Assembly: GCA_963707635.1 (NCBI GenBank)
Contig: OY970173.1
Location: 2,016,001-2,080,000, forward strand
DNA: 64,000 nt
Reading direction: 5' to 3'
Source of the DNA: Candidatus Latescibacterota bacterium
Lineage (GTDB): Bacteria > Krumholzibacteriota > Krumholzibacteriia > WVZY01 > JAKEHA01
This document shows, one piece after another, positions 1-64,000 of this stretch (the stretch's first letter is position 1; every line of letters starts with the position of its first letter). The translations under genes were made by a program, and so were the position numbers. Below the pieces are notes generated by a model. It was given only the letters and a program-made list of their open reading frames with translations, searched no databases and was not told where the DNA came from.

Positions 1-647
1 GTGCGATACCTCCCCACCACCGCCGCGACCACGTCGCGGGTGACACTGCGCGTGTCCGCTGCCGCCAGCAGGATCTTGTCGATCTCGTTGGCGAGGTCGA
101 TCATCTGCGTTCCGACCGACTCGATCAGCAGGTCGAGCGCGTCGGGGTCGACGCGGTAGCCCTCGCGCTTGCAGCGGGCCAGCACGCGCTCCAGGGTTTC
201 CGCTTCGTCGAGCGGGGCGAACGCGAACTCGACGCCGTGCCGGAGCGCGACTGCGGCCAGCCGCTTGTGGGCCGCCGTCTCCAGCTTCTCGCTGGCGGAT
301 TCGATCACCAGCACCAGGCCCTCCGGGATCTTCTCGGCGCGCTCCACCACCCGGTCGCGGTTCGACGGGGAGAGCGTATCGAAGCCGCGGAGGATCACCA
401 ATCGCCGGGCCGCGAAGAGCGGGAACGCTTGCAGGCGATCGTCGAAGGCCTGCGCGTCGAATTCATCCCCGTGGAGGATGTCCAGGTTGAAGGTGCGGTC
501 GCCCTCGGGCAGCACCGCCTCGATGAGCTTGCGCGTGAACTCCCGCTTCATATGTTCTTCCGAGCCGTGGATGAAGTAGAGCGGGCGGACCCGTCCGTTT
601 GTGACGTCGTCGAAGAGCTTTCGGTACGCGCTGAGCCGCCCGGCCAT
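1..647 (-). CDS. holA: DNA polymerase III delta subunit (5' part; runs off the window)
   Basis: Not in the ORF track; translated by hand from ATG at 647: MAGRLSAYRKLFDDVTNGRVRPLYFIHGSEEHMKREF...DRTFNLDILHGDEFD...QAFPLFAARRLVIL, a typical HolA N-terminus. Follows lptE as in the conserved lptE-holA order. Confidence 0.9.
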   Translation of the reverse strand, partial: MAGRLSAYRKLFDDVTNGRVRPLYFIHGSEEHMKREFTRKLIEAVLPEGDRTFNLDILHGDEFDAQAFDDRLQAFPLFAARRLVILRGFDTLSPSNRDRVVERAEKIPEGLVLVIESASEKLETAAHKRLAAVALRHGVEFAFAPLDEAETLERVLARCKREGYRVDPDALDLLIESVGTQMIDLANEIDKILLAAADTRSVTRDVVAAVVGRYR

Positions 648-1143
648 GGGTCACCAGTCCTGGACGGTCAGGTTGAGGATACGCTCGGTGATCTCGCGGA
701 TGGACTCGTTGATCGCGTCGTCGATCGTGCGCCCTTCCCCGACCTGCTCCACGAAATAGGACCCGTCGCCCTGGAACGCGCGGTCGCGCCAGATGGGCTC
801 GTTCTGGCGCCGGTTGTACAGCGTGGCCACCACCCGGATCACGACGTGGTACTCCTCGGCGTTGAGTTCGCTGTTGAAGGAAAACGGCTGGTTACGAAAC
901 TCGACGATCTGTCCCTCGAGCACCGCATCGGCGCCGTCCTCGGGAACCACCTTGAGCGTGTTGTCGGTGACGAGGTTCTGGATGACGCGCTCGGTCACGG
1001 AAATCTCGAGGTTCGGTTCCGAGGTCTTGTTCTCGAAAAAAGGCACGTAGATGGTCCGGATGTCCTTCGCGGTGCGGGAGGTCGTGCTGTAGCCGCACGC
1101 CACCGCCAGCGCGAGCAACGCGGTCGCGCACGCCGGCGCGACG

Positions 1144-2577
<1,434 letters not shown>

Positions 2578-4632
2578 GGTGCACCTGCTTTACGGGTAAA
2601 TAGACCGAGAACGTCGTCCCCACGCCGTACTCGCTATCGACATAGATATAGCCTCCGTGGCGCTCGATGATACCGTGCGTCACATAGAGTCCCAGCCCGG
2701 TGCCGCCCGCCTTCTTGGAAAAGAACGGCTCGAACACGCGCTGCCGGTCCTCTTCGGTGAGGCCCAACCCGTTGTCGCGCACACGGATAATAGCAAAATC
2801 ACCCACCCCGTCAAACAGAACGTCCGGCACCTCCCGGGCGAAGGTGACCGCTATCCCAACCTCGGCGCCCGGCGCGCTGGCCTCGATGGCGTTTTTCAGC
2901 AGGTTGATCAGCACCTGCGTGATGCGGTCGGCGTCGACCACGATGCCGCGCGGCGTCTCGGGGAACTCGGTGAGCACGGAAACCCCCTTGCGCTTGGCCA
3001 GTTCCGCCATGCTGGCGATGCTGTTGCGGGTGAGGAGCTCGAGCGAGGTTTCCTCGTAGATCAAGTCGCTGACCCGCACCACGCTCATCAGGTCGCCGAT
3101 CAGGCGATCGATACGCTTGACCTCGTCGAGGATGAAATGAATGTTCTCCCGCTGGCTGTCCGCCACCTGCCCCGCCCGCTGCAGGTACTGGATCCCGGCC
3201 GCGATCCCGGTGAGCGGGTTGCGGATCTCGTGCGCGATGCTGGACGAGAACCGCCCGAGCGCCGCCAGCTTGTCGAGCTGCGCGATCTGTTCCTCCATGC
3301 GCTTCTGCCGGGCGATGTCGTTGAACACGGCCAGCGCGCCCTGCGGTTGCTTCTTTTCGTCGAAGAGCAGCGAGGTATTGAGCAGGATGGGATCCTTGGC
3401 GCCGCCGTTCTTGAGCAGCCACGCCTCCTGCTGGAAGGCCTTGCGTCCGGTTCGCAGCGTGCGCATGACCGGATTCTCGCCGGTGCCGACGGGGCTGTCG
3501 AGGATCAGCGCCTCCACGTGGCGGCCGCGCAGTTCCGACTCCGAGTAGCCGGTGAGCGCCTGCGCCCGGTGGTTGGCAAACAGCACCGCGCCCCGTTCGT
3601 CGACGGTGATGAGTCCGTTCATCATGCTGTTGATGACGTCGTCGCGGAAGCGCTCCTCCTGCTGCAGTTCCGTGAACAGGCGGTTGTTCTCGAGCATCGT
3701 GCCCAGCTGGACGGCGAGGGTTTCCACCGAGACCAGGTCGACGCGGCTCAAGGAGGCGGCCTTGAAGCCGTCGGTCACGCCGAGCAGGCCCAGCACCGGC
3801 ACGCGCCCGCAGCCGGGGCACACGTAACCGTGCTCGATCGACCACGCCTCGCGCTGGACCTGCGTCGTCTGCAGGATGCAGTCGGGACGATTCGCGCAGC
3901 CCTGGGTGGCCCCGCTCTTGACGAGTGGCACGACGATGTAGGACGTCATCGTGCTGTCGCGAAACAGCGACTGGCCTTCGACGGTGCCCACCGGGTGCAT
4001 CTGCGGATCGCGGATCAGCACCGACTGGTGCATCTGCACCGACTTCTTGAGCAGGCCGTCCAGGCCCGCCAGTGGCAGGCGTGCCTGCTGGTGGATGTGG
4101 CCCTCCGGGGTGTCACGAAACACGTAGATGTTGAACGCCTCGGCCTCGGGGTCGTAGAGGCCGACGAACAGCTCGCGGTACCCGAGCCCCTTGGACAGGA
4201 AATTAATGACGGCGTCGACCACCTTCGACTCGTCGAGCGACGACACCAGTGTGAGCCCGATCTCCTTGATGCTCAATAGCTGGATGTTCTTTTCGACCAG
4301 CTGGAAGTTCTTTCGCTCCAGCTCGGTCGCGACCTCCTTGAGGGCCTTGTAGACGGCGCTGCCGACGTCACCCGGCCGCACCTGGCTCAATTCCCCGATG
4401 GCGTCACCGTGGATCTGGCGAATGCCGTCGAGGACGCTCTGGTAGCGGGCGCGGACGGTGCGGGACTCGGCGACGACGTAGGCGATGGCGAGCGCGATCG
4501 CGACCGGGATGAACGCCCACCACGGGAGCACACGCGCGAGCGCGGCCACGCCGAGCGTCCCCAGCGCGATGCCGACGAGCACGCGGCGGCGCGGAATATA
4601 GCTGGCGATGGCCACCGGTCAGACCCCGCGCG

Positions 4633-5886
4633 TCAGCGGGCCTCGACACGGGGTTCGAGGTTCCAGCGCGACGGCAGGTATACCAGTCCCCAGCGCGCGC
4701 TCATTCCCCTTCCCCCCGTCCCGTTCAGGTTCGACTCCTCGACGTCGAGCGCGATGCAGTGCTCCAGGTGGTCGTACCACAGAGCGGTGCTCGTTATGAA
4801 CAGCGAGAGGTAGTAACGATTGGGCAGCAGGAAGAGGTCGTCGATCTGGAGGTCGACGGTCCCCTCGCCGGCTTCGAGCGTCGGGATGTAATAGCCCGAG
4901 TGCCAGGTGCTGATGGTCGCGATGCGGGTTCCCATGTCCGAGTGGATGGTCATTCCGAAGTGCGGGTCCTTGATGCGCTCCTGCGCGCGGTAGTGGAAGC
5001 GGGCGCGCAATGGTTCGCCGCAGCGGAAAATGGAGGTGGGAGCGCCCTCTTTGTCCAGGAAGTCGACGCGCGTGAAACGGACGGCGCCGTTGCCCCCGCG
5101 CCCGTCGACCTCCGCCAGGTCGTACCCGGCGCGCTGTGCCTCCGAAAACGTCCGCAGGTAGGACGCGATCACGTCGTCGGAGGGGCCGTCCATGTGCAGC
5201 TTGCCGGCGTCGATCCAGATCGTGCGTGGGCACAGGTTTTCGATCGCGGCCATGTTGTGGGAGACGAAAAGCACCGTGCGCCCGCCCGAGCGCATGTCGT
5301 CCATCGCGTTGAGGCACTTCTTCTGAAAATCGGCGTCGCCCACCGCGAGCACCTCGTCGACGAAGAGGACGTCGGGGTCCATGTGCGCCGCAACCGCGAA
5401 CCCCAGGCGCAGGCGCATCCCGGACGAATAGCGCTTGATGGGGGTGTCGACGAACTTTTCCACGCCGGCGAAGTCGATGATCTGATCGATGCGGGCGTCG
5501 ATTTCCCGCTTGCGCATGCCGAGGATCGATCCGTTCAGGTAAATGTTCTCGCGCCCGGTGAGCTCGTCGTGGAACCCGGTCCCGACCTCGATCAGCGACG
5601 CCACGCGTCCACGCACGCGCACGCGCCCGCTGGTCGGGTAGGTGATCTTGGAAAGTACCTTGAGCAGCGTGCTCTTGCCGGCGCCGTTGCGCCCGATGAT
5701 GCCGAGCACTTCGCCCTCGTTGACGCTGAAGGAAAGGTCGTTGAGGGCGAGGATGGTCGTCACCTCCCGGCGCTGGCGCCGAAGGGTGAACACACTGATG
5801 AGGGCTTCGCGCAGCATGGTCTCGTGCTTGAGGGACCCGAGACGGTACTGCTTGGTGAGGTGTTCGACGTGAATCGCTTCGCGCAA
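4633..5886 (-). CDS. wzt: Polysaccharide ABC transporter ATPase with C-terminal Wzt_C domain
   Basis: GRNGAGKST, YSSGMRLRLGF, VDEVLAVGD and a C-terminal extension; TTG start at 5886 after TAAGGAG. Confidence 0.92.
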   Translation of the reverse strand: MREAIHVEHLTKQYRLGSLKHETMLREALISVFTLRRQRREVTTILALNDLSFSVNEGEVLGIIGRNGAGKSTLLKVLSKITYPTSGRVRVRGRVASLIEVGTGFHDELTGRENIYLNGSILGMRKREIDARIDQIIDFAGVEKFVDTPIKRYSSGMRLRLGFAVAAHMDPDVLFVDEVLAVGDADFQKKCLNAMDDMRSGGRTVLFVSHNMAAIENLCPRTIWIDAGKLHMDGPSDDVIASYLRTFSEAQRAGYDLAEVDGRGGNGAVRFTRVDFLDKEGAPTSIFRCGEPLRARFHYRAQERIKDPHFGMTIHSDMGTRIATISTWHSGYYIPTLEAGEGTVDLQIDDLFLLPNRYYLSLFITSTALWYDHLEHCIALDVEESNLNGTGGRGMSARWGLVYLPSRWNLEPRVEAR

Positions 5887-5897
5887 GGTCGATCTCC

Positions 5898-6704
5898 TTA
5901 GACGAGGTCGGCGAACGCTCGCTCGGCCCGGGCGAAGTACACGCTGGCCGCAGCGAACAGCGCCAGCGAAATCAGAGTGGCGATCCCGAGCAGCTGCCAG
6001 TCGACGGAGCGGGTCGGCAGCACCGCCGCGCGGAAGGCGTCGATGATGCCGACCAGCGGGTTGAGCCGGAGCACCGCCTGGTACTTCGCCGGCATGCTGC
6101 TGAACGGATAGATGACGGGCGCGAGAAAGAGCATCGTCTGCACGAAGAACGGGATGGTGTATTTGATGTCCCGGTACTTCACGTTCAGGGCGGAGAAGAA
6201 CATCCCGATCGCGGTGCTGAAAATGACCAGCGGGACCATGAACAGGGGCCACAGCAGCAGGCCGGCGGACACGGGCATGTGGTAGTAGAACATCATGCCG
6301 ATCAGCACCAGCGACGCAAAGGCGAAGTCGACCGTACCGCTCAGCGCCGAGGAAGCCGGAATGATCGCGCGCGGAAAGTACACCTTGCTGATCAGCTTCG
6401 AATTGGCGATCAGGCTGTTGCCGGAGAGCGGCACGGCGCCCTGGAAGTACGTCCATGGCACCAGCGCCGCGTAGCTGAAGATCGGGTACGGGACTCCCTC
6501 GCTGTCGATCTTGGCGACCCGCCCGAAGAAGAGCGAAAACACCACCATCATGAAGAACGGCTGCAGGACGGCCCACGAGGCGCCGAGCAGCGTCTGCTTA
6601 TAGCGGATCTTGACGTCCCGCCACACCAGAAAGAAAAACAGCTCCCGGTAGCGGACGAACTCGGAGAGCCACTCCAGCGCCTGCGGGCGGGCGATCGCGT
6701 TCAC
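5898..6704 (-). CDS. wzm: Polysaccharide ABC transporter permease
   Basis: RDVKIRYKQTLLGASWAVLQP, KVYFPR, LNPL motifs; GTG start overlaps the upstream TGA. Confidence 0.93.
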   Translation of the reverse strand: MNAIARPQALEWLSEFVRYRELFFFLVWRDVKIRYKQTLLGASWAVLQPFFMMVVFSLFFGRVAKIDSEGVPYPIFSYAALVPWTYFQGAVPLSGNSLIANSKLISKVYFPRAIIPASSALSGTVDFAFASLVLIGMMFYYHMPVSAGLLLWPLFMVPLVIFSTAIGMFFSALNVKYRDIKYTIPFFVQTMLFLAPVIYPFSSMPAKYQAVLRLNPLVGIIDAFRAAVLPTRSVDWQLLGIATLISLALFAAASVYFARAERAFADLV

Positions 6705-7342
6705 AGCACCACCTTGCGGCCGTAGAAGGCCTCCGCGCGCCGCGAGGGCGCGTTGCATTCCATGCCCCGCAGCCGCATCAGCGCCACGAAGGTTTCCTCG
6801 TCGAACCAGTGCTTGCCCGCCTGCGAGGCGAAGCACTCCATGAGAATCGCGACCTTGGCGCGCGCGTGTGCCTCCTCGAGCGGGACGTAGACGTTCGGCG
6901 TTCCCAGGTCGCCGTCCCACTTCGGAACCTCGTATTCCAGCACCAGGTGGTCCCGGAAGGTATTCCACGTGAGCTCGGACACCACCCGGTGGTCCTGGTG
7001 CAAATCGTCGCGGAAGTGAGTGAAGATCAAATCCGGTTTCACCCGCGCCTTGAGCTCTTCGAAGTAGGTCTTGATCTTGGCGTGCTCCGACGGGAAGAAG
7101 CCGTCGCGAAACTGGTGGAGCTCGACGATGCGCGCGCCGGCGGCGGCCAAAAAGCGCGCGGCGGCAGCCTCGGCCTCCTTCGCGCGCTCGGCGTGAGCGC
7201 TGAATACCACCCAGTGGACCGCGGCGCCCGCGTTGGCGGCCAGCAGGCGCAGCACCGTACCGCCGCAGCCGATTTCGAGGTCGTCGCTGTGGGCACCCAG
7301 ACAGAGGATGGACCTGGCCTGCTTGAGCGCGAGTGTGTTCAT
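6701..7342 (-). CDS. PIG-L/LmbE family deacetylase
   Basis: GAHSDDLEIGCGG and DLHQDH motifs; alternative start at 7360. Confidence 0.88.
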   Translation of the reverse strand: MNTLALKQARSILCLGAHSDDLEIGCGGTVLRLLAANAGAAVHWVVFSAHAERAKEAEAAAARFLAAAGARIVELHQFRDGFFPSEHAKIKTYFEELKARVKPDLIFTHFRDDLHQDHRVVSELTWNTFRDHLVLEYEVPKWDGDLGTPNVYVPLEEAHARAKVAILMECFASQAGKHWFDEETFVALMRLRGMECNAPSRRAEAFYGRKVVL

Positions 7343-7356
7343 CGGCAGCCCCTGCG

Positions 7357-8139
7357 TCATCCTCGCTTCGGCGCCCACAGCGTCCACGGCGCCGTGTCGT
7401 GGGTGTACATCTCCTCGAGCAGCTGCCGTTCCTTGAACGTGTCCATGGCCATGAAGAACCCGTCGTACCGGTGCGCGGTCAACAGTTTCTTTTCGATCAG
7501 GCGCTGGAACGGCTGTTCGACCAGCTCCTCACCCGGCTTCATATAGTCGAAGACGTCGCGGCGCAGCACGAAGTATCCGCCGTTGATCCGGATGTCCGCG
7601 TTGGACACGTGCGTGATCTCGCTCACGCCGCGGGTGCCGTTCATGGAAACGATGTGGAAACTCTGGCTCGGCCGCACGCACAGAAAACTGGCCACCTGCT
7701 TCTGCTCCGTCAATCCACGGATTACGTCGGGCAGGGGCGCGTCGGTGAGGTTGTCTCCGTAGTTGGCCAGGAACACCTCGTCGTTCTCGAGCAGCGCGCG
7801 TACCGCTTGCAGGCGTCCCCCGATGTTTGTGCTCATGCCGGTATCGACGAAGGAGATCTTCCAGTCGTGGATATCGCTGTTCGCCAGGTCGATCGAGCCC
7901 GCGCCGGAAAGCGTGAAATCGTTCGACAGGCATTCGTCGTAGTTCAAGAAGTACTTCTTGATCACGTCCGCCTTGTACCCGAGGCAGAGGATGAACTCCT
8001 TGTGGCCCCAATGGGCGTAGTACTTCATGATGTGCCACAGAATCGGCCGGTAGCCGATGGGCACCATGGGTTTGGGAACGTCCTCGGAATACTCGCGAAT
8101 GCGCATGCCGAGCCCTCCGCAAAACAAAACCACCTTCAT
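7357..8139 (-). CDS. rfbF: Glucose-1-phosphate cytidylyltransferase
   Basis: MKVVLFCGGLGMRIRE..PKPMVPIG, LCLGYK, INGGYF, MDTFKE. Confidence 0.88.
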   Translation of the reverse strand: MKVVLFCGGLGMRIREYSEDVPKPMVPIGYRPILWHIMKYYAHWGHKEFILCLGYKADVIKKYFLNYDECLSNDFTLSGAGSIDLANSDIHDWKISFVDTGMSTNIGGRLQAVRALLENDEVFLANYGDNLTDAPLPDVIRGLTEQKQVASFLCVRPSQSFHIVSMNGTRGVSEITHVSNADIRINGGYFVLRRDVFDYMKPGEELVEQPFQRLIEKKLLTAHRYDGFFMAMDTFKERQLLEEMYTHDTAPWTLWAPKRG

Positions 8140-8167
8140 ACGCGCCCCCATGTCATGGCCAGACCAT

Positions 8168-9259
8168 TCATGCCTTTGCCCACTCAACTCCCGCGCGACC
8201 GGCATCGCGCTCATACTCGGTCAGATCGTCGGCGGTGGTAATCGAAGCGGCTCCATAGTACTGTTTGTACCACCCAATCGTGCGGGCGAATGTGGTATCC
8301 GCGTTCCAAATGGGTTTCCAACCGAGTCGCGTGCGTGCCTTGGTTGAATCGAGCGTGAGGAACTGAGTTTCGTGCACCGCCTCGGGATCTTCCCGTATTT
8401 CATAACGAACTGCGTCCCAAAGCCCGCGTGCGCGCCCCACCACGCCTTCCACGGTTATCGACGACTCCGACGCCGGCCCGAAATTCCAGCAGTCGGCGCA
8501 TTCCACCCTTCCCTCGAGCAATTTCCAGCCCAGGTGCAGATAGCCGCTCAGTGACTCGAGGACGTGCTGCCACGGCCGGATCGATCGAGGGTTGCGGATC
8601 AGCACGGTCTCGCCCTTGCTGGCCGCTTTCATGATATCCGGCATCAACCTGTCCTCCGCCCAGTCGCCGCCGCCCACCACGTTCCCGGCCCGGGCGGTCG
8701 CCAGCAGGGTCGAGTGCGAGCCGCCGTACGTTGCGGGGTCAAGAAAGGAGCGGCGGTACGCGTGGGAGACCAGTTCGGCGCAACCCTTGGACGCACTGTA
8801 AGGGTCATCGCCACCCATGGGATCGTCTTCGGCATACCCGGTGAGGACCTCCTGGTTCTGATAACACTTGTCGCTGGTGACGTTCACGACTGCCTTGACC
8901 GTGCGCACCCGCCGGCAAGCCTCCAGGACGTTCACCGTGCCCATGACGTTCGTCTCGAAGGTCGCTACCGGATCCACGTATGACCGTCTGACCAGCGACT
9001 GCGCGGCCAGGTGGAAAACGATCTCGGGTTGATGCTTCTCGATGGTTGTGATCAGGCGCTGCTTGTCCAGGACATCGGCTGTGATCGAATGGATCTTGAG
9101 ATCGAGCAGTTCAAAATGACTCGGCCGCGTCGGTATGTCGAGCGAGTAACCGACCACGTCGGCGCCGAGCCGCTCCAGCCACAGGGACAGCCACGAGCCC
9201 TTGAACCCGGTGTGCCCGGTGACGAACACGCGCTTACCGCGATAGATGTTCCTGAACAC
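8168..9259 (-). CDS. rfbG: CDP-glucose 4,6-dehydratase
   Basis: VTGHTGFKGSWL, HLAAQSLV, TSDKCY, DPYSASK, RAGNVVGGGDW, RPWQHVLE. Confidence 0.95.
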   Translation of the reverse strand: MFRNIYRGKRVFVTGHTGFKGSWLSLWLERLGADVVGYSLDIPTRPSHFELLDLKIHSITADVLDKQRLITTIEKHQPEIVFHLAAQSLVRRSYVDPVATFETNVMGTVNVLEACRRVRTVKAVVNVTSDKCYQNQEVLTGYAEDDPMGGDDPYSASKGCAELVSHAYRRSFLDPATYGGSHSTLLATARAGNVVGGGDWAEDRLMPDIMKAASKGETVLIRNPRSIRPWQHVLESLSGYLHLGWKLLEGRVECADCWNFGPASESSITVEGVVGRARGLWDAVRYEIREDPEAVHETQFLTLDSTKARTRLGWKPIWNADTTFARTIGWYKQYYGAASITTADDLTEYERDAGRAGVEWAKA

Positions 9260-9285
9260 GACACCCACCCGCCGACTAGTACGCC

Positions 9286-10572
9286 CTACTCATACACGCG
9301 AACCTCGGGAATCGGGACGACGAACTTGCCACCCCAGTCGCGGATAAACGCCATTTGCTGCATGATCTCGTCCTTGAGGTTCCACGGCAGGATAAACACG
9401 TAGTCCGGCCGCGTCTCGCGAATCTTTTCGGGCGCGAAAATGGGGATGCGCGCGCCGGGGGTGTACGTGTTCTGCTTGTGCGGGTTGCGGTCCACCGTGT
9501 AGTCGAGAAAGTCGGTGCCGATTCCGCAGTAGTTCAAGAGTGTGTTTCCCTTGCCGGGCGCCCCGTAGCCGGCGACGTGCGCGCCGCGGCGTTTCGCGTC
9601 GATCAAGAATGCGAGAATGGCTCGCTTGGTCTCCTTCACCTTCTCGCCGAACGAACGGTAGACCTCGAGCGATTCCACGCCCCAGCGCTGCTCACGCGCC
9701 TTGAGATCGACCACCCGCGGGCTCACGGGGTCGCGGCCGCCGGCGTGACGGCCGAAGATCCGCAGCGAACCGCCGTGCGTGGGAAGCTCGACCACGTCGA
9801 AGAGCGTGATCCCGTGCACCGAGAATACCTTCTCCACGGTGGTGAACGAGAAATACGAAAAGTGTTCGTGGTAGATGGTGTCGAACTGGTTCTGGTCGAC
9901 GAGTCGCACGAGGTGCGGGAACTCCATGGTGATGACACCGGAGGGGTTCAGCATCGCGCCCATGCCCGCCACGAAGTCGTTCAGGTCGGGCACGTGCGCC
10001 AGCACGTTGTTCCCCAGCAGGAGGTCCGCGCCGCCGAAGCGCTCGCGCAGCGAGCGCGCCGACGCCGTGCCGAAGAACTCGACCACGGTGCGCACCCCGC
10101 GCTTGACCGCGGCCTCGGCGACGTTACCCGCCGGCTCCACCCCGAGGACGGGGATTCCCTGCTCCACGAAATACTGGAGCAGGTAGCCGTCGTTGCTCGC
10201 GACCTCCACCACCAGGCTCTGCGCGCCCAGTCCCAGCCGCGGGCCCATTTCCTCCGCGTACGCGCGCGCGTGGCGAAGCCAGGTATCCGAATAGGACGAG
10301 AAATAGGCGTATTCCTGGGCAAAGATCTCGGTGGGGGTGGCGTACTCCCCGAGCTGCACCAGCCAGCAGGCCGTGCATACGAGCGCGTGCAGCGGATAGT
10401 AGGTTTCGGGGTCGTTGAGCTGCTCGGGCTTGACCTGCTTCTGACAAAGCGGCGTCGTGCCGAGATCGGCGAACGTCTCGCGCAGCGTTGCCCCGCAGAA
10501 ACGGCACGTCAGGCCCACGCGCGCGAGCGCGTGCGGCGGCTGGCGGGCCGGCGTCGATGACGTGGGATTCAC
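9286..10572 (-). CDS. NDP-hexose C-methyltransferase (Zn-binding + SAM + C-methyltransferase C-terminal domains)
   Basis: CRFC...CTACWLVQL zinc site, EVASNDGYLL, FDTIYHEH, HGGSLR, YGAPGKGNTLLNY. Confidence 0.9.
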   Translation of the reverse strand: MNPTSSTPARQPPHALARVGLTCRFCGATLRETFADLGTTPLCQKQVKPEQLNDPETYYPLHALVCTACWLVQLGEYATPTEIFAQEYAYFSSYSDTWLRHARAYAEEMGPRLGLGAQSLVVEVASNDGYLLQYFVEQGIPVLGVEPAGNVAEAAVKRGVRTVVEFFGTASARSLRERFGGADLLLGNNVLAHVPDLNDFVAGMGAMLNPSGVITMEFPHLVRLVDQNQFDTIYHEHFSYFSFTTVEKVFSVHGITLFDVVELPTHGGSLRIFGRHAGGRDPVSPRVVDLKAREQRWGVESLEVYRSFGEKVKETKRAILAFLIDAKRRGAHVAGYGAPGKGNTLLNYCGIGTDFLDYTVDRNPHKQNTYTPGARIPIFAPEKIRETRPDYVFILPWNLKDEIMQQMAFIRDWGGKFVVPIPEVRVYE

Positions 10573-11807
10573 GGCTGATACCCCCGGGCCTGCTCGCCCG
10601 CCGCCGCGAGGCGGGTCGTGAAATCTTCTCCCAACCGGTCGCAGAGAGTGGCGGCGATTCGCTCCGTGAGCGCGTTCCAGTCGTAGGCACGAGCCACGCG
10701 GCGGCGCTCTTCGGCGCGCTCCGGGGTTCGCTCCGCCGGCGAAAGCGCCGCCTCGATCGCGGAGACCCACTGCCCCGGGTCGCGCGCGATGGCGACGACG
10801 TGCTCGAAGTCACGCAGCGTACGCAGATCGGCTCCGACCACCGGGCGCCCCGCTGCCAGGTACTCGTGCAGCTTCAGCGGGAAGATGTAGCGCGTATAGT
10901 CGGTCAGCGCGTAGCACAGCAAACACACGTCCATGTGCTGCGTGTAGGCCGGTATCTCGCGCACGGTGCGGTTACCGAGGTAGTGCACGTTCGGACGCGC
11001 CAGGAGCGCGTCCTTGTGGGGCGCGCTCGCGCCCATGTGCCCCACCGGCCCGACCAGCACGATGGACCAGTCTGGACGCCTGGCCGCGACCTCCGACAGC
11101 GAGTGCCAGTCGAGCTGCGACTTGAGTCGTCCGATGTAGCCGATGCGCGGGTGCGCGATGCGCGCGAGGTCGGGTGGCTCCGGAGCGGGCTGCGCAAAGG
11201 AGGCATAATCGACGCCGTTGGCCACGTAGCTGGTGTTCGGATTGATGCGACCCTTCTTCTCCAGGAGCGCGGGCGAGTGGACGAAGACCTGGTCGACGCG
11301 CTCGATCACGCGCCGTTCCGTCGCCGACAGGGGCTGTTCGACGTCCGAGAAGGAGTATTCGTCTGCGATGTGGTAGCAGCTCACGTCGTAGTCGGCCAGA
11401 TCCAGCACCTCCGCGAACTTGGGTTGCCAGAGGTAGAGAATGATCCGCTTGGCGCCGGCGCGCTCCAGGATGCGGCGCGCCTGGCGCAGGCGCGCCCGCT
11501 CGGCTGCGCGCCGCAGGGCGCCGGGCCGATAGAACTTGGGGAGCCACCGGCCGTGGTCGTACACGTCGAATCCGGTCCCGGGCGGCTGCGTCGGATCGAC
11601 CATGGCCGCCGGAGCGTGCAGCATCGACCGCAGCGGCCGCGGCGGATTATACCAGACTACCTGGAAATAGCGCGCGAGGCGAGTCAGTATCTGGTGGCGT
11701 GAGAGCCACATTCCGCCCCACCGTTCGGCGACAACCGCGATCACGCCGATCTCCGGGAGCGCAGGACCCGCGGGGCTGGTTGCCGGCGGCGCCGGTCCCA
11801 CGGTCAC
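10569..11807 (-). CDS. Glycosyltransferase, GT-B fold (TuaH/GT4-like)
   Basis: SRHQILTRLA, YVANGVDY, IGYIG, FPLKLHEYLAAGRPVV; GTG start overlaps the upstream TGA. Confidence 0.85.
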   Translation of the reverse strand: MTVGPAPPATSPAGPALPEIGVIAVVAERWGGMWLSRHQILTRLARYFQVVWYNPPRPLRSMLHAPAAMVDPTQPPGTGFDVYDHGRWLPKFYRPGALRRAAERARLRQARRILERAGAKRIILYLWQPKFAEVLDLADYDVSCYHIADEYSFSDVEQPLSATERRVIERVDQVFVHSPALLEKKGRINPNTSYVANGVDYASFAQPAPEPPDLARIAHPRIGYIGRLKSQLDWHSLSEVAARRPDWSIVLVGPVGHMGASAPHKDALLARPNVHYLGNRTVREIPAYTQHMDVCLLCYALTDYTRYIFPLKLHEYLAAGRPVVGADLRTLRDFEHVVAIARDPGQWVSAIEAALSPAERTPERAEERRRVARAYDWNALTERIAATLCDRLGEDFTTRLAAAGEQARGYQP

Positions 11808-12754
11808 TTGCCGCTCCGCGCGCCCTGCGCCTCGCGTCCAGACCCCGGCAGCAGGCGCCGCTTGATTGGGCGAAGCACGAAGCGCGCCGCGTAGGAAGCG
11901 TCCTCCCAGAGTCCGTCGGCGTTGTGCATGAGCCAGCGCGGCAAATGCGCGGTGCAGGCGATCTTCTCGGCGGCGGACACCTGCGCCCTTCGGATGGCGC
12001 CGAGGTGACCCAGGAACTGCCGCGTGTACGGAAACACCGGTTTCCCGGCCTTGGACTGGTCGAACCATGCGTTTCTTGTCTGGCGGGACCGATACTGCCG
12101 CACCGACCGATTCCCGTGCTGCCGATGATGAAACAACACGTCGGGCAGCTCGACGATCCGGCCGGCGAGCCCGATCTCTGCCAGCAGCACGCGGTCGCAA
12201 TCGGCGTAGTCCGAGAGCAGTCTCGTGCGCCGGACCATGTCGGCGCGCATGAGCCCGAAAATCACGATGCACGAGTGCTCGCGGCGCGCGAGCTCGCGAA
12301 AACGCGTGGGGACGTGCGGCGTGTCCGTGTCCATTCCGAAAGACACCACCTTGAGCGTGTTCCCCTTCTCGTCGATGTCGCGTACGCGCGTGTGGACCGC
12401 AACCGCACCCGGGTCGCGATCCAGCACCTCGACACACCGCTCGAGATAGGTGGGCTCGTGGACGTCGTCGTGCGCCGCCCACTTGAAGTACTCCCCCGTT
12501 GCCAGCTCGAAGACCCGGTTGAAATTGTGGCGGCCGCCGAGGTTGGTCTCGTTTCGGTAGTAGCGCACGCGGGGATCACGTCGCGCACGCTCCCGGCAAA
12601 TGGTCTCGGTCGCGTCGGTCGATGCGTTGTCTGAAATGATGAGCTCGAAGTCGCGGAAGGACTGGGCGAGCAGCGAGTCCAGCGCCGGAGCCAGGAACTC
12701 GGCACCGTTAAAGACCGGCACACCCACGCTGACCCGTGGTGTCTTAGCGCTCAC
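11804..12754 (-). CDS. Glycosyltransferase family 2
   Basis: VSVGVPVFNG, ISDNASTD, FKWAAHDD; GTG start after GAGG. Confidence 0.9.
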   Translation of the reverse strand: MSAKTPRVSVGVPVFNGAEFLAPALDSLLAQSFRDFELIISDNASTDATETICRERARRDPRVRYYRNETNLGGRHNFNRVFELATGEYFKWAAHDDVHEPTYLERCVEVLDRDPGAVAVHTRVRDIDEKGNTLKVVSFGMDTDTPHVPTRFRELARREHSCIVIFGLMRADMVRRTRLLSDYADCDRVLLAEIGLAGRIVELPDVLFHHRQHGNRSVRQYRSRQTRNAWFDQSKAGKPVFPYTRQFLGHLGAIRRAQVSAAEKIACTAHLPRWLMHNADGLWEDASYAARFVLRPIKRRLLPGSGREAQGARSGK

Positions 12755-12883
12755 TTTGACCTCGTTTCGCCGGGTGGCGAATGCCGGAGCTTGTGACAGC
12801 ATGATCCGATGCGAGAATGCCCTGTCGGCACGCCGCACGCAAGCAAAAGCGAGCGTGCGCGATGGTCTAGCCGCCTGCCAGGC

Positions 12884-12899
12884 AGCAAGTTACATGCCC
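12884..12899 (-). promoter_or_regulatory. Sigma-54 promoter (-24/-12)
   Basis: Minus strand GGGCATGTAACTTGCT = GG-N10-GC, intergenic, upstream of the GT2-led sub-operon. Confidence 0.7.
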
Positions 12900-12954
12900 G
12901 GGAACGGTACGGGGGGCGAAAGCGGACGCGTGGTTCTGACACCCCACCGGGTGT

Positions 12955-13746
12955 TCAGTACGCGCCCTTGCCGGTGAGAACCACGTAGATCGTCCGGAAG
13001 AGGATCTTCAGGTCCATCCACGGGCTCCAGTTGCGGATGTACACGAGGTCGAAGTGCAGCTTCTGGCGCAGTCCGTCGTCGGTGTTCGTATACCCCAGCG
13101 CGACCTGGGCCAGGCCGGTGATGCCCGGCTTCGTCCGCAGGCGGAGTTGGAACTCCGGAAGGTCCTTCTCGATGCGGCCGATGAAATAGGCGCGCTCGGG
13201 TCGCGGCCCCACGATGCTCATGTCACCGTGGAGCACGTTGATGAACTGCGGGACCTCGTCGATCCGGGTCTTGCGCAGCACACGACCGACGGGGGTGATG
13301 CGGGGGTCCTGCTCCTTTGCCCACAGCGGAGGTGTTCCCCGCTCGGCATCCACGACCATGGTCCGGAACTTATAGATGGTGAACGGGAGCCCGAAATTCA
13401 CCAGCACCCGGCGGTCGCGTCCGCGCCGGCTGGCTTCGACGTCGCTCACGCGGGTCCGACGATCGCGCAACCGCCGGTTGACCCCGACGCGCTCCTGACG
13501 ATAGAACACCGGACCCGGAGAGGTCGACTGGATGAGCGCAGCCGCCACCAGCATGACGGGCGAGAGTATCACCAGCGCGGCGATACTGATTACGACGTCC
13601 AGGGCGCGCTTCCACCCCAGGCGCCCGCGCACGTCATAGGGGTGCCGGGCGGGCCTGTCGACGGCAACGACCGGAATCTCCCGGTCGGCGAGCAGCCAGG
13701 GAAAGCGAACCGGGTTGGGGCGGGCGAAACGGGTTCCGAAAGTCAT
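12955..13746 (-). CDS. Priming sugar transferase (Bac_transf / phosphoglycosyl transferase) with an Arg-rich insertion
   Basis: KRALDVV, YKFRTM, DPRITPVGRVLRKTRIDEVPQF, GDMSIVGPRPER, KPGITGLAQV. Start re-called to 13746 because the track start (13848) overlaps a sigma-54 promoter. Confidence 0.92.
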   Translation of the reverse strand: MTFGTRFARPNPVRFPWLLADREIPVVAVDRPARHPYDVRGRLGWKRALDVVISIAALVILSPVMLVAAALIQSTSPGPVFYRQERVGVNRRLRDRRTRVSDVEASRRGRDRRVLVNFGLPFTIYKFRTMVVDAERGTPPLWAKEQDPRITPVGRVLRKTRIDEVPQFINVLHGDMSIVGPRPERAYFIGRIEKDLPEFQLRLRTKPGITGLAQVALGYTNTDDGLRQKLHFDLVYIRNWSPWMDLKILFRTIYVVLTGKGAY

Positions 13747-13831
13747 CGTCGTACCGGGTTCCGAGTTCGAAAGAAAGGGGGCGGGGTGTGGGACGAAACG
13801 TAAATACAGAACACCCCGCAGGGGCGTTGAG

Positions 13832-13847
13832 AGCATCTTCAATGCCA
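13832..13847 (-). promoter_or_regulatory. Sigma-54 promoter (-24/-12)
   Basis: Minus strand TGGCATTGAAGATGCT, preceded by an AT-rich ~280 bp intergenic region. Confidence 0.7.
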
Positions 13848-14128
13848 CTGGAGCGCTTGCGACCCAGCTGGTTTCGCCGGGCGAACCATGCTCGGTATGG
13901 TGTGTTATTACAATGCGTTAGAGAGCGCGGTGCGAGTGATCTCTACGACGAGCGTGCTAAACGGTGATGGTAGGGTTGGGGCTGAATCGGTTATTTCACC
14001 CAGGCGCAAGCGCCGGCCGCGAAGATAACTACAAGTGATAGATTGTGTTACAGACGCACCGCCGGCCATGGGCGAATGGGGATAATCGCCCATGAAATCA
14101 ACTACTAAGCGGAGGATGGAGCGGGCGT

Positions 14129-15412
14129 CTACTCGGCGACGATCTCGAAAATGTGCCCCGCGCTCTTGTAGCGCTGGCGCTCCTCGTCTGCCTCGTCGAA
14201 CGACCGGAACCGGCCGAGCACCACGCGGTAGTGCCCCGCCACGGACTCGACCTTGGCCGGGATCTTGAGAAGTTCGAGTGCGCGGACCTCGGAGCGCGCG
14301 CTGTCCAGCCACGAGTGCGATCCCGCCACCAGCACGAAGGTGGTCGGCGTCGACTGGGCGCGGCCGGCCCGCGGCGCGATGGGAGCAGGCGCCGGCGCGG
14401 AGGGCGGCACGGGCGGCGCCGTGTCGCCGAGCGGCACGGTTACCGGCGGGCGACGCGAGGGCCCCGCCATGCCGAACGAATACGAAAGCGAGAACGTGTG
14501 TGTGCTCGAGAAATACTCCTGCGGCGTGTAGGCATACTCGATCGCAAAGGCGCTGTAGCGCACGCCGAAGCCGGCGTTGAACGGGGTCTGCGACTGGGCG
14601 TTGTCGAGGTTGTCGTTCAATCCCGTGCGCAGCGTGAACATGGTGTTGATCTGATAGTCGACGCCGAACTGAAGCCGCGTCCCGTACGAGTCCGAGTTGG
14701 CGACCTGGGCGCCGGCATAGAATTGCCCGACCGCCGAGTCGAAGACGCGCCCGCCCCCGACCATCCACTCGGGCGCGATGCTCCAGGTGCCGGACGGGTA
14801 CGAAACCGAGCCGCCGATATCCCGCGCCGCCAGGTGGATCAGATTGCGCCCGATGTGGTATGCCGCTCCGGCGTGGAACGCGTATCCGGTCCCGGTATTC
14901 GGAAAAATGTGCTCCCGCAGGTACGTGGCTCCGACCGCGGCCGAGAGGCCAGTGCCGCGAAAGGCGCGGCTGAGCGTCATGTCGAAGCCGACGTTGTAGT
15001 AGCTCTGTTCCGAGATGGCCGACATCGCGTCGTTGTAGCCGACCAGCCCGCCCGAGTAGAGGAAGGTGCCGCCGATCCCCAGGACCGTGGACCCGTCGCC
15101 GAGCGGAACCGCGACCCCGGCCGCGCTGAAGGTCAGATCGTCCAGCCACTCCGCGGCGGTGATGAAGGCCTGGGTGTGCTCGAGGCCGGAGGTGAACGCC
15201 GGATTCGAGTACATGAGTGATGCATCGGGGCTGAACCCCGCCACCGCATCCGGTGACGACATGAGTCGCGCCCCGACCGGAATCTTGAGGAACGAAGCGG
15301 CGTAGCTGCCCGCGCCGGTCTGGGTTCGGCCGGCGCCGGTCAGGGCCAGGAGTGCGATCAGGGCCAGGCCGGAGACGGCCAGTCCGCGACGGGTAGGTGC
15401 GTAATGTCTCAT
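14129..15412 (-). CDS. PorV/UPF0164-family outer-membrane beta-barrel fused to a C-terminal SPOR domain
   Basis: Signal peptide; ASFLKIPVGAR..S...A...DASLMYSNPA N-terminal signature; alternating beta strands ending THTFSLSYSF; Pro-rich linker; SPOR-like FVLVAGS...YRVVLGRFRSFDEA. Confidence 0.75.
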   Translation of the reverse strand: MRHYAPTRRGLAVSGLALIALLALTGAGRTQTGAGSYAASFLKIPVGARLMSSPDAVAGFSPDASLMYSNPAFTSGLEHTQAFITAAEWLDDLTFSAAGVAVPLGDGSTVLGIGGTFLYSGGLVGYNDAMSAISEQSYYNVGFDMTLSRAFRGTGLSAAVGATYLREHIFPNTGTGYAFHAGAAYHIGRNLIHLAARDIGGSVSYPSGTWSIAPEWMVGGGRVFDSAVGQFYAGAQVANSDSYGTRLQFGVDYQINTMFTLRTGLNDNLDNAQSQTPFNAGFGVRYSAFAIEYAYTPQEYFSSTHTFSLSYSFGMAGPSRRPPVTVPLGDTAPPVPPSAPAPAPIAPRAGRAQSTPTTFVLVAGSHSWLDSARSEVRALELLKIPAKVESVAGHYRVVLGRFRSFDEADEERQRYKSAGHIFEIVAE

Positions 15413-15471
15413 CGAGCCCTTCCCTGCCGTGTCGTTGCGACGATGTCTAGCGGTGGATGCCGTTCGAAATG

Positions 15472-15487
15472 AGCAAACCCGGGGCCA
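15472..15487 (-). promoter_or_regulatory. Sigma-54 promoter (-24/-12)
   Basis: Minus strand TGGCCCCGGGTTTGCT, 60 nt upstream of the PorV-SPOR ATG. Confidence 0.65.
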
Positions 15488-15779
15488 AGGGCCCACCGCG
15501 CAAACCGTTGGTTTCAATCGCAGTCGATAGTATCCGAGGATTCCAAACCAGGGCATGTAATCTCCCTAACAGCCGGCCGTTAGTCGCCGACGGCGGGGCG
15601 GTTCTGCCTCAATCTGCACGGTCTCGCCGTGCAGGCACCATGACGCTTCGACAAACTTTCTGGCGGGGGCGATTTTCAGGGGCCGGCTGGAGCGTTTGCG
15701 GCCGTTGGGCCTGGTTCCAGCCGTCGGGTCGACGCGTCCCGTGCCGACGCGCCCGCCCCGGAGCTGGACCGGAGGGCCA

Positions 15780-17303
15780 TTAGGGGCGACCCTCCATCTC
15801 ATCCAACCGGCGTTGAGCTACTCTCGCATACCGTGTTTCCGGAAAACGCTCAATACATTTCTTCAGCATCGCGACGGCCTTGGGACGGTCGTTCAGCTCC
15901 GTCAAGTAGAGCTCCCCGGCCTTGACCATCCCGGCGGCGGTCGCGTCGTCGTCCCACTCCGGCGTCGCCGAGGCGAGGATCTCCGCCACGTCCCCGGCCC
16001 GCCCGCTCATCACGTAACTGGCCGCCAGGGCCCCCTGCACGGTGAGGCGATCGCCCGCGAACTGGCTGCGCCGGTCGATGAGCGAGAGGTAGTACTCCCG
16101 GGCACGCTCGAGCGCGCGCTCCGCGAGCTCCGTCTCGCCCCGGTCCACGTAGTGGCGCACGATGACCATCGGGGTCTCGATCGCGGCCGCCGAATAGGGG
16201 TAGATCTGCTGCGTGCGCCGCAGCAGCGACAGCGACTCGTCCCAGGAGCCCTGCCGCTCGAGGACCTGGGCGCGCGTCAGCATCGCCCGCGAAACGACCG
16301 CTTCCGGGGCGCCTGGCGCGTCCTCGAGCGCCCGGAACGCCTGCAACGCGCCCGCCTCGTCGCCCCCCTCGAGCTGCAACTCGATCAAGTCGTAACGCGC
16401 GGCGAACGCCGCGTCCGTGTCCGGATACTTCTGGACCACGCCGGCCAGCACCGGCTCCGCGGCGGCGGCGTCCTTGCGAGCGAACGCGTGGATCTCGCCG
16501 AGCAGCAGTTCGAGCCCGGCGGCGTCGGCGGCCAGGCCCGGCGTCGCGATGGCCCCGGCGAGTTCGCGGGCGGCGTCGTCCCATTCGCCGCGCACCATGT
16601 GGAGCTGAATACGTCCCAGACGGGCCTGGTCGGCGCGGGGCGAACCCGGCCACGTGGCCACGACGCGGTCGTAGAACCCGGCCGCGAGGCGGGAGGATTC
16701 GTCGTAGCGCTCGTGGTCGCCGTTCTCCTGGTACATCCTCACCAGCACGATCGGAATGTTGAGAAAGACGTCGTCCAGCTCGACACGCCCGGACCAGAAA
16801 TCGGGGCTCTCGACGATGGCCGAAAACATGCGCGCGCACTGATCCAGCGCCGCGCTGCTTTCGCCCGCCATGTACATCGACCGCGCGGCGCCGAGGCGGG
16901 CTTCCAGCGCGCTGCGCAGCGGGATCGAGCCGCGCTCGACGGTCTCGCGATACATGCTGCCGGCGTCGACGTAGCGCTCGCTCAAGAAGTACAGGTTGGC
17001 GAGCGCGATCCGGGAGGACAGCAGGATGTGTCGAATGTCGTCGACGACGGGTGCGCGCCACGAGTCGGCGCCGGGGTCCGCGAGCGGGTCGTCGGCGACC
17101 ACGCGCTGGTAGGCGTCGATGGCGAGCCGGGTGTCGTTCTGCGACGCCTGCATGAACGAAAGGTTGATCCGGCGCTGAAAGAACTGCGCGCGCCACAAAC
17201 GCCGCTCGAGGTCGTAGCGCGCGCGAACGTCGTCCGTGGGCGCGCACGAGACGACGAGCGGCCACAGCGCCGCGACCCAGAGCCAGCGCGGGTACCGCGT
17301 CAC
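15780..17303 (-). CDS. TPR-repeat lipoprotein
   Basis: Lipobox VVS-C; repeated YfiO/CpoB-like helical motifs (VVATWPGSPRA, VVQKYPDTDAA, CIERFPETRYA). Confidence 0.8.
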   Translation of the reverse strand: MTRYPRWLWVAALWPLVVSCAPTDDVRARYDLERRLWRAQFFQRRINLSFMQASQNDTRLAIDAYQRVVADDPLADPGADSWRAPVVDDIRHILLSSRIALANLYFLSERYVDAGSMYRETVERGSIPLRSALEARLGAARSMYMAGESSAALDQCARMFSAIVESPDFWSGRVELDDVFLNIPIVLVRMYQENGDHERYDESSRLAAGFYDRVVATWPGSPRADQARLGRIQLHMVRGEWDDAARELAGAIATPGLAADAAGLELLLGEIHAFARKDAAAAEPVLAGVVQKYPDTDAAFAARYDLIELQLEGGDEAGALQAFRALEDAPGAPEAVVSRAMLTRAQVLERQGSWDESLSLLRRTQQIYPYSAAAIETPMVIVRHYVDRGETELAERALERAREYYLSLIDRRSQFAGDRLTVQGALAASYVMSGRAGDVAEILASATPEWDDDATAAGMVKAGELYLTELNDRPKAVAMLKKCIERFPETRYARVAQRRLDEMEGRP

Positions 17304-18127
17304 CGCAGGCCGCCTTCCTCGGGCAGCGCGAGCGCGGTGGTGGCGGCAAACAAGAGGTAGGCCGTGAGCACTTCGAGCAGCGCCGATCCGAGCAGCGCGT
17401 AGAAGACGAGCTCGGGCTGAAAACGGGACGCAATGCCGTCCGCGCGCGAGAGCAGCGCGTCGAGCGGGGCATGGACGGCCAGGACCGTGACCACGACCAG
17501 GAGCGTCGGCGCGAAGTTCTGCGCCGCGTATCCGATGCTGGCCCGCACCGCCGGCAACGCTCCCCCGCCGCGCAGACGCAACACGATCGGCGTATAGACC
17601 AGGAACGTTTGCACGCAGGCGGTGACTGCTACGGAGCCCACGACGGCGGCGCGCGCCGGGAGCCCGGTGGGCAGCATGGCGGCGAGAGCGCCCAGGCCGT
17701 AGCCGACCGCGACGCTCGTCCCCACGAACACGACTCCGACTCCCAGCACGTGCGGGAGTGCGGCTCGAAACGAGGGACGCGGGCGCGACCGGCCGACCAC
17801 GTGGTGGTCGACCATGAGCCAGACCCCCGCGCTCCACGCGGCGAAGCCGACGGTGGCCGCCAGCGGCAGGTAGATGCGCTGGTAGACCTCGGGCAACCGC
17901 ACGAAGTGGAGCGGGTAGTGAAGCGAATCGGCGCCGCCCAGCGCCTGCACCACCGGGACCATGAACGAGGCGATGGGACTCGCCGTGAAGAACGCGAGCA
18001 GGACCAGGAGCGCGCACTGCAGCGCGCCGAACGCGGCGAAGGGGACGAACACGCTCGGCGCGCGGAACCCGAGCCGCATGTTCGCGAGTCCGTCGAGGTA
18101 GCTACTGATGGTCTGGGTCAGATTCAT
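17300..18127 (-). CDS. Hypothetical polytopic membrane protein (~6 TM)
   Basis: Multiple hydrophobic segments; overlaps both neighbours. Confidence 0.7.
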   Translation of the reverse strand: MNLTQTISSYLDGLANMRLGFRAPSVFVPFAAFGALQCALLVLLAFFTASPIASFMVPVVQALGGADSLHYPLHFVRLPEVYQRIYLPLAATVGFAAWSAGVWLMVDHHVVGRSRPRPSFRAALPHVLGVGVVFVGTSVAVGYGLGALAAMLPTGLPARAAVVGSVAVTACVQTFLVYTPIVLRLRGGGALPAVRASIGYAAQNFAPTLLVVVTVLAVHAPLDALLSRADGIASRFQPELVFYALLGSALLEVLTAYLLFAATTALALPEEGGLR

Positions 18128-18758
18128 CGCGCTCCCGAAACAACCGTTCGATCTCCGTGTGTACGGTCCGCGCATAGGGCTCGACATGGCGTTGCGCCTG
18201 CGCGATGTCGGACGCAAACGGCGTCGAGATGCTGACGAACGCCACGTCCTGGGGCCGGCGCCTCAGGGCGCGACCGGCGAGCTCGAGCTTCAGCCCCACC
18301 TCGTCGGCGAGGACGCGGTCGCTGGTCTGGTACCAGTAACAGACGATCCGCCGCTCGAAACCGTTGTGCACGACCAGGGCCCGCAACTCGCCGGTCCCCC
18401 ACGGCACCGGCCAGCGCGTTTCCTGCTCGATGTTCCATCCCGAACCCGGGTAGCAGTGCCGGGGCGAGTGGACCTGCGAGCCCTCGCGCTGGCGATCGAA
18501 ATACCCTACGAAGACCCATACAGGCTCGTCCGCATCGGGTTCGTAGGTGCGGTAAAGCACCTCGCGCGCGCGCAGCGCATCGAAGAACTCCGGCTCGAGC
18601 GCCTCGTCGACGTACGCAGGCGCCACCCCGGCCAACCCCGCGCCGGCGAGCCCGAGATCTCCCGGATCCGCGGGTTCGGTGGCGCGCAGCGAATTGCCGG
18701 CGAGGGCCACCACCGCCAGTGCGATGGCGAGCGCTATCTGCGCGCGTGTCCGATCCAC
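18102..18758 (-). CDS. epsI: EpsI family protein (exosortase-associated periplasmic domain)
   Basis: N-terminal TM; VWVFVGYF...QVHSPRHCYPGSGW and YWYQ motifs; directly after the exosortase. Confidence 0.88.
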   Translation of the reverse strand: MDRTRAQIALAIALAVVALAGNSLRATEPADPGDLGLAGAGLAGVAPAYVDEALEPEFFDALRAREVLYRTYEPDADEPVWVFVGYFDRQREGSQVHSPRHCYPGSGWNIEQETRWPVPWGTGELRALVVHNGFERRIVCYWYQTSDRVLADEVGLKLELAGRALRRRPQDVAFVSISTPFASDIAQAQRHVEPYARTVHTEIERLFRERDESDPDHQ

Positions 18759-19579
18759 TCGAGCCCCTTTCCGCCGGCGACCAGGGCCAGAACCCCGGTG
18801 ACGAATACCACGACCCCCGAGAGCTCGTGAAGGAAACTCTGCGCCGCCGCCGGTCCGGCGATGGCCGCGATGCCGGCGGTGAGCGAGAGCCGGGCCACGT
18901 TGGCGCCCACCGCGATGGGAATCACCAGCGCCAGGAACACGAGCCTGCGCACGACGCCGAGTGCGAGCCAGTCCAGCATGAACCACGCGAGTGTGCCCAG
19001 CGTCATGATCGACCGCAGGCCGCTGCAGGCAGCGACGACTTCCAGTGCGTATCCCTCCAGACGAATGACGTTGCCTTCGCGCACGAGCGGCATTCCGGCC
19101 AGGCTCAGGATCTCGGCCGCGATGCGCGAGCTCTCGAGCTGCAGGGGAAAGGTGAGGCGGTAGTACACGAGGTACGGGAGCGGGACCATGCACAACAGAA
19201 ACGCGATCGGATAGGCGAGGACGCGAAAGCGCTCGCGCCCCTCGATCGTGATCACCATCCCGGCCACCACCACCACCAGCGACACCCGCATGGTGAACAG
19301 CTCGGCGGTGAGGAGGCCGAGCAGGTACAGGCAGACGCCGGCGCCGGTGACCCAGAGCCCGGCCCCGTCGACGCGAGCCGCGGCGGCAAGGAAGCGGTGG
19401 CGCCTCCGCCAGGCCAGGACGGCCGCCATGGGGAGCACGAAGAAGCCGTGGGCGTAGTTCGGGTCGTCCGCCCACTGGTGGGCCAGAGACGCCGCTACGA
19501 ACCAGTACGCCGCGGCGAAGGAAAGCAGGAGCAGGATCGACGAAGCAACCGATCGAGGCGCGGGAACGGCGAGCCTCAT
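18734..19579 (-). CDS. Exosortase (EpsH family)
   Basis: W..DPNYAHG, REGNVI, and the catalytic Cys-Arg-His residues in VVAACSGLRS, ANVARL and FLHELSG; ATGA overlap with the upstream gene. Confidence 0.93.
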   Translation of the reverse strand: MRLAVPAPRSVASSILLLLSFAAAYWFVAASLAHQWADDPNYAHGFFVLPMAAVLAWRRRHRFLAAAARVDGAGLWVTGAGVCLYLLGLLTAELFTMRVSLVVVVAGMVITIEGRERFRVLAYPIAFLLCMVPLPYLVYYRLTFPLQLESSRIAAEILSLAGMPLVREGNVIRLEGYALEVVAACSGLRSIMTLGTLAWFMLDWLALGVVRRLVFLALVIPIAVGANVARLSLTAGIAAIAGPAAAQSFLHELSGVVVFVTGVLALVAGGKGLEWIGHARR

Positions 19580-21381
19580 TGCTCCGATTGCACCAGGAAG
19601 CGGCCGGCGGAATGCACCGCGCCCGAGCCGTCCGTGACCCGGACGAGATAGAGCGCCGGCGCCACCCGCTGCCCGGTGTCGTTGGTGAAGTCCCAGGACC
19701 AGGTGAACCCGTCCGCGCTGCTCTGGAAGCGCCGCACCGCGACGCCGGTCGCGTCGAAGATCCTGACCAGCCATGCGCGCGGCAGATTGCGAACCTCGAG
19801 CGGTCGGTGCGGATCGTCGGCCCAGAAGCCGTCCGGCACGATGGCGCCGGTGCTGGATGCAAGGTCCGTCCCGACGGTGAAGGTGAACACCAGCGGCGTG
19901 GCGCAGTTCTGTACCGCAGCGCGGTCGCACGCCTCCACGTCCACGCGGACCTCGGTCCCGCTGCCGAAGGCGGTATCGGGCCGGTAGCGAATTTCGGCGC
20001 TGGTCGGCGTGCCATCGACGGTGAACACGACCGGGGTTCCGTTCACGCGCATTTCCACCGAGGCGAAGTCTATTCCCAGGCCGCCATCGGCGAGCGACAC
20101 CACGAGGGTCGGCCTCGGTTCCACCCCGATCGCACCCGCCCCCGGGCTCACGACCTGAATCGTCGGCGCGGTGACGTCGTTGGCGGCGGCGGAGCCGGTT
20201 CGAAACGTCCAGTTGCGGCTCATCACGTTGGCCGGGTTCGCGCGGTCGGAGGCGGTCATCTCCACCAGCACGTCGGTGTTGGGAGGAAAGTCCGACGCGG
20301 GGTTGCACTGGACCGCGTAGCCGTTGCTGGCGGGTGTGAGCGACGGCGTGATCGCCACTCCGTTTGCCATCACCTGGATGGAGCTGGCGCTCACACCCGT
20401 CTTGTCGTCCGTCAGCACGAAATAGATGTTTGCGTTCAGCGGTACACCGGTCGCCCCCGGCGCCGGCGCCCGCTGGCTGATCGAAGGCGCCGCGACGTCG
20501 GTTCCCTGCGCGACCAGGGTCACCTCGGACGAATAGCCGCTGAACGTGCCTGCACCGGTGTAGGAGCGCACCGCGAAATAGTACGTTCCGGCGGCGAGGG
20601 CGCAACGCGACGCGGTGGTGGTGTTCCCCGCGTCGACCGAATCCGTGTAGGCGGCCTGGCTGCGGCGCCGGGTACCGAAATACATCCGATAGCCGGTGAC
20701 GGTGGGGTCGCTGACCCGGTTCCACGTGACCTGCGCGCAGCCGAGGGTGGGCTCCGTCACTCTCACGTTGGTCGGCGGCACCGGTCCAGCCGTGTTCTGG
20801 TTGCTGATGGTCGTGGTCGAAGGCGCGGATCGCCCGCTCCAGCGGTCGAACGAGTTGTGCGCGCGCAGCGCGAAGTGGTACGTCCCGGTCTGCATTCCAC
20901 AGCGGGTATACGTCGACTGGGTGCCGTTCTTGACGATGTCGAGCCGGTCGATCGACAACGAGTCGGTGTAGACGCCCGGATTACCGCCCCAGAGCAGCGT
21001 GTAGTCGGTCACGTAGTCGGTGACCGCGGCGCTATTCCAGCGCAGGACCACACAGCCGTCGGTGCTCCCGGTGGCGACCAGTCCCGCGGGGACGGCCGGG
21101 GTGACGGGCTGGATGCCGGTGAGGGTAAACACGTAGACGTCGCCGGTCTGGGTGACATCTTCGAGCGTGATCGACGTGGCCGGGCTGGCGACCTGGCTGC
21201 CCGCCGCAGCCCCGTTCTTCCGGATGTTGTAGTTGCCGGCCGGCGCCAGATCGAAGATCAGGAATTGCGTGTTGCCCGCCGCGGGTTGCGATCCTGCGGA
21301 TGCCTTGCCGGCGGCGTGTGTGCTTGCCGCGGCGACGACGAGCGCCACGAACAGAACGATCGAGAATGCATGACGGACCAT
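19576..21381 (-). CDS. Secreted fibronectin-III/Ig-repeat protein with a C-terminal FlgD-Ig / T9SS-type sorting domain
   Basis: Signal peptide; two FnIII repeats (LRWN...DYTLLWG...YHFALRAHN; VTWN...GYRMYFG...YYFAVRSY); two Big_5-like repeats; C-terminus VRIFDATGVAVRRF...WDFTNDTGQRVAPALYLVRV. Confidence 0.8.
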   Translation of the reverse strand: MVRHAFSIVLFVALVVAAASTHAAGKASAGSQPAAGNTQFLIFDLAPAGNYNIRKNGAAAGSQVASPATSITLEDVTQTGDVYVFTLTGIQPVTPAVPAGLVATGSTDGCVVLRWNSAAVTDYVTDYTLLWGGNPGVYTDSLSIDRLDIVKNGTQSTYTRCGMQTGTYHFALRAHNSFDRWSGRSAPSTTTISNQNTAGPVPPTNVRVTEPTLGCAQVTWNRVSDPTVTGYRMYFGTRRRSQAAYTDSVDAGNTTTASRCALAAGTYYFAVRSYTGAGTFSGYSSEVTLVAQGTDVAAPSISQRAPAPGATGVPLNANIYFVLTDDKTGVSASSIQVMANGVAITPSLTPASNGYAVQCNPASDFPPNTDVLVEMTASDRANPANVMSRNWTFRTGSAAANDVTAPTIQVVSPGAGAIGVEPRPTLVVSLADGGLGIDFASVEMRVNGTPVVFTVDGTPTSAEIRYRPDTAFGSGTEVRVDVEACDRAAVQNCATPLVFTFTVGTDLASSTGAIVPDGFWADDPHRPLEVRNLPRAWLVRIFDATGVAVRRFQSSADGFTWSWDFTNDTGQRVAPALYLVRVTDGSGAVHSAGRFLVQSEQ

Positions 21382-21593
21382 GATCCACCCCCGGCCGCGC
21401 GCCGGCGGCACGCCTTGGGAATCATCGAATCGAATCGACGCCAACTTGTTACAGAGCTTGAGTCGCGACGGTCAGGGGCTGCAAGAACCGTGCACGGCGG
21501 CCGGGGCTGGGCCCGCACGTGACCGAGACACACCATTGGAGATTCCGCCGGGGAGGTCAAGGAGAATGTCGGCGTAATTCCCCGGCGTTCCGC

Positions 21594-21615
21594 GGCCCCG
21601 GGTGGGACCGGGGCC
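21594..21615 (-). terminator. GC-rich hairpin just after a stop codon (terminator or stabiliser candidate)
   Basis: GGCCCCGG-N6-CCGGGGCC, 5 nt downstream of the 21621 stop; no U-tract. Confidence 0.35.
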
Positions 21616-21620
21616 CCTCG

Positions 21621-22784
21621 CTAGAAGCGGTACTCGAAGCGTTCGATGCGCTCGATCGCGTCCCGGTCCCCCGCTTCCAGCACGCGCACGGCGCGAACGA
21701 GCTCCCACGGGGTCGAGAAATGAACGACGTGGCGCTCGCCGTCGTCGTAGCGGGCGAGCAGGTCGGCGAAAAGGGCGACCAGGCTTCCCGGTCCGTCCCC
21801 CAGCAGGCGGGCCGAATTCCGCTCCTGTGCCCCGTGCGTGTGCGCCTTGATGAACACCCAGCGCGGGAAGCCGGCCACCGTGATGCCGGTGCGGACCCAC
21901 GCGTCGAGGCGGTCGGGGGTCGGTGGGTTCGACCCGGTCAGGTCGCCGTTTTCGATCGCGGGAAGAACGCCCCTGCGCCGCTGCTTCCAATTCACCCCGA
22001 GCGGCCCCGTCACGATGAGCGGGCCCGCCGGGCCCGCGACTCCGAGTTGCGCGTCGACGCCGCGAAAGTGCGCGCGCGGGGCACGGGGATCCCCGGCCGC
22101 GTAGTAGATCCGGTTGATCACCGGCGGCTGCGACGGGTGCGGCGCCGACGGCAGCGTGAAATCGCCGTAGCAGCCGGTCTCGCGCAGGACGACCAGCTCG
22201 TCGTCGACGCCGCAATCGCGGCCGCGCCGGCCGGAGTTACCGAGCACCCAGTTGCCGTGGATGAAGGCGTACGTCGCCTCCCGGGTGAACGGGTCGTCGT
22301 GGAGCAGCCCGTGCTGCTCGCGCAGCGTCCGCTTGAAGGCGAGCAACTTGCTCCGGAGCGCCTCCGAGGTGTCGCGGTCGTGGTGGAGGTGGATTTCGAC
22401 TTCGCCGAAGCCCGCGCGCTGGACTTCGGCCAGCGTCTCGACGCAGCGGGGTTCGAGCGCGTATTCCTCCTGCGGGTAGAAGAACCCATGACGCGGCGGC
22501 CGCCCGCCCCGGTCGTGGAAACGCGCCGCGATCTCGGGGTAGCGCTCGCGCCAGCGCTGCGCGCGTTCCCGCGCGAGTTCGCGGTCACGGTTGTGCCAGA
22601 AGGGCTCGAAGTGGTCGACGATGCAGAAGAAGACGTGGCGAACTCCGTCGGCGCGGGGGCCACGCCGGCGGGCCAGGCCGGCGCGAACGATGAGGTCGAG
22701 GTTCTTGCCCCGGACCAGGCGCCACAGCGCGACGCCGGTAGCGGCGGCGGCGAGCCCGAGGATCGACAGGAGGACCGGCGTCAC
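21621..22784 (-). CDS. Conserved hypothetical protein, probable glycoside hydrolase/deacetylase-type metal barrel
   Basis: N-terminal TM; His/Asp-rich motifs VDHFEP, EIHLHH, FIHGNW, KAHTHG. Confidence 0.6.
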   Translation of the reverse strand: MTPVLLSILGLAAAATGVALWRLVRGKNLDLIVRAGLARRRGPRADGVRHVFFCIVDHFEPFWHNRDRELARERAQRWRERYPEIAARFHDRGGRPPRHGFFYPQEEYALEPRCVETLAEVQRAGFGEVEIHLHHDRDTSEALRSKLLAFKRTLREQHGLLHDDPFTREATYAFIHGNWVLGNSGRRGRDCGVDDELVVLRETGCYGDFTLPSAPHPSQPPVINRIYYAAGDPRAPRAHFRGVDAQLGVAGPAGPLIVTGPLGVNWKQRRRGVLPAIENGDLTGSNPPTPDRLDAWVRTGITVAGFPRWVFIKAHTHGAQERNSARLLGDGPGSLVALFADLLARYDDGERHVVHFSTPWELVRAVRVLEAGDRDAIERIERFEYRF

Positions 22785-22788
22785 GCGG

Positions 22789-24183
22789 TCACCACGCCAT
22801 GTAGAGGAACAACTTGGTGAACAGCCATCCGCCGATCGCGCACAGGAACGCGTACACGAAGTCCTTGCGTTCGAACAGGACGTACTTCTCGTCGCTCGTG
22901 CGCACGAACATCTGGGTCACGGCCGTGCTCAATCCGATCATGATGTAGAGCAGTTCGCTGTACGTGCGTGAGAGCCAGTACGCCCCCAGACAATACGCGA
23001 TCAGGCTGTAGCGGAGCGTATCGACATAGAGCGCCAGCGAGCGTTCCCCGCGTTTCTTCAGCTCGTGGGCGATGAACGTGTTGTTCTTGATCGAGAGGTA
23101 GATCAGCATGACCCACGCGTACAGCCCGAAAATGCCCAGCTCCGCCGCGCACAGGACGAAGGAGTTGTGGGCGGTGCGGAAATGATACTCGGTGAAGTTG
23201 TTGTAGCCCACCCCGAACGGGATGAACTGCTCGAACAGATCGATGCCGATCCCCCACGCCTGGATGCGCCCGTACGCGGATGCCTCCTCGGTGGAGATGG
23301 TGGACATGCGCGGTCCCAGCACGAACAGGACGAACATGGCCAGCCCGCCGACGCCGTAACCGAGCACCTTTCCCAGCCGCCGGCTCAAGAGGATCATGAG
23401 CAGCGCGCCGAACGCCATCAGGCCGCCCCGCGACTGGGTGAGATAGAGCGCGTACGCCAGCAGCGCGAGGGTCAGGAAGGCGAACAACTTTTCCACCGGT
23501 TTCGCGCGCTCGAAGAGCTGCAGGAAGAGAAACGGCATCACCATGACGAGCGCGAGGCCGAGGTCGTTCGGGTCGGAGAAGATGCCGATCGCCTGGATGC
23601 GCCCCTCGTAGGTCTGCTGGCCGCCGAGTCCGAAGCCGGTGAAATACTGGACGATGCCCTGCACGGCGAGCGCCACCGTGAGCACGACCAGCAACTTGAT
23701 GATGAAACCGAGTCGCCGGGGGGTGTCGACCAGGTTGGCGATCAGGAAGTACATCATCAGGATGGCGAGGAACTCGGTGGCGGCGCTGACTACTCCGGCC
23801 ACGACCATGGTGCGCATCTGCGAGAGCAGAATCGCGGCGAAGAACCACAGCATGACCCAGTTCTGGGGCGCGTGTGCCACGCGGATCTGCCGTTTCTGGA
23901 CCGCCATGTGCAGAATGAAGAGAGCGATCGTCGCTGCGCCGATCAGCAGCATCACCGGGGCACCCATCAGGCCGGGGACGTAGTCCTGGGGGCGCAGGTA
24001 GAGAAACAGCAGGTAGTTCACCAGGCCGACGAAAGGCTGCACGAAGAGCACGGTGACCCCGACGATTCCCGCGCCCGCGGCGATGGCCATGCCGGTGGAG
24101 TCCAGCATCAGCTTCGTGACCACCAGCGCGAGCAGGCACGTGATCACGAACGTGACCGCAACGGTGACGCGGCGATTATCCAT
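22789..24183 (-). CDS. O-antigen ligase/polymerase family (Wzy_C) membrane protein
   Basis: Many TM segments; GIFSDPNDLG, TQSRGG, SAYGRIQAW, GVGYNNF, TAHNSFV. Confidence 0.88.
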   Translation of the reverse strand: MDNRRVTVAVTFVITCLLALVVTKLMLDSTGMAIAAGAGIVGVTVLFVQPFVGLVNYLLFLYLRPQDYVPGLMGAPVMLLIGAATIALFILHMAVQKRQIRVAHAPQNWVMLWFFAAILLSQMRTMVVAGVVSAATEFLAILMMYFLIANLVDTPRRLGFIIKLLVVLTVALAVQGIVQYFTGFGLGGQQTYEGRIQAIGIFSDPNDLGLALVMVMPFLFLQLFERAKPVEKLFAFLTLALLAYALYLTQSRGGLMAFGALLMILLSRRLGKVLGYGVGGLAMFVLFVLGPRMSTISTEEASAYGRIQAWGIGIDLFEQFIPFGVGYNNFTEYHFRTAHNSFVLCAAELGIFGLYAWVMLIYLSIKNNTFIAHELKKRGERSLALYVDTLRYSLIAYCLGAYWLSRTYSELLYIMIGLSTAVTQMFVRTSDEKYVLFERKDFVYAFLCAIGGWLFTKLFLYMAW

Positions 24184-25396
24184 CGCACCTCCCCGCCGCA
24201 CCGCGGAGCAGTCCGTCGAGACGCGCGGCGATCGCGGCATGGGAGTACGCGCGAACCTGCGGGGGCACCGGGGTGGTGGGACCGCCGTCGCGACGGACGG
24301 CGACAACAAAGCGAGCCAGCGTCGCGGCGGCAGCGGCGGTATCGGGGCCGACGATCACCTCGCCGATCCCGGCCTCCCGCACGAGCGCCGCGGAGTCGCC
24401 TTCCGGCACCAGCGCCAGCACACGTCGCCCCGACGCGAGGTATGGATACGCCTTGCTGGGGACGCACGTCCGCCAGCTCTCGCGCTGCGGCAGGAGCAAA
24501 AGCAAGCCGCGCGCGCGGCGCATGGCGCGCAGACTCTCTTCGTGCGAGACGAAGCCGCGCCGTTCGACCCGGCTCTCCAGCCCGCGCTCGACGACCTTGC
24601 GCCACTCCCGGGGGTCGACGTTACCGTATATGGCCAGACGCGGCGCCCCCGCCGGGTCGTCCTTCGCGAGCCGCGCGACCACGTCGACGTAGAGATCCAT
24701 CATGCCGGGATAGACCTCGCCCACGTAGGTGAGGTCCGCACTCTCGGAGGTCGTTTCGGCCGGAGCATCGAGCATGGAGTCGTCGAAGCCGTTCGTCAGC
24801 ACGTCGACGCGCCCGGGGGCGAGAGCTGGAAAGGATGCCAGCAGCGCATCCCGGTTCCCGCGCGTATTGGCGAGGACCAGGTCCGCCGCCGAGAGCACGC
24901 GGCGTTCCAGCGCGCGATGCAGCGACTGCGAGAGCCGGCGGCGCGGATAGCGCGAGGGGGCCGTCCAGGGGTCGCGGTAGTCCGCCACCCACACGAAGCG
25001 ACGGCGGCGTCGAACGGCGGTGACGACACACTGGCTGGAATGCGGCGGACTCGACGTGAGCACCGCGTCGAACGACTCGTGGTCGAGCAGGCGCGTGAGC
25101 GCACCGGCAAGCGCGAGCGACCAGCCGACGTGCACGTCGGGAAACGCGACGTCCTTCCACAGACCCGCGAGGCGCCGCCGGACGTATCCACGACTGCGCT
25201 CGGTGTCCGCGCTGCCGCGTGATGTGGACACCACCCGAACGCCGTCCGCCGCGCGGGAGCCGGGTGCGGCGGTCAGCACCGTCACCTCCCAGCCGGAGGC
25301 CGCCAGGTGGCGCGCCATCGAGGCGACGCGCAGACTCCCGGGCGTGATCCACGGCAGGTAGTGGTACGAAACGACGAGGAGCCGCGGCGTGTGCAT
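24176..25396 (-). CDS. Glycosyltransferase family 4
   Basis: LTSSPPHS, WVADYRDPW, LTNGFD, PSKAYPYLASGR. Confidence 0.85.
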   Translation of the reverse strand: MHTPRLLVVSYHYLPWITPGSLRVASMARHLAASGWEVTVLTAAPGSRAADGVRVVSTSRGSADTERSRGYVRRRLAGLWKDVAFPDVHVGWSLALAGALTRLLDHESFDAVLTSSPPHSSQCVVTAVRRRRRFVWVADYRDPWTAPSRYPRRRLSQSLHRALERRVLSAADLVLANTRGNRDALLASFPALAPGRVDVLTNGFDDSMLDAPAETTSESADLTYVGEVYPGMMDLYVDVVARLAKDDPAGAPRLAIYGNVDPREWRKVVERGLESRVERRGFVSHEESLRAMRRARGLLLLLPQRESWRTCVPSKAYPYLASGRRVLALVPEGDSAALVREAGIGEVIVGPDTAAAAATLARFVVAVRRDGGPTTPVPPQVRAYSHAAIAARLDGLLRGAAGRCDG

Positions 25397-25398
25397 GG

Positions 25399-26601
25399 TC
25401 ACGCCGGCCGGATTCCCGCGCGACCGGTCATTGTATAGAGGAGTTTTCGCGCCTGGCGGCGCTGGCGCGCCCACGGACGTCCGCGGAACTCGTCCAGGAA
25501 ATCGACCAGGTACGCGCCGGGCGCGAACACGGTCCGGCCGCGGAGCCAAAACGACGGCACCCCCCGGCGCACGATCTTCCCCGGATTTTCGCCGGGCCGA
25601 TTCCGGTACCGCCACCGGTCACCCGAGCTCACGGTGACGGCGGCATAGTGCTCGCGCGCGAACTCCATCGCCTCATTATTGTATCCGCCCCCGGGCCACA
25701 CCAGGAACTCGACCTGGGTGGCGAGGGTTGAGGCGATCACGCGCTTCGATTCCACGAGCTCGCGTTCGAGCCGGCCGCGGTACTCGTCGTCGGACTCGGG
25801 GCGGCCCCCGCCCGCGCGACCGGACCGAAAGCGCGCCAGCTCCGCGCGAAGGTGCTCGCGCCACCCCGCCCCGGCGAAGATCGCCGGCCCCCCTTCCCGC
25901 GCGACCAGCGCTGCGAAGTGCTCGGTCTCACCGGGGTCGGGAAAGAAGCGCCGGCACGCGAGCGATTTTTCGTGTGCGTACACCGGAACCCCGTAAGGGA
26001 CGCGCGATTCTCCCGGGCGCTCGAGGTAGTGCGGCTTCGAGCCCGGCTCCGCGTTCCAGTCGAGCCAGTAGTGCCCGTCGCCCGGGTGATGGAAGTCGAC
26101 CACCTCGTCGCTCACCGGGTACCAGGTGTGCGTCATCGCGTGGCACTGCACGTCGAGGAGCCCCGCCGCCAGCAACCGTCGCAGCTCTTCCCAGGACATG
26201 AAGCCCCGCACCGGGAGGTCGGCGTCCGCCAGACGCCCGCCCCACACGTCGCGCAGCGTGGGCCGGACGGCGTCCTGCGGGTGCACGAACTCGGGCGTCA
26301 CCAGCACGGTCCCCGTGAATCCGTAGCGTTCGAGCAGCGGCGCCGCATAGACCCAGTTGTCGAGGTATCCGTCGTCGAAGGTGAGCACCACCGTCTTGCC
26401 CGCCAGCGGGCGCTCGCCCCGGACGTGTGCGTGCCAGTCGCGCAGCGTGGCGCTTCGATAACCCGCCCGGGAGAGCGCGCGCAGCTGGTCCTCGAACACG
26501 TTCGCCGGCGTGGTCAGGTTCGACCAGGCCCAGTCGGGCAGCACGCGCCCGACGCTGTGGTACATGAGAACGGGAACCGCGCCGTCGCCGGAACGCGTCA
26601 T
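25399..26601 (-). CDS. Polysaccharide deacetylase (NodB/CE4)
   Basis: PVLMYHSV, LTFDDGYLDN, VQCHAMTH, WPGGGY; ATGA overlap. Confidence 0.88.
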   Translation of the reverse strand: MTRSGDGAVPVLMYHSVGRVLPDWAWSNLTTPANVFEDQLRALSRAGYRSATLRDWHAHVRGERPLAGKTVVLTFDDGYLDNWVYAAPLLERYGFTGTVLVTPEFVHPQDAVRPTLRDVWGGRLADADLPVRGFMSWEELRRLLAAGLLDVQCHAMTHTWYPVSDEVVDFHHPGDGHYWLDWNAEPGSKPHYLERPGESRVPYGVPVYAHEKSLACRRFFPDPGETEHFAALVAREGGPAIFAGAGWREHLRAELARFRSGRAGGGRPESDDEYRGRLERELVESKRVIASTLATQVEFLVWPGGGYNNEAMEFAREHYAAVTVSSGDRWRYRNRPGENPGKIVRRGVPSFWLRGRTVFAPGAYLVDFLDEFRGRPWARQRRQARKLLYTMTGRAGIRPA

Positions 26602-27758
26602 GGCCGCACCCCCGGAGCCCCGCGCGATCGGGCGCCCGCGAGCAGGTCGCCGACGCGCCGGCACTGTTCCTCCAGCCGCCGCGGGTAGTAGCGGCGCACG
26701 CGCGCCGTGTCGAACGCGAACAGCACCGCCCTGCCCCGCTTCGACGTGTTGCGGCGTTGCTTGGCGCACCGGAACAGGAGGCTCTTGAGGTAGTAGCCCC
26801 CCAGATAGATATCGAGCAGCGGGTCGCGTGGCCCCGGCCCGAAGTACCCCTCGAGGAACGGCGCGCGCAGCGCCTGCACGCGACTCCGATCGAAGAAGAG
26901 CTGGTGCGGGTACGGATTCATCGTCTCCAGCGTCACCAGGAAGTAGTCGATGTCCTCGTAGATCGGGGCGGGCGTGCGATAATTCAAATCGAATACGTAC
27001 ACGAAATCGTCCCCCGCGTGCGCATTCTGGGGGCCGTAGTCGCCGTGCTGGTCGGACACGGCGACGCGCTGGTCGCGCCCGAACGCGTGCAGCGCGCGCA
27101 CCGAATCCCGCACGCGGGCGGCCGTCGCGCGGCCGAAGCCATGCGCCAGGAACAGCGCGATCTTTTCGTCGACGCGGGCGACGAATTCGTCGCCGAAGGG
27201 CGCGGTGTCGCCCTGCCGCGTCAACTGGTGGTACACCGCGAGCCATTCGCCGCACCGGCGCACGGTCGTCTCGAGACGGCGGGCCGCGTCGCGCCCCGCG
27301 AAACGGCCGCCGTCGCGCAGTATCACGCGCGAGAGGCGCTCTCCCCCGACGCGTTCCATCAGGAGCGCGTTCACGTCGTCGTAGAAATCGAGCGGACGCG
27401 GGACGCGCACTTCGCCTCCCGGTCCAAGGCGGTCGTGCATTGCCTGCAGGTGGCGGTACTCGGTAAGGCCTTCGTTGTTGTCGTCGAACACGGGCGCGAA
27501 CTTGACCACGATCGCGCGCGCGGTTCCGTCGGGGGCGCGGGTCTCGGCGAGGAACAATGGATAACTGGACGCCTCGCCGAGCCGGCGCAGGCTCACCTGC
27601 GCGGACGCGGAATCGAGCGGCGTTTCCGGGAAGTATCGGGAAATCCGGGAACGAATGCGCTCGGCGATGTCGCCCAGCATGGCCGCGGTCACGACCACGC
27701 CGTCGTCGGCGTGGACGGTCGCTGGCGGATTCACGACACCGGGCACGACATTCCTCAC
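26598..27758 (-). CDS. Aminoglycoside-phosphotransferase/Kdo-kinase-like kinase
   Basis: IVVKF, VRVPRPL, LLMERV, Brenner motif HGDYGPQN, then YVFD. Confidence 0.75.
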   Translation of the reverse strand: MRNVVPGVVNPPATVHADDGVVVTAAMLGDIAERIRSRISRYFPETPLDSASAQVSLRRLGEASSYPLFLAETRAPDGTARAIVVKFAPVFDDNNEGLTEYRHLQAMHDRLGPGGEVRVPRPLDFYDDVNALLMERVGGERLSRVILRDGGRFAGRDAARRLETTVRRCGEWLAVYHQLTRQGDTAPFGDEFVARVDEKIALFLAHGFGRATAARVRDSVRALHAFGRDQRVAVSDQHGDYGPQNAHAGDDFVYVFDLNYRTPAPIYEDIDYFLVTLETMNPYPHQLFFDRSRVQALRAPFLEGYFGPGPRDPLLDIYLGGYYLKSLLFRCAKQRRNTSKRGRAVLFAFDTARVRRYYPRRLEEQCRRVGDLLAGARSRGAPGVRP

Positions 27759-28957
27759 GAGCGCCGCTTGGCCACGGCCTGCTCGAAAACCGCGTCGAGC
27801 CGGGCGTAGTTGGCGCGCCAATCGTAGCGGCTGACGACGAGCTCACGACCCGCCTTGCCCAGCGCGATCCGCAGCGCGGGGTTGCGCAGCAGTGCGACGG
27901 TGTGCGCGGCGAACTGCTCGGGGTCGTCGGTGATCATCGCGGTGCGGCCGTGCTCGAGCGCGATCCCCTCTGCACCCACCGAGGTCGTGACCAGCGGCTT
28001 CTCCATCGCCAGCGCCTGGAAGACCCGGTGCTTGGTCCCGGCGCCGACGCGAAGCGGCAGCACGACCACGGCGGCACGCTGGATGTACTCGCGGATGTCG
28101 GGGACCTGGCCGGTGACGACCACCCGGTCGCTGGCCAGACGCCGGATCGCCTCCGGCGGCGTCTTGCCGGCCAGCGTCAGCTTCACACCCGGGATCTCAC
28201 GCCGCACCCGCGGGAGGATCTCGTCGTGGAAATACAGCGCGGCGTCGTCCTGCGGGGGCCAGCCGAAGTTGGCGAAGTAAACGACGCTGTTCTCTTCCGT
28301 CGCCACGTGGTCCAGGGGGCGAAAGAACTCGACGTCGGCGCCGTTGGGGACGGTGGTCACGTCCGCCTGCGGCGCAATGCGCAGGAACTCCTCGCGGTCG
28401 CCGTCGGAGAGCGTCACGATCTTCTCGGACATGGCAGCGACCTGCTGCTGGCAGCGGATGAAGCGCGGGATCTGCAGGCGGACGAACGCCCGCAGCGCGG
28501 GGTTGGGATGGACGCTGCCGAAGCGCCGCCACAGCACGTGCTCGACGTTGTGCGCGTCGAACACGAACGCGGCGCGCCCCTTGTGGGCGGCGTACTGGCC
28601 CACGTGCAGAAAGTGGGCGTGGATGACATCGATGTTATCTTCGCGCACCATGCGTTCGACGGCGCGCGCCATCTCGGCGCGCCGGTACTCGGAGATGATG
28701 AACGGCCGCGAGCCCGCCAGACTGCCGACCGCCGTCGCAAGCCGCTTCCAGCGCGGGCGCACGAGGTCGATGCCGACGATCTTCCTGCAGTAGGGTTCGA
28801 GGTCGCGGAAGTGGTCGCGGCCGTGTCCGTCGAGCAGGAACGAGAGCAGGTACACCTCGTGGTGCTTCGAGGTTTCCTTGAGCAGGCTGAAGTTCCGGAT
28901 TTCCGCGCCGCCGAGCAGCGGCCAGATCGCCTTGGCGGTGAGGACGAGAACTCTCAT
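27755..28957 (-). CDS. Glycosyltransferase family 4 (exosortase-locus type)
   Basis: WPLLGGAEIR, FDAHNVEH, VPNGADV, PLRVGAG, ALAMEKPLVTTSVGAEG. Confidence 0.88.
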   Translation of the reverse strand: MRVLVLTAKAIWPLLGGAEIRNFSLLKETSKHHEVYLLSFLLDGHGRDHFRDLEPYCRKIVGIDLVRPRWKRLATAVGSLAGSRPFIISEYRRAEMARAVERMVREDNIDVIHAHFLHVGQYAAHKGRAAFVFDAHNVEHVLWRRFGSVHPNPALRAFVRLQIPRFIRCQQQVAAMSEKIVTLSDGDREEFLRIAPQADVTTVPNGADVEFFRPLDHVATEENSVVYFANFGWPPQDDAALYFHDEILPRVRREIPGVKLTLAGKTPPEAIRRLASDRVVVTGQVPDIREYIQRAAVVVLPLRVGAGTKHRVFQALAMEKPLVTTSVGAEGIALEHGRTAMITDDPEQFAAHTVALLRNPALRIALGKAGRELVVSRYDWRANYARLDAVFEQAVAKRRS

Positions 28958-28985
28958 ACGTGAAACGAACGCCGGCCACAAACGG

Positions 28986-29018
28986 CGAGGTCGCGTGGAC
29001 TTATACCACGCGACCTCG
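28986..29018. repeat. Perfect 13-bp inverted repeat with a 7-nt loop
   Basis: CGAGGTCGCGTGG-ACTTATA-CCACGCGACCTCG in the intergenic gap. Confidence 0.85.
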
Positions 29019-29056
29019 GTACTCAACAACGAACGTTTCCGACCGCCCGGGCGCGA

Positions 29057-32000
29057 CTACTGGCTGGCGACCGGCGTCGACGGCGAAAGAATGTCCTCCA
29101 GAGTGAACGACAGCGAGCCGGCCTCGCTGGCCACGTGCTCGCCGCCCTGGCTGACCGTGACCGCATGCCCGTCGCTCCGGCGCGCGACCTCGATCGTGTA
29201 CCCCATGCCCGGCACGAGATCGAAGAGGTGCTGCAGGCCCTGCAGGTCGAAGCCGACCTCGTAGGTGAAAGCACCCGCCGGCGCGGCCCCGGCCGGGTCC
29301 GAGGAGAACATGACGACGTGCTCCTGCGCCGGGTCCTTGATCACCGCGCCCACCATCTGCCCCTCCTTCGAGCGCACGAGCGTCGTCGCCGCCATCGACG
29401 GGGTGGAAGACGTCGTTCCCAGGAACACGTTGAGGAACTGATAACTCGGCCGCACGGTGGTGTCCTTGAGCTCCATGCGCCAGGTCTGCATGCGGTCCTC
29501 CGTGCTCATCGCCTCTTCGTCCACCCAGCCGATGGACGGCGACTGCGGCAGCAGCACCTTGTGGAACAGGCGGCCCGGGCCGTTGGTGACCGACCACACG
29601 CCGCCCGACTGGGTCGGCTGCGTGTACGGGTAGTGGAACATGCTCAAGACTTCCGACGACGTGAACCCGTTCGAGAGCGAGATCCGGTCGAAGGCGACCA
29701 CATATCCGGGGAGGATGTGCACCAGCTCGCGCTGGAACACGTCGACCATCTTGTCGTCGCCGTGGCTGTACTCGCCGGGGTTCGTCCAGTAGGCGTCGCT
29801 GGCGTCGCCCACCGCGTAGGTGTAGGTCGGCGCTGCCTCGTACTTGACCATCGACCCGGTTCCATCGCCGAAGCGCTGCGACGTGTTCGCCACCACGATG
29901 GTATTGTGGAAATGCGCGGAGCGCGGGAGGCTGCTCGAATACGGCTGCGTGTCGGTCAGCATCCAGCCGTCGACGCCGACCGAGGGGTTGCCGACATAGA
30001 TCGAGAAGTGGTTCTGGTCGCTGTGCTGGTGTCCCTGGACCCGGTCCGTGCACGTAAACGTCACCGACACGGCGTTGTCGGTCCAGTTGGAACGGCTGTT
30101 TACCCAGTCGATCCCCTCCGAGTAGTAGCGCGTGGGCAGCTCCGCATAATTGCGCTCCGGCAGTTCCGGCTGCTCCAGGAAATAGTCGACCGGGATCATC
30201 TCCGAGATCCCGTTCATATAGGTGACGTCGTGGTTGCACCAGTACTGCGCGTACTGGCTCTCGATCGTCCCCTTGAGCCCCTCGGCGAGCAGCAGCATCT
30301 CATGGCGGTCGTACGGGTTGACCGTCAGCGTGGGCTCCTGGGAAGCGTCACCGCCGGTATAGAGCACGCGGTTGTTCGGCTGCGCGGAATACAGCTCGTA
30401 GCGCACGGACTGGCGCGCGAACGGGTGCGACGGGTCGTTGAAATAGTCGACCCCGGCGGTCTCCTTGAGCAGGAGGAACGCCTCGAAAATGTGTCGCTTC
30501 ATGGCGCGCCCGTAATTCTCCCCTTCCAGCCAGCCGCCGCCGTTGCCGGCCCCGTCGAGCGCGGGGAACATCTGCTCGCTGAACTTGGCCTTGAGGAACT
30601 CGTACACGTCGGTGTAGCGGTCCGACGACGCGTCGCGCGAATTCATCAGGTAATACACGTTGTAGGTCGTCCCGTTGTGGACGAATGTCCCCGGGTTCTC
30701 GCCGTAGGTGGCCAGCGCCACGTAGGTCGTGGCCAGCAGGTAGTTGTAGAAGTAGTTCTGGTACGGGTTCGACGTTGCCCAGTCCCCGGTGTCGAAGATC
30801 GCGTTGGCGTCGGGCTGGTCGCTCCAGGTCACGAACAGCATCTTGTTCATGTATCCGATCCACGCCGACTTCTGGGCCGGCGTGAGCAGGTCGTAACACC
30901 AGTCGTAGACCAGGCACACGTTGCGCATGAAGTCGCGCACGTACAGGAACTTGTTGTTGGCGTTTCCGATGCAGGTCGCGCCGCACGCCACCAGCGCGTC
31001 CACCTGCTGGATGGCGGTGGTCGCGTAGGAGGTGTTTCCCGTCACCACGTAGGCGAGGGCGAAGTGCCACGTGTCCGCCTTCCCGGGCTTGTTGTCCACG
31101 AAATCGAAGAACGAGTTCGAAAACGCGGTTGGCGTGCAGTTGGGGATCGGGTTGCCATTGTCGTCCAGGCAGGCGTTGCGCCGCAGCTCCTGCAGGCGGC
31201 CGCCGACCAGCGAGAGGCGCGGGTGACCGGCGGGAATCCCCGTGCTGGCGGTGCCGTTCTTCAGGAACACGGATACGCCCGCGGAGGTGGCGACGTTGCC
31301 GGCGTCGTCGTGCGCACGGGCAGAGATCGTGTAGAAGCCGCTGGGGTACACGTTCGGGTCGACGGTGGTCGAGTACGGCGACTGGACGTCCGGTGAGCCC
31401 AGTGCCGCGCCGTCGAGCAGGAACTCGACCGACGCGACCATGACGTTGTCGCTGGCCGTGGCCGTGACGGTGCTGGTGTGATCGATGGTGGAATTGGCGG
31501 CCGGGGCCGTGAGCGTGACCGTCGGCGGGGTCACATCGCCGGTGGGAGCGCCGCCGAGTTCGTACGCGCCGGCGTCGTGGCGCACGCCCGCCGGTCGCGC
31601 CACCCCGTCGCGGTCCACGGCCGGGGCGGGACGCCCCTGGTAGTTCGGTACCCCGCGATCGATTGCGGCCGAGGCGGTGGCGAGGTGGAGGTTGCGCCCC
31701 GTCGCGTCGACGAAGAGGCCGGTCGACGCCGTGACCTGCAGGTTCGAGGCGCCGTCGACGAGATTGCCCCCGACCTCGTCCACGATGAGCTTGCTCGAGC
31801 TCGAGGCCACGCAAATGTTATTGAAAATCACGTTGCTGGTGGAACCGTCGGTCAGGCGGATGCACGCGATGCGCGGTTCGACCACCGTGTTGTTGACGAT
31901 CAGGTTGTTGCTGCTCGGCTTTCCGCAGGAGGGACCCACCTGGTCGGCGAGATGAATGCCGCCGGCCCCCGCCGAGATGCCGTTGTCGTAGATGACGTTG

Positions 32001-32749
32001 TTCTGGATGGTGGACGCCTGCATCGAGATGATGCTGAATCCCTTCCAGTTGTTGTCGTGGATGAAGTTGTTCTCGATTAGCGCCCCTTCGATGATGCCGT
32101 CGCCGCCCTCCCAGCAGTCGCCGTTTACCTGCACGCCGTTCTTGGCGTTGCCGAAGCATTCGTTACCGCGGATGACCGGGTTATCGTTGGGCGTATTGCT
32201 GTTGCTGACGTAGATGCCGTGCTCGCCGGTGGATGCCGACACCACGTTGTTTTCGATCACGATCGTCGGGGTCCAGCCGGTGAGGATGCCCGTGAGCCCG
32301 CTGCGCCGCACCGTGTTGTTGCGAATCACCACGCCGGTCGCCTGGACGGCGCGGATCCCAACCCGCGGCGCGTCTTCGACCACGAATCCGTCGATGACGA
32401 CGTAGTTTGCGCCCTCGAGGTTGATGTTGTCCGGGGTCGACGAGTTCTGCTGGTTGACCAGCGCGCCCGATCCGCTGGCCACGAAGGTGATCGGGCTGGA
32501 TGCGTTTCCGTCGGAGGTGATCTGGAAGCCGACGTAGGTGCCGTCGGCCACGTGGACGACGTCGCCGGCCACGGCCGTGTTCGCGGCCTTCTGGAGCGTT
32601 CGCCAGGCAGCGGCGGAAGTCCCCGGGTTGGAGTCGTTGCCCGAGGTGGACACGTAGCGGTCCGCGGCGCGAGCGGTCGCCCCAGAGACCCCCACGAGGG
32701 CGATCGTGGTCAGGTGGACACAGAGGGTCCGGATGGTGTTGCGCGTCAT
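29057..32749 (-). CDS. Large secreted modular protein: right-handed beta-helix + Ig-like + alpha-toroid/heparinase II/III-like lyase
   Basis: Signal peptide; YVSTSGNDSNPG...WRTLQKA; Asn-rich parallel beta-helix repeats; DRDGVARP...DAGAYE; DVTPPTVTLTAP Ig domain; HPRL, GGGWLEGENYG, HQHSDQNHF and HNTIVV heparinase-like motifs. Confidence 0.75.
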   Translation of the reverse strand: MTRNTIRTLCVHLTTIALVGVSGATARAADRYVSTSGNDSNPGTSAAAWRTLQKAANTAVAGDVVHVADGTYVGFQITSDGNASSPITFVASGSGALVNQQNSSTPDNINLEGANYVVIDGFVVEDAPRVGIRAVQATGVVIRNNTVRRSGLTGILTGWTPTIVIENNVVSASTGEHGIYVSNSNTPNDNPVIRGNECFGNAKNGVQVNGDCWEGGDGIIEGALIENNFIHDNNWKGFSIISMQASTIQNNVIYDNGISAGAGGIHLADQVGPSCGKPSSNNLIVNNTVVEPRIACIRLTDGSTSNVIFNNICVASSSSKLIVDEVGGNLVDGASNLQVTASTGLFVDATGRNLHLATASAAIDRGVPNYQGRPAPAVDRDGVARPAGVRHDAGAYELGGAPTGDVTPPTVTLTAPAANSTIDHTSTVTATASDNVMVASVEFLLDGAALGSPDVQSPYSTTVDPNVYPSGFYTISARAHDDAGNVATSAGVSVFLKNGTASTGIPAGHPRLSLVGGRLQELRRNACLDDNGNPIPNCTPTAFSNSFFDFVDNKPGKADTWHFALAYVVTGNTSYATTAIQQVDALVACGATCIGNANNKFLYVRDFMRNVCLVYDWCYDLLTPAQKSAWIGYMNKMLFVTWSDQPDANAIFDTGDWATSNPYQNYFYNYLLATTYVALATYGENPGTFVHNGTTYNVYYLMNSRDASSDRYTDVYEFLKAKFSEQMFPALDGAGNGGGWLEGENYGRAMKRHIFEAFLLLKETAGVDYFNDPSHPFARQSVRYELYSAQPNNRVLYTGGDASQEPTLTVNPYDRHEMLLLAEGLKGTIESQYAQYWCNHDVTYMNGISEMIPVDYFLEQPELPERNYAELPTRYYSEGIDWVNSRSNWTDNAVSVTFTCTDRVQGHQHSDQNHFSIYVGNPSVGVDGWMLTDTQPYSSSLPRSAHFHNTIVVANTSQRFGDGTGSMVKYEAAPTYTYAVGDASDAYWTNPGEYSHGDDKMVDVFQRELVHILPGYVVAFDRISLSNGFTSSEVLSMFHYPYTQPTQSGGVWSVTNGPGRLFHKVLLPQSPSIGWVDEEAMSTEDRMQTWRMELKDTTVRPSYQFLNVFLGTTSSTPSMAATTLVRSKEGQMVGAVIKDPAQEHVVMFSSDPAGAAPAGAFTYEVGFDLQGLQHLFDLVPGMGYTIEVARRSDGHAVTVSQGGEHVASEAGSLSFTLEDILSPSTPVASQ

Positions 32750-32920
32750 CGCATGCTCCTTACGTCGTCGATCGCGACGGGGCCTGGAGGGACGCGCGCG
32801 GACAGGGATCGCGCGTGTTCCCCGGAGGCGTTCGTCATCTCCCCGCAGGCCATCGCGGCCATGGGGTCGGCATCGAACGCCGCTATCGGATCAGTCACTG
32901 GGTGAATTCCGGGGCGAATC

Positions 32921-32937
32921 TGCAAGCCGTGTACCAA
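32921..32937 (-). promoter_or_regulatory. Sigma-54 promoter (-24/-12)
   Basis: Minus strand TTGGTACACGGCTTGCA upstream of the 1230-aa gene. Confidence 0.7.
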
Positions 32938-33063
32938 GTTACACATGACAGCCCGACGGCACGATTCACCGCCATGAGGCGCACGGCAATGCGCAAAAGA
33001 TGACGCGGGGCGGCACGATCTGCAATCTATTTTATTCGACGGTCCCGCGCGCGAGCGGCGGGC

Positions 33064-34059
33064 CTACTGGCGGCGAACGCCCGCCAACCCCTTGCAGAAG
33101 TCCCGCACGTCGCGAAACGCCATCGCACCGCGGCGCAGCGGGTAGAAACTCTCCGGGTTCAAGATCAGGCGCTCGGTGAGAAACTTCGAGCGCGAAATCC
33201 ACCCGAGCGCCCGGATGGGGAGATCGAGCTCGGCCGGCTCGAACGGGGTGTGCAAGCCTTCAAAATCGCCATCGATGTCGATGTGCTCCACCGCGATCTG
33301 CCCCAGCCCGGCCTCGGCTGCCCAGCGGACGTGTCGCGAGGTGTAGGGGTCGATGCCGACCAGGCGCATGGCCACCGAGTCGAGCGCGACCACGTCGGTG
33401 CTCGCCAGCACGACGTCGAAGCGGCGCGCCTTGCCGTTGATGGGGCCGCGGCCCTCCATGGCGACGATCCCGTCCATGACCGCGATGCGCGGCTTCGCCA
33501 CCTGGTTGATCAGCACCAGCACGCGGTCGAGGCGCGGGTGGAGCAGGATGCGATTGTGCTGCGGGTAACACCCGAACTGGTTCTTGAGCGCCCCGGTGAA
33601 CACCGTCGTGGCGTGGGTCTTGAGGACCGGCAGCGTGATGAACACGTCCGCCTCCAGGAGCGTGCGCGCGATCGGCCAGCCCTTGAGCTCCTTCTCCCCC
33701 GTCTCCACCCATTCGTCCTTGGAGAAATTCAGCGCGCGCGCGCCGTGCCTGGCAATGATCGGGTAGTAGCCGCTGACCTCGAACGCGTCTTCGGTGGGAT
33801 AACGCATCCCGTTCGATTCGCCGACGACGATCGAGTCCGTGCGCTCGCGCACGGCGCCGAGGACCGCGTCCAGGAGGAGCGGGTGGGTGTTGGAGGCCTC
33901 GGCGTTTTCCTTGAACGGCGTGCTCAGGTTCACTTTAATGACGACCCTGGCGCCCTCGCGCACGATGTTGCGAAAGCCGACCCCGTCGAGCATCTCGCGC
34001 ACCGCGCGCTCCACCGGCACCTTGGCCACGGACCGAACGAATACCCGGCTGCGCGTCAT
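33064..34059 (-). CDS. DUF362 domain protein
   Basis: VVIKVNL, THP, LPVLKTH...TGALKNQFG, DGIVAMEGRGP, DVVALD. Confidence 0.85.
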   Translation of the reverse strand: MTRSRVFVRSVAKVPVERAVREMLDGVGFRNIVREGARVVIKVNLSTPFKENAEASNTHPLLLDAVLGAVRERTDSIVVGESNGMRYPTEDAFEVSGYYPIIARHGARALNFSKDEWVETGEKELKGWPIARTLLEADVFITLPVLKTHATTVFTGALKNQFGCYPQHNRILLHPRLDRVLVLINQVAKPRIAVMDGIVAMEGRGPINGKARRFDVVLASTDVVALDSVAMRLVGIDPYTSRHVRWAAEAGLGQIAVEHIDIDGDFEGLHTPFEPAELDLPIRALGWISRSKFLTERLILNPESFYPLRRGAMAFRDVRDFCKGLAGVRRQ

Positions 34060-35228
34060 CGTGTTTTCACCTCTGGTTGCGAACGCGCCCGCCGCGCCGA
34101 CAGGGCGTCGTAGAGCGCGAGGTAGCCGCCCACCATCGCGTCGATTCCAAACCGTCCTCGGGCTCGTTCGGCGCCGCGCTCGCCCATGCGCTTCGCGCGC
34201 GAGCGGTCGCCGAGCACTTCGCCGATCGCGGCCGCGAGTGCGGCCGGATCGCGCGGGGGCACCAGTCTCCCGGTCTCGCCGTCGACGACCACCTCGGGGT
34301 TTCCGCCGACCCGGGTGGCCACCACCGGCAGCCCGGCCGCCATCGCTTCGAGCAGAGTCACCGCGAGCCCTTCGGTGGCCGAGGATAGCACGAAGACATC
34401 GAAGGCGGACAGCACGTCGGCGACGTCGTCGCGCCGGCCCGCAAACACCACCGCGCTCGACAGGCCCCGCTCGTGAACCGCCCGCTCCAGATCCGCGCGC
34501 AGCTCGCCGTCTCCGACCACGAGGAGCCAGGCGCCGGCGTGCGCCCCGCGGACGCGCAGGAACGCGTCGAAGAGATTCACGTGATCCTTGGCCGCGGTCA
34601 AACGCGCGATGATCCCCACCACCGGGGCGTCGTCCGGGATGGAAAAGTCCGCGCGCACGCGCCGCCGCGCATCGCCTCCGCGCACATAGCTGCGCGCGTC
34701 GACGCCGTTGACGATAACGTGGACCCGCCGGTCCCGCACCGCGCCCGCCGCGAGGGCGACGCGGCGAGCGTCGTCAGAAACGAACACGACGTCGTCCACC
34801 AGGCGCAGGCGCTGAAACGTCCGGGTCGCGCGCCGGCCCGACGTCTTCGCCCCGTGCGCGGTGTACACCACCCCGGCGACGCGCGCGGCCCGCGCGCAGA
34901 CCGCGCCGTATACCAGCGGCGAGTAATTGTGACAGTGCACGATGTCGACTCGGTCCGCGCGCAGTGCGCGCGTCATACGGGCAAGCAAGCCGTAGTCCAA
35001 ACCCGGCGCCTTCGCGAACGGGCGGACGCGGAACCCTTCCTGCGCCAGCCCGGTTGCGAGCGCGCCGCCTTCCCCGAGCGTGTACAGGATCGAGCGGTAG
35101 CGGGCCGGGTCGGTGGCGCGCATCAGGGTGATCACGACCCGCTCCAGTCCCCCGACGTCGAGGTTCTGGACGACGTGCGCGACCGTGCGTGGCGCCGCGG
35201 GACTCGTGCTCTGCGCGCGCGCGGCCAC
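34056..35228 (-). CDS. Glycosyltransferase family 4
   Basis: LDVGGLERV, IVNGVD, SSATEGLAVTLLEAMAAGLPVVATRVGGNPE. Confidence 0.9.
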   Translation of the reverse strand: MAARAQSTSPAAPRTVAHVVQNLDVGGLERVVITLMRATDPARYRSILYTLGEGGALATGLAQEGFRVRPFAKAPGLDYGLLARMTRALRADRVDIVHCHNYSPLVYGAVCARAARVAGVVYTAHGAKTSGRRATRTFQRLRLVDDVVFVSDDARRVALAAGAVRDRRVHVIVNGVDARSYVRGGDARRRVRADFSIPDDAPVVGIIARLTAAKDHVNLFDAFLRVRGAHAGAWLLVVGDGELRADLERAVHERGLSSAVVFAGRRDDVADVLSAFDVFVLSSATEGLAVTLLEAMAAGLPVVATRVGGNPEVVVDGETGRLVPPRDPAALAAAIGEVLGDRSRAKRMGERGAERARGRFGIDAMVGGYLALYDALSARRARSQPEVKTR

Positions 35229-35230
35229 GG

Positions 35231-36244
35231 CTAGGCGCGGGCCTCCCGCTCGCGCCAGTACGCGAACGTCCGGCGCAACCCCTCGTCGGTCGGCACCACC
35301 TGGCGCCACCCGATGCTCTTCAGCCGGGCGTTGGAAAAGCGGTTGCCCTTCCACAGCGAGGCCGTCCGGTAAGGCGTGAACACCGCCGGCAGCTGCCCCC
35401 CGGAGCGGCGCGAGTAGCGTTCTACCGCGTGCGACACCATCTGCATCGCCGGGTACGGCACGGCGACGGTGCGCAGCGCGCGCACCTCCTTGCGGTAGCG
35501 GCGCAGATAGCCGGCGCACGACGGCGGATCGTCGTCGCACACGTTGATAACCGAATGAGCGGACGGATTGCGCGCCGCCACCACCAGCGCTTCCGCACAG
35601 TTGGTGACGTAGGAGACGGGCAGCGGATTCCCTCCGCCCAGGCTCAGGAGCACGCCGAACACGCTCACGCCGACGCGCGCGGAAAGGGGCGCCCCGCCCG
35701 GTCCGATGATCACTCCCGGGCGCAGCGCCACGCCCGGAAACCCGTAGCGCTCCCGGTACTCGTGGAAGAGGGTTTCCTGCCGCCACTTCGAGTACGAATA
35801 GGGGTCACGCTTTTCCGGCGTGGGTTCCAGGGCCGTGGTCTCGTCGACCAGCGCCCCGTGCGGCAGCGACGCCACCTCGTACACGCCGAAGGAGCTCACC
35901 AGCACGACACCGGTGCCGGGCTGGGCCGCGACCGCGTCCAGGAGCCGTTTTGTCCCCACCACGGTGTTGAGAAACATGTCGGCCGCGGAGCCTTTCATGG
36001 CGGCGGCGAGATGAAACACGATGTCGACGCCGCGCACGGCGGCCTCGACGTCGGCGCGCACGGTCACGTTCCCCCGCGCGAACTCGACCCTCGCGCCGGG
36101 GTGCGCCTCCGTCATCTGCGCGAGGTGGGTCACGTCGCTGCCCGGGCGCACGAAACACTTCACGTCGGTGTACCCGTGCGCCAGCAGTCTCGCCACCAGC
36201 TCGCCACCGAGGAATCCCCCCGCCCCCGTGACCAGGCACTTCAC
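35231..36244 (-). CDS. NAD-dependent epimerase/dehydratase
   Basis: TGAGGFLG, HLAA, YSYSK (YxxxK). Confidence 0.88.
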   Translation of the reverse strand: MKCLVTGAGGFLGGELVARLLAHGYTDVKCFVRPGSDVTHLAQMTEAHPGARVEFARGNVTVRADVEAAVRGVDIVFHLAAAMKGSAADMFLNTVVGTKRLLDAVAAQPGTGVVLVSSFGVYEVASLPHGALVDETTALEPTPEKRDPYSYSKWRQETLFHEYRERYGFPGVALRPGVIIGPGGAPLSARVGVSVFGVLLSLGGGNPLPVSYVTNCAEALVVAARNPSAHSVINVCDDDPPSCAGYLRRYRKEVRALRTVAVPYPAMQMVSHAVERYSRRSGGQLPAVFTPYRTASLWKGNRFSNARLKSIGWRQVVPTDEGLRRTFAYWREREARA

Positions 36245-37329
36245 GAGTCCTCACCCCGGGGGGCGATCTGCATCCAGATCGTGTCCATCACCGCGGCGAG
36301 GCGCCGCATGTCGTCGTAGGCGATCGGCGGCGGGCCGTCGGTGCGGATCGACTCGTAGAAACGCTCGATCAAGTGGTGCATCCCAGCGAAGAAGTGGAAA
36401 TCGGCGCGCGCGAAACGGCGGACGTTGCGCCAGCCCTGGCGTCGATACTCGCCCGCGCGCTTGAACGCCGGGAGCAGCCGGCCGATCTGGCTGGGCAGCG
36501 TGGGGCCGGCTTCGAGCACGACCGTGCGGATCGAATAGTCGGCGTGCAGGATTCCGCGCGACCCGTAGACCCGCAGGAAATGCGACACCGGGTTCACATG
36601 CGACGTGAAGGTGGCGTAGCCGGTGACGCTATTCCCGAGCAGCGTCACGCGCAGTTCGTCGTGCATGCGGTCGCGCACGTCGCCGAAGGCGTGCGGGCGG
36701 CGACGGGTCGCGAACGCGTGGACGGCCGGCTCGGGGTCGGTGACGAACTCGAGGACCTTGTTGAGCATGTGGTCGACGTTGTTGTGGAACAGCCGGCCGG
36801 GGAGGGTGTGCACCCAGTGGCGCGGGTCGCCCAGGATGGCGGCGCCGAACGGGCCCGCGAGGCTGTAGCCAAAGTGACTCTCGACGTGGACCGGCTCCCC
36901 GATGGCGCCGCCCGCGATCAAACGGCGCATCTCGAGCGCCGGTGGATCGAAATGAAAGCTGTGTCCCACCGTGAGCTTCCGGCCCGTCCCCCGGGCCCGG
37001 TTGATGATGGCGTCGACGCCGGCGACATCCAGGGCGAGGGGCTTTTCGACGTAGACGTGCGCGCCGGCGTCCAGCGCGCGGGTGGCGAGCGCCACGTGCG
37101 ACTGGGGAGGGGTCGTGATGTGCACGACATCGGGCGCGCGCGTCGCGAGCAGCTGTTCGAAGTCGTCGGTGAAGTGGGACAGCCCGAAGCGTCGCGCGAG
37201 CTGCTCGGCCATGATCGACTCCAGGTCGCACACGCCGACGATGTCGACGCCGGGCATCTTCTGGAGCTCCCCGACGTGGGCGTCGGCGATCTTTCCGCAC
37301 CCGACCACCGCGACGCGCAGCGTCTTCAT
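36241..37329 (-). CDS. Gfo/Idh/MocA family oxidoreductase
   Basis: VAVVGCGKIA, ITTPPQSH, VYVEKPLA; ATGA overlap. Confidence 0.9.
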   Translation of the reverse strand: MKTLRVAVVGCGKIADAHVGELQKMPGVDIVGVCDLESIMAEQLARRFGLSHFTDDFEQLLATRAPDVVHITTPPQSHVALATRALDAGAHVYVEKPLALDVAGVDAIINRARGTGRKLTVGHSFHFDPPALEMRRLIAGGAIGEPVHVESHFGYSLAGPFGAAILGDPRHWVHTLPGRLFHNNVDHMLNKVLEFVTDPEPAVHAFATRRRPHAFGDVRDRMHDELRVTLLGNSVTGYATFTSHVNPVSHFLRVYGSRGILHADYSIRTVVLEAGPTLPSQIGRLLPAFKRAGEYRRQGWRNVRRFARADFHFFAGMHHLIERFYESIRTDGPPPIAYDDMRRLAAVMDTIWMQIAPRGEDS

Positions 37330-38492
37330 GCCACGCCCCCCGCGAGAATCCGATGGAGGTCGTCCGCCACGTCGTGCCACGTGCGCGCGCGCGCGGCGCG
37401 CACGAGGGCGTCGGTGTCCCACGCGCGCGCGAGCACGTCGTCGATGCCGCGCGCCAGCGCCGCCGCGTCCTCCGGCGGGACCACGATGCCGAGTTCGGGC
37501 CCGGTGATGATTTCGGGAACACCGCCCACGCGCGTCGCCACCACCGCGCGCCCGCTGGCCAGCGCCTCGACCAGCACGTTGGGGTGGCCTTCCGTCCGGC
37601 TCGAAAGCACGACCGCGTCCGCCGCCGCCATCCACCGCGGAATCTCGTCGTGGTCGCGGCGGCCGGCGAAGTCGACCCGCCCGGCGAGACCGAGGCGGTC
37701 GCGTTGCGCGACCAGGGCCGCGTATTCCGGTCCGTCGCCCACGACCGTGAGACGCACGCCGCGGTCCCGCACCTGCGCCATCGCGTCGAGCAGCACGTCG
37801 ATCCCCTTCTCGCGGCCGAGCCGGCTCACGCACACCAGCCGGCGGCCGTCGGGGTCCAGATGGAGGGCGCGGCGCGCGGCCGCGCGATCCGCCACGTCGA
37901 AACGCGCGGCGTCGATGCCGTTGGGCACCACGTGGATGCGGGTGGGGTCGACGCCGAGGCGTGCGATCTCGTCCGCGAGCGCCCGGCTCACCGCGATCAC
38001 CGCCTGGCAGCGCCTGAGCGACGCCGCGATGATTCGCCGCTGCAGCACCGGCCGGGCGAGATGGTTGATGTCGCTGCCGCGGCAGCTCACCACCGCGGGC
38101 CGTCCGAGCGTGCGCGCCACCATCACCGCGGCCACGCCGTACGGATACGCGAAGAACGAGAGCACGACGTCGGGACGGTGTGCTCTTGCCGCCTGCAGGT
38201 GCGCGGGGAGCGTGCACGCGAACACGAACCAGCCGTGCAGGAAGCGCAGGACCTTCGGAATCACCACATAGCGCGGGTAGCGGACCTCGACGCCGTCGAT
38301 GGTGTCGCGGCGCGGAACCCGCGCGAACGGGCGGTAGCGCCGCGAGGCAAGCACCCGGGGGATGAACGGCACCGGCGCCACCACCTGCACCGCGGCGCGA
38401 TCGGCCAGCGCGCGCACCTGCGCAAACACGTACACACCGCGCGTCATGTCGGAGCGATTGGGGAATATGCCGGTGGAAACGAGCACCCTCAT
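37326..38492 (-). CDS. Glycosyltransferase family 4 (TuaC-like)
   Basis: CRGSDIN, VVPNGID, EGHPNVLVEALASG, TRVGGVPE. Confidence 0.9.
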   Translation of the reverse strand: MRVLVSTGIFPNRSDMTRGVYVFAQVRALADRAAVQVVAPVPFIPRVLASRRYRPFARVPRRDTIDGVEVRYPRYVVIPKVLRFLHGWFVFACTLPAHLQAARAHRPDVVLSFFAYPYGVAAVMVARTLGRPAVVSCRGSDINHLARPVLQRRIIAASLRRCQAVIAVSRALADEIARLGVDPTRIHVVPNGIDAARFDVADRAAARRALHLDPDGRRLVCVSRLGREKGIDVLLDAMAQVRDRGVRLTVVGDGPEYAALVAQRDRLGLAGRVDFAGRRDHDEIPRWMAAADAVVLSSRTEGHPNVLVEALASGRAVVATRVGGVPEIITGPELGIVVPPEDAAALARGIDDVLARAWDTDALVRAARARTWHDVADDLHRILAGGVA

Positions 38493-38517
38493 GGACGCGC
38501 GCGACCTGCGGGAACGC

Positions 38518-39222
38518 TCACTTCGTGTCCTGCTTGGTGTACCCGTAATACTTGTAGTCGTAGTAGTACGGAAGCACCTGGGCGGCGTTGTTGAGAACCA
38601 CGCCGATGAGGTTGGCGCGCGAATCGTCCAGGACGTTCTTGGTGCGCTGCACCACCTCGCGCGGCGTCACGCCCGCCAGCACGACCAGGATCACCGCCTC
38701 GATCTCCGAGCACAGAAAGAGCGTGTCGCTGACCGCGAGCACCGGCGCCGAATCGACGATGACGATGTCGTAGTAGAACTCGAGCTTGTTGAGCACCTCT
38801 TTGAGGCGCTCGGACTCGAAGAGCTTGCCCGGCTGCGGGGTGCGGTCGCCGGCGGTGATGACGTGGAAGTTCGGGAGCGGCGTCTTCTTGACCACATCCA
38901 TCGGATCCACGTTGTGGGCAAGGCAGTCCTTCAACCCGACCGCGTTGCTGAGCCCGAAGATCGCGTGTCCGCGCGGCCGCCGCAGGTCGGCGTCCACGTG
39001 GAGCACCTTCTTGGTCGGAAACTGCGCGATGGTGAGGGCCAGCCAGCTCGCGATCGTGCTCTTCCCTTCCCCGCGGTTGGAACTCGTGATCAGAAACGAC
39101 TTGTACTGCCTGCCCTCGTCGCTCTTCTTGGCGTTGTGGTAGAGGCGGCGCAGCTCGGTGGCGACGGGAGACTCGCCGTCGTAGCTGTCGAAGATGGTGC
39201 TTTCGCTTTTCGACGTGGCCAT
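38518..39222 (-). CDS. CpsD/CapB bacterial tyrosine autokinase
   Basis: Walker A SSNRGEGKST, VDADLRRP, IVDSAP, and a C-terminal Tyr cluster YYYDYKYYGY. Confidence 0.92.
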   Translation of the reverse strand: MATSKSESTIFDSYDGESPVATELRRLYHNAKKSDEGRQYKSFLITSSNRGEGKSTIASWLALTIAQFPTKKVLHVDADLRRPRGHAIFGLSNAVGLKDCLAHNVDPMDVVKKTPLPNFHVITAGDRTPQPGKLFESERLKEVLNKLEFYYDIVIVDSAPVLAVSDTLFLCSEIEAVILVVLAGVTPREVVQRTKNVLDDSRANLIGVVLNNAAQVLPYYYDYKYYGYTKQDTK

Positions 39223-39224
39223 GG

Positions 39225-40901
39225 TCAGGGGGCTGGAGTCGTCGTGGTCGACTGCTCGTTGAGGTTGAGGTCGATCATCTGCTCGCGGGCCGTCTTGCCG
39301 TAGAAATAGAATCCGGCCAGGGCGACGCCGAGGAACACGACCGACGTGGCCGTCCACACCACCGCGCGTTTGCGGGCGGAGTCGTGGAACCACTTGGTCT
39401 TCTCGAAGCGTGGGATCGTGCCCAGCACCTTCATGCCCAGCTGCTTCTCGATCTCGTCCACCGAGCGGAACGACGAGTCGGTGAACTCGGTGAGCAGCAG
39501 GCCCGACGCGCCGATGGCGGCGCCGAACAGAAACGCCAGCACCAGGATTTTCATGCGGTCGGGGCGCACCGGGGCCAGCGGGCGGCTCGCCGCTTCGACC
39601 AGGAACACCGACGCGCCCAGTTCGGTGTCCTGCGCGGCCTCGCTGATCTGGGTGCTGGTCTGCGCGCTCTGGAAGGTGTTGAACACCGAGCGATTGTGCT
39701 CGACCTCCTGGCGCAGGCGCGCCAGCTCGCTCTCCATTTCGGGCGCCAGCGCCACCTGGGACCGAAACGCCGCAATGTAGGAGTCCAGCTTGGTGCGCTT
39801 GCCGCGCAGCGCGTTGACTTCCACACGCTGGTAGAAGTACTCGACCACCAGCGGGCGGTAGTCGGCCGGCACGTTCGCAAAGCGCTCCCCGACTAGGCGC
39901 CCGAGGCGGCGCTGCAGGGCCTGCTGCGTCGTCGTGATCGCATCCGCGTTGCTGCCCCCGCCGGGGGCAGCCACGGTAGCGCTCAGTTCCGCGAGCAATT
40001 CGGACTCGCGCCGCATGCCCAGGTCGTTTTCGAGCTTGCGAACTTCGGGGTCGCGGAACACGCGATCCCCGTCCGGAACCTCGCCCAGGATCGCCACCAC
40101 CTGCGCGCGGATCCGCTCCAGGGTATCGTCGGCGCCGCTGATGGTCAGGTCGAGGTCGGCGTGGACGCGTTCTGACAGCGCCACGTTGGTCTGGTTCACG
40201 GGGTTGGTGGCGACACTCGGCGCGGACAGGCGCTCCTGAAAATTCGCCAGCTCGCGCTCGGAGTGGTCCAGGCGCTCCTTGTAGACCGCCAACTGCTCCT
40301 CGCTGAACTGGCTGACTTCTTTCAGCCCCCGCATCGTCTGCCGGTGCTGCATGTCGATGTACAGCCGCGTAATCGCCTCCGCCACCACGTAGCACGCTTC
40401 CGGATTGGCGTCGGCGTACGCGAGGCGATACATGTTGGGGCCTTCGCGGTCGATGCTGATGCGCCGCTTGAGGAAGTTACGCAGCCGCCGCATGACGAGT
40501 TCTTCGCTCGTGATGCCGGGGTAGAGGTGCTCGCGCTCGTAGTCGGCGATCTCGATCAGCTCCGGGTCCTGGTCCATGCCGAGGCGCCGGATCAACTCGT
40601 CGAGGAACGCGCTGCCGAGGATGTCGGCCTCGAGCTGGGCGCCGAATTCCGCCTCGCGGCGGCGGGAATCGGTCTGGACGAAGCGGTTGACCTCGCTCTG
40701 CACCTGCGACGCGTCGCCGAGGCGGATGACCGAGCTGGACTCGTACTCGGGCACCAGAAAGCGCACCCCGATGTTCGAAACCACCACGGAGATGACGAGC
40801 GGGACGACGAGGAAGTACTTCTTGCGCCAGATGACGCGCAGGTACTCGCCCAGGTTGAGCCTGAAACCGACTTCCTGATCTTGCGGGGTGATCTTGCGCA
40901 C
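39225..40901 (-). CDS. Polysaccharide chain-length determinant (Wzz/GumC; Wzc N-terminal part)
   Basis: Two TM segments flanking a coiled coil; YLRVIWRKKY, PLAPVRP, DSSFRSVDEIE..LGMKVLGTIP. Confidence 0.88.
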   Translation of the reverse strand: MRKITPQDQEVGFRLNLGEYLRVIWRKKYFLVVPLVISVVVSNIGVRFLVPEYESSSVIRLGDASQVQSEVNRFVQTDSRRREAEFGAQLEADILGSAFLDELIRRLGMDQDPELIEIADYEREHLYPGITSEELVMRRLRNFLKRRISIDREGPNMYRLAYADANPEACYVVAEAITRLYIDMQHRQTMRGLKEVSQFSEEQLAVYKERLDHSERELANFQERLSAPSVATNPVNQTNVALSERVHADLDLTISGADDTLERIRAQVVAILGEVPDGDRVFRDPEVRKLENDLGMRRESELLAELSATVAAPGGGSNADAITTTQQALQRRLGRLVGERFANVPADYRPLVVEYFYQRVEVNALRGKRTKLDSYIAAFRSQVALAPEMESELARLRQEVEHNRSVFNTFQSAQTSTQISEAAQDTELGASVFLVEAASRPLAPVRPDRMKILVLAFLFGAAIGASGLLLTEFTDSSFRSVDEIEKQLGMKVLGTIPRFEKTKWFHDSARKRAVVWTATSVVFLGVALAGFYFYGKTAREQMIDLNLNEQSTTTTPAP

Positions 40902-40921
40902 TTCGGAAACCGCCCGAACGC

Positions 40922-41953
40922 CTACTGCGGGGTCGTGTCGGCCTGGACCTCGTTCTGAATCGTGTAGTACAGGAGCACCATCGTGCCCAGCGCGGTGATG
41001 AAGCCCACGATCAGGCTCGCCTCCTGGGAGGTGAACCCCTTCTTGCCGATGTTCACCGTGTCGCCGGCGAGGATCTTGGGATTCTGCGACTGGTCGCCAT
41101 TCTCGATGAACTTCTTGAGGTCGAGCTTCGTGGTCTGGGCGGTGCCGTCCTTCTCCGGCCGGATGAGGCGGATATCGCCCAGGTTGCCCCGCTCGCTGGG
41201 CCCGCCGGCCGCCAGCAGCGCGCTCATCAGGTCCTGGCGCGACTGGAGGCGGTACACCCCGGGCTTGAGCACGGCGCCCAGCACGTTGACCCCCATCGCG
41301 CCCGTATAGGCTTCCTCCTGGCCGGGGACCAGCACCGTGTCACCCGGTTTGAGGATCGGTAGCGTCTCGACGGAGCCCTTTTCGAGCGCGGCCTGGACGT
41401 CGACCACGAAGGTGGCCCCGCCGCGGGTGCGGTCCTGGATGACGCGGACACCGCTCATGGTGGCGGTGGGCATGGGGCCGCCCGCCTCGCGGATCGCCTC
41501 CCAGACATTGACCGCTTCGGCGAAGCTGTACTTGCCCGGGAGCTTGACGTCGCCGGTGACGAAGATCACGTTGCTGGACGCACGCGTGACGGAGACCTCG
41601 ATCCGGCTCACGCTCGGGTAGTACTCGCGCAGCGCCTGCAGCAGCCGCGACTGGATCTCGCTCGCGGTCAGTCCGCGCACGGCCACGGGCCCCACCAGCG
41701 GCAAGGTGATTTCGCCCTTCGCGTCGATCACCAGCTCACGGTTCAGGTCGGGCCGCTGCGGCACCGCCAGGAACAGCCGGTCACCCGGTCCGACCCGGTA
41801 GTCGGCGGGCATGCCCTGCGTCGACGTCTGCGGCGCCTGCGTCTGCGCGCGCGGCGCGGTGACGCCGAGCGCGGCGGCTGTGTAGCTGAACGCGACCCAC
41901 GCCACGAGGGCGCGGCCCGCGGGCGTCTTCAGAAGCAGCATGACCCGGTTCAC
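40922..41953 (-). CDS. Polysaccharide export protein (Wza-like; Poly_export + SLBB domains)
   Basis: DYRVGPGD, GEITLPLVG..VRGLT, VTGDVKLPG, LGAVLKPG; GTG start after AAGGAGG. Confidence 0.88.
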   Translation of the reverse strand: MNRVMLLLKTPAGRALVAWVAFSYTAAALGVTAPRAQTQAPQTSTQGMPADYRVGPGDRLFLAVPQRPDLNRELVIDAKGEITLPLVGPVAVRGLTASEIQSRLLQALREYYPSVSRIEVSVTRASSNVIFVTGDVKLPGKYSFAEAVNVWEAIREAGGPMPTATMSGVRVIQDRTRGGATFVVDVQAALEKGSVETLPILKPGDTVLVPGQEEAYTGAMGVNVLGAVLKPGVYRLQSRQDLMSALLAAGGPSERGNLGDIRLIRPEKDGTAQTTKLDLKKFIENGDQSQNPKILAGDTVNIGKKGFTSQEASLIVGFITALGTMVLLYYTIQNEVQADTTPQ

Positions 41954-41964
41954 CTCGGCCTCCT

Positions 41965-42915
41965 TCAGCGCAGCGCGCTCGAGCCTGCCTGCTGGTACCA
42001 CTGCACGGTGCGCTCGATGCCTTCCTCGAACGGCACCTCGATTTCGTAGCCCAGCTCCCGCCGGATGCGGTCGATCGACGCCATCGAGTGCTTCACGTCG
42101 CCGGGCCGCGGCGGGCCGTATACCGGTTCGAGCTGCGACCCCACGCGCGCACGCAGCGCCCGGTAGAGCTGGTTGAGGGTGTAGCGCCCGCCGCACGCGA
42201 TGTTGTACACACGCGGCCCCGTCAGGTTCGCCTCGCACGCCTGCAGGTTGGCGTTCACCACATTGCTGATATAGGTGAAGTCGCGCGACTGCTCCCCGTC
42301 GCCGTGGATGGTCGGGGGGTGGCCTTCGAGCAGCGCCTTGACGAACAGCGGGATCACGGCGCTGTACTGCGAGTTCGGGTCCTGGCGCGGCCCGAACACG
42401 TTGAAATAGCGGAGCGACACCGTGGTCATGCCGTGGAGCTCCCCGAAGACCCGGCAGTAGTGCTCCGCTGCGAGCTTCGCCACCGCGTACGGGGACTTGG
42501 GATTCGGCGTCATGCTCTCCACCTTGGGCAGTTCCTCGCTGTCCCCGTACACCGACGACGACGACGCGTAGACGACCCGCTTGACTCCGTGCTGCTGCGC
42601 CGCCACCAGCACGTTGAGCGTGCCCTGGACATTGACCTGGTTGTTCGCCGACGGGTCCGTGATGGAGCGGGGCACGGACGCAAGCGCCGCCTGGTGCAGC
42701 ACGAAGTCGACGCCCCGCACCGCGCGGTCGACGATCTCCGCGTCGCGCACGTCGCCGCGCACGAGCTCGATGCGTTCCAGCGCGTGCTGAAGATTCTCCT
42801 CGCGGCCGGTGGCGAAGTTGTCGAGCACGCGCACCGCGTGGCCGCGACGGAGCAGTTCGTCGACGAGGTTGGAGCCGATGAACCCCGCGCCGCCGGTCAC
42901 CAGATACTTGGCCAT
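41965..42915 (-). CDS. UDP-HexNAc(A) 4-epimerase (WbpP/TviC-like SDR)
   Basis: TGGAGFIGS, HQAALASVPRS, SPYAVAK, RYFNVFGPRQDP. Confidence 0.9.
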   Translation of the reverse strand: MAKYLVTGGAGFIGSNLVDELLRRGHAVRVLDNFATGREENLQHALERIELVRGDVRDAEIVDRAVRGVDFVLHQAALASVPRSITDPSANNQVNVQGTLNVLVAAQQHGVKRVVYASSSSVYGDSEELPKVESMTPNPKSPYAVAKLAAEHYCRVFGELHGMTTVSLRYFNVFGPRQDPNSQYSAVIPLFVKALLEGHPPTIHGDGEQSRDFTYISNVVNANLQACEANLTGPRVYNIACGGRYTLNQLYRALRARVGSQLEPVYGPPRPGDVKHSMASIDRIRRELGYEIEVPFEEGIERTVQWYQQAGSSALR

Positions 42916-42958
42916 TCCCATCCTCTTCCTCGTGGCGCCGCCCGTGGACCCGCCAGAG

Positions 42959-44260
42959 TTACAGGCGGACGATCTTGTCGGACTGGACACCGTTGTAGAT
43001 GTTACGAGTATCGACCACCACCGGCACGTGCGCGAGCAGTGCCTGATAGTCGACGCCCTCGTGGCCGGTGATCACCACCGCGCAGTCGAACGACGACATG
43101 GTCTTGGGCGTGAGCTCGACGGCCGGAACCTCCGCGTGCACGACCTCGGGGTCGTGCGGATCGGCGAAGCGGTCGTGGTAGGCGACCTCGGCGCCGTGCT
43201 TCTTCAACAGGCGCATCACGTCCAGCGACGGCGACTCGCGCACGTCGTCGATATTCGCCTTGTAGGAGACGCCGACCACCAGCACCCGCGAACCGTTGAG
43301 CGCCTTGCGCTGCCGGTTCAACGCTTCCGTCACCCGGTTCACCACGTACTCGGGCATCGAACCGTTGATCTGCCCCGCCAGCTCGATGAAGCGCGCCTCG
43401 AAACCGGCCAGCTTCGCCTTCCACGACAGATAGAACGGGTCGATGGGGATGCAGTGCCCGCCGAGTCCCGGGCCCGGGTAGAACGGCATGAAGCCGAACG
43501 GCTTGGTGGCCGCGGCGCGAATCACTTCCCACACGTCGATGTCCATCTTGTTGCACATCAGCGCGATCTCGTTGACCAACCCGATGTTGACGCTGCGAAA
43601 CGTGTTCTCGAGCAGTTTCACCGTCTCGGCGACTTTCGCCGAGCTGACCGGCACCACCGTCGAAAGCGCGGAGGCGTACAGCGCGGACGCGACTTCGGTG
43701 CACCGCGGGGTAACCCCGCCCACCACCTTGGGAATGTTCTTGGTGTTGAAGCGCGGATTACCCGGGTCGACGCGTTCGGGCGAGAAGGCCAGGAAGAAGT
43801 GCTCCCCCACCCGGAAGTCGTCCTCCGCGAGCATGGGGAGGATCACTTCCTCGGTCGTGCCCGGGTACGTGGTCGATTCCAGCACCACCAGCAGGTCCCG
43901 GTGCTTGTACTTCCGTATCTCCTCGACGGAGGCGACGATGTAGGAAATATCCGGGTCGCGGGTCTTCCGCAGCGGCGTGGGGACGCAGATGTTGACGGTA
44001 TCGCACTGCTTGATCACGGAGAAATCGGTGGTGGCGGACAGGCGGCCCGCCGTCACCACTTCCTTGAGCAGCGCCGACGGAACGTCCTTGATGTAGCTGT
44101 CGCCCTCGTTCACGCGCCGGACTTTCTCCTCTACCACGTCGATGCCGACGGCGGTGAATCCGGCGCGCGCGAGTTCGACCGCGAGCGGCAGGCCGACGTA
44201 GCCGAGGCCGATCACGGCAACGCGCGCGTCGCGCGAGCGAATTCGATCGATCACAGACAT
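42959..44260 (-). CDS. UDP-N-acetylhexosamine dehydrogenase (WbpA/WecC family)
   Basis: GLGYVGLP, ESTTYPG, FSPERVDPG, GLGGHCIPIDP, DVRESP. Confidence 0.92.
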   Translation of the reverse strand: MSVIDRIRSRDARVAVIGLGYVGLPLAVELARAGFTAVGIDVVEEKVRRVNEGDSYIKDVPSALLKEVVTAGRLSATTDFSVIKQCDTVNICVPTPLRKTRDPDISYIVASVEEIRKYKHRDLLVVLESTTYPGTTEEVILPMLAEDDFRVGEHFFLAFSPERVDPGNPRFNTKNIPKVVGGVTPRCTEVASALYASALSTVVPVSSAKVAETVKLLENTFRSVNIGLVNEIALMCNKMDIDVWEVIRAAATKPFGFMPFYPGPGLGGHCIPIDPFYLSWKAKLAGFEARFIELAGQINGSMPEYVVNRVTEALNRQRKALNGSRVLVVGVSYKANIDDVRESPSLDVMRLLKKHGAEVAYHDRFADPHDPEVVHAEVPAVELTPKTMSSFDCAVVITGHEGVDYQALLAHVPVVVDTRNIYNGVQSDKIVRL

Positions 44261-44346
44261 GCAGGGATTCCTTTCACGACCCGGAGGAGCCTAAACGGAC
44301 CGCCGCGCGCGGACAAGGTCTCATTTGGAGCGGAGCCCAACCCCCG

Positions 44347-45384
44347 TCAGGCCATCTCCTCGATCAGGCTCTCGGTGGTCACGACGCTGTTCTTGCCGCC
44401 GCGCTTGGCCTGATACAGGGCCTTGTCGGCGGCGTCGATGATCTCTTTCGCGGTCTGGCCGTCGCGCGGAAACGAGGATATCCCGGCGCTGCATGTGATC
44501 AGGCCGGCGTGCTGGCCGTCGAACTTGTGGGCCTGCACGCCTTCCACCACGCGCTGGGTCACCTTCTCCGCGCCGGCCAGGCGGGTCTGCGGCAACAGGA
44601 CGCCGAACTCGTCGCCGCCATACTTGCTCACGAAGTCGATTTCGCGGGAGCTGGCGCGGATGATGGCGGCGATGTCCTTGAGCACCTGGCTGCCGCTCAA
44701 GTGGCCATGGCGGTCGTTGTAGGCCTTGAGGTTGTCGACGTCCAGCATCACGAACGAGAACGACTGGCGAAAACGCCGCGCGCGCTTGATCTCGCCCTCG
44801 AGCGACGACATCAGGAAACGATAGTTGTAGACCCCGGTCAACCCGTCGGTGACGGCCTCCATCTCGAGTTTCTGGTACAGCGTGGCGTTCTCCACCGCGA
44901 TCGCCGCCTGGTTCGCCAGCAAGGTGAGCAGCTGCACGTCGTCGGTGGAGTACATGGCGCCGTCGCGGTGGATGGCGATCAACAGGCCGAACATGGACTT
45001 CTTGGCGACGAGCGGGGCGCTGATGATCACGCGGTTGGTGCCTTCGTCGCCGAGCGAGCGTGCGAGCATGGGGACGTCCACCCCGAGCTCGCGGCCACGC
45101 TGCATCGGATCCGCGTCGGTTTCCTTGATCATCCACCCCACCAGACCCGCGCTCTCGTCGACGGTTTCGACCTTGGGCTCGGGTCCGGAGCGGTCGCGGG
45201 TGTAGCGCACGATGTGGCCATCCTCGACCTCGAGCAGATGGATCTTGTCCGCGTCGAGGACGCGAATTGCGCAGTCGAGCACCTTGCGGAAGATCAGGTG
45301 CCGGTCATGGCCGGCGACGATCAGGCTCGTAATCTCGGAGAGGGTCGAGAACAGGACGTCACGATTTCTTATAATCTTCTTCAT
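44347..45384 (-). CDS. GAF-GGDEF diguanylate cyclase
   Basis: GAF domain, TDGLTGVYN, intact GGDEF, and an RxxD I-site (REID) five residues upstream. Confidence 0.92.
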   Translation of the reverse strand: MKKIIRNRDVLFSTLSEITSLIVAGHDRHLIFRKVLDCAIRVLDADKIHLLEVEDGHIVRYTRDRSGPEPKVETVDESAGLVGWMIKETDADPMQRGRELGVDVPMLARSLGDEGTNRVIISAPLVAKKSMFGLLIAIHRDGAMYSTDDVQLLTLLANQAAIAVENATLYQKLEMEAVTDGLTGVYNYRFLMSSLEGEIKRARRFRQSFSFVMLDVDNLKAYNDRHGHLSGSQVLKDIAAIIRASSREIDFVSKYGGDEFGVLLPQTRLAGAEKVTQRVVEGVQAHKFDGQHAGLITCSAGISSFPRDGQTAKEIIDAADKALYQAKRGGKNSVVTTESLIEEMA

Positions 45385-45456
45385 GCCAACGTCTTACGAT
45401 TTAGTAGTGACAAGATACATTGGTGGCGGCACCCGGACAACCGTTCTGTTCGAGGC

Positions 45457-45472
45457 AGCAAGTCGCATGCCA
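45457..45472 (-). promoter_or_regulatory. Sigma-54 promoter (-24/-12)
   Basis: Minus strand TGGCATGCGACTTGCT, ~70 nt upstream of the GGDEF gene at the head of the locus. Confidence 0.75.
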
Positions 45473-45524
45473 CCCGCTCTGCTTAACTTGAAGTAAACGC
45501 GCTCGTTAGGTGAGGGTGGGCGGT

Positions 45525-45857
45525 TCACGCCTGCGGGTCGTCCGCCCGGGGGTCGGCGTCGGGCGGCGCGTGCGACTCCTGGCGGGCGGCGCGAACGCTG
45601 CCGATCCCCAGGCGCAGCGCCGCCGCCGCGGCCGCCAGGAACATCACCGGAAGCGCGAGACGAAGCGACGGCGAAACATTCGGGGCGTAGACGCGGAGCA
45701 GGTTAAAGGTCTCTCCGGCGGCGACGGCCAGGGCGACGGCCAGGGCGATCCTCACCACGGCGGTGGCGTAGTGGGCGATCACACGCTCCCGCCGGAGCGC
45801 CGGCGAGCGGTAGTCGGGTTCGCGGGAGCCGCGGCGGCGTCGGGGCTGGATGAACAC
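45525..45857 (-). CDS. Small hypothetical membrane protein
   Basis: Two hydrophobic segments; starts 2 nt after the upstream stop. Confidence 0.5.
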   Translation of the reverse strand: MFIQPRRRRGSREPDYRSPALRRERVIAHYATAVVRIALAVALAVAAGETFNLLRVYAPNVSPSLRLALPVMFLAAAAAALRLGIGSVRAARQESHAPPDADPRADDPQA

Positions 45858-45859
45858 GG

Positions 45860-46066
45860 CTAGCGACCGTTGCCCGGGAGGTCTTCGTACTCGGCGTCCT
45901 CGATCGCGTAGGGGGAGAGGGGGTCCTCCGCGCGCGAATTCGCCCTATCGAGCGGCTCCCGTGGGGGAAATGGCGGGGGTGGAGCGGGGTCGGGCCTCGG
46001 GCTCGCACCGGCCAGACGGCGCGCCGCCCACACCGCGAAGACGATTCCCAAAAGCCAGCGAAGCAC
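45860..46066 (-). CDS. Small single-TM protein with an acidic IEDAEYEDL tail
   Basis: N-terminal TM, Pro-rich linker and a DAEYE-type C-terminal motif. Confidence 0.55.
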   Translation of the reverse strand: MLRWLLGIVFAVWAARRLAGASPRPDPAPPPPFPPREPLDRANSRAEDPLSPYAIEDAEYEDLPGNGR

Positions 46067-46086
46067 GTTGTGTTCCCGGAAAATGA

Positions 46087-46163
46087 TGGTACGCCCGGCA
46101 GGATTCGAACCTGCGACCCCTAGCTCCGGAGGCTAGTGCTCTATCCAGCTGAGCTACGGGCGC
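46087..46163 (-). tRNA. tRNA-Arg (CCG)
   Basis: GCGCCCGTAGCTCAGCTGGATAGAGCA-CTAGC-CTCCGGA-GCTAG-GGGTCGCAGGTTCGAATCCTGCCGGGCGTACCA; full cloverleaf with encoded CCA. Confidence 0.97.
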
Positions 46164-47881
46164 ACCCGGGTCCCTGATTGACTGGACCTCTGTCCGCCCA
46201 GCATCTCGGAGGCAAGCGCGAGACGGCGCTCGCTTCCCTCTTCGCCGCCGAGCATCCGGGCGATCTCGCGCGTCCGCTCGACGTCGGTGACGGAGCGCAC
46301 GCGCACTCGCGTTCGGTTGCCGTCGGTTTCCTTGAGTACGACGAGGTGGGTCGCGCCGCGCGCGGCGATTTGCGGCATGTGCGTGATACAGACTATTTGA
46401 TGCCGCGAAGCCAGCGCAAGCAGATTCTCGGCGAGCGCGTCGCCGAGGTCCGCGCCGACGCCGGCGTCGATCTCGTCGAGGATGAGCGTGGTGCCGGCCG
46501 GACCGACGCCCGCCGACAACTGCTTGAGGGCGAGTGCCACCCGCGAGAGTTCCCCGGTCGAGGCAATGGTCTCGAGCGCTCCCTCGGACTCCCCCGGGTT
46601 GGTGCGGATGCGCAGGCGAACGAGGTCGATGCCGTTCTCGAACACCGCCACCGGCTGGCCGCCGACGCGGACGTCGCTCGCCGAATCGGGCGCGCGCGCC
46701 ACGTCGACGCGGAGCACGGTTCCGCGCATGCCCAGCTCCTGGAGCGTCGCGCTCACGCGCTCGCCCAGCGTCACGCTCGCGCGACCCCGCGCGTCGGACA
46801 GAGCCGCCCCGTGCTCGGCGACCGCGGTCGCGTGCGCGGCCACGATTTGCTCCCGCTCGCGCCGCGCCGCGCTCGCGTCCTCGAGCCCGTCGAGCGCGCG
46901 CCGCCACGCGTCCTGGTCCGCGACGATGGCATCGATGGTCGACTGGTAGCGTCGTTCCAGCCGCGCGAGGATATCGAGGCGCTCCTGCACCCGCTCCACA
47001 TCGGCGGGCTCGAACTCGAGCGCCTCGAGCATCGACCGCGCTTCGAGCGCCGCCCCGGCCACCAGCGCCGCCGCCTGCGCCACCGCCTCGTCGATCTTCT
47101 CCACCCGCGGATCGAGACGCGCGATCGCCGCCAGGCGCGTGCGGGCGCGGTCGATGAGCGCGGCGGCGGACGCGTCATCGTCGTAGAGCACCGCGCACGC
47201 GTCCGTGAGCGCGGCGTGGAACTTCTCCGCGTTCGCCATCAGTCGCGCGCTCGCCTCCAACTCGTCTTTCTCGCCGCGCCGCGGCGCGATGCGATCGATT
47301 TCCTCGAGACGGTGGAGATAGAGCTCGCGCTTCTCGCGCACCCGGGCCAGCTCCGCGTCGAAGCGGTCCAGTTCGGCGCGCGCGGCGCGCAGGCCGGCGA
47401 GCGCACCGGCGTACGCGTGACGAAGCGGCGCGTGGGCGGCGAAGGCGTCGAGGTACTCGACGTGGCTCTCGGGGTCGCGCAGACGCATCTGCTCGTTCTG
47501 TCCGTGCGGCTCGAGCAGCGATGCACACACGGTGCGCAGGTCCTTCACGGTCACCGCGCGGCCGTCGATGGCGGCGTGGGAGCGCCCGGCGCGCGATATG
47601 CGGCGGGCGAGGGTGACGGAGTCGCCGGTGGCGGCGAGCCCCGGCCACCCGTCCCGGCGCTCACGCGCGACACCGGTGAAGGTCGCTTCGACGAGCGCGT
47701 CGTCGGCTCCCCGGCGGATCAGGTCGGGGGCGGCTCGCTCGCCCATGAGGAGATTGACGGCGCCCAGGATCAGGGATTTCCCCGCGCCGGTCGACCCGGT
47801 GAGCACGTTCAAGCCGGGTGCGAAGTCGAGTACCACGCTCTCGACCACCGCGAGATTGTCGATGCGCAGGCGCGCCAGCAT
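46154..47881 (-). CDS. recN: DNA repair protein RecN
   Basis: LTGSTGAGKS, HGQNE, IASTGELSRV.LA, LDEIDAGVG, ITHMPQIAA, EIARMLGG. Confidence 0.95.
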   Translation of the reverse strand: MLARLRIDNLAVVESVVLDFAPGLNVLTGSTGAGKSLILGAVNLLMGERAAPDLIRRGADDALVEATFTGVARERRDGWPGLAATGDSVTLARRISRAGRSHAAIDGRAVTVKDLRTVCASLLEPHGQNEQMRLRDPESHVEYLDAFAAHAPLRHAYAGALAGLRAARAELDRFDAELARVREKRELYLHRLEEIDRIAPRRGEKDELEASARLMANAEKFHAALTDACAVLYDDDASAAALIDRARTRLAAIARLDPRVEKIDEAVAQAAALVAGAALEARSMLEALEFEPADVERVQERLDILARLERRYQSTIDAIVADQDAWRRALDGLEDASAARREREQIVAAHATAVAEHGAALSDARGRASVTLGERVSATLQELGMRGTVLRVDVARAPDSASDVRVGGQPVAVFENGIDLVRLRIRTNPGESEGALETIASTGELSRVALALKQLSAGVGPAGTTLILDEIDAGVGADLGDALAENLLALASRHQIVCITHMPQIAARGATHLVVLKETDGNRTRVRVRSVTDVERTREIARMLGGEEGSERRLALASEMLGGQRSSQSGTRVRP

Positions 47882-47939
47882 GCGCGCATTGTAGTGCGTC
47901 CGCAGGGGCGGCGGTAGCTGGAACTTGGCGCGGGCCGCG

Positions 47940-48803
47940 CTAGAGCTTCTCGCGCAGGAGGGCGAAGAAGTCGTAGTCGCCGGCGACGATCAGGCGCGTG
48001 GCGCGCGGATCCTTGACGACTTCGACGTGCTGGCCGGGCGGGATTTCCATCCCCTCCTGTCCGTCGACCGTGAGCATCACGCCCGACGGCGCGGCAATCA
48101 CCCGCACGGCGACGGTCTCGGCCTCGTCGAGGACCATCGGCCGCATGCTCATCGTGTGCGGGTTGAGCGGGGTCAGGATGATGCCCGCGAGGGTGGGCTC
48201 CACGATGGGTCCGCCGGCGGAGAGCGAGTACGCGGTCGAGCCGGTCGGCGTGGCGACGATCAGCCCATCGGCCGAGAACTCGCGCAGCAGTTTTCCTCCG
48301 ATCTCGACGCGCAGCCCGACCATGCGCGAATACCCGGTGCTGTGGATGACGAGGTCGTTGAGCGCGCTGAAGGAACGCGTCGGCCCCGCCCCGCCCCGCA
48401 CCACGCCCCGCACCCGCATGCGCACCTGCACGTCGAAATCACCCTGGCTCAAGAGCGCCACGACGCGCGCCGGGTCGGACTCGGCCAAGAACCCGAGGCG
48501 GCCCCCCTTGACGCCGACGATGGCAATGTCGCGGTCGGCGTAGCGCCGCGCGTACTTGAGGATGGTGCCGTCGCCGCCGATCGCTACGATGGCGTCGCAG
48601 CGCTCGGGGATGCCGAGACGGGCCGGCGGCAACGCGGACGCCTCGTCCGCGAGGTCGTCGTCGAGGTAGACGTCGAGTCCGCGGGCGGCAAGGGCGGCGA
48701 CCAGGTCGTGGAGGATCGCGCGCACCGGTTCCTTGGCGAGGTTGGCGGCGACGCCGACGCGCGTCACCCTGCGCGAGGTCATCGTCGGGGCGTCCGGCTT
48801 CAC
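47940..48803 (-). CDS. nadK: NAD kinase
   Basis: GGDGT, GRLGFL, ADGLIVATPTGSTAYSLSAGG, DGQ. Confidence 0.95.
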   Translation of the reverse strand: MKPDAPTMTSRRVTRVGVAANLAKEPVRAILHDLVAALAARGLDVYLDDDLADEASALPPARLGIPERCDAIVAIGGDGTILKYARRYADRDIAIVGVKGGRLGFLAESDPARVVALLSQGDFDVQVRMRVRGVVRGGAGPTRSFSALNDLVIHSTGYSRMVGLRVEIGGKLLREFSADGLIVATPTGSTAYSLSAGGPIVEPTLAGIILTPLNPHTMSMRPMVLDEAETVAVRVIAAPSGVMLTVDGQEGMEIPPGQHVEVVKDPRATRLIVAGDYDFFALLREKL

Positions 48804-48816
48804 GTGCTGCCCCGCG

Positions 48817-50751
48817 TCACGACGCGATCGACCGCGTCGCGCGGCGCCGCTGTGCCACCAGGTCGCCGGCGACGCCGGCGATGGCCTCGGCCGAGAGCCC
48901 CAGCTCGGCGAGCAGCTCGTCGCGCTCGCCGTGTTCGATGAAGCGGTCCGGCAACCCGAGGTTGTGGATTGCGATCGGGTCGAATCCGCCGGCGATCAGG
49001 TGTTCGTTCACGGCGGACCCGAAGCCCCCCGCGAGCACGCCGTCCTCGACGGTGACGATCAAAGCGTCGCTCGCGGCGATGCGGTCCAGCACCTCGGTGT
49101 CGAGCGGCTTGACGAAACGCGCGTTGACGACGCCCGCCGCGATTCCCCTCGCGCGCAGCAGCTCGGCGGCCTGCACGCTGGGGCGGACCATCGCGCCGAG
49201 GGCGACGAAGACGACGTCGCGCCCCTCGGAGAGGACCTCCGCCTTCCCGATCGGGAGGGCGCGCAGTTCCGCGTCCATCGGCACCCCCAATCCCTCGCCG
49301 CGCGGGAAACGCAGCGCGATCGGCCCCTGGTCGTAGTCGACGATCGTCTTCACCATGTGGCGCAGCTCGTTCTCATCCTTCGGCGCCATGACGACGAAGT
49401 TGGGGATCATGCGCAGGTAGCTCAGGTCGAACACGCCGTGGTGGGTCGGGCCGTCTTCGCCGACCAGGCCGCCGCGATCGAGCACGAAGCGCACGGGCAG
49501 GTTCTGGATCGCGACGTCGTGGATCACCTGGTCGAACGCGCGCTGGAGGAACGTCGAGTAGATGGTGACCAGCGGCACCATGCCGCGCGTCGCGAGCCCC
49601 GCCGCGAACGTCACCCCGTGCTGCTCGGCAATGCCGACGTCGAACATGCGCTCCGGCAGCACGCGGGCGAACTCGGTGAGTCCGGTGTTGTCCGGCATGG
49701 CGGCGGTGATGGCGACCACGCGCGGGTCGTTCTTCGCGAGCTCGAGCGCCGTCTTCCCGTAGACGCTGGTGAACGACGGCGCGCCCTTGCGCGCGGGAAC
49801 GTCGCCCGGCACCTTGTCGTAGCGCGAGACGCCGTGCGCGCAGAAGGGGTCGTTCTCGGTGAAGTGGTACCCTTTCCCCTTCTGGGTGATCGCGTGCACC
49901 AGGATGGGGCCGCCCAGCTCCTTAATGTGCTCGAACGTCTGGACCAGGAACTCGACGTTGTGTCCGTCGATCGGGCCGAAGTAGCGGAACCCGAGCTCCT
50001 CGAACACCACGCCGGGGACCACCAGGGTCTTGATGCTCTCCTTGATCTTGCGCGCGATGCGCCGCGCCTTCCCGCCCCCGCGCGGGAGGTGTCCCAGCAG
50101 CTCCCAGACGTCGCTCTGGAAGTGGTTGTAGAGCGTCCCCGAGGTGATCTTGGTCAGGTACTTGTGGAGCGCGCCGACGTTCTTCGAGATCGACATCTTG
50201 TTGTCGTTCAGGACGACGATCAAGTCCTTCTTGAGGACGCCGGCGTTGTTGAGCGCCTCGAAGGCCATCCCGCCGGTGAGCGCGCCGTCGCCCACGATCG
50301 CCACCACCTTGAAGTTCTCGTGTTTCAGGTCGCGCGCGACCGCCATGCCCAGCGCGGCGCTGATCGCCGTGCTCGCGTGCGCCACGCCGAAGGTGTCATA
50401 CTCGCTCTCGTCGCGTTTGGGGAACCCGCTGAGCCCGTGGCGTTGGCGCAGGGTCTCGAAGCGGTCGCGGCGGCCGGTGATGATCTTGTGACCGTAGGCC
50501 TGGTGGCCCACGTCCCAGACCAGCTGGTCGCGCGGCGCGTCGAAGACATAGTGCAGCGCCAGGGTCAATTCGACCGCGCCGAGGCTGGCGCCGAGATGGC
50601 CGCCGGTCCTGGCGACCTTGGCCAGGATCTCGTCGCGCAGTTCCCGCGCGATTTCCGGCAGGTCGCCGGCGGGAAACGACTTGAGGTCGGCGGGCACGCG
50701 GATCCGATCCAGCTTGCGCTCGCCCGCGGAAACTCTGCCGTCGTGGTTCAT
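48817..50751 (-). CDS. dxs: 1-deoxy-D-xylulose-5-phosphate synthase
   Basis: GGHLGASLG, WDVGHQAY, GDGALTGG, DVGIAEQH, DGPTHHG; ATGA overlap start. Confidence 0.96.
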   Translation of the reverse strand: MNHDGRVSAGERKLDRIRVPADLKSFPAGDLPEIARELRDEILAKVARTGGHLGASLGAVELTLALHYVFDAPRDQLVWDVGHQAYGHKIITGRRDRFETLRQRHGLSGFPKRDESEYDTFGVAHASTAISAALGMAVARDLKHENFKVVAIVGDGALTGGMAFEALNNAGVLKKDLIVVLNDNKMSISKNVGALHKYLTKITSGTLYNHFQSDVWELLGHLPRGGGKARRIARKIKESIKTLVVPGVVFEELGFRYFGPIDGHNVEFLVQTFEHIKELGGPILVHAITQKGKGYHFTENDPFCAHGVSRYDKVPGDVPARKGAPSFTSVYGKTALELAKNDPRVVAITAAMPDNTGLTEFARVLPERMFDVGIAEQHGVTFAAGLATRGMVPLVTIYSTFLQRAFDQVIHDVAIQNLPVRFVLDRGGLVGEDGPTHHGVFDLSYLRMIPNFVVMAPKDENELRHMVKTIVDYDQGPIALRFPRGEGLGVPMDAELRALPIGKAEVLSEGRDVVFVALGAMVRPSVQAAELLRARGIAAGVVNARFVKPLDTEVLDRIAASDALIVTVEDGVLAGGFGSAVNEHLIAGGFDPIAIHNLGLPDRFIEHGERDELLAELGLSAEAIAGVAGDLVAQRRRATRSIAS

Positions 50752-51182
50752 CGGGTCAGTAGCGCGGCGGCGACGCCGAGCACGGTGCCGGTCAGTACAT
50801 CGAGGACGCTGTAAGACAACGGTCGCCTTTCCGCCAGCGGGTGGTGCGGGCGCAACCGGATCAGGATCAAGTCCACCACCTCGGCCTGGTGCGAGGCGGC
50901 CCGCTTCACGTTCCACATGTCGACGGTGACGAGGGCGGTGAAGCAGGTCACGACCGCGAAGTCGATCGACCCGAATCCGGTTTCCTGGCCGATCGCCACC
51001 GACAGTCCCGCGAACGCCGCGGCGTGCATATTGGGCGCGCCGTCGGTCTCCACCAGCCGGCGAAAGTTTATCTGCTTTTCCAGCCAGAAGAAAGAGACGA
51101 GTTTGAGGGCCTGCGCCGTCGCGCCGGCGAGCACCCCCACCCACAGCGGGCGCGTGGCTCCAAGAATCTCCAGGTCGATCAT
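50748..51182 (-). CDS. Divergent PAP2 family protein (DUF212)
   Basis: AQALK...GAPNMHAA...D..NVKRAA..QA pattern; typical position between ispA and dxs. Confidence 0.75.
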   Translation of the reverse strand: MIDLEILGATRPLWVGVLAGATAQALKLVSFFWLEKQINFRRLVETDGAPNMHAAAFAGLSVAIGQETGFGSIDFAVVTCFTALVTVDMWNVKRAASHQAEVVDLILIRLRPHHPLAERRPLSYSVLDVLTGTVLGVAAALLTR

Positions 51183-51195
51183 GCCGCGTCTTCCT

Positions 51196-52119
51196 CTAGG
51201 AAGTCCGGTCGATGACGCGCGTCATCATCGCCGCGAGCGCGCTTCCGCGCGCGTCGGGGAGGTAGCCCAGCGCCTGCTCGACCAGCTCGGCCGCGCGCCG
51301 TCGGGCGCGCTCGGGCCCCACCACCGCCGGGTAGGTGAGCTTGTCCCCGTGTACATCCTTACCCGGCGTCTTGCCAAGAGTTTCCTGATTTCCCTCCAGG
51401 TCGAGCAGGTCGTCGACGATCTGGAACGCGCGGCCGGTCGCATCACCCGCGGCGCGGAACCGCCGGCGAGTCTCGGGCGGAGCGGCGGCGAGCACGGCGC
51501 CGATTTCGAAAGCAGCGGCAATCAGGCGTCCGGTCTTGTGTTCGTGGATGCGCTCGACCAGCGAAACATCGCCGCCGCCGGCGGTTCCCAGGTCCAGCGC
51601 CTGCCCCGTGATGAGGCCGCCGGTTCCCGATGAAAACGACAGTACACGGCCCACCTCCACCACCATGGCGTCCGACACCGCGTGGCGCGTGCCGAGGGTA
51701 AAGACGATCTCGTAGGAGAGGTTCAGCAAGGCGTCGCCCGCCAGCACCGCGGTGGCTTCGCCGAAGCGCCGGTGGGAGCTGGGCCGCCCGCGCCGGAAAT
51801 CGTCGTTGTCCATGCACGGCAGATCGTCGTGAATGAGGGAGTACGTGTGCACGCACTCGACGGCGCAGGCCGCGTCGAGCGCCGCCGCGCGCGGCGCGCT
51901 CCCGCCTGCGGCGCCGAGCACGTCGCCCAGAACATCGAATGCCCAGAGGCACAGGAGCGGGCGCATCCGCTTGCCGCCGCCGAGCAGCGAGTATTCGACG
52001 GCCTCCCGCATGCCCCCGTGCTGGAACGCCAGCGCGGCGACCAGCTCCGCGAGGCGGGACTCGACCGCGGCGCCGTCCCGCCGCGCGGCCTCGGCGAAGG
52101 CATCGGTTCCCATCGTCAT
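51196..52119 (-). CDS. ispA: Polyprenyl (farnesyl/geranylgeranyl) diphosphate synthase
   Basis: GGKRMRP, HTYSLIHDDLPCMDNDDFRRG, FQIVDDLLD. Confidence 0.93.
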   Translation of the reverse strand: MTMGTDAFAEAARRDGAAVESRLAELVAALAFQHGGMREAVEYSLLGGGKRMRPLLCLWAFDVLGDVLGAAGGSAPRAAALDAACAVECVHTYSLIHDDLPCMDNDDFRRGRPSSHRRFGEATAVLAGDALLNLSYEIVFTLGTRHAVSDAMVVEVGRVLSFSSGTGGLITGQALDLGTAGGGDVSLVERIHEHKTGRLIAAAFEIGAVLAAAPPETRRRFRAAGDATGRAFQIVDDLLDLEGNQETLGKTPGKDVHGDKLTYPAVVGPERARRRAAELVEQALGYLPDARGSALAAMMTRVIDRTS

Positions 52120-52373
52120 GCGCGCTCGTCCGTCTCGTCGTCATCCACGTCGAAGCGGGCGCCCTCGACCAGTGAGCCGTCGGCAGTCTCCACCAGCGTG
52201 CGCACGCGCGTGTCGGCCCGATCCAAAAACTCCCGGCACCGCTTGCCGAGCGCGATTCCCTCTTCAAACATGCGCAACGCGTCTTCGAGCGAGTGCTTCC
52301 CGGTCTCGAGTTCCGACACGATCTGTTCGAGCCGGCTCATCGCGGCTTCGAAGGTGGTGGGTTCTTCCGTCAC
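52116..52373 (-). CDS. xseB: Exodeoxyribonuclease VII small subunit
   Basis: TFEAAMSRLEQIV..LE....SLEDAL..FEEG; GTGA overlap with xseA. Confidence 0.93.
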   Translation of the reverse strand: MTEEPTTFEAAMSRLEQIVSELETGKHSLEDALRMFEEGIALGKRCREFLDRADTRVRTLVETADGSLVEGARFDVDDDETDERA

Positions 52374-53596
52374 GCCGCGCCTCCCTGCGCTCGAATCGCG
52401 CCTTCGACGGCGGCCGACACCGCGCCGTCGTGAAACGTGATGTGCACGCGGCCGGCGCCGACGGCACCCGCCTCGCTCGCGACCAGCCGCCCGGTCGCGG
52501 GATCCACGCACACCGAGTACCCGCGCCGCAACACCTCACGCGGACTCAGGCCGCCGAGCCGGGCGGACGCGGCGTCGAGGCGGGTGGCGCGATCGCGCAG
52601 CAGCAGACGCGTGCCGCGCCGCAACCGATCGGCGGCGTGGTCGACGCGCTGCATCGACTGCTCGAGGCGGCCGCGCACCTGCCCGAGCGCGTAGCTGCGC
52701 AGAAGCGACGCGACCCGGCGGCCGGCGAGATCGACGCGGGCACGCGCCCCCGCCGCCAGCGAGCGCTCCATGCGCGCGACCCGCGCGAGGACGTCGGCGC
52801 GGACCGGCACCGCGATCTCCGCCGCCATGGTGGGGGTCGCGGCGCGCACGTCGGCAACGAAATCGGCGATGGTCACGTCGCTCTCGTGCCCCACCGCGCT
52901 GATCACCGGGTGGGCGCAGCGCCGGATGGCGCGCGCGACCGCTTCGTCGTTGAAGGCCCACAGGTCCTCGACGCTGCCCCCGCCGCGGCCGACGATGACG
53001 ACGTCGACGTCGTCGCGCGCCGACAGCGCGTCCAGCGCGCGCACGATCTGGCCGGGCGCGGCGTCGCCCTGCACCTGCACCGGCACAAACAGGACCGCGA
53101 CGCACGGAAAGCGCCGGCGGAGCGTGGAGAGGATGTCGCGGATCGCGGCTCCGGTCGGCGAAGTCACCACCGCGACGCCGCGCGGGAAGGCCGGGAGCGG
53201 CCGCTTGCGGGCCTCGTCGAACAACCCCTCTTCCCGGAGCCTGGCCACCAGGAGTCGAAAGGCGCGCTCGAGGTCGCCGCGCCCCGCCGGCTCGAGCGAG
53301 CGCGCGACCAGCTGGTACTGGCCCTGTGCCTCGTAGACGGTGAGACGGCCGCGTGCGACCAGCTGCATACCGTCTTCGAGCTCGAAGTCCACGACGCGGG
53401 CGTCGCCGCGGAAACACACCGCGGACAACTGGGAGCGCGCGTCCTTGAGCTTGAAATAGACGTGGCCCGATGAGTGCACGCGCAGATTCGACACCTCGCC
53501 CAGGATCGCAACCGTGGCGAATTCCCCCTCGATCAGCTCGCGCGCCAGCGTGTTGATCTCGCTGACCGCGTACACGCGCTCATCGTGACTCGACAT
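52370..53596 (-). CDS. xseA: Exodeoxyribonuclease VII large subunit
   Basis: GEVSN, SGHVYF.LKD, RGGGSVEDLWAFN, SAVGHESD, ATPTMAAE. Confidence 0.95.
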   Translation of the reverse strand: MSSHDERVYAVSEINTLARELIEGEFATVAILGEVSNLRVHSSGHVYFKLKDARSQLSAVCFRGDARVVDFELEDGMQLVARGRLTVYEAQGQYQLVARSLEPAGRGDLERAFRLLVARLREEGLFDEARKRPLPAFPRGVAVVTSPTGAAIRDILSTLRRRFPCVAVLFVPVQVQGDAAPGQIVRALDALSARDDVDVVIVGRGGGSVEDLWAFNDEAVARAIRRCAHPVISAVGHESDVTIADFVADVRAATPTMAAEIAVPVRADVLARVARMERSLAAGARARVDLAGRRVASLLRSYALGQVRGRLEQSMQRVDHAADRLRRGTRLLLRDRATRLDAASARLGGLSPREVLRRGYSVCVDPATGRLVASEAGAVGAGRVHITFHDGAVSAAVEGAIRAQGGAA

Positions 53597-54473
53597 GCCC
53601 GCTCTCCCGCCGCATCCGGTGCGCGGCCAGCGTGTTGCTCATCAGCATCGCGACCGTCATCGGTCCGACGCCGCCCGGCACGGGGGTGATCAGCGACGCT
53701 TTCTCCGCCACCGATTCGAAGTCGACGTCGCCGACGATTCGATACCCTTTGGGCGCGCCGGCATCGTCGACGCGGTTGATCCCCACGTCCACCACCACCA
53801 CCCCGGGACGCACCATGTCGGCCTTGAGGAAGCGCGGGATTCCCATCGCGGCCACCACGATGTCGGCGGCGCGGGTGTGCGCGGCCACGTCGCGGGTCCG
53901 GCTGTGGCAGATGGTCACGGTGGCGTCGCCGCCTTCCCCTTTGAGGGCGAACAGGAGCGCCATCGGCTTGCCCACGATGACGCTGCGCCCGAGCACCACC
54001 ACGTCGGCGCCGGCGGTCTTGACCTGGTGCCGGATCAGGAGCTCGCGGATGCCCAGCGGTGTGCACGGCACGAAGCGCGGGTTTCCCGCCGCCAGGCGCC
54101 CCAGGTTCTCGGGGTGGAACCCGTCGACATCCTTGTGCGGGCTGATGGCGGCGATGGCGCGGTCGGAATCGATCTGGCGCGGCAGCGGGAGCTGGAGGAG
54201 AATTCCGTCCACGCCGTCGTCGTCGTTGAATCCGCGCAGGACTTCCAGCACGCGCGCTTCGCTGGCGTCTGCCTCGAGGTGCACGTTGCGCGAACCGATG
54301 CCGCACTCTTCGCACGCCTTCGCTTTGGTGCCGACGTAGACCTGCGACGCCGGGTCTTCACCGACGCGCACCAGCGCGAGTACCGGCGGGCGCGCACCCG
54401 CGAGACCCGCCACCGCCCGCGCCACCTCCTGCTTGATGGCGGCGGCCGCGGTCTTTCCGTCGAGCAACTGCAT
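53580..54473 (-). CDS. folD: Methylene-THF dehydrogenase/cyclohydrolase
   Basis: GILLQLPLP, KDVDGFHP, PCTP, GRSVIVGKP, TPVPGGVGPMT. Confidence 0.96.
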   Translation of the reverse strand: MQLLDGKTAAAAIKQEVARAVAGLAGARPPVLALVRVGEDPASQVYVGTKAKACEECGIGSRNVHLEADASEARVLEVLRGFNDDDGVDGILLQLPLPRQIDSDRAIAAISPHKDVDGFHPENLGRLAAGNPRFVPCTPLGIRELLIRHQVKTAGADVVVLGRSVIVGKPMALLFALKGEGGDATVTICHSRTRDVAAHTRAADIVVAAMGIPRFLKADMVRPGVVVVDVGINRVDDAGAPKGYRIVGDVDFESVAEKASLITPVPGGVGPMTVAMLMSNTLAAHRMRRESGHVESR

Positions 54474-55253
54474 TCAGTCCTCCAGCACGAGTTGGTGGTG
54501 TTCGAAGCGCCGAACCTTGCCGGTCTCGTCGTCGACATCCGCCACCACGTAGTCGCAGCGCGCGTCGTCGCGCGCCACTTCGAAACGCGTCGGGCGCATG
54601 GTGAGGAAACGCTCGATCACGTCCTCCTTGCGCACGCCGAGGATGGAATCGTTCGACCCGGTCATGCCGACATCGGTGACGTAGCCGGTCCCGCCCGGAA
54701 ACACACGCGCGTCCCGGGTGGGAACGTGCGTGTGCGTGCCGATCACCATCGAAACGCGGCCGTCGAGGTAGTAGCCCATCGCGATCTTCTCACTGGTGGC
54801 CTCGCCGTGGAAATCTACCACGATGATCTTGACCGTGGCGGGCAGCGATTCGATCAGGCGGTCGACGGTCCGGAAGGGGCAGTCGAGCGGCGGCATGAAC
54901 ACGCGCCCCTGCACGTTGAGCACGGCCACCCGCCCGCCGGTGTTGGGGACCACGGCGGCCCCGCGGCCGGGCGACGCCGGATAGTTGGCGGGGCGGATCA
55001 GGTTGTCCTTCGACTCGAGCAGCGGGATCCCTTCCCGTTTGTCCCACACGTGGTTGCCGGTGGTGAAGAACGACACCCCGGCCGCTTCCATCTCGGCGAT
55101 GCCCGTCGGGTTGATGCCGAAGCCGCCCGCGGAGTTTTCCGCGTTGGCGATGATGAGCGCGGCGTGGTGCCGTTCGCGCAGCCGGGGCGCGGCGTAGGCG
55201 ACCGCGCGCCGGCCGGTCTTGCCGACCACGTCCCCGATGAAGGCGATGATCAC
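54474..55253 (-). CDS. ymdB: YmdB/TIGR00282 metallophosphoesterase
   Basis: GDVVG..GR, NAEN, TGNHVWD, DFHGEATSEK, GTHTHV, TDVGMTG; downstream of rny. Confidence 0.93.
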   Translation of the reverse strand: MIIAFIGDVVGKTGRRAVAYAAPRLRERHHAALIIANAENSAGGFGINPTGIAEMEAAGVSFFTTGNHVWDKREGIPLLESKDNLIRPANYPASPGRGAAVVPNTGGRVAVLNVQGRVFMPPLDCPFRTVDRLIESLPATVKIIVVDFHGEATSEKIAMGYYLDGRVSMVIGTHTHVPTRDARVFPGGTGYVTDVGMTGSNDSILGVRKEDVIERFLTMRPTRFEVARDDARCDYVVADVDDETGKVRRFEHHQLVLED

Positions 55254-55264
55254 ATGGCTCGATT

Positions 55265-55722
55265 CTAGCGCGCGAAGTCGACCGCGCGCGTCTCCCGGAT
55301 GACGACGACCTTGACCTGGCCGGGGTAATCGGTTTCCTTCTCGACCCGCCTGGCCACGTCGAAGGCGAGCTGGCGCGCGCGCTCGTCGTCGATCTTGCGA
55401 TTGCTGACGATGATCCGAATCTCCCGGCCCGCCTGAATGGCGTACGACTTCTCCACGCCCTCGAACGCGTCGGCGATTTCCTCGAGTTTCGTCAGGCGGC
55501 GCACGTACCCCTCGAGCGATTCGCGGCGCGCCCCCGGCCGCGCGCCGACTCGACTTCCCGCCGGCGCTCCTCGGCGAGGCGCGCCGCCTCGGTCAGCGTG
55601 CGCTGGGAGGCTTCGCGCATGCGTGAGGCGCGCGAGCCGGTCGCCCGCCGCGCGCCCACGAGCCCGACGACCCCTCCGACACACGCGGCGGCCGCGGCAA
55701 TGATGAGCAGCAAGAGCGGCAC
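55265..55722 (-). pseudogene. rny: Ribonuclease Y remnant: N-terminal TM/coil joined out of frame to the C-terminal domain; KH and HD domains missing
   Basis: GTG at 55722 after GGGAGG gives 58 aa of TM plus coil. From 55546 another frame reads [42 protein letters not shown]...[15 protein letters not shown], the RNase Y C-terminus. Lies between 6S RNA and ymdB. Confidence 0.85.
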
Positions 55723-55803
55723 GGGGTGCCTCCCGTGGTTGCCGGAGCGTCACGCGCCGGGACACGCCAGGACGCCGTCAGGAGGCTGGGAACCGGGGGA
55801 AAT

Positions 55804-55988
55804 GAAAATTCCCCACGCTATGCCGTGTGCAAGGGAACTCATGAACCATTAGGTTCACGTGGACGCCCGCACGAATCGGTTTGTTCACCACGCGAAGTGG
55901 ATAGACAGCACGATCCGAATAAGGCTTCCCTGAATAAGGTGTTGGCTCAAAAATTACCTTATCATCACGAACATGGTAGGGAATTTTC
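55804..55988 (-). ncRNA. ssrS: 6S RNA
   Basis: ~185 nt AT-richer element after zapA; complementary ends (GAAAATTCCCTAC / GTGGGGAATTTTC); internal TGTTCGTG / CACACGGCA and TTGAGCCAA / TGGTTCA pairings typical of the 6S rod. Confidence 0.85.
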
Positions 55989-56054
55989 TTAATGTCTATA
56001 GACTGAGCTCCGCTCGTCGTCCTATCACGTCCTTATCCATGCCGCAACGTCGTA

Positions 56055-56387
56055 TCACGCCTCGGCCGACAATCGTTCGTCGAGCAGCGCGATCAAACTC
56101 TGGGTCCGCCGCTCGATGCTCGCCATGTCCTCGCTGGATGCTCGTCGCAACTGCAACAACTCGTCGGCGATATTCATCGCGGCGAGTATCGCAACTCGCT
56201 CCGGCACGGGAGCTGCTGCCCCGCGGGAGACCTCCCGCATCTTCGCGTCGACGTAATCGGCGACTTCCCGGACATACGTGTCGTCCGCGACGCCGCGGAT
56301 CTTGTACTCGCGTCCCAGAATCTCCACCGTGGTGGGTTTGGATTCGCCGCCGCCGATCGGTTTGTCGTCGAGGTTCGTAGTCAACAC
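56055..56387 (-). CDS. zapA: Cell division protein ZapA
   Basis: VEILGREYKI, VADYVDAKMRE, AILAAMNIADEL. Confidence 0.92.
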   Translation of the reverse strand: MLTTNLDDKPIGGGESKPTTVEILGREYKIRGVADDTYVREVADYVDAKMREVSRGAAAPVPERVAILAAMNIADELLQLRRASSEDMASIERRTQSLIALLDERLSAEA

Positions 56388-56412
56388 CTCAAGTCAGGTC
56401 TGCCCCGCGCGA

Positions 56413-56697
56413 CTACAACTGGAGTTCGCCCAGCTTCTCAAGCACGCGGTCGATTCGCTTCCTGACTTCCTCCTTGTGAAACGATCCGATGATCTTCTCG
56501 TGATTCGATTTGAGATGATTGATTCGCTCGGTCAATTCCCGGTTGCTCGCGCGCAGGCGTTCGATTTCGCGCTCCAGCGACGCCTTCTGGTCCTGCATCG
56601 CCTGGTACTGGTCCTTCAAGCGCGTGAAACGCACGCCGGTCTGGGCGATGCGCTCCTCGAGCACTTCCAGTTTTTCGATCGCCTTGGCGCCGTCCAT
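56413..56697 (-). CDS. Coiled-coil protein, ZapB-like
   Basis: 94-aa heptad-rich protein between pheT and zapA. Confidence 0.7.
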   Translation of the reverse strand: MDGAKAIEKLEVLEERIAQTGVRFTRLKDQYQAMQDQKASLEREIERLRASNRELTERINHLKSNHEKIIGSFHKEEVRKRIDRVLEKLGELQL

Positions 56698-56714
56698 GGC
56701 CCGATTCCCCTCCG

Positions 56715-59114
56715 TCACGATCGCAGCACGACGCCCAACTCGGCTTCGAGCTTGGAGACGATCTTCGCGACCACAGCCTCCACCTCCGCGTCGGTCAGGG
56801 TGCCCTCCGACGACCGGAACGACAGCCGCACCCCGTAGGCGGTGCGATCGACCCCGAGACTCGCGCCGCGAAACACGTCGAATATTTGCAGGGATTCTAG
56901 CAACCGTCCTCCGACCTTTGCCACATGTTTTTCGATCTGTCCCCAGCCTACGCCGGCGGGTGCGACCAGCGAGAGGTCGCGCCGCGACGCGGGAAACTCC
57001 GAGAAGGGACGGAAGACGGGCCGGTCGGATCGCAGCTCGTAGAGGGCGGTGAGGTCGATGCTCGCATACCAGAGCGGTTGCGCGAGGTCCAGGTCGCGCG
57101 CCGCGCGCGCGGGAGCGACGCCGCCTTCGACCACCGCGTGGCGGCGGTCGGAGTATCGAAAGGTCCCGCTGGTGGGCTCGAAGTCGTAGGTCAGGCTCTC
57201 GTGCGCGCGCGGCCGGTGCGTGGCAAGGAGGGTTTCGATCTCCGCCTTGATTTCGAACAGGTCGACCGGCGCGCTCGCCGTGCGCCAGAACGACGCGCCT
57301 TCCGGCCGCGTGCGCGCGATGACGAGGTGCAAGGGTTCTTCGGGGAGCCCGGTGGTGCCCGCCGCGCGCAGGAACACGCGCCCCACCGCGAACACGTGCA
57401 GCTCCCGCCGCCCGTGGGCGAGGTTGCGCGCCACCACGTCCAGCACCGACGGCAGGAGGTGGGTGCGCAGCAGCGCCTGGTTCGACGACAGCGGGTTGAC
57501 GACGGCGATGGGCTGGCTGCGCGGGTCGCTGTCCGCCCACCCGAACCAGCCCAGCTCGTGCCCGTCGGTGAACGTCGAGGTGAGAACCTCGGTCATGCCG
57601 CGCGCGACCAGGTGGTCCGAGACGCGGTCGACGAAGCGGTCGAACGGGTCGGGCTTCGACGGCACCGTGGCGCGGTAGCGCCAGCCCTTGCCGATGTTCT
57701 CGTATCCGTAGAGTCGCGCCACCTCCTCCACCAGGTCGGTCTCTTCCACCAGGTCCCAGCGAAACGAAGGGATCGTCACCGTGACGACGTCGCGTTCGCT
57801 CCCGGTCCGCCGCAACTCCAGGCGATCGAGCAGCCCGGCGATGGCCTCGGTCGAAAGCGCCTCGCCGAGCAGGCGCTTCACGGTGGTGCGACGGACCGAT
57901 ACCGTGCGCGGCCCGTGGGGCGCAGGAAACGCGTCGACCATGTTGCCGGCCGTGCCCCCGGCGAGCTGCGCGATCAGCGCGCACGCCCGGTCCGATGCGC
58001 GGCGGCACACCTCGCGATCGCTGCCCCGTTCGAAACGGTAGGACGCGTCCGTGTTGACGTTGAGCGAGCGCCGCGTGCGCCGCACCGCTCGCGGGTCGAA
58101 GGCGGCGCTTTCGAGCAGGATGCTGGTAGTCGCGTCGGTGATGCGCGTGGCCATGCCGCCGATCACGCCTGCCACGCCGACGGCTTCGTCTTTCGCCGTG
58201 ATCACGAGGTGCTCGTGGTCGAGCGCGAGGGTGCGTCCGTCGAGCGCTTCGATCCGTTCGCCCCGCCGCGCGCGGCGTACCCCCATCGCGGCCGAGGGCA
58301 GCGCGCCGAGGTCGTAGGCGTGCAACGGTTGCCCGAATTCGAGCATCACGTAGTTGGTGACGTCGACGATGTGGTTGATCGGCTTGACTCCGACCTTCTC
58401 GAGCGCGGCCGCGAGCCACGCCGGCGACGGCCCCACCCGCACCCCGTGGACGACGCGCGCGACGAACCGGAAGCAGTCCTTCGGATCCTCGATCTCCACG
58501 CGTACGTCGGTGTCGTCCGGCGCGGCGGACGCCTCGGGCACGTCCGGGAGCCGCAGCGGCGTGCGGTAGATGGCGGCGATTTCGCGCGCGACGCCGATGT
58601 GCCCGAGCTGGTCCGGACGGTTCGGGGTGATCTCCAGCTCGAGCGTCGCGTCGGTCTGGCCGATCAAGTCGACCAGCGGCGTGCCGATGGAGGCGTCGGG
58701 TGCCAGCACCATGATGCCACCCGACTCGGCGCCGAGCCCGAGCTCCACTTGCGAGCAGATCATCCCGTTGGAGGTCACGCCGCGAATCTTGCTCTTGCGG
58801 ATCTTCAGCCCGTTGGGAAGCCGGGCGCCGACGGTGGCGACGGCGACGCGCTGCCCCGCCGCGACGTTGGGCGCCCCGCACACGATCTCGAGCGGCTCGC
58901 CCTGGCCCACGTCGACCCGGCAGACGCGCAGCCGGTCCGCGTCCGGGTGCGGCCCGGCCGCGAGGACGTGGCCGACGACGACGGCGCGTTCGGTCAGGCC
59001 GGCGGCCATGAGCCGCTCCACCTTGACCCCGTGCATGGTGAGGTCGTTGGCGAGGGTTGCCGCGTCGACGGGAATGTCGACGTACTGGCGCAGCCACGAG
59101 AGCGAAACGATCAC
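56715..59114 (-). CDS. pheT: Phenylalanyl-tRNA synthetase beta subunit
   Basis: SLSWLRQYV, HPDADRL, CGAPNV, TPNRPD, SYRFERG, RRDLS; GTGA overlap with pheS. Confidence 0.96.
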   Translation of the reverse strand: MIVSLSWLRQYVDIPVDAATLANDLTMHGVKVERLMAAGLTERAVVVGHVLAAGPHPDADRLRVCRVDVGQGEPLEIVCGAPNVAAGQRVAVATVGARLPNGLKIRKSKIRGVTSNGMICSQVELGLGAESGGIMVLAPDASIGTPLVDLIGQTDATLELEITPNRPDQLGHIGVAREIAAIYRTPLRLPDVPEASAAPDDTDVRVEIEDPKDCFRFVARVVHGVRVGPSPAWLAAALEKVGVKPINHIVDVTNYVMLEFGQPLHAYDLGALPSAAMGVRRARRGERIEALDGRTLALDHEHLVITAKDEAVGVAGVIGGMATRITDATTSILLESAAFDPRAVRRTRRSLNVNTDASYRFERGSDREVCRRASDRACALIAQLAGGTAGNMVDAFPAPHGPRTVSVRRTTVKRLLGEALSTEAIAGLLDRLELRRTGSERDVVTVTIPSFRWDLVEETDLVEEVARLYGYENIGKGWRYRATVPSKPDPFDRFVDRVSDHLVARGMTEVLTSTFTDGHELGWFGWADSDPRSQPIAVVNPLSSNQALLRTHLLPSVLDVVARNLAHGRRELHVFAVGRVFLRAAGTTGLPEEPLHLVIARTRPEGASFWRTASAPVDLFEIKAEIETLLATHRPRAHESLTYDFEPTSGTFRYSDRRHAVVEGGVAPARAARDLDLAQPLWYASIDLTALYELRSDRPVFRPFSEFPASRRDLSLVAPAGVGWGQIEKHVAKVGGRLLESLQIFDVFRGASLGVDRTAYGVRLSFRSSEGTLTDAEVEAVVAKIVSKLEAELGVVLRS

Positions 59115-60136
59115 GAGCCCGGCTCCTGGAACTGCTCGAGGAAGCGGAGGTCGTTCGCCAGGAACATGCGGATATCGGTGATCCCGTGGCGGATCATGGC
59201 GATGCGGTCGACGCCGACGCCGAAGGCGAACCCCGAGTACTGGTCCGGGTCGTAGCCGACGCCGCGCAGCACGTTCGGGTGGACCATGCCCGCCCCGAGG
59301 ATCTCGATCCACCCCGTCTGCCCGCAAATCCCGCACCCGCTACCGTTGCACGCGAAGCACGACATGTCGACGTCCACGCTCGGCTCCGTGAACGGAAAGA
59401 AATGCGGCTTGAAGCGCACCTGGATGGTGGGTCCGAAGAGCTCGCGCAGGAACAACAGGAGGTCGCCGCGCAGGTCCGCCATGGTGACGGCGGTGTCGAT
59501 GAAGAGCCCCTCGACCTGGTGGAACTCGGCCTGGTGGGAGGCGTCGATCGCCTCGTTGCGATACACGCGTCCCGGCGCGTAGATCTTCAGCGGCGGCTTG
59601 TTCTCCTCCATGAAGCGCACCTGAATGGGCGAGGTGTGCGTGCGCAGCAGGATGCTGTCGGACACGTAGAACGTGTCCTGGAGGTCGCGTGACGGGTGCT
59701 CGTCGGGAAAATTGAGCGCCTGAAAATTGTAGTACTCGAGCTCGACTTCGGGGCCGGTCGCGAGGCGGTACCCCATGCCCTCGAGGATGTCGGCGATGCG
59801 CCGGAAGGTCTGGCTGATCACGTGGCGGCGTCCCACCACGCCCGCCGAGGCCGGAAGCGTCCCGTCCAGCGGCGCGCGGTAAAGCGGGTTGGCGTCGCCC
59901 CCGCCCAGTTCCGAGCGCCGCGCGTCGAGGAGCGACTCGCACAGCTGCTTGAGCCGGTTGGCCTCCCCTCCCAGGCGCGGGCGCTCGTCGGCGGACGCGC
60001 TCCCGACGGCGCGCAGGAGGCCGGTGACGACCCCCTTGCGGCCCAGATACCGGACGCGGACGACTTCGAGGTCGTCCAGGCTGGAGCACGCGGCGATGTC
60101 TCGGCGAAGGGAGGATTCGATGGCGCTGGTGTCCAT
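59111..60136 (-). CDS. pheS: Phenylalanyl-tRNA synthetase alpha subunit
   Basis: LLRTHTSP, FHQVEG, FPFTEPS, GAGMVHP, GFAFG. Confidence 0.97.
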   Translation of the reverse strand: MDTSAIESSLRRDIAACSSLDDLEVVRVRYLGRKGVVTGLLRAVGSASADERPRLGGEANRLKQLCESLLDARRSELGGGDANPLYRAPLDGTLPASAGVVGRRHVISQTFRRIADILEGMGYRLATGPEVELEYYNFQALNFPDEHPSRDLQDTFYVSDSILLRTHTSPIQVRFMEENKPPLKIYAPGRVYRNEAIDASHQAEFHQVEGLFIDTAVTMADLRGDLLLFLRELFGPTIQVRFKPHFFPFTEPSVDVDMSCFACNGSGCGICGQTGWIEILGAGMVHPNVLRGVGYDPDQYSGFAFGVGVDRIAMIRHGITDIRMFLANDLRFLEQFQEPGS

Positions 60137-60154
60137 CGGGGCGACGGCCGGCGC

Positions 60155-60520
60155 CTAGCGGGAGGTACCCGACGCCGCCTTCGCGACGTCGGCCAGCTTG
60201 CTGAATCCGGCGGCGTCGTGGACCGCCATCTCCGCCAGCATCTTGCGGTCGACGTCGACCGCGGCCTTCTTGAGGCCGCTGATGAAACGGCTGTACGAGA
60301 GCCCGTTCACGCGCGCCGCGGCGTTGATGCGCGCGATCCAGAGCGCGCGGAAGTGGCGCTTCTTTTGTTTGCGATCCCGGTAGGCGTAGACCCCGGCCCG
60401 TTCCACGGTCTCGCGCGCGGTGCGGTACAGCGTGCGCCGACCGCCGACGTTGCCCTTCGCCTGCTTGAGTACCTTCTTGCGGCGCTCGCGCCCGGCGACC
60501 GTGTTCTTTGTGCGTGGCAT
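60155..60520 (-). CDS. rplT: 50S ribosomal protein L20
   Basis: [24 protein letters not shown]. Confidence 0.97.
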
Positions 60521-60605
60521 GACAAATCCTCCTTGCGGCGCGCTTTTTCGCGGGCGGCGCCGTGCCCGCAGACGTTGCTGCCCGGGTGGTTCGCCCGGGC
60601 GTGAC

Positions 60606-60800
60606 CTACATCACCAGCATGCGCCGAACGCGCTTCATGTCCGACGCGTTCACGAGCGCGCTCTTGCGCAGGCCGCGTTTGCGCTTGGTGGTCTTCTTGG
60701 TCAGGATGTGGTTCTTGAACGCCTTGTTGCGGCGGATCTTGCCGGTCCCCGTCTTACGAAAGCGTTTCTTCGCCGACCGGCTTGTCTTTAACTTCGGCAT
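60606..60800 (-). CDS. rpmI: 50S ribosomal protein L35
   Basis: [21 protein letters not shown]...HILTKK. Confidence 0.96.
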
Positions 60801-61401
60801 GGCTGACTTCCTTTTCTTCCGGCTCGCGCTTCGCTGCGGGCGTCGCGCGCGGCTTGGGCTGCGGACCCGACTTGGCCGGCAGCGGTGCCATGTACATGAT
60901 CATGAGCCGCCCCTCGAACTCGGGGTTGCGCTCGACTTGCCCCACGTGCACCAGATCCTTGGTGAGGCGATCCAGGATGCGGTACCCGAGCTCCTTGTGG
61001 TCGAGCTCGCGGCCGCGAAACATCAAGGTGAACTTCACCTTGAAATGTTTGGAGAGAAACTCTTCCGCGTGGCGCTTCTTGAACTGGTAATCGTGCTCTT
61101 CCGTCTTCGGGCGGAACTTGACTTCCTTGATCTGGAACGTGTGCTGTTTCTTCTTGGACTGCTTCTGCTTCTTGCTCTGCTCGTACTTGAACTTCCCGAA
61201 ATCCATGATCCGGCAGACCGGCGGACGCGAGGTCGGCGAGACTTCCACCAGGTCGAGCCCCTGCTCGCCGGCCAGGCGTATCGCCTGGGCCGTCGGCATC
61301 ACGCCGAGCTGGTTGCCGTCCGCCCCGACGACGCGGACCTCGGGGACACGAATCTGCTCGTTGGCCCGAATGCGCGGTTTTCTTGTTCGATCGAAGCTGA
61401 T
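60754..61401 (-). CDS. infC: Translation initiation factor IF-3 (non-canonical ATC start)
   Basis: AAGGAGG-5nt-ATC, then in frame [25 protein letters not shown]...[21 protein letters not shown]. Confidence 0.93.
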
Positions 61402-61421
61402 CGTCTCCTCCTTCGGGACAC

Positions 61422-61530
61422 AAAAAAACGGATGCCAGGCATCCGCTTCCGACTTCGCCCCCGGCGAATCGTCACGAACCTGGCCGGTCGTCTAGACAGC
61501 GGCAGGTGAGGGGCAGGCCCCTGCTTCCCG
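61422..61530 (-). promoter_or_regulatory. Ribosomal protein L20 leader-like RNA with intrinsic terminator
   Basis: Minus strand AAGCA-GGGGC-CT-GCCCC-TCACCTG...CCAGGTT, then hairpin CGGATGCC-TGGCATCCG and T7 just before the infC SD. Confidence 0.65.
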
Positions 61531-61576
61531 ACGGCGGACCCGGCTGGGGTCGACGCCAATGTATAGAGTGCGCAGT

Positions 61577-63499
61577 CTACCCGGCGACCGCGGCCTCGTC
61601 AACCATTTCCGCGACGAAGTCCGCCAGCGGCTTCTGGCCGAGGTCGCCGCGGCCGTGCGCCCGCACCGAGACCTTCCCTTCCGCCGCCTCGCGCGCACCC
61701 ACCACCGCCATGAACGGGACCTTGTGGACCTCGGCCTCACGGATCCGGTAACCGATCTTCTCGTCGCGCGCGTCCGTCTCCACGCGAATCCCGGCGTCAC
61801 GCAGCGCCAACGCGACCGTCTCGGCGTGCCCGCTCGCCTCGGCGCTCACCGGCAGCACGACGCACTGGACTGGTGCCAGCCAGGTCGGAAACGCGCCGGC
61901 GTAGTGCTCGGTGAGGATGCCCATGAAGCGCTCGATGGACCCGAACAGCGCGCGGTGGACCATGAACACCGGCTTGCGCTCCCCGCTGCTGGCCACGTAG
62001 GTGACGTCGAAGCGCCGGGGCAGGTTGAAATCGAACTGAATGGTCGACAGCTGCCAGAAGCGCCCGATCGCGTCGATCACCTTGACATCGATCTTGGGGC
62101 CGTAGAACACCGCCTCGCCCTCCATGCGCTTGTACGCGAGCCCGTGGCGCTTGACCGCGTCTTCGAGCGCGGACTCGGCCATCCGCCACTCGTCGTCGCT
62201 GCCCGCGTACTTGCCCGGGTTGGCGGGGTCGCGCACGCTCAACTCGACGTTGAACCGGTCGAACCCGAAGCGCGTGAGCACGCTCAGCGCGAAGTCGAGG
62301 GTCGCGTCGACTTCGGACGCGATCTGCTCCGGCGTGCAAAAGATGTGGCCGTCGTCCTGGGTGAAGCCGCGAACGCGCAGGAGCCCGTGGAGCGCGCCCG
62401 AGAGCTCGTGGCGGTACACCGTTCCCATCTCCGCCAGACGCACGGGGAGTTCGCGGTAGCTGTGGAGCTTGCGCTTGTAGACCAGGATGTGTCCCGGACA
62501 GTTCATCGGCTTGACCACGTATTCCTGGCCGTCGACGTCCATGGTGAACATGTGCTCGCGGTAATACGTCAAATGCCCGGATGTCTTCCAGAGGTCGGAC
62601 TTCGCGATGTGGGGCGTGTTCACTAGCTGGTAGCCGCGGCGGCGGTACTCGCGCTTGAGGTACTGCTCCATCACCTCGCGCACGACGGCGCCGCGCGGGT
62701 GCCAGAACACCAGGCCGCCGCCCGCTTCGTCCTTCACGTCGAAGAGGTCGAGCGCGCGGCCGAGCTTGCGGTGGTCGCGCTTCTCGGCCTCCGCCAGTTG
62801 GTGGAGGTACGCCTCCAGCTCCGCCTTCTTGAAGAAGGCGGTGGCGTAGATGCGCTGGAGCATCGGCCGGGTCGAGTCTCCGCGCCAGTAGGCTCCTGCG
62901 GTCGAGAGCAGCTTGAAGTGTTTGATGCGTTTCGACGTGTCGAGGTGCGGGCCCGCGCACAGGTCGACGAAACGCCCCACGGTATAGATGGATACCGTGT
63001 TCCCCGGGATGTCGTCGATGAGCTCCAGTTTGTAGCGCTGGCCGAGGCGGGCGAAGTATTCGCGCGCGCGAGCCTTGTCCCACACCTCGCGCTGAATCGG
63101 CATCTCGGAGCGCACCAGTTCGTTCATGCGCGCTTCGATGCGAGCCAGGTCCTCGGGGGTAAACGGGCGCTCGACCTCGAAGTCGTAGTAGAAGCCGGTG
63201 TCGATGGGCGGACCGATCGCGAACTTCGTCCCCGGGAACAATTCCGACACGGCGTGCGCGAGCACGTGCGAGGTCGTGTGCCGCAGCACGTAGAGGCTCT
63301 GCTCGTCGGTCTCGCGCAGGGCCCGGAACGTTCCTTCGCCCGCGATGGCCTGGTGGGTGTCGCGCAACTCGCCGCCGAACAGCACCGCGACGGTGTCACC
63401 GCGCAGTCGCGGGCCGATGCTCGCCAGCACGTCGGCCACCGCGACCTCGCTACCTTCGAATGATTTGACGGCGCCGTCAGGCAGGGTCACTCGGACCAT
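61577..63499 (-). CDS. thrS: Threonyl-tRNA synthetase
   Basis: RHTTSHVLA, DLCAGPH, RDHRKLG, KPMNCPGH, FYGPKID, MVHRA. Confidence 0.97.
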   Translation of the reverse strand: MVRVTLPDGAVKSFEGSEVAVADVLASIGPRLRGDTVAVLFGGELRDTHQAIAGEGTFRALRETDEQSLYVLRHTTSHVLAHAVSELFPGTKFAIGPPIDTGFYYDFEVERPFTPEDLARIEARMNELVRSEMPIQREVWDKARAREYFARLGQRYKLELIDDIPGNTVSIYTVGRFVDLCAGPHLDTSKRIKHFKLLSTAGAYWRGDSTRPMLQRIYATAFFKKAELEAYLHQLAEAEKRDHRKLGRALDLFDVKDEAGGGLVFWHPRGAVVREVMEQYLKREYRRRGYQLVNTPHIAKSDLWKTSGHLTYYREHMFTMDVDGQEYVVKPMNCPGHILVYKRKLHSYRELPVRLAEMGTVYRHELSGALHGLLRVRGFTQDDGHIFCTPEQIASEVDATLDFALSVLTRFGFDRFNVELSVRDPANPGKYAGSDDEWRMAESALEDAVKRHGLAYKRMEGEAVFYGPKIDVKVIDAIGRFWQLSTIQFDFNLPRRFDVTYVASSGERKPVFMVHRALFGSIERFMGILTEHYAGAFPTWLAPVQCVVLPVSAEASGHAETVALALRDAGIRVETDARDEKIGYRIREAEVHKVPFMAVVGAREAAEGKVSVRAHGRGDLGQKPLADFVAEMVDEAAVAG

Positions 63500-63540
63500 G
63501 TCGTTCTCACATCCACACTCGTGGGCCTCTGGGGTGGCGA

Positions 63541-63617
63541 TGGTGGGCGATAGTGGACTTGAACCACTGACCTCCTGCGTGTCGAGCAGGCGCTCTAGCC
63601 AACTGAGCTAATCGCCC
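63541..63617 (-). tRNA. tRNA-Val (GAC)
   Basis: GGGCGATTAGCTCAGTTGGCTAGAGCG-CCTGC-TCGACAC-GCAGG-AGGTCAGTGGTTCAAGTCCACTATCGCCCACCA. Confidence 0.95.
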
Positions 63618-63645
63618 CAACCGGTTGATCTTAGAGAGTCTCCGC

Positions 63646-63674
63646 AGGGTACGTCGCGCGCGTGGTGGGGTCAA
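63646..63674 (-). promoter_or_regulatory. Sigma-70-type promoter for tRNA-Val/thrS
   Basis: TTGACC-N17-TACCCT on the minus strand, 28 nt upstream of the tRNA. Confidence 0.6.
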
Positions 63675-63677
63675 GTG

Positions 63678-63709
63678 AAAAGGCGGCCGGACCTTGCGAT
63701 CCGGCCGCC
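63678..63709 (-). terminator. Rho-independent terminator of dnaK
   Basis: GGCGGCCGGATC-GCAA-GGTCCGGCCGCC-TTTT, 18 nt after the dnaK stop. Confidence 0.85.
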
Positions 63710-63727
63710 CCGCCCGGGAAACGAGCG

Positions 63728-64000
63728 TTATGATTTCTTCTTGTCGCCGTCGAGGATCTCGTACTCGGCGTCGGCGACGTCGCCGCCCGGCCCATCGCCC
63801 CGACCGGCTTCCGCGGGACCGGACGCGGATCCCTGGGCAGCGCCCTCCGCCGCGCCCGGCGGGGGTGACGCCTGCTGGTACATCCGCTGCGCGACCTCCT
63901 GCCAGGTGGCGTTGAGCCGCTCGGTCGCCGATTTCATCTCGGAGGCGCGTTCCGACTTGAGGGCGGCCTTCACCGCTTCCACGTCGGACTCCAGTCTGGA
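63728..64000 (-). CDS. dnaK: Chaperone DnaK, C-terminal end (partial)
   Basis: LN..WQEVAQRMYQQA...DVADAEYEILD tail typical of DnaK. Confidence 0.85.
   Translation of the reverse strand, partial: SRLESDVEAVKAALKSERASEMKSATERLNATWQEVAQRMYQQASPPPGAAEGAAQGSASGPAEAGRGDGPGGDVADAEYEILDGDKKKS

What the first reader, a model, noticed from the sequence alone, without database searches (positions are those of the whole stretch)
12884..45472. Five canonical sigma-54 promoters partition the glycan locus, whose last genes encode a sigma-54 activator and its kinase
Seen: GG-N10-GC elements on the coding strand in five of the larger intergenic gaps: 45457-45472 TGGCATGCGACTTGCT, 32921-32937 TTGGTACACGGCTTGCA, 15472-15487 TGGCCCCGGGTTTGCT, 13832-13847 TGGCATTGAAGATGCT and 12884-12899 GGGCATGTAACTTGCT. 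Each lies 60-170 nt before a start codon. Established: PrsK/PrsR plus sigma-54 sites accompany proteobacterial PEP-CTERM/exosortase systems. Inference: the kinase/regulator at 1144-4615 drives the locus. Because it ends the sub-operon that starts at 12884, it may form a positive feedback loop.
Basis: partly seen in the sequence, partly recalled or inferred. Interest (0 to 1): 0.7.

Follow-up and report, generated by a model that had tools for sequence, protein, structure and literature searches.

The report
One activator, one of five promoters
Five sigma-54 promoter motifs really lie in this surface-sugar gene cluster of an uncultured Krumholzibacteriota bacterium, but only the one in front of the gene predicted to start sugar-chain synthesis carries a conserved palindrome pair that the neighbouring activator likely binds, so the cluster is probably run by several inputs rather than one master switch.

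Summary
All five motifs are present on the minus strand at the stated places; rpoN and 14 full activators are in the genome. Three sites score strongly, two weakly, but four are positionally conserved in relatives. The kinase/regulator is not PrsK/PrsR (cut-offs missed, no TTTACA box). Footprinting found a paired 16-bp palindrome TG(G/C)G-N8-C(C/G)CA only at the 13832 promoter of the WcaJ-like priming transferase. It recurs beside unrelated activators with the same recognition helix and, in 40 held-out relatives, upstream of wcaJ (18 of 32) or at the kinase start (11 of 32), but not at the DGC, ugd or lptE controls. So the regulator likely drives wcaJ; the other four promoters lack the box in this genome. 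Feedback, if any, would come by read-through from 13832, not 12884, where a sigma-70-like promoter also lies. The transferase carries a conserved arginine insert resembling a known c-di-GMP-binding peptide. No RNA data were available. The scan noted a similar multi-promoter locus in an Eisenbacteria genome (e1-5041494). New variant of a known kind; interest 0.5.

The parts
45457..45472 (-). Sigma-54 -24/-12 motif before the GAF-GGDEF diguanylate cyclase and the ugd-epimerase-wza-wzc run; strong, no regulator box in this genome
   Evidence: 18.9; 30 of 30
45484..45508 (-). IHF-like TAAC-N17-GTTA element just upstream of the DGC promoter (IHF identity is my inference)
   Evidence: score 8 or more in 21 of 30
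44347..45384 (-). GAF-GGDEF diguanylate cyclase with a GGDEF active site
32921..32937 (-). Sigma-54 motif before a 1230-aa secreted beta-helix/Ig/heparinase-like protein; patchy cargo gene
   Evidence: 18.1; 5 of 6
21480..21495 (-). Candidate sixth, non-canonical sigma-54-like element (TG for GG), preceded by a sigma-70-like TTGACC-N17-AATGGT at 21532-21560
15472..15487 (-). Sigma-54 motif (TTGGCC variant) before the PorV-like/SPOR gene; a different conserved upstream element (GTGCA core, about 130 nt upstream of the motif)
   Evidence: 8.1; 20 of 23
14077..14092 (.). Distal regulator box, 16-bp palindrome (about -256 to -271 from the predicted start site 13821)
14026..14050 (-). IHF-like element between the two boxes
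13987..14002 (.). Proximal regulator box (about -166 to -181)
13896..13920 (-). IHF-like element between proximal box and promoter
13832..13847 (-). Sigma-54 motif with a weak -12 half, before the WcaJ-like priming transferase; the one promoter with the box pair
   Evidence: 6.8; 29 of 31
12955..13746 (-). Small phosphoglycosyl transferase (Bac_transf; WbaP/PglC relatives in PDB)
13408..13479 (-). [quoted passage not shown]
   Evidence: (63 of 64 orthologs have two or more D/E/N-RR units)
12884..12899 (-). Strong sigma-54 motif after wcaJ, before the GT2...wzm-wzt-kinase-regulator run; no box
   Evidence: 16.4; 26 of 32
12868..12892 (-). TAAC-N17-NCTA element overlapping the -12 half of the 12884 motif (IHF-like; 15 of 17 genus members)
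12814..12842 (-). Sigma-70-like promoter TTGCGT-N17-CATTCT, conserved in the genus; candidate basal promoter of the downstream run
2537..4615 (-). Sensor kinase: two N-terminal hydrophobic helices, GAF, PAS, HisKA, HATPase; four conserved cysteines in the GAF (C240, C246, C266, C269; 3809-3898)
1144..2565 (-). NtrC-type activator (receiver, AAA+ with GAFTDA, Fis-type HTH with helix RDKLRYR)
651..1175 (-). lptE, followed outside the window by holA and leuS in the same tight run

Best explanation
The five motifs are likely real sigma-54 promoters with different wiring: the adjacent kinase/regulator pair is predicted to bind two palindromes at 13987-14092 and, through an IHF-assisted loop, to switch on only the weak-core promoter at 13832, which makes the priming phosphoglycosyl transferase, while the other four promoters, which lack that box here, likely answer to other activators. 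Steps: (1) the motifs, their spacing and their conservation are shown; (2) the box pair and its restriction to the wcaJ promoter are shown by footprinting; (3) that this regulator binds the box is inferred from helix-to-box co-occurrence in other phyla, from the box sitting on the kinase's own start in other families, and from the absence of the nearest rival activator in genomes that keep the box; (4) DNA looping by IHF follows from general knowledge of sigma-54 promoters; (5) positive feedback would need read-through from wcaJ into the kinase-regulator run and is inferred only; a sigma-70-like promoter at 12814-12842 would give the basal expression that lptE, holA and leuS need; (6) c-di-GMP from the cyclase at the head of the locus may act on the transferase through its arginine insert, untested.
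For: Spacing-specific genome-wide enrichment; rpoN over cut-off; positional conservation. Box pair at fixed offsets in 29 orthologous regions from genus to class. Among 116 loci with an activator gene, mostly from other phyla, 18 had a sigma-54 core right after the gene: the 7 with an R[DEA]x[LIV]RY helix scored the box at mean z 2.53, the other 11 at 0.09 (p 0.002). A motif learned only from those 7 foreign regions matches the wcaJ motif (r 0.76) and, scanned over the five promoters, gives z above 2 in 14 of 29 wcaJ regions (best hits mostly at the two footprinted offsets), 2 of 28 DGC, 0 of 26 post-wcaJ, 0 of 19 porV, 0 of 5 big-gene regions. In 40 further genomes not used for training, the box (score 11 or more) was upstream of wcaJ in 18 of 32 (0.6 expected) and at the kinase start in 11 of 32 (0.5 expected), against 0 of 10 DGC, 0 of 12 ugd, 0 of 35 lptE, 0 of 4 porV, 1 of 23 wza. 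The helix reads RDK[LF]RYR in 26 of 26 orthologs and in no other of the 14 activators of this genome. The nearest rival activator (genome position 2921951) had no ortholog of 60% identity or more in 20 of 40 relatives, among them G001, G018, G019, G020, G027 and G038 (91-99% complete), which keep the boxes. wcaJ directly precedes the kinase in G023, G025, G026, G038, G040 and most held-out genomes. IHF-like element near 12 of 59 sigma-54 promoters against 40 of 609 control gaps (p 0.001); three HU/IHF genes.
Against: No transcript or binding data. The helix class was defined after seeing, 5 of the 7 class loci were already seen there, and kin are not independent. One class locus (L223) has no box. 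13 of the 40 held-out genomes show the box at neither place, and families f3 and f6 lack it in the fetched region although they keep the helix. A box-like site scores 14 at the rival activator's own promoter in this genome. A box-like site lies inside the ORF upstream of the DGC promoter in 5 of 30 genomes (G018, G019, G021, G022, G028), so the regulator may reach that promoter in some lineages, and enhancers can act from far away (PMC4641369 passages). The IHF-like element fits the recalled E. coli consensus only partly. Rho is present, so read-through can be cut without an intrinsic terminator.
Confidence: 0.68

Rival explanations
1. One reading: the one regulator drives all five promoters and closes a positive loop through the 12884 promoter.
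For: All five sites lie in one locus that ends in the pair, and the order DGC...wcaJ...kinase-regulator is class-wide; in G028, G032 and G033 the DGC promoter is the only scored sigma-54 promoter before the pair; 12884 is about 1.1 kb downstream of the boxes, within reach of some enhancers (general knowledge); box-like sites upstream of the DGC promoter in 5 of 30 genomes.
Against: No box at four promoters in this genome; porV has its own conserved upstream element; about 60 strong sigma-54 promoters and 14 activators are in the genome; the 12884 motif is missing in 6 of 32 relatives, four of which have a sigma-70-like promoter there.
Confidence: 0.13
2. The 12884 motif is not an activating promoter but a poised or repressive sigma-54 site, occluded by the overlapping IHF-like element, and the downstream run is driven by the sigma-70-like promoter; there is then no sigma-54 loop at all unless wcaJ transcripts read through. 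This is compatible with the box assignment.
For: TAAC-N17-NCTA overlaps the -12 half in 15 of 17 genus members; a conserved TTGC-N17/18-CATNCT follows and the same layout with a canonical -10 lies between wcaJ and the regulator in G036; no upstream box.
Against: The core is among the best-scoring in the genome and persists outside the genus without the overlapping element; the conserved downstream element could instead be a downstream enhancer, as described for a Desulfovibrio flagellar activator (PMC4641369 passages).
Confidence: 0.3
3. The palindrome pair is bound by another activator with a related helix (for example the paralog at genome position 2921951), and the adjacent pair only sits in the locus by linkage to lptE-holA.
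For: A box-like site lies upstream of a sigma-54 core beside that paralog in this genome; the motif resembles the published AtoC site (PMC3118216, Table 2 passage), so related helices read related boxes.
Against: The paralog is not found in several near-complete genomes that keep the boxes; its orthologous promoters score the box lower (0.8-8.3); the box sits at the kinase start in 11 of 32 held-out genomes.
Confidence: 0.08
4. The two weak motifs (13832, 15472) are chance matches.
For: Scores 6.8 and 8.1; about 0.6 such hits expected in the window's gaps.
Against: Same place and GG-N10-GC spacing in 29 of 31 and 20 of 23 genomes while flanks diverge.
Confidence: 0.03

Closest known systems
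PrsK/PrsR/PrsT with the PEP-CTERM box (Haft et al. 2006, PMC1569441; passages and section 7 read)
   Same: NtrC-type activator and kinase in tandem inside an exopolysaccharide/exosortase locus; sigma-54 motif about 70 nt before the start codon.
   Different: All three families miss their cut-offs; the kinase has two hydrophobic helices plus GAF and PAS; the box is a TG(G/C)G-N8-C(C/G)CA palindrome 166-271 nt upstream, not a motif ending TTTACA about 63 nt upstream; the inferred target is a biosynthetic gene, not PEP-CTERM genes.
AtoS/AtoC of E. coli (PMC3118216, passages)
   Same: Best NCBIfam hits for both proteins; PAS-containing kinase; published motif 2 for the AtoC site contains a similar TGC/A-T-rich core; a candidate second target here is malate synthase, also acetate-related.
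   Different: Scores far below cut-off (463 vs 714; 281 vs 646); no ato operon in the fetched neighbourhood; cysteine-bearing GAF domain.
EpsI/Nla24 of Myxococcus xanthus (PMC4877007, passages) and the Desulfovibrio exopolysaccharide regulons DVU0110/DVUA0057 (PMC4641369, passages)
   Same: NtrC-like activator encoded in a polysaccharide locus; c-di-GMP tied to polysaccharide output; several sigma-54 promoters of cell-exterior genes without an identifiable enhancer.
   Different: No orthology was tested; there c-di-GMP binds the activator, here the candidate site is in the priming transferase.
CleD-derived c-di-GMP-sequestering peptide, DRR-x11-(R/K)RxxD (PMC7382256, passages)
   Same: The transferase insert reads DRR-x9-RRxxD in this genome; some orthologs have 11 residues between the two halves.
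   Different: Host protein is a phosphoglycosyl transferase, the spacer is mostly 9 in the genus, the tyrosines of the peptide are absent, and binding is untested.

Membership tests
Sigma-54-dependent promoter | GG-N10-GC with exact spacing, above background | tested here: met
   three strong, two weak but conserved
Sigma-54-dependent promoter | rpoN in the genome | tested here: met
   TIGR02395 463 bits, cut-off 277
Sigma-54-dependent promoter | Activator with GAFTGA-type loop and HTH | tested here: met
   14 full activators; the window's has GAFTDA and a Fis HTH
Sigma-54-dependent promoter | Upstream activating sequence | tested here: inconclusive
   clear at 13832; a different element at 15472; none found at 45457, 32921, 12884 in this genome
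Sigma-54-dependent promoter | rpoN-dependent start site 12 nt after GC | not testable with these tools
   no RNA holder was listed
PrsK/PrsR PEP-CTERM regulatory system | Regulator over TIGR02915 cut-off | tested here: not met
   384 vs 502.6; six paralogs in the genome score higher, none passes
PrsK/PrsR PEP-CTERM regulatory system | Kinase over TIGR02916 cut-off | tested here: not met
   about 90 vs 300, kinase core only
PrsK/PrsR PEP-CTERM regulatory system | PrsT (TIGR02917) | tested here: not met
   best 118 vs 312
PrsK/PrsR PEP-CTERM regulatory system | Motif 1 ending TTTACA upstream of the sigma-54 motif | tested here: not met
   0 exact matches in the window, either strand
PrsK/PrsR PEP-CTERM regulatory system | Exosortase and PEP-CTERM genes present | tested here: met
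   exosortase TIGR02602 170 vs 106 and EpsI in the locus; one PEP-CTERM match elsewhere in the genome
AtoS/AtoC | NCBIfam equivalog cut-offs | tested here: not met
[quoted passage not shown] | DRR-x11-(R/K)RxxD sequence | tested here: inconclusive
   DRR-x9-RRxxD here; two or more D/E/N-RR units in 63 of 64 orthologs; the strict count could not be run
[quoted passage not shown] | Measured c-di-GMP binding | not testable with these tools
   needs ITC or pull-down

The most novel reading that the evidence does not exclude
A phylum-wide envelope circuit in Krumholzibacteriota: a kinase with a four-cysteine GAF domain (metal or redox sensing) activates an RDKLRYR-helix regulator that switches on the committed step of surface-glycan synthesis and the glyoxylate shunt, controls its own operon (read-through activation here, promoter-overlapping repression in other families), while the priming phosphoglycosyl transferase is itself a c-di-GMP receptor through an inserted arginine loop fed by the cyclase at the head of the locus.
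Probability: 0.2. Interest if true: 0.78.

Novelty: new variant of a known kind. Interest (0 to 1): 0.5.

Why it matters
Sigma-54 control of surface-polysaccharide genes is well known, so the bare observation is ordinary. What is added is a testable regulator-to-site assignment for a phylum with no regulatory data in the library searched, a helix-to-palindrome rule that appears to hold in Acidobacteria, Chloroflexi and others, a non-PrsR way of controlling an exosortase-type glycan locus at its committed step, and a candidate c-di-GMP-binding loop in a priming phosphoglycosyl transferase, for which my searches (listings only) showed no precedent. All can be tested with purified proteins and reporters without culturing the organism.

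Tried and rejected
PrsK/PrsR/PrsT identity and the TTTACA box: rejected. One shared upstream box for all five promoters: de novo searches upstream of the DGC and 12884 sites returned only coding-sequence conservation; the DNA upstream of the DGC promoter is tRNA-Arg plus two small conserved ORFs. An activator without an HTH that could fire box-less promoters from solution: all 14 have an HTH-like C-terminus by eye. The first 15-bp form of the box was replaced by the 16-bp form. Box-like hits 390-520 nt upstream of the DGC promoter lie in coding DNA. The candidate target at genome position 2576695 was not followed in relatives. Intrinsic terminators: none called in the gap between wcaJ and GT2; calls in the region were at chance level. 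Sequencing runs: no RNA holder listed. Rfam: only two tRNAs and 6S RNA. The structure model of the GAF region (mean pLDDT 85) matched only generic GAF domains and says nothing on the ligand. Which of the three HU/IHF genes are IHF was not determined. The script machine was lost, so the strict count of the c-di-GMP motif and its proteome background were not obtained. In one search seven rows had a slicing error (lengths far above the intended window) and were ignored; one search had two such porV rows (G006, G009); one search repeats the scan with bounds.
Full report
Setting. The window lies in a closed 3.2-Mb genome. Named homologs point to Candidatus Krumholzibacteria. All genes of the locus are on the minus strand: recN, tRNA-Arg, two small ORFs, a GAF-GGDEF cyclase, nucleotide-sugar enzymes, wza/wzc/tyrosine kinase, glycosyltransferases, a large secreted protein, O-antigen ligase, exosortase and EpsI, a TPR protein, a PorV-like protein, a small WcaJ-like transferase, a second sugar cassette with wzm/wzt, the kinase, the regulator, lptE, holA and leuS. 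Gene calls in the genome come from my own codon model.

Observation. rpoN passes its cut-off; 14 full activators exist. The strict pattern is found 36 times in 1461 upstream gaps against 1.4 in shuffles, only at the right spacing. A matrix trained outside the window finds about 60 strong promoters genome-wide and scores the five sites 18.9, 18.1, 8.1, 6.8 and 16.4. In relatives, a core was found at the orthologous place in 30 of 30 (DGC), 5 of 6 (big gene), 20 of 23 (porV), 29 of 31 (wcaJ) and 26 of 32 (post-wcaJ) genomes, with permissive thresholds of 10, 4, 3, 2 and 5 and this genome included.

Not PrsK/PrsR. The regulator scores 384 against a cut-off of 502.6 and is seventh among the genome's activators; the kinase matches the core only; PrsT is not found over cut-off; TTTACA, the end of Haft's motif 1 (PMC1569441, section 7 read), does not occur in the window. 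The gene order cyclase-ugd-epimerase-[cargo]-wcaJ-[cargo]-kinase-regulator-lptE-holA holds across the class, with the cargo varying from nothing to 45 kb.

Promoter anatomy. The porV-wcaJ gap shows two palindromes at fixed offsets, two TAAC-N17-GTTA elements and the sigma-54 core (21 genomes aligned). The palindrome is 16 bp, TG(G/C)G-N8-C(C/G)CA; in the window it lies at 14077-14092 and 13987-14002, and the only other match with one mismatch is inside pheS. The TAAC-N17-GTTA element is enriched near sigma-54 promoters generally (12 of 59 vs 40 of 609), which suits IHF rather than a specific activator; the name IHF rests on my recall of its consensus. The DGC promoter has that element but only about 50 nt of non-coding DNA. 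porV has a different conserved element. The 12884 core is overlapped by a TAAC-N17-NCTA element in 15 of 17 genus members and followed by a sigma-70-like promoter; TTG-N-TANNNT promoters stand directly before the kinase or regulator in G023, G025, G027, G035, G036 and G038.

Who binds the box. (a) Only the window's regulator has the helix RDKLRYR among the 14, invariant in 26 of 26 orthologs. (b) In 80 named loci, mostly from other phyla, helix similarity tracked the box score at the nearest promoter (34 loci with a promoter, rho 0.46). With 37 more loci and 3, 116 loci were usable and 18 had a core right after the activator: 7 of the helix class gave mean z 2.53, 11 others 0.09. The class was defined, n is small and kin are not independent. 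(c) The motif learned from those 7 foreign regions finds the wcaJ boxes (14 of 29 with z above 2) and not the other promoters (2 of 28, 0 of 26, 0 of 19, 0 of 5). (d) In 40 held-out genomes chosen for long contigs from the 85 with a match, the box is upstream of wcaJ in 18 of 32 and at the kinase start in 11 of 32, with 1 hit in 84 control windows; 13 of 40 have it at neither place. In families f4 and f7 it abuts or overlaps the kinase's own promoter, a repressor-like position. (e) The nearest rival is not found in several near-complete genomes that keep the boxes. A further candidate target, the malate synthase gene, has a sigma-54 core in 16 of 23 fetched loci and a box scoring 8 or more in 13 of those 16.

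Mechanism. Shown: motifs, conservation, box placement, gene order. Inferred: the phosphorylated regulator binds the two boxes and activates the weak-core promoter at 13832 through an IHF bend, turning on the enzyme that starts lipid-linked glycan synthesis (family assignment). The DGC, big-gene, porV and 12884 promoters have no identified activator; in Desulfovibrio 23 sigma-54 operons likewise lacked a predicted enhancer, mostly for cell-exterior genes (PMC4641369, passages). Feedback would need read-through from wcaJ over 8 kb to the kinase; no terminator was called in the gap after wcaJ and wcaJ abuts the kinase in many relatives, but Rho is present and there are no RNA data.

Two extras. 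The kinase GAF domain has four cysteines, two invariant and two at 90% or more in 52 aligned orthologs, in a region that folds as a GAF. The transferase has an arginine insert absent from the Pfam match (split at that point) with two or more D/E/N-RR units in 63 of 64 orthologs; here it reads DRR-x9-RRxxD, close to the DRR-x11-(R/K)RxxD motif shown to bind c-di-GMP in a CleD-derived peptide (PMC7382256, passages). With a cyclase heading the locus this suggests a second, allosteric input; it is a lead only.

Literature seen. PMC1569441: passages and section 7. PMC4641369, PMC3118216, PMC9850573, PMC4877007, PMC7382256: passages only; no supplements opened, and the motif tables in the supplements of PMC4641369 and PMC3118216 may already list a similar box. 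PMC9850573 reports that in Aquincola RpoN1 controls a PEP-CTERM gene but apparently not the polysaccharide genes, unlike the wiring inferred here. Searches (listings only) showed no paper on this regulator, this box in Krumholzibacteriota, or a c-di-GMP-binding priming transferase; the library lacks most subscription papers.

Verdict. New variant of a known kind; interest 0.5.

Noticed in passing
window 13408-13479: [quoted passage not shown]
   Followed up: partly
window 3809-3898: C-x5-C-x19-C-x2-C insert in the kinase GAF domain, conserved in 52 orthologs; candidate metal or redox sensor.
   Followed up: partly
L247:681-2297 (genome 2698080): Malate synthase gene with a conserved sigma-54 promoter and the same box 91-155 nt upstream; candidate second target.
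   Followed up: partly
window 21480-21560: Conserved TG-for-GG sigma-54-like element 40 nt after a sigma-70-like promoter, before a secreted Ig/fn3/FlgD protein.
   Followed up: partly
L036, L002-L004, L005-L007 and other genus loci, wcaJ 5' leader: Two conserved GC hairpins in the wcaJ leader of about half the genus members, absent in this genome; possible RNA element.
   Followed up: no
window 45525-46163: tRNA-Arg(CCG) followed by two small conserved membrane ORFs (about 68 and 110 aa; the first ends in a conserved YEIEDA-Y/F-EE motif) between recN and the cyclase.
   Followed up: partly
window 14129-15412 and 19576-21381: PorV-family barrel fused to a SPOR domain, and an FlgD-Ig-tailed secreted protein, inside an exosortase locus: type IX-like and exosortase sorting parts side by side.
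   Followed up: no
window 55265-55722: The RNase Y gene is present only as two short pieces (N-terminal about 76 aa, C-terminal about 79 aa) next to 6S RNA (55806-55985); the middle appears to be missing.
   Followed up: no
genome 2248412-2265399 (outside the window): Type IV pilus genes carry at least four strong sigma-54 promoters; the pilin promoter core is nearly identical to the DGC promoter core.
   Followed up: no
L061 (G010) and L032-L033: In G010 the secreted Ig protein gene runs directly into the porV-like gene with exosortase, EpsI and TPR genes missing; exosortase is also missing from the locus in G014, G025 and G035.
   Followed up: no

Follow-up and report, generated by a model that had tools for sequence, protein, structure and literature searches.

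We found an exopolysaccharide gene cluster that probably holds two separable modules: in module A, an exosortase and EpsI serve a single PEP-CTERM protein, and in module B, a T9SS-type cargo protein is paired with a PorV-family barrel. Our best reading is that this arrangement, conserved and uncatalogued, is not a single hybrid sorting machine. An earlier note, made from the sequence of the window alone (by the window, we mean the whole stretch of 64,000 nucleotides that was analysed), had proposed such a hybrid.

The locus and its gene order

The source genome is closed, and the genes of both modules are on the minus strand of the window (Table 1). The series of overlapping genes described in the earlier note, followed by a PorV-family-SPOR gene, is real: profile searches and coordinates confirm it, along with the surrounding glycan genes. 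Within the series, an ATGA overlap joins the FnIII gene to the exosortase gene in the source genome. The upstream genes encode an O-antigen-ligase-like protein, glycosyltransferases, a deacetylase, a beta-helix/heparinase-like secreted protein, a tyrosine autokinase, a chain-length protein, a Wza-type export protein, and nucleotide-sugar enzymes; those downstream encode GT2 and GT4 proteins, a sugar C-methyltransferase, CDP-sugar enzymes, a deacetylase, and a Wzm/Wzt ABC transporter. The note had suggested looking at synteny in relatives, and the arrangement is conserved: gene order is kept throughout the source genome's family, and it is kept in family f1 and in G023.

Table 1. Features of the locus, with positions counted from the first letter of the window.
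Feature	Position	Strand	Remarks
Conserved elements upstream of FnIII operon	21479..21561	-	alignment of 13 regions
Upstream exopolysaccharide genes	21621..44260	-	profile matches
Secreted Ig/FnIII protein, 601 aa	21381-19576	-	module B, predicted T9SS-type cargo
Exosortase (EpsH family), 281 aa	19579-18734	-	module A; Cys185/Arg230/His251
EpsI, ~218 aa	~18758-18102	-	module A; start codon is the author's choice
6-TM protein, no named family	18127-17300	-	six hydrophobic segments
TPR lipoprotein, 507 aa	17303-15780	-	GTGA overlap with 6-TM gene
Sigma-54-type -24/-12 site upstream of PorV-SPOR	15472..15488	-	predicted separate promoter
PorV/PorQ-family barrel + SPOR, 427 aa	15412-14129	-	module B
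Initiating polyprenyl-phosphate sugar transferase (WcaJ/EpsB-like)	12955..13848	-	after barrel gene in f1, f2, f6
Downstream glycan genes	4633..12838	-	profile matches

Upstream of the FnIII operon, an alignment of 13 regions shows, by eye, a -35-like hexamer at 21553-21561 and a degenerate sigma-54-like element at 21479-21497; the strict sigma-54 pattern occurs in 0 of the 13. The PorV-SPOR gene likely starts at the ATG at 15412, 367 bp past the TPR stop, and a sigma-54-type pattern is found in 10 of the 11 aligned intergenic regions before it (a count without a shuffle control). Four genes and this predicted separate promoter stand between FnIII and the barrel in the source genome.

The exosortase, its predicted PEP-CTERM target and their losses

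The earlier note's exosortase with intact Cys, Arg, and His, next to EpsI, holds up. The exosortase is well above the curated cut-offs of TIGR02602 (172 bits against 105.55) and PF09721 (200 against 25.7), and it has the motifs Cys185-x-Gly, Asn227-x-x-Arg230, and His251-x-x-x-Gly. These motifs are present in 21 of the 22 relatives' loci, and the one miss is a fragment at a contig end. EpsI (TIGR02914, 101 against 42.8) has a single N-terminal membrane anchor, and its gene adjoins the exosortase gene amid the exopolysaccharide genes. The exosortase does not reach the XrtA cut-off (155.7 of 208 bits); it is also below the cut-offs for XrtB, XrtD, XrtV, and XrtW, and scores relatively lower on these than on XrtA. 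It is the only exosortase in the genome.

What does it act on? As the note had said, no protein in the window has a PEP-CTERM tail. A scan of the genome gave four matches, of which one is above the cut-off (TIGR02595, 22.6 against 16; PF07589, 23.4 against 20.7). Its gene lies outside the window (G000:C1:3020205-3019684), about 1 Mb from the locus, and encodes a Ser/Thr/Gly-rich protein of 173 amino acids with a signal peptide. We predict that this single canonical PEP-CTERM protein is the exosortase's target. PEP-CTERM systems have a median of eight substrates per genome, with a range that begins at 1 (PMC1569441), so having a single substrate does not exclude membership. The note had also suggested an unrecognised sorting signal. 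That idea fared poorly, given the canonical protein and a relaxed scan of tails across the genome: it recovered the known PEP-CTERM protein among 83 candidates, and we saw by eye no recurring alternative motif. A TWG-type tail in the source genome was rejected as an exosortase signal on inspection, as it has no helix-basic structure. Upstream of PEP-CTERM genes, a sigma-54-type pattern occurs in 6 of 20 cases, and the strict pattern is absent for the source genome's gene.

Across 41 genomes, the exosortase and PEP-CTERM matches were both present in 19 and both absent in 15, and 7 were discordant. G043 (98% complete) and G017 (75% complete) have an exosortase and no PEP-CTERM match, while in G030 and G032 there are PEP-CTERM matches but an exosortase is absent. 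As for the coupling that the note had proposed, the exosortase and EpsI are absent from six contiguous, N-free loci (G003, G010, G014, G025, G030, and G035), all of which keep the FnIII tail and PorV-SPOR. The three of these that belong to the source genus (G003, G010, and G014) lack the PEP-CTERM gene too, between intact flanks: the gap at its site is 434-471 bp, versus 868-1018 bp where the gene is present (four genomes). We left G029 out of this count because the position of its exosortase falls at a contig start, and we treated G027 separately, as its FnIII-repeat gene is at another site and enters masked bases. The exosortase-less loci fall in several lineages, judging by single-gene FastTree trees of related and so non-independent genomes. 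Several lineages lack both members of this one-enzyme, one-substrate pair, which makes a clean natural test of exosortase specificity.

The cassette also occurs without the cargo. We picked 40 loci with the 6-TM gene by hand from across the phylum, and 30 of them hold an exosortase. Within about 9 kb of these 30, there is a PEP-CTERM gene in 27, a PrsK-like gene in 26, a PorV-like barrel in 4, and an FnIII-type tail in 0. In other families, the same exosortase cassette is flanked by a PEP-CTERM gene on one side and PrsK/PrsR-like genes on the other, and the FnIII tail is absent.

From gene content, gene order, protein families, predicted folds, and shared losses, we infer how both modules might work. 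In module A, the signal peptide suggests Sec-dependent passage of the PEP-CTERM protein through the inner membrane, where its tail helix would then hold it. Going by the family model, Cys185 would cut near PEP. The processed product would then become part of the polysaccharide coat, like PepA in floc-forming bacteria.

The predicted T9SS-type cargo, its barrel and the 6-TM/TPR pair

The FnIII protein has a signal peptide, a small beta domain, two FnIII domains, two Big_5-like domains, and a 7-strand C-terminal domain (at about 513-596 in a confident predicted model); the fn3 and Big_5 models are above their cut-offs. In relatives, the body can be heparinase-like instead of Ig/FnIII. The earlier note's FlgD/T9SS-like C-terminus stands in part. 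Sequence comparisons support a CTD-like tail that resembles the PorZ CTD: the PorZ model matches 50 of 51 members of the tail family (far under that model's whole-protein cut-off), and there is a weak sequence match to the solved PorZ CTD (5M11, E 0.08). FlgD_ig, which the note had named, gives 21.7 bits on residues 539-585, below its cut-off of 27. The type A model (TIGR04183) matches 3 of the 51 members weakly, and the tail is under the type A cut-off too; CHU_C, the type B tail model, does not match the FnIII protein. In fold searches with the whole FnIII model, FnIII domains took up the matches, so these searches were uninformative for the tail. The FnIII protein lacks a C-terminal membrane helix beside which the exosortase could act.

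The genome is rich in T9SS-type parts. It has 115 FlgD_ig matches (100 above cut-off) and 9 PorV-family genes (7 above cut-off), so a tail and a PorV gene near any given locus are not rare in themselves. Six of the nine PorV-family genes lie directly behind a tail-bearing gene, and a gene beside one of the nine encodes a C25 protein with a tail, PorU-like by these features. SprA, which the note had wanted searched for, is present (a 2098-aa frame, 492 bits against 200), and it is found in all 31 genomes sampled. Searches for GldN and GldM gave no match in the source genome and no passing match in control genomes either.

The barrel protein consists of a 14-strand barrel, a Pro-rich linker, and a SPOR domain (NF033709, 93 against 90; SPOR, 26 against 21). 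It is PorV-like by fold as well as by profile, in agreement with the note: the best fold matches are PorV chains from T9SS translocon structures, with FadL channels next. It scores higher on the PorQ model than on the PorV model, and PorP/SprF is not among its matches. The barrels of f1/f2, f6, and genus g28 form one clade (support 0.954), which spans glycan loci of four families; in four f5 genomes, the best barrel matches that we checked belong to another paralogue.

Barrel and tail go together in most cases. Among the 41 genomes, both are present in 26, the tail alone in 0, and the barrel alone in 4; in family f6, the tail and a related barrel occur in the same 5 of 10 genomes. In G010, the ATGA overlap joins FnIII to PorV-SPOR and not to an exosortase. 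The barrel does not always depend on FnIII cargo, since four g28 genomes, in which no FnIII-type tail was found, have a PEP-CTERM gene and, immediately upstream of the exosortase, a barrel of the same clade. The co-location of both modules does recur: in f6, the exosortase, the PEP-CTERM gene, the tail protein, and the barrel lie within one large glycan cluster.

For module B, the FnIII protein is likely exported through SprA. Its PorZ-like tail would remain uncleaved and would dock on its own barrel, either in the manner of PorZ and PorQ or as type B cargo does with SprF and PorE, and the SPOR domain would tie the barrel to the cell wall. The outcome might be a static adhesin or a glycan-binding stalk.

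The 6-TM protein has no Pfam family and no meaningful NCBIfam match, and we found no description of its gene. It has a conserved H-(Y/F)-P-x-H loop. A genome search found the gene in 71 of the 151 genomes searched from the phylum, usually with the TPR gene next. The TPR lipoprotein has a Cys after a hydrophobic leader in 10 of the 10 relatives shown, and in relatives its gene adjoins PrsK/PrsR-like genes, in a PrsT-like position. It is not PrsT (no match to TIGR02917; the homologue in G038 scores 22 against 312), and it scores far below the cut-offs for BamD and PorW. Nor are the kinase and regulator in the window PrsK and PrsR (89 against 300 and 384 against 502.6). G026 has proteins above both cut-offs, and its PrsK matches the source genome only in the generic C-terminal part; we found no PrsK or PrsR orthologue in the source genome (for PrsR, the model was scored on the window's regulator). 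The pair accompanies FnIII and PorV-SPOR in five of the exosortase-less loci (G003, G014, G025, G030, and G035), and the G010 locus lacks the pair yet has FnIII and the barrel. The pair sorts cleanly with neither module and occurs with either route. It is probably a periplasmic accessory of the glycan pathway, at PrsT's usual position. It would be a conserved and undescribed accessory of PEP-CTERM systems, in about half of the phylum's sampled genomes.

Rival readings and known systems

The hybrid of the earlier note, in which the exosortase acts on the T9SS-type cargo, builds a coat with it, or reads an unrecognised signal, now seems very improbable to us. The ATGA overlap between the FnIII and exosortase genes speaks for it, as does the conserved order in f1 and G023. 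But the cargo and the enzyme can each be found alone, the cargo lacks a tail helix, the tail scan showed no second family of motifs, and the canonical substrate is missing where the enzyme is missing. Separate occurrence and co-loss have largely refuted the hybrid already. An ordinary PEP-CTERM substrate elsewhere was one of the findings that the note itself would have counted against the idea; the FnIII and PorV genes, on the other hand, are conserved near the exosortase in the family. Alternatively, the general PorV/PorU route could handle FnIII like any other T9SS cargo, and PorV-SPOR would work apart from it in the envelope as part of the glycan pathway, perhaps as a channel for lipid or glycan that is tethered to septal peptidoglycan. 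The barrel's own predicted sigma-54 promoter, its place before the initiating sugar transferase, its presence without the tail in g28, and the FadL channels among its next fold matches would all fit. We consider this quite unlikely, though, as the tail never occurs without the barrel in the 41 genomes, the two genes overlap in G010, and the FnIII tail is atypical, like most tails beside the genome's other PorV genes.

It is also conceivable, if rather unlikely, that the modules are partly coupled: the 6-TM protein, the TPR lipoprotein, and the glycan-locus barrel would form a shared periplasm-to-surface step that serves both proteins as interchangeable polysaccharide anchors. The pair does occur with the exosortase, PEP-CTERM, and PrsK/PrsR-like genes in most of the sampled loci and with FnIII and PorV-SPOR where the exosortase is absent, the barrels form one clade in glycan loci, and g28 has the barrel immediately before the exosortase. 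PMC7468200 describes the route of PEP-CTERM products across the outer membrane as unknown; a shared step, if real, would bear on that question. Against it, 26 of the 30 exosortase loci that we sampled lack such a barrel within about 9 kb, the f5 matches are a different paralogue, G010 keeps FnIII and the barrel without the pair, and the PEP-CTERM product has no CTD-like domain. We are similarly doubtful of a broader version, in which a Krumholzibacteria PorV clade dedicated to exopolysaccharide loci acts with the pair as a shared surface-attachment step, receiving CTD cargo in some lineages and, in others, providing exosortase-processed PEP-CTERM proteins with their missing outer-membrane exit or anchor, with T9SS cargo replacing the PEP-CTERM anchor when the exosortase is lost.

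We return to two separable modules. Module A shares with the PEP-CTERM/exosortase (EpsH) system, of which PepA/PrsT of Aquincola is an example (PMC9850573), an EpsH-family enzyme with Cys/Arg/His motifs, an adjacent EpsI, an exopolysaccharide setting, a PEP-helix-basic substrate encoded separately at another site, a TPR lipoprotein, and, in relatives, adjacent PrsK/PrsR. It differs in having one substrate rather than a median of eight (PMC1569441) and an extra conserved 6-TM gene; compared to systems with PrsKRT, no named subtype cut-off is reached and the TPR protein fails the PrsT model. An exosortase (XrtF) also coexists with a T9SS in the cells of Flavobacterium johnsoniae, and each has been linked to the colonisation of surfaces (PMC10936215). 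XrtF has no known PEP-CTERM substrate, whereas the substrate here is canonical.

Module B has a PorZ-CTD-like, predicted 7-strand tail and a PorV/PorQ-family barrel in common with PorZ-PorQ and PorU-PorV of the Bacteroidota T9SS attachment complex. There, PorZ docks on PorQ. Here, the cargo body is an Ig/FnIII stalk (heparinase-like in relatives) instead of PorZ's, the barrel has a fused SPOR domain, and both genes are part of a Krumholzibacteriota exopolysaccharide locus. Uncleaved CTDs are described from that complex (PMC11285876). The other parallel is type B CTD cargo with its cognate PorP/SprF shuttle and the PorE wall anchor, in F. johnsoniae and Porphyromonas gingivalis (PMC12618676). 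The barrel here is of the PorV/PorQ family and not PorP/SprF, the tail has no type B Pfam match, wall binding is predicted to be via the SPOR domain fused to the barrel, and the barrel gene is directly downstream of the cargo gene in only one relative examined here. Shared with the type B module are a linkage between the cargo gene and a barrel gene of its own, a peptidoglycan-binding element, and the proposed static, wall-anchored adhesin complex. A PorV/PorQ-family clade that is tied to glycan loci, here with a predicted fused wall-binding domain, would extend this cargo-plus-own-barrel principle beyond the Bacteroidota.

Gene order and neighbors

The six genes of the locus lie on the minus strand where an earlier note had placed them, and the locus is real and conserved. 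In the run of five that starts with the FnIII/Ig gene, neighboring genes overlap at all four junctions. This run encodes an FnIII/Big_5 protein whose C-terminal end is FlgD-like but below threshold in a profile search; an exosortase that exceeds the general family cut-off and falls below the cut-off of every named subtype tested; EpsI; an unnamed 6-TM protein; and a TPR lipoprotein. The sixth gene encodes PorV-SPOR, a PorV/PorQ-family barrel fused to a SPOR domain. The surroundings are those of a glycan locus: a Wza-type exporter, a chain-length protein, an autokinase, glycosyltransferases, and an ABC transporter. Sources label homologues as Candidatus Krumholzibacteria.

The order FnIII, exosortase, EpsI, 6-TM, TPR, PorV-SPOR, sugar transferase is kept in the genus, in the family, and in another relative (G023), so the arrangement is not due to chance. 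In five relatives (G018, G019, G020, G021, and G023), among others, the barrel is preceded by two additional genes, for a DUF5683 protein and for an FnIII lipoprotein; in many relatives this pair, whose lipoprotein has a choice-of-anchor X domain, precedes the barrel or the sugar transferase. Neither was found in G000, the genome under study. A conserved 387-aa membrane-anchored protein, which precedes FnIII in most relatives, had no match in Pfam or NCBIfam. We take its His/Asp/Glu motifs to resemble those of a metal-dependent deacetylase. A sigma-54-like site upstream of the initiating sugar transferase is conserved, as judged by eye from an alignment, and suggests that the transferase may start later than its 297-aa ORF.

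We found no account of the locus, the 6-TM gene, or the PorV-SPOR fusion in the literature that we covered, mostly at the level of titles and abstracts (exosortase/PEP-CTERM with type IX secretion, or T9SS; Krumholzibacteria with PorV or T9SS; T9SS outside Bacteroidota; PEP-CTERM accessory genes; PorV with SPOR; and PEP-CTERM in these phyla). According to the available text of PMC10936215, the presence of an exosortase in an organism with a T9SS is already known.

Locations of features in the window, in the genome under study (G000, contig C1), and in loci fetched from relatives (L numbers)
Feature	Location	Strand	Remarks
Six-gene locus	window 14129-21381	-	FnIII/Ig protein to PorV-SPOR
Sigma-54-like site	window 13832-13848	-	upstream of sugar transferase
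387-aa protein	window 21621-22784	-	membrane-anchored
Beta-helix/heparinase-like secreted protein	window 29057-32749	-	1230 aa; without tail
PEP-CTERM protein	C1:3020205-3019684		173 aa; signal peptide, Ser/Thr/Gly-rich body, PEP motif, helix, three arginines
ExbB/ExbD/TonB-looking genes	C1:1375170-1376916; C1:231877-234481		adjoin two PorV-family genes
PorV paralogues with C-terminal extensions	C1:237597-238790; C1:2501218-2503083		one FlgD-like, one seemingly TPR-like
Cargo-barrel pair	C1:2566348-2562253		1052-aa tail-bearing gene, then PorV paralogue
DUF5683 protein and FnIII lipoprotein	L034:13274-15941; L035:13293-16026		
FnIII protein and PorV-family gene	L149:5339-7250		genome G056, family f8

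Separation of exosortase and cargo

The earlier note had proposed one hybrid sorter, with exosortase and EpsI coupled to T9SS-type cargo and a PorV-family barrel. This is not supported, because exosortase and EpsI are absent from intact loci that keep FnIII and the barrel, and the reverse is seen elsewhere. The preferred reading is two separable modules: exosortase and EpsI with a predicted PEP-CTERM substrate (module A), and the FnIII cargo with PorV-SPOR (module B). Exosortase and EpsI are missing from six contiguous loci with no Ns at the junction (G003, G010, G014, G025, G030, and G035). The loci of G003 and G014 keep FnIII, 6-TM, TPR, and the barrel; in G010, FnIII overlaps the barrel gene by ATGA; and the one-contig genome G027 carries 6-TM, TPR, and the barrel without any exosortase match. 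G003, G010, and G014 additionally lack the PEP-CTERM gene at its usual site, where the flanks are 434-471 bp apart, versus 868-1018 bp in four genomes with the gene. Exosortase and PEP-CTERM agree in 34 of 41 genomes (19 with both and 15 with neither), if G001 is counted as substrate-bearing although the tail of its PEP-CTERM protein falls in an N gap. Among the seven discordant genomes, a contig ends at the substrate site (G016) or the exosortase site (G021 and G022), or the flanking gene is absent from the assembly (G009); G017, G030, and G032 have no assembly explanation. Exosortase-less loci are spread over several lineages in single-gene trees, which are rough.

The 6-TM gene occurs in 71 of 151 genomes sampled from the phylum. 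We retrieved 40 of the 70 other 6-TM loci, hand-picked for long contigs and distant families, and 30 of these contain an exosortase. Of these 30 hand-picked loci, 27 have a PEP-CTERM gene no more than about 9 kb away, 26 have a PrsK-like gene, 4 have a PorV-like barrel, and none has an FnIII-type tail. An exosortase and a PEP-CTERM gene without an FnIII-type tail is the usual state in other parts of the phylum. In G026, whose kinase and regulator exceed the PrsK and PrsR cut-offs, the FnIII-type tail and PorV-SPOR lie in a different glycan locus.

Several points do not fit full separation and keep alive the idea that the modules are partly coupled, which we consider unlikely. A single clade (support 0.954), distinct from the other eight paralogues in G000, unites the barrels of families f1/f2 and f6 with those of genus g28, and all of these barrels lie in glycan loci. 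In each of the four genomes from g28, the exosortase immediately follows the barrel, and a PEP-CTERM gene lies upstream; the FnIII-type tail was not found genome-wide, nor was a tail of any kind in the locus. All of the parts share one large cluster in f6, and G043 has an exosortase and no PEP-CTERM match. The 6-TM/TPR pair is retained with either module. Also, PorV-SPOR has its own conserved sigma-54-type candidate site in 10 of 11 regions, from a pattern match not compared with shuffled sequence. We nevertheless prefer two modules, given the intact loci that lack exosortase and EpsI.

Substrate, tails, and barrels

G000 is a single contig of 3.2 Mb, 96% complete, and a whole-genome search found one exosortase. 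One PEP-CTERM protein was over the cut-off (1 of 4 matches in one search and 1 of 2 in another). It was the positive control for tail scans, and only the relaxed scan, which recovered it, was used; among its 83 candidates, including the control, we saw no recurring alternative motif. (Across the genome, 40 reading frames fit a loose pattern for a TWG-type C-terminal tag.) Judging from sequence, the exosortase part belongs to the PEP-CTERM/EpsH system, with one predicted substrate, and falls under none of the named subtypes.

T9SS-type parts are common in this genome: 115 FlgD_ig matches (100 over the cut-off, 111 C-terminal), nine PorV-family genes, six C25 proteins, and SprA, which is also in all 31 sampled genomes. 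GldN and GldM had no match, but control genomes likewise failed to pass. Six of the nine PorV-family genes are directly behind a tail-bearing gene, although one of the six tails is absent from the FlgD matches and was therefore included manually. One such cargo-barrel pair is conserved in five f5 genomes (L144-L148). Fused barrels recur, as two further PorV paralogues carry C-terminal extensions. Genes that we take to be ExbB/ExbD/TonB-like adjoin two PorV-family genes in this genome with SprA and without a GldM/GldN match, so another energy source for its T9SS-like system is possible.

In the confident predicted structure of the FnIII protein (mean pLDDT 87), residues 513-596 form seven C-terminal strands, as many as the available text of PMC11285876 reports for CTDs. 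A PorZ model matches 50 of 51 FnIII homologues, and in the window protein the match covers its CTD; against solved PorZ, the sequence match is weak (E 0.08). The model of PorV-SPOR shows a 14-strand barrel, a flexible linker, and a SPOR-type fold, and the best fold matches are the PorV chains 8gl6_F and 6h3i_F, followed by FadL. A profile of the FnIII-type tail matches 25 of 151 genomes, from f1, f2, and f6 only. In 41 genomes the tail never occurs without PorV-SPOR (26 with both, 0 with tail only, 4 with barrel only), and in f6 the same five genomes hold the tail and a related barrel without SPOR. The f6 tails sit on heparinase-like proteins in the four genomes scanned. Relatives in G026 and f6 of the window's heparinase-like protein carry the tail, and the FnIII gene may be the split-off stalk of such a cargo. 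In G056, beside glycan genes, a PorV-family gene of a different barrel branch comes immediately after the gene for an FnIII protein whose tail is PorZ-like.

Relation to known systems

Dedicated one-to-one sorting systems have been described (bioRxiv 10.1101/2023.06.07.544157, available text). The sampled phylum loci share the organization of the PEP-CTERM/exosortase system, as far as the available text of PMC1569441 describes it. The TPR lipoprotein sits where PrsT is often found, but it fails the PrsT model. In the available portions of two other papers, flocs need PrsT and the sigma-54-dependent PepA is involved (PMC9850573), and the outer-membrane route of PEP-CTERM products is called unknown (PMC7468200). 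By the models tested, module B belongs to neither the type A nor the type B class of CTDs. Its closest working model is the set of pairs described in the available text of PMC12618676, where a cargo has its own barrel and wall-anchored static complexes with PorE are proposed. By analogy, module B would work like these known cargo-shuttle pairs, with the barrel predicted to bind the cargo.
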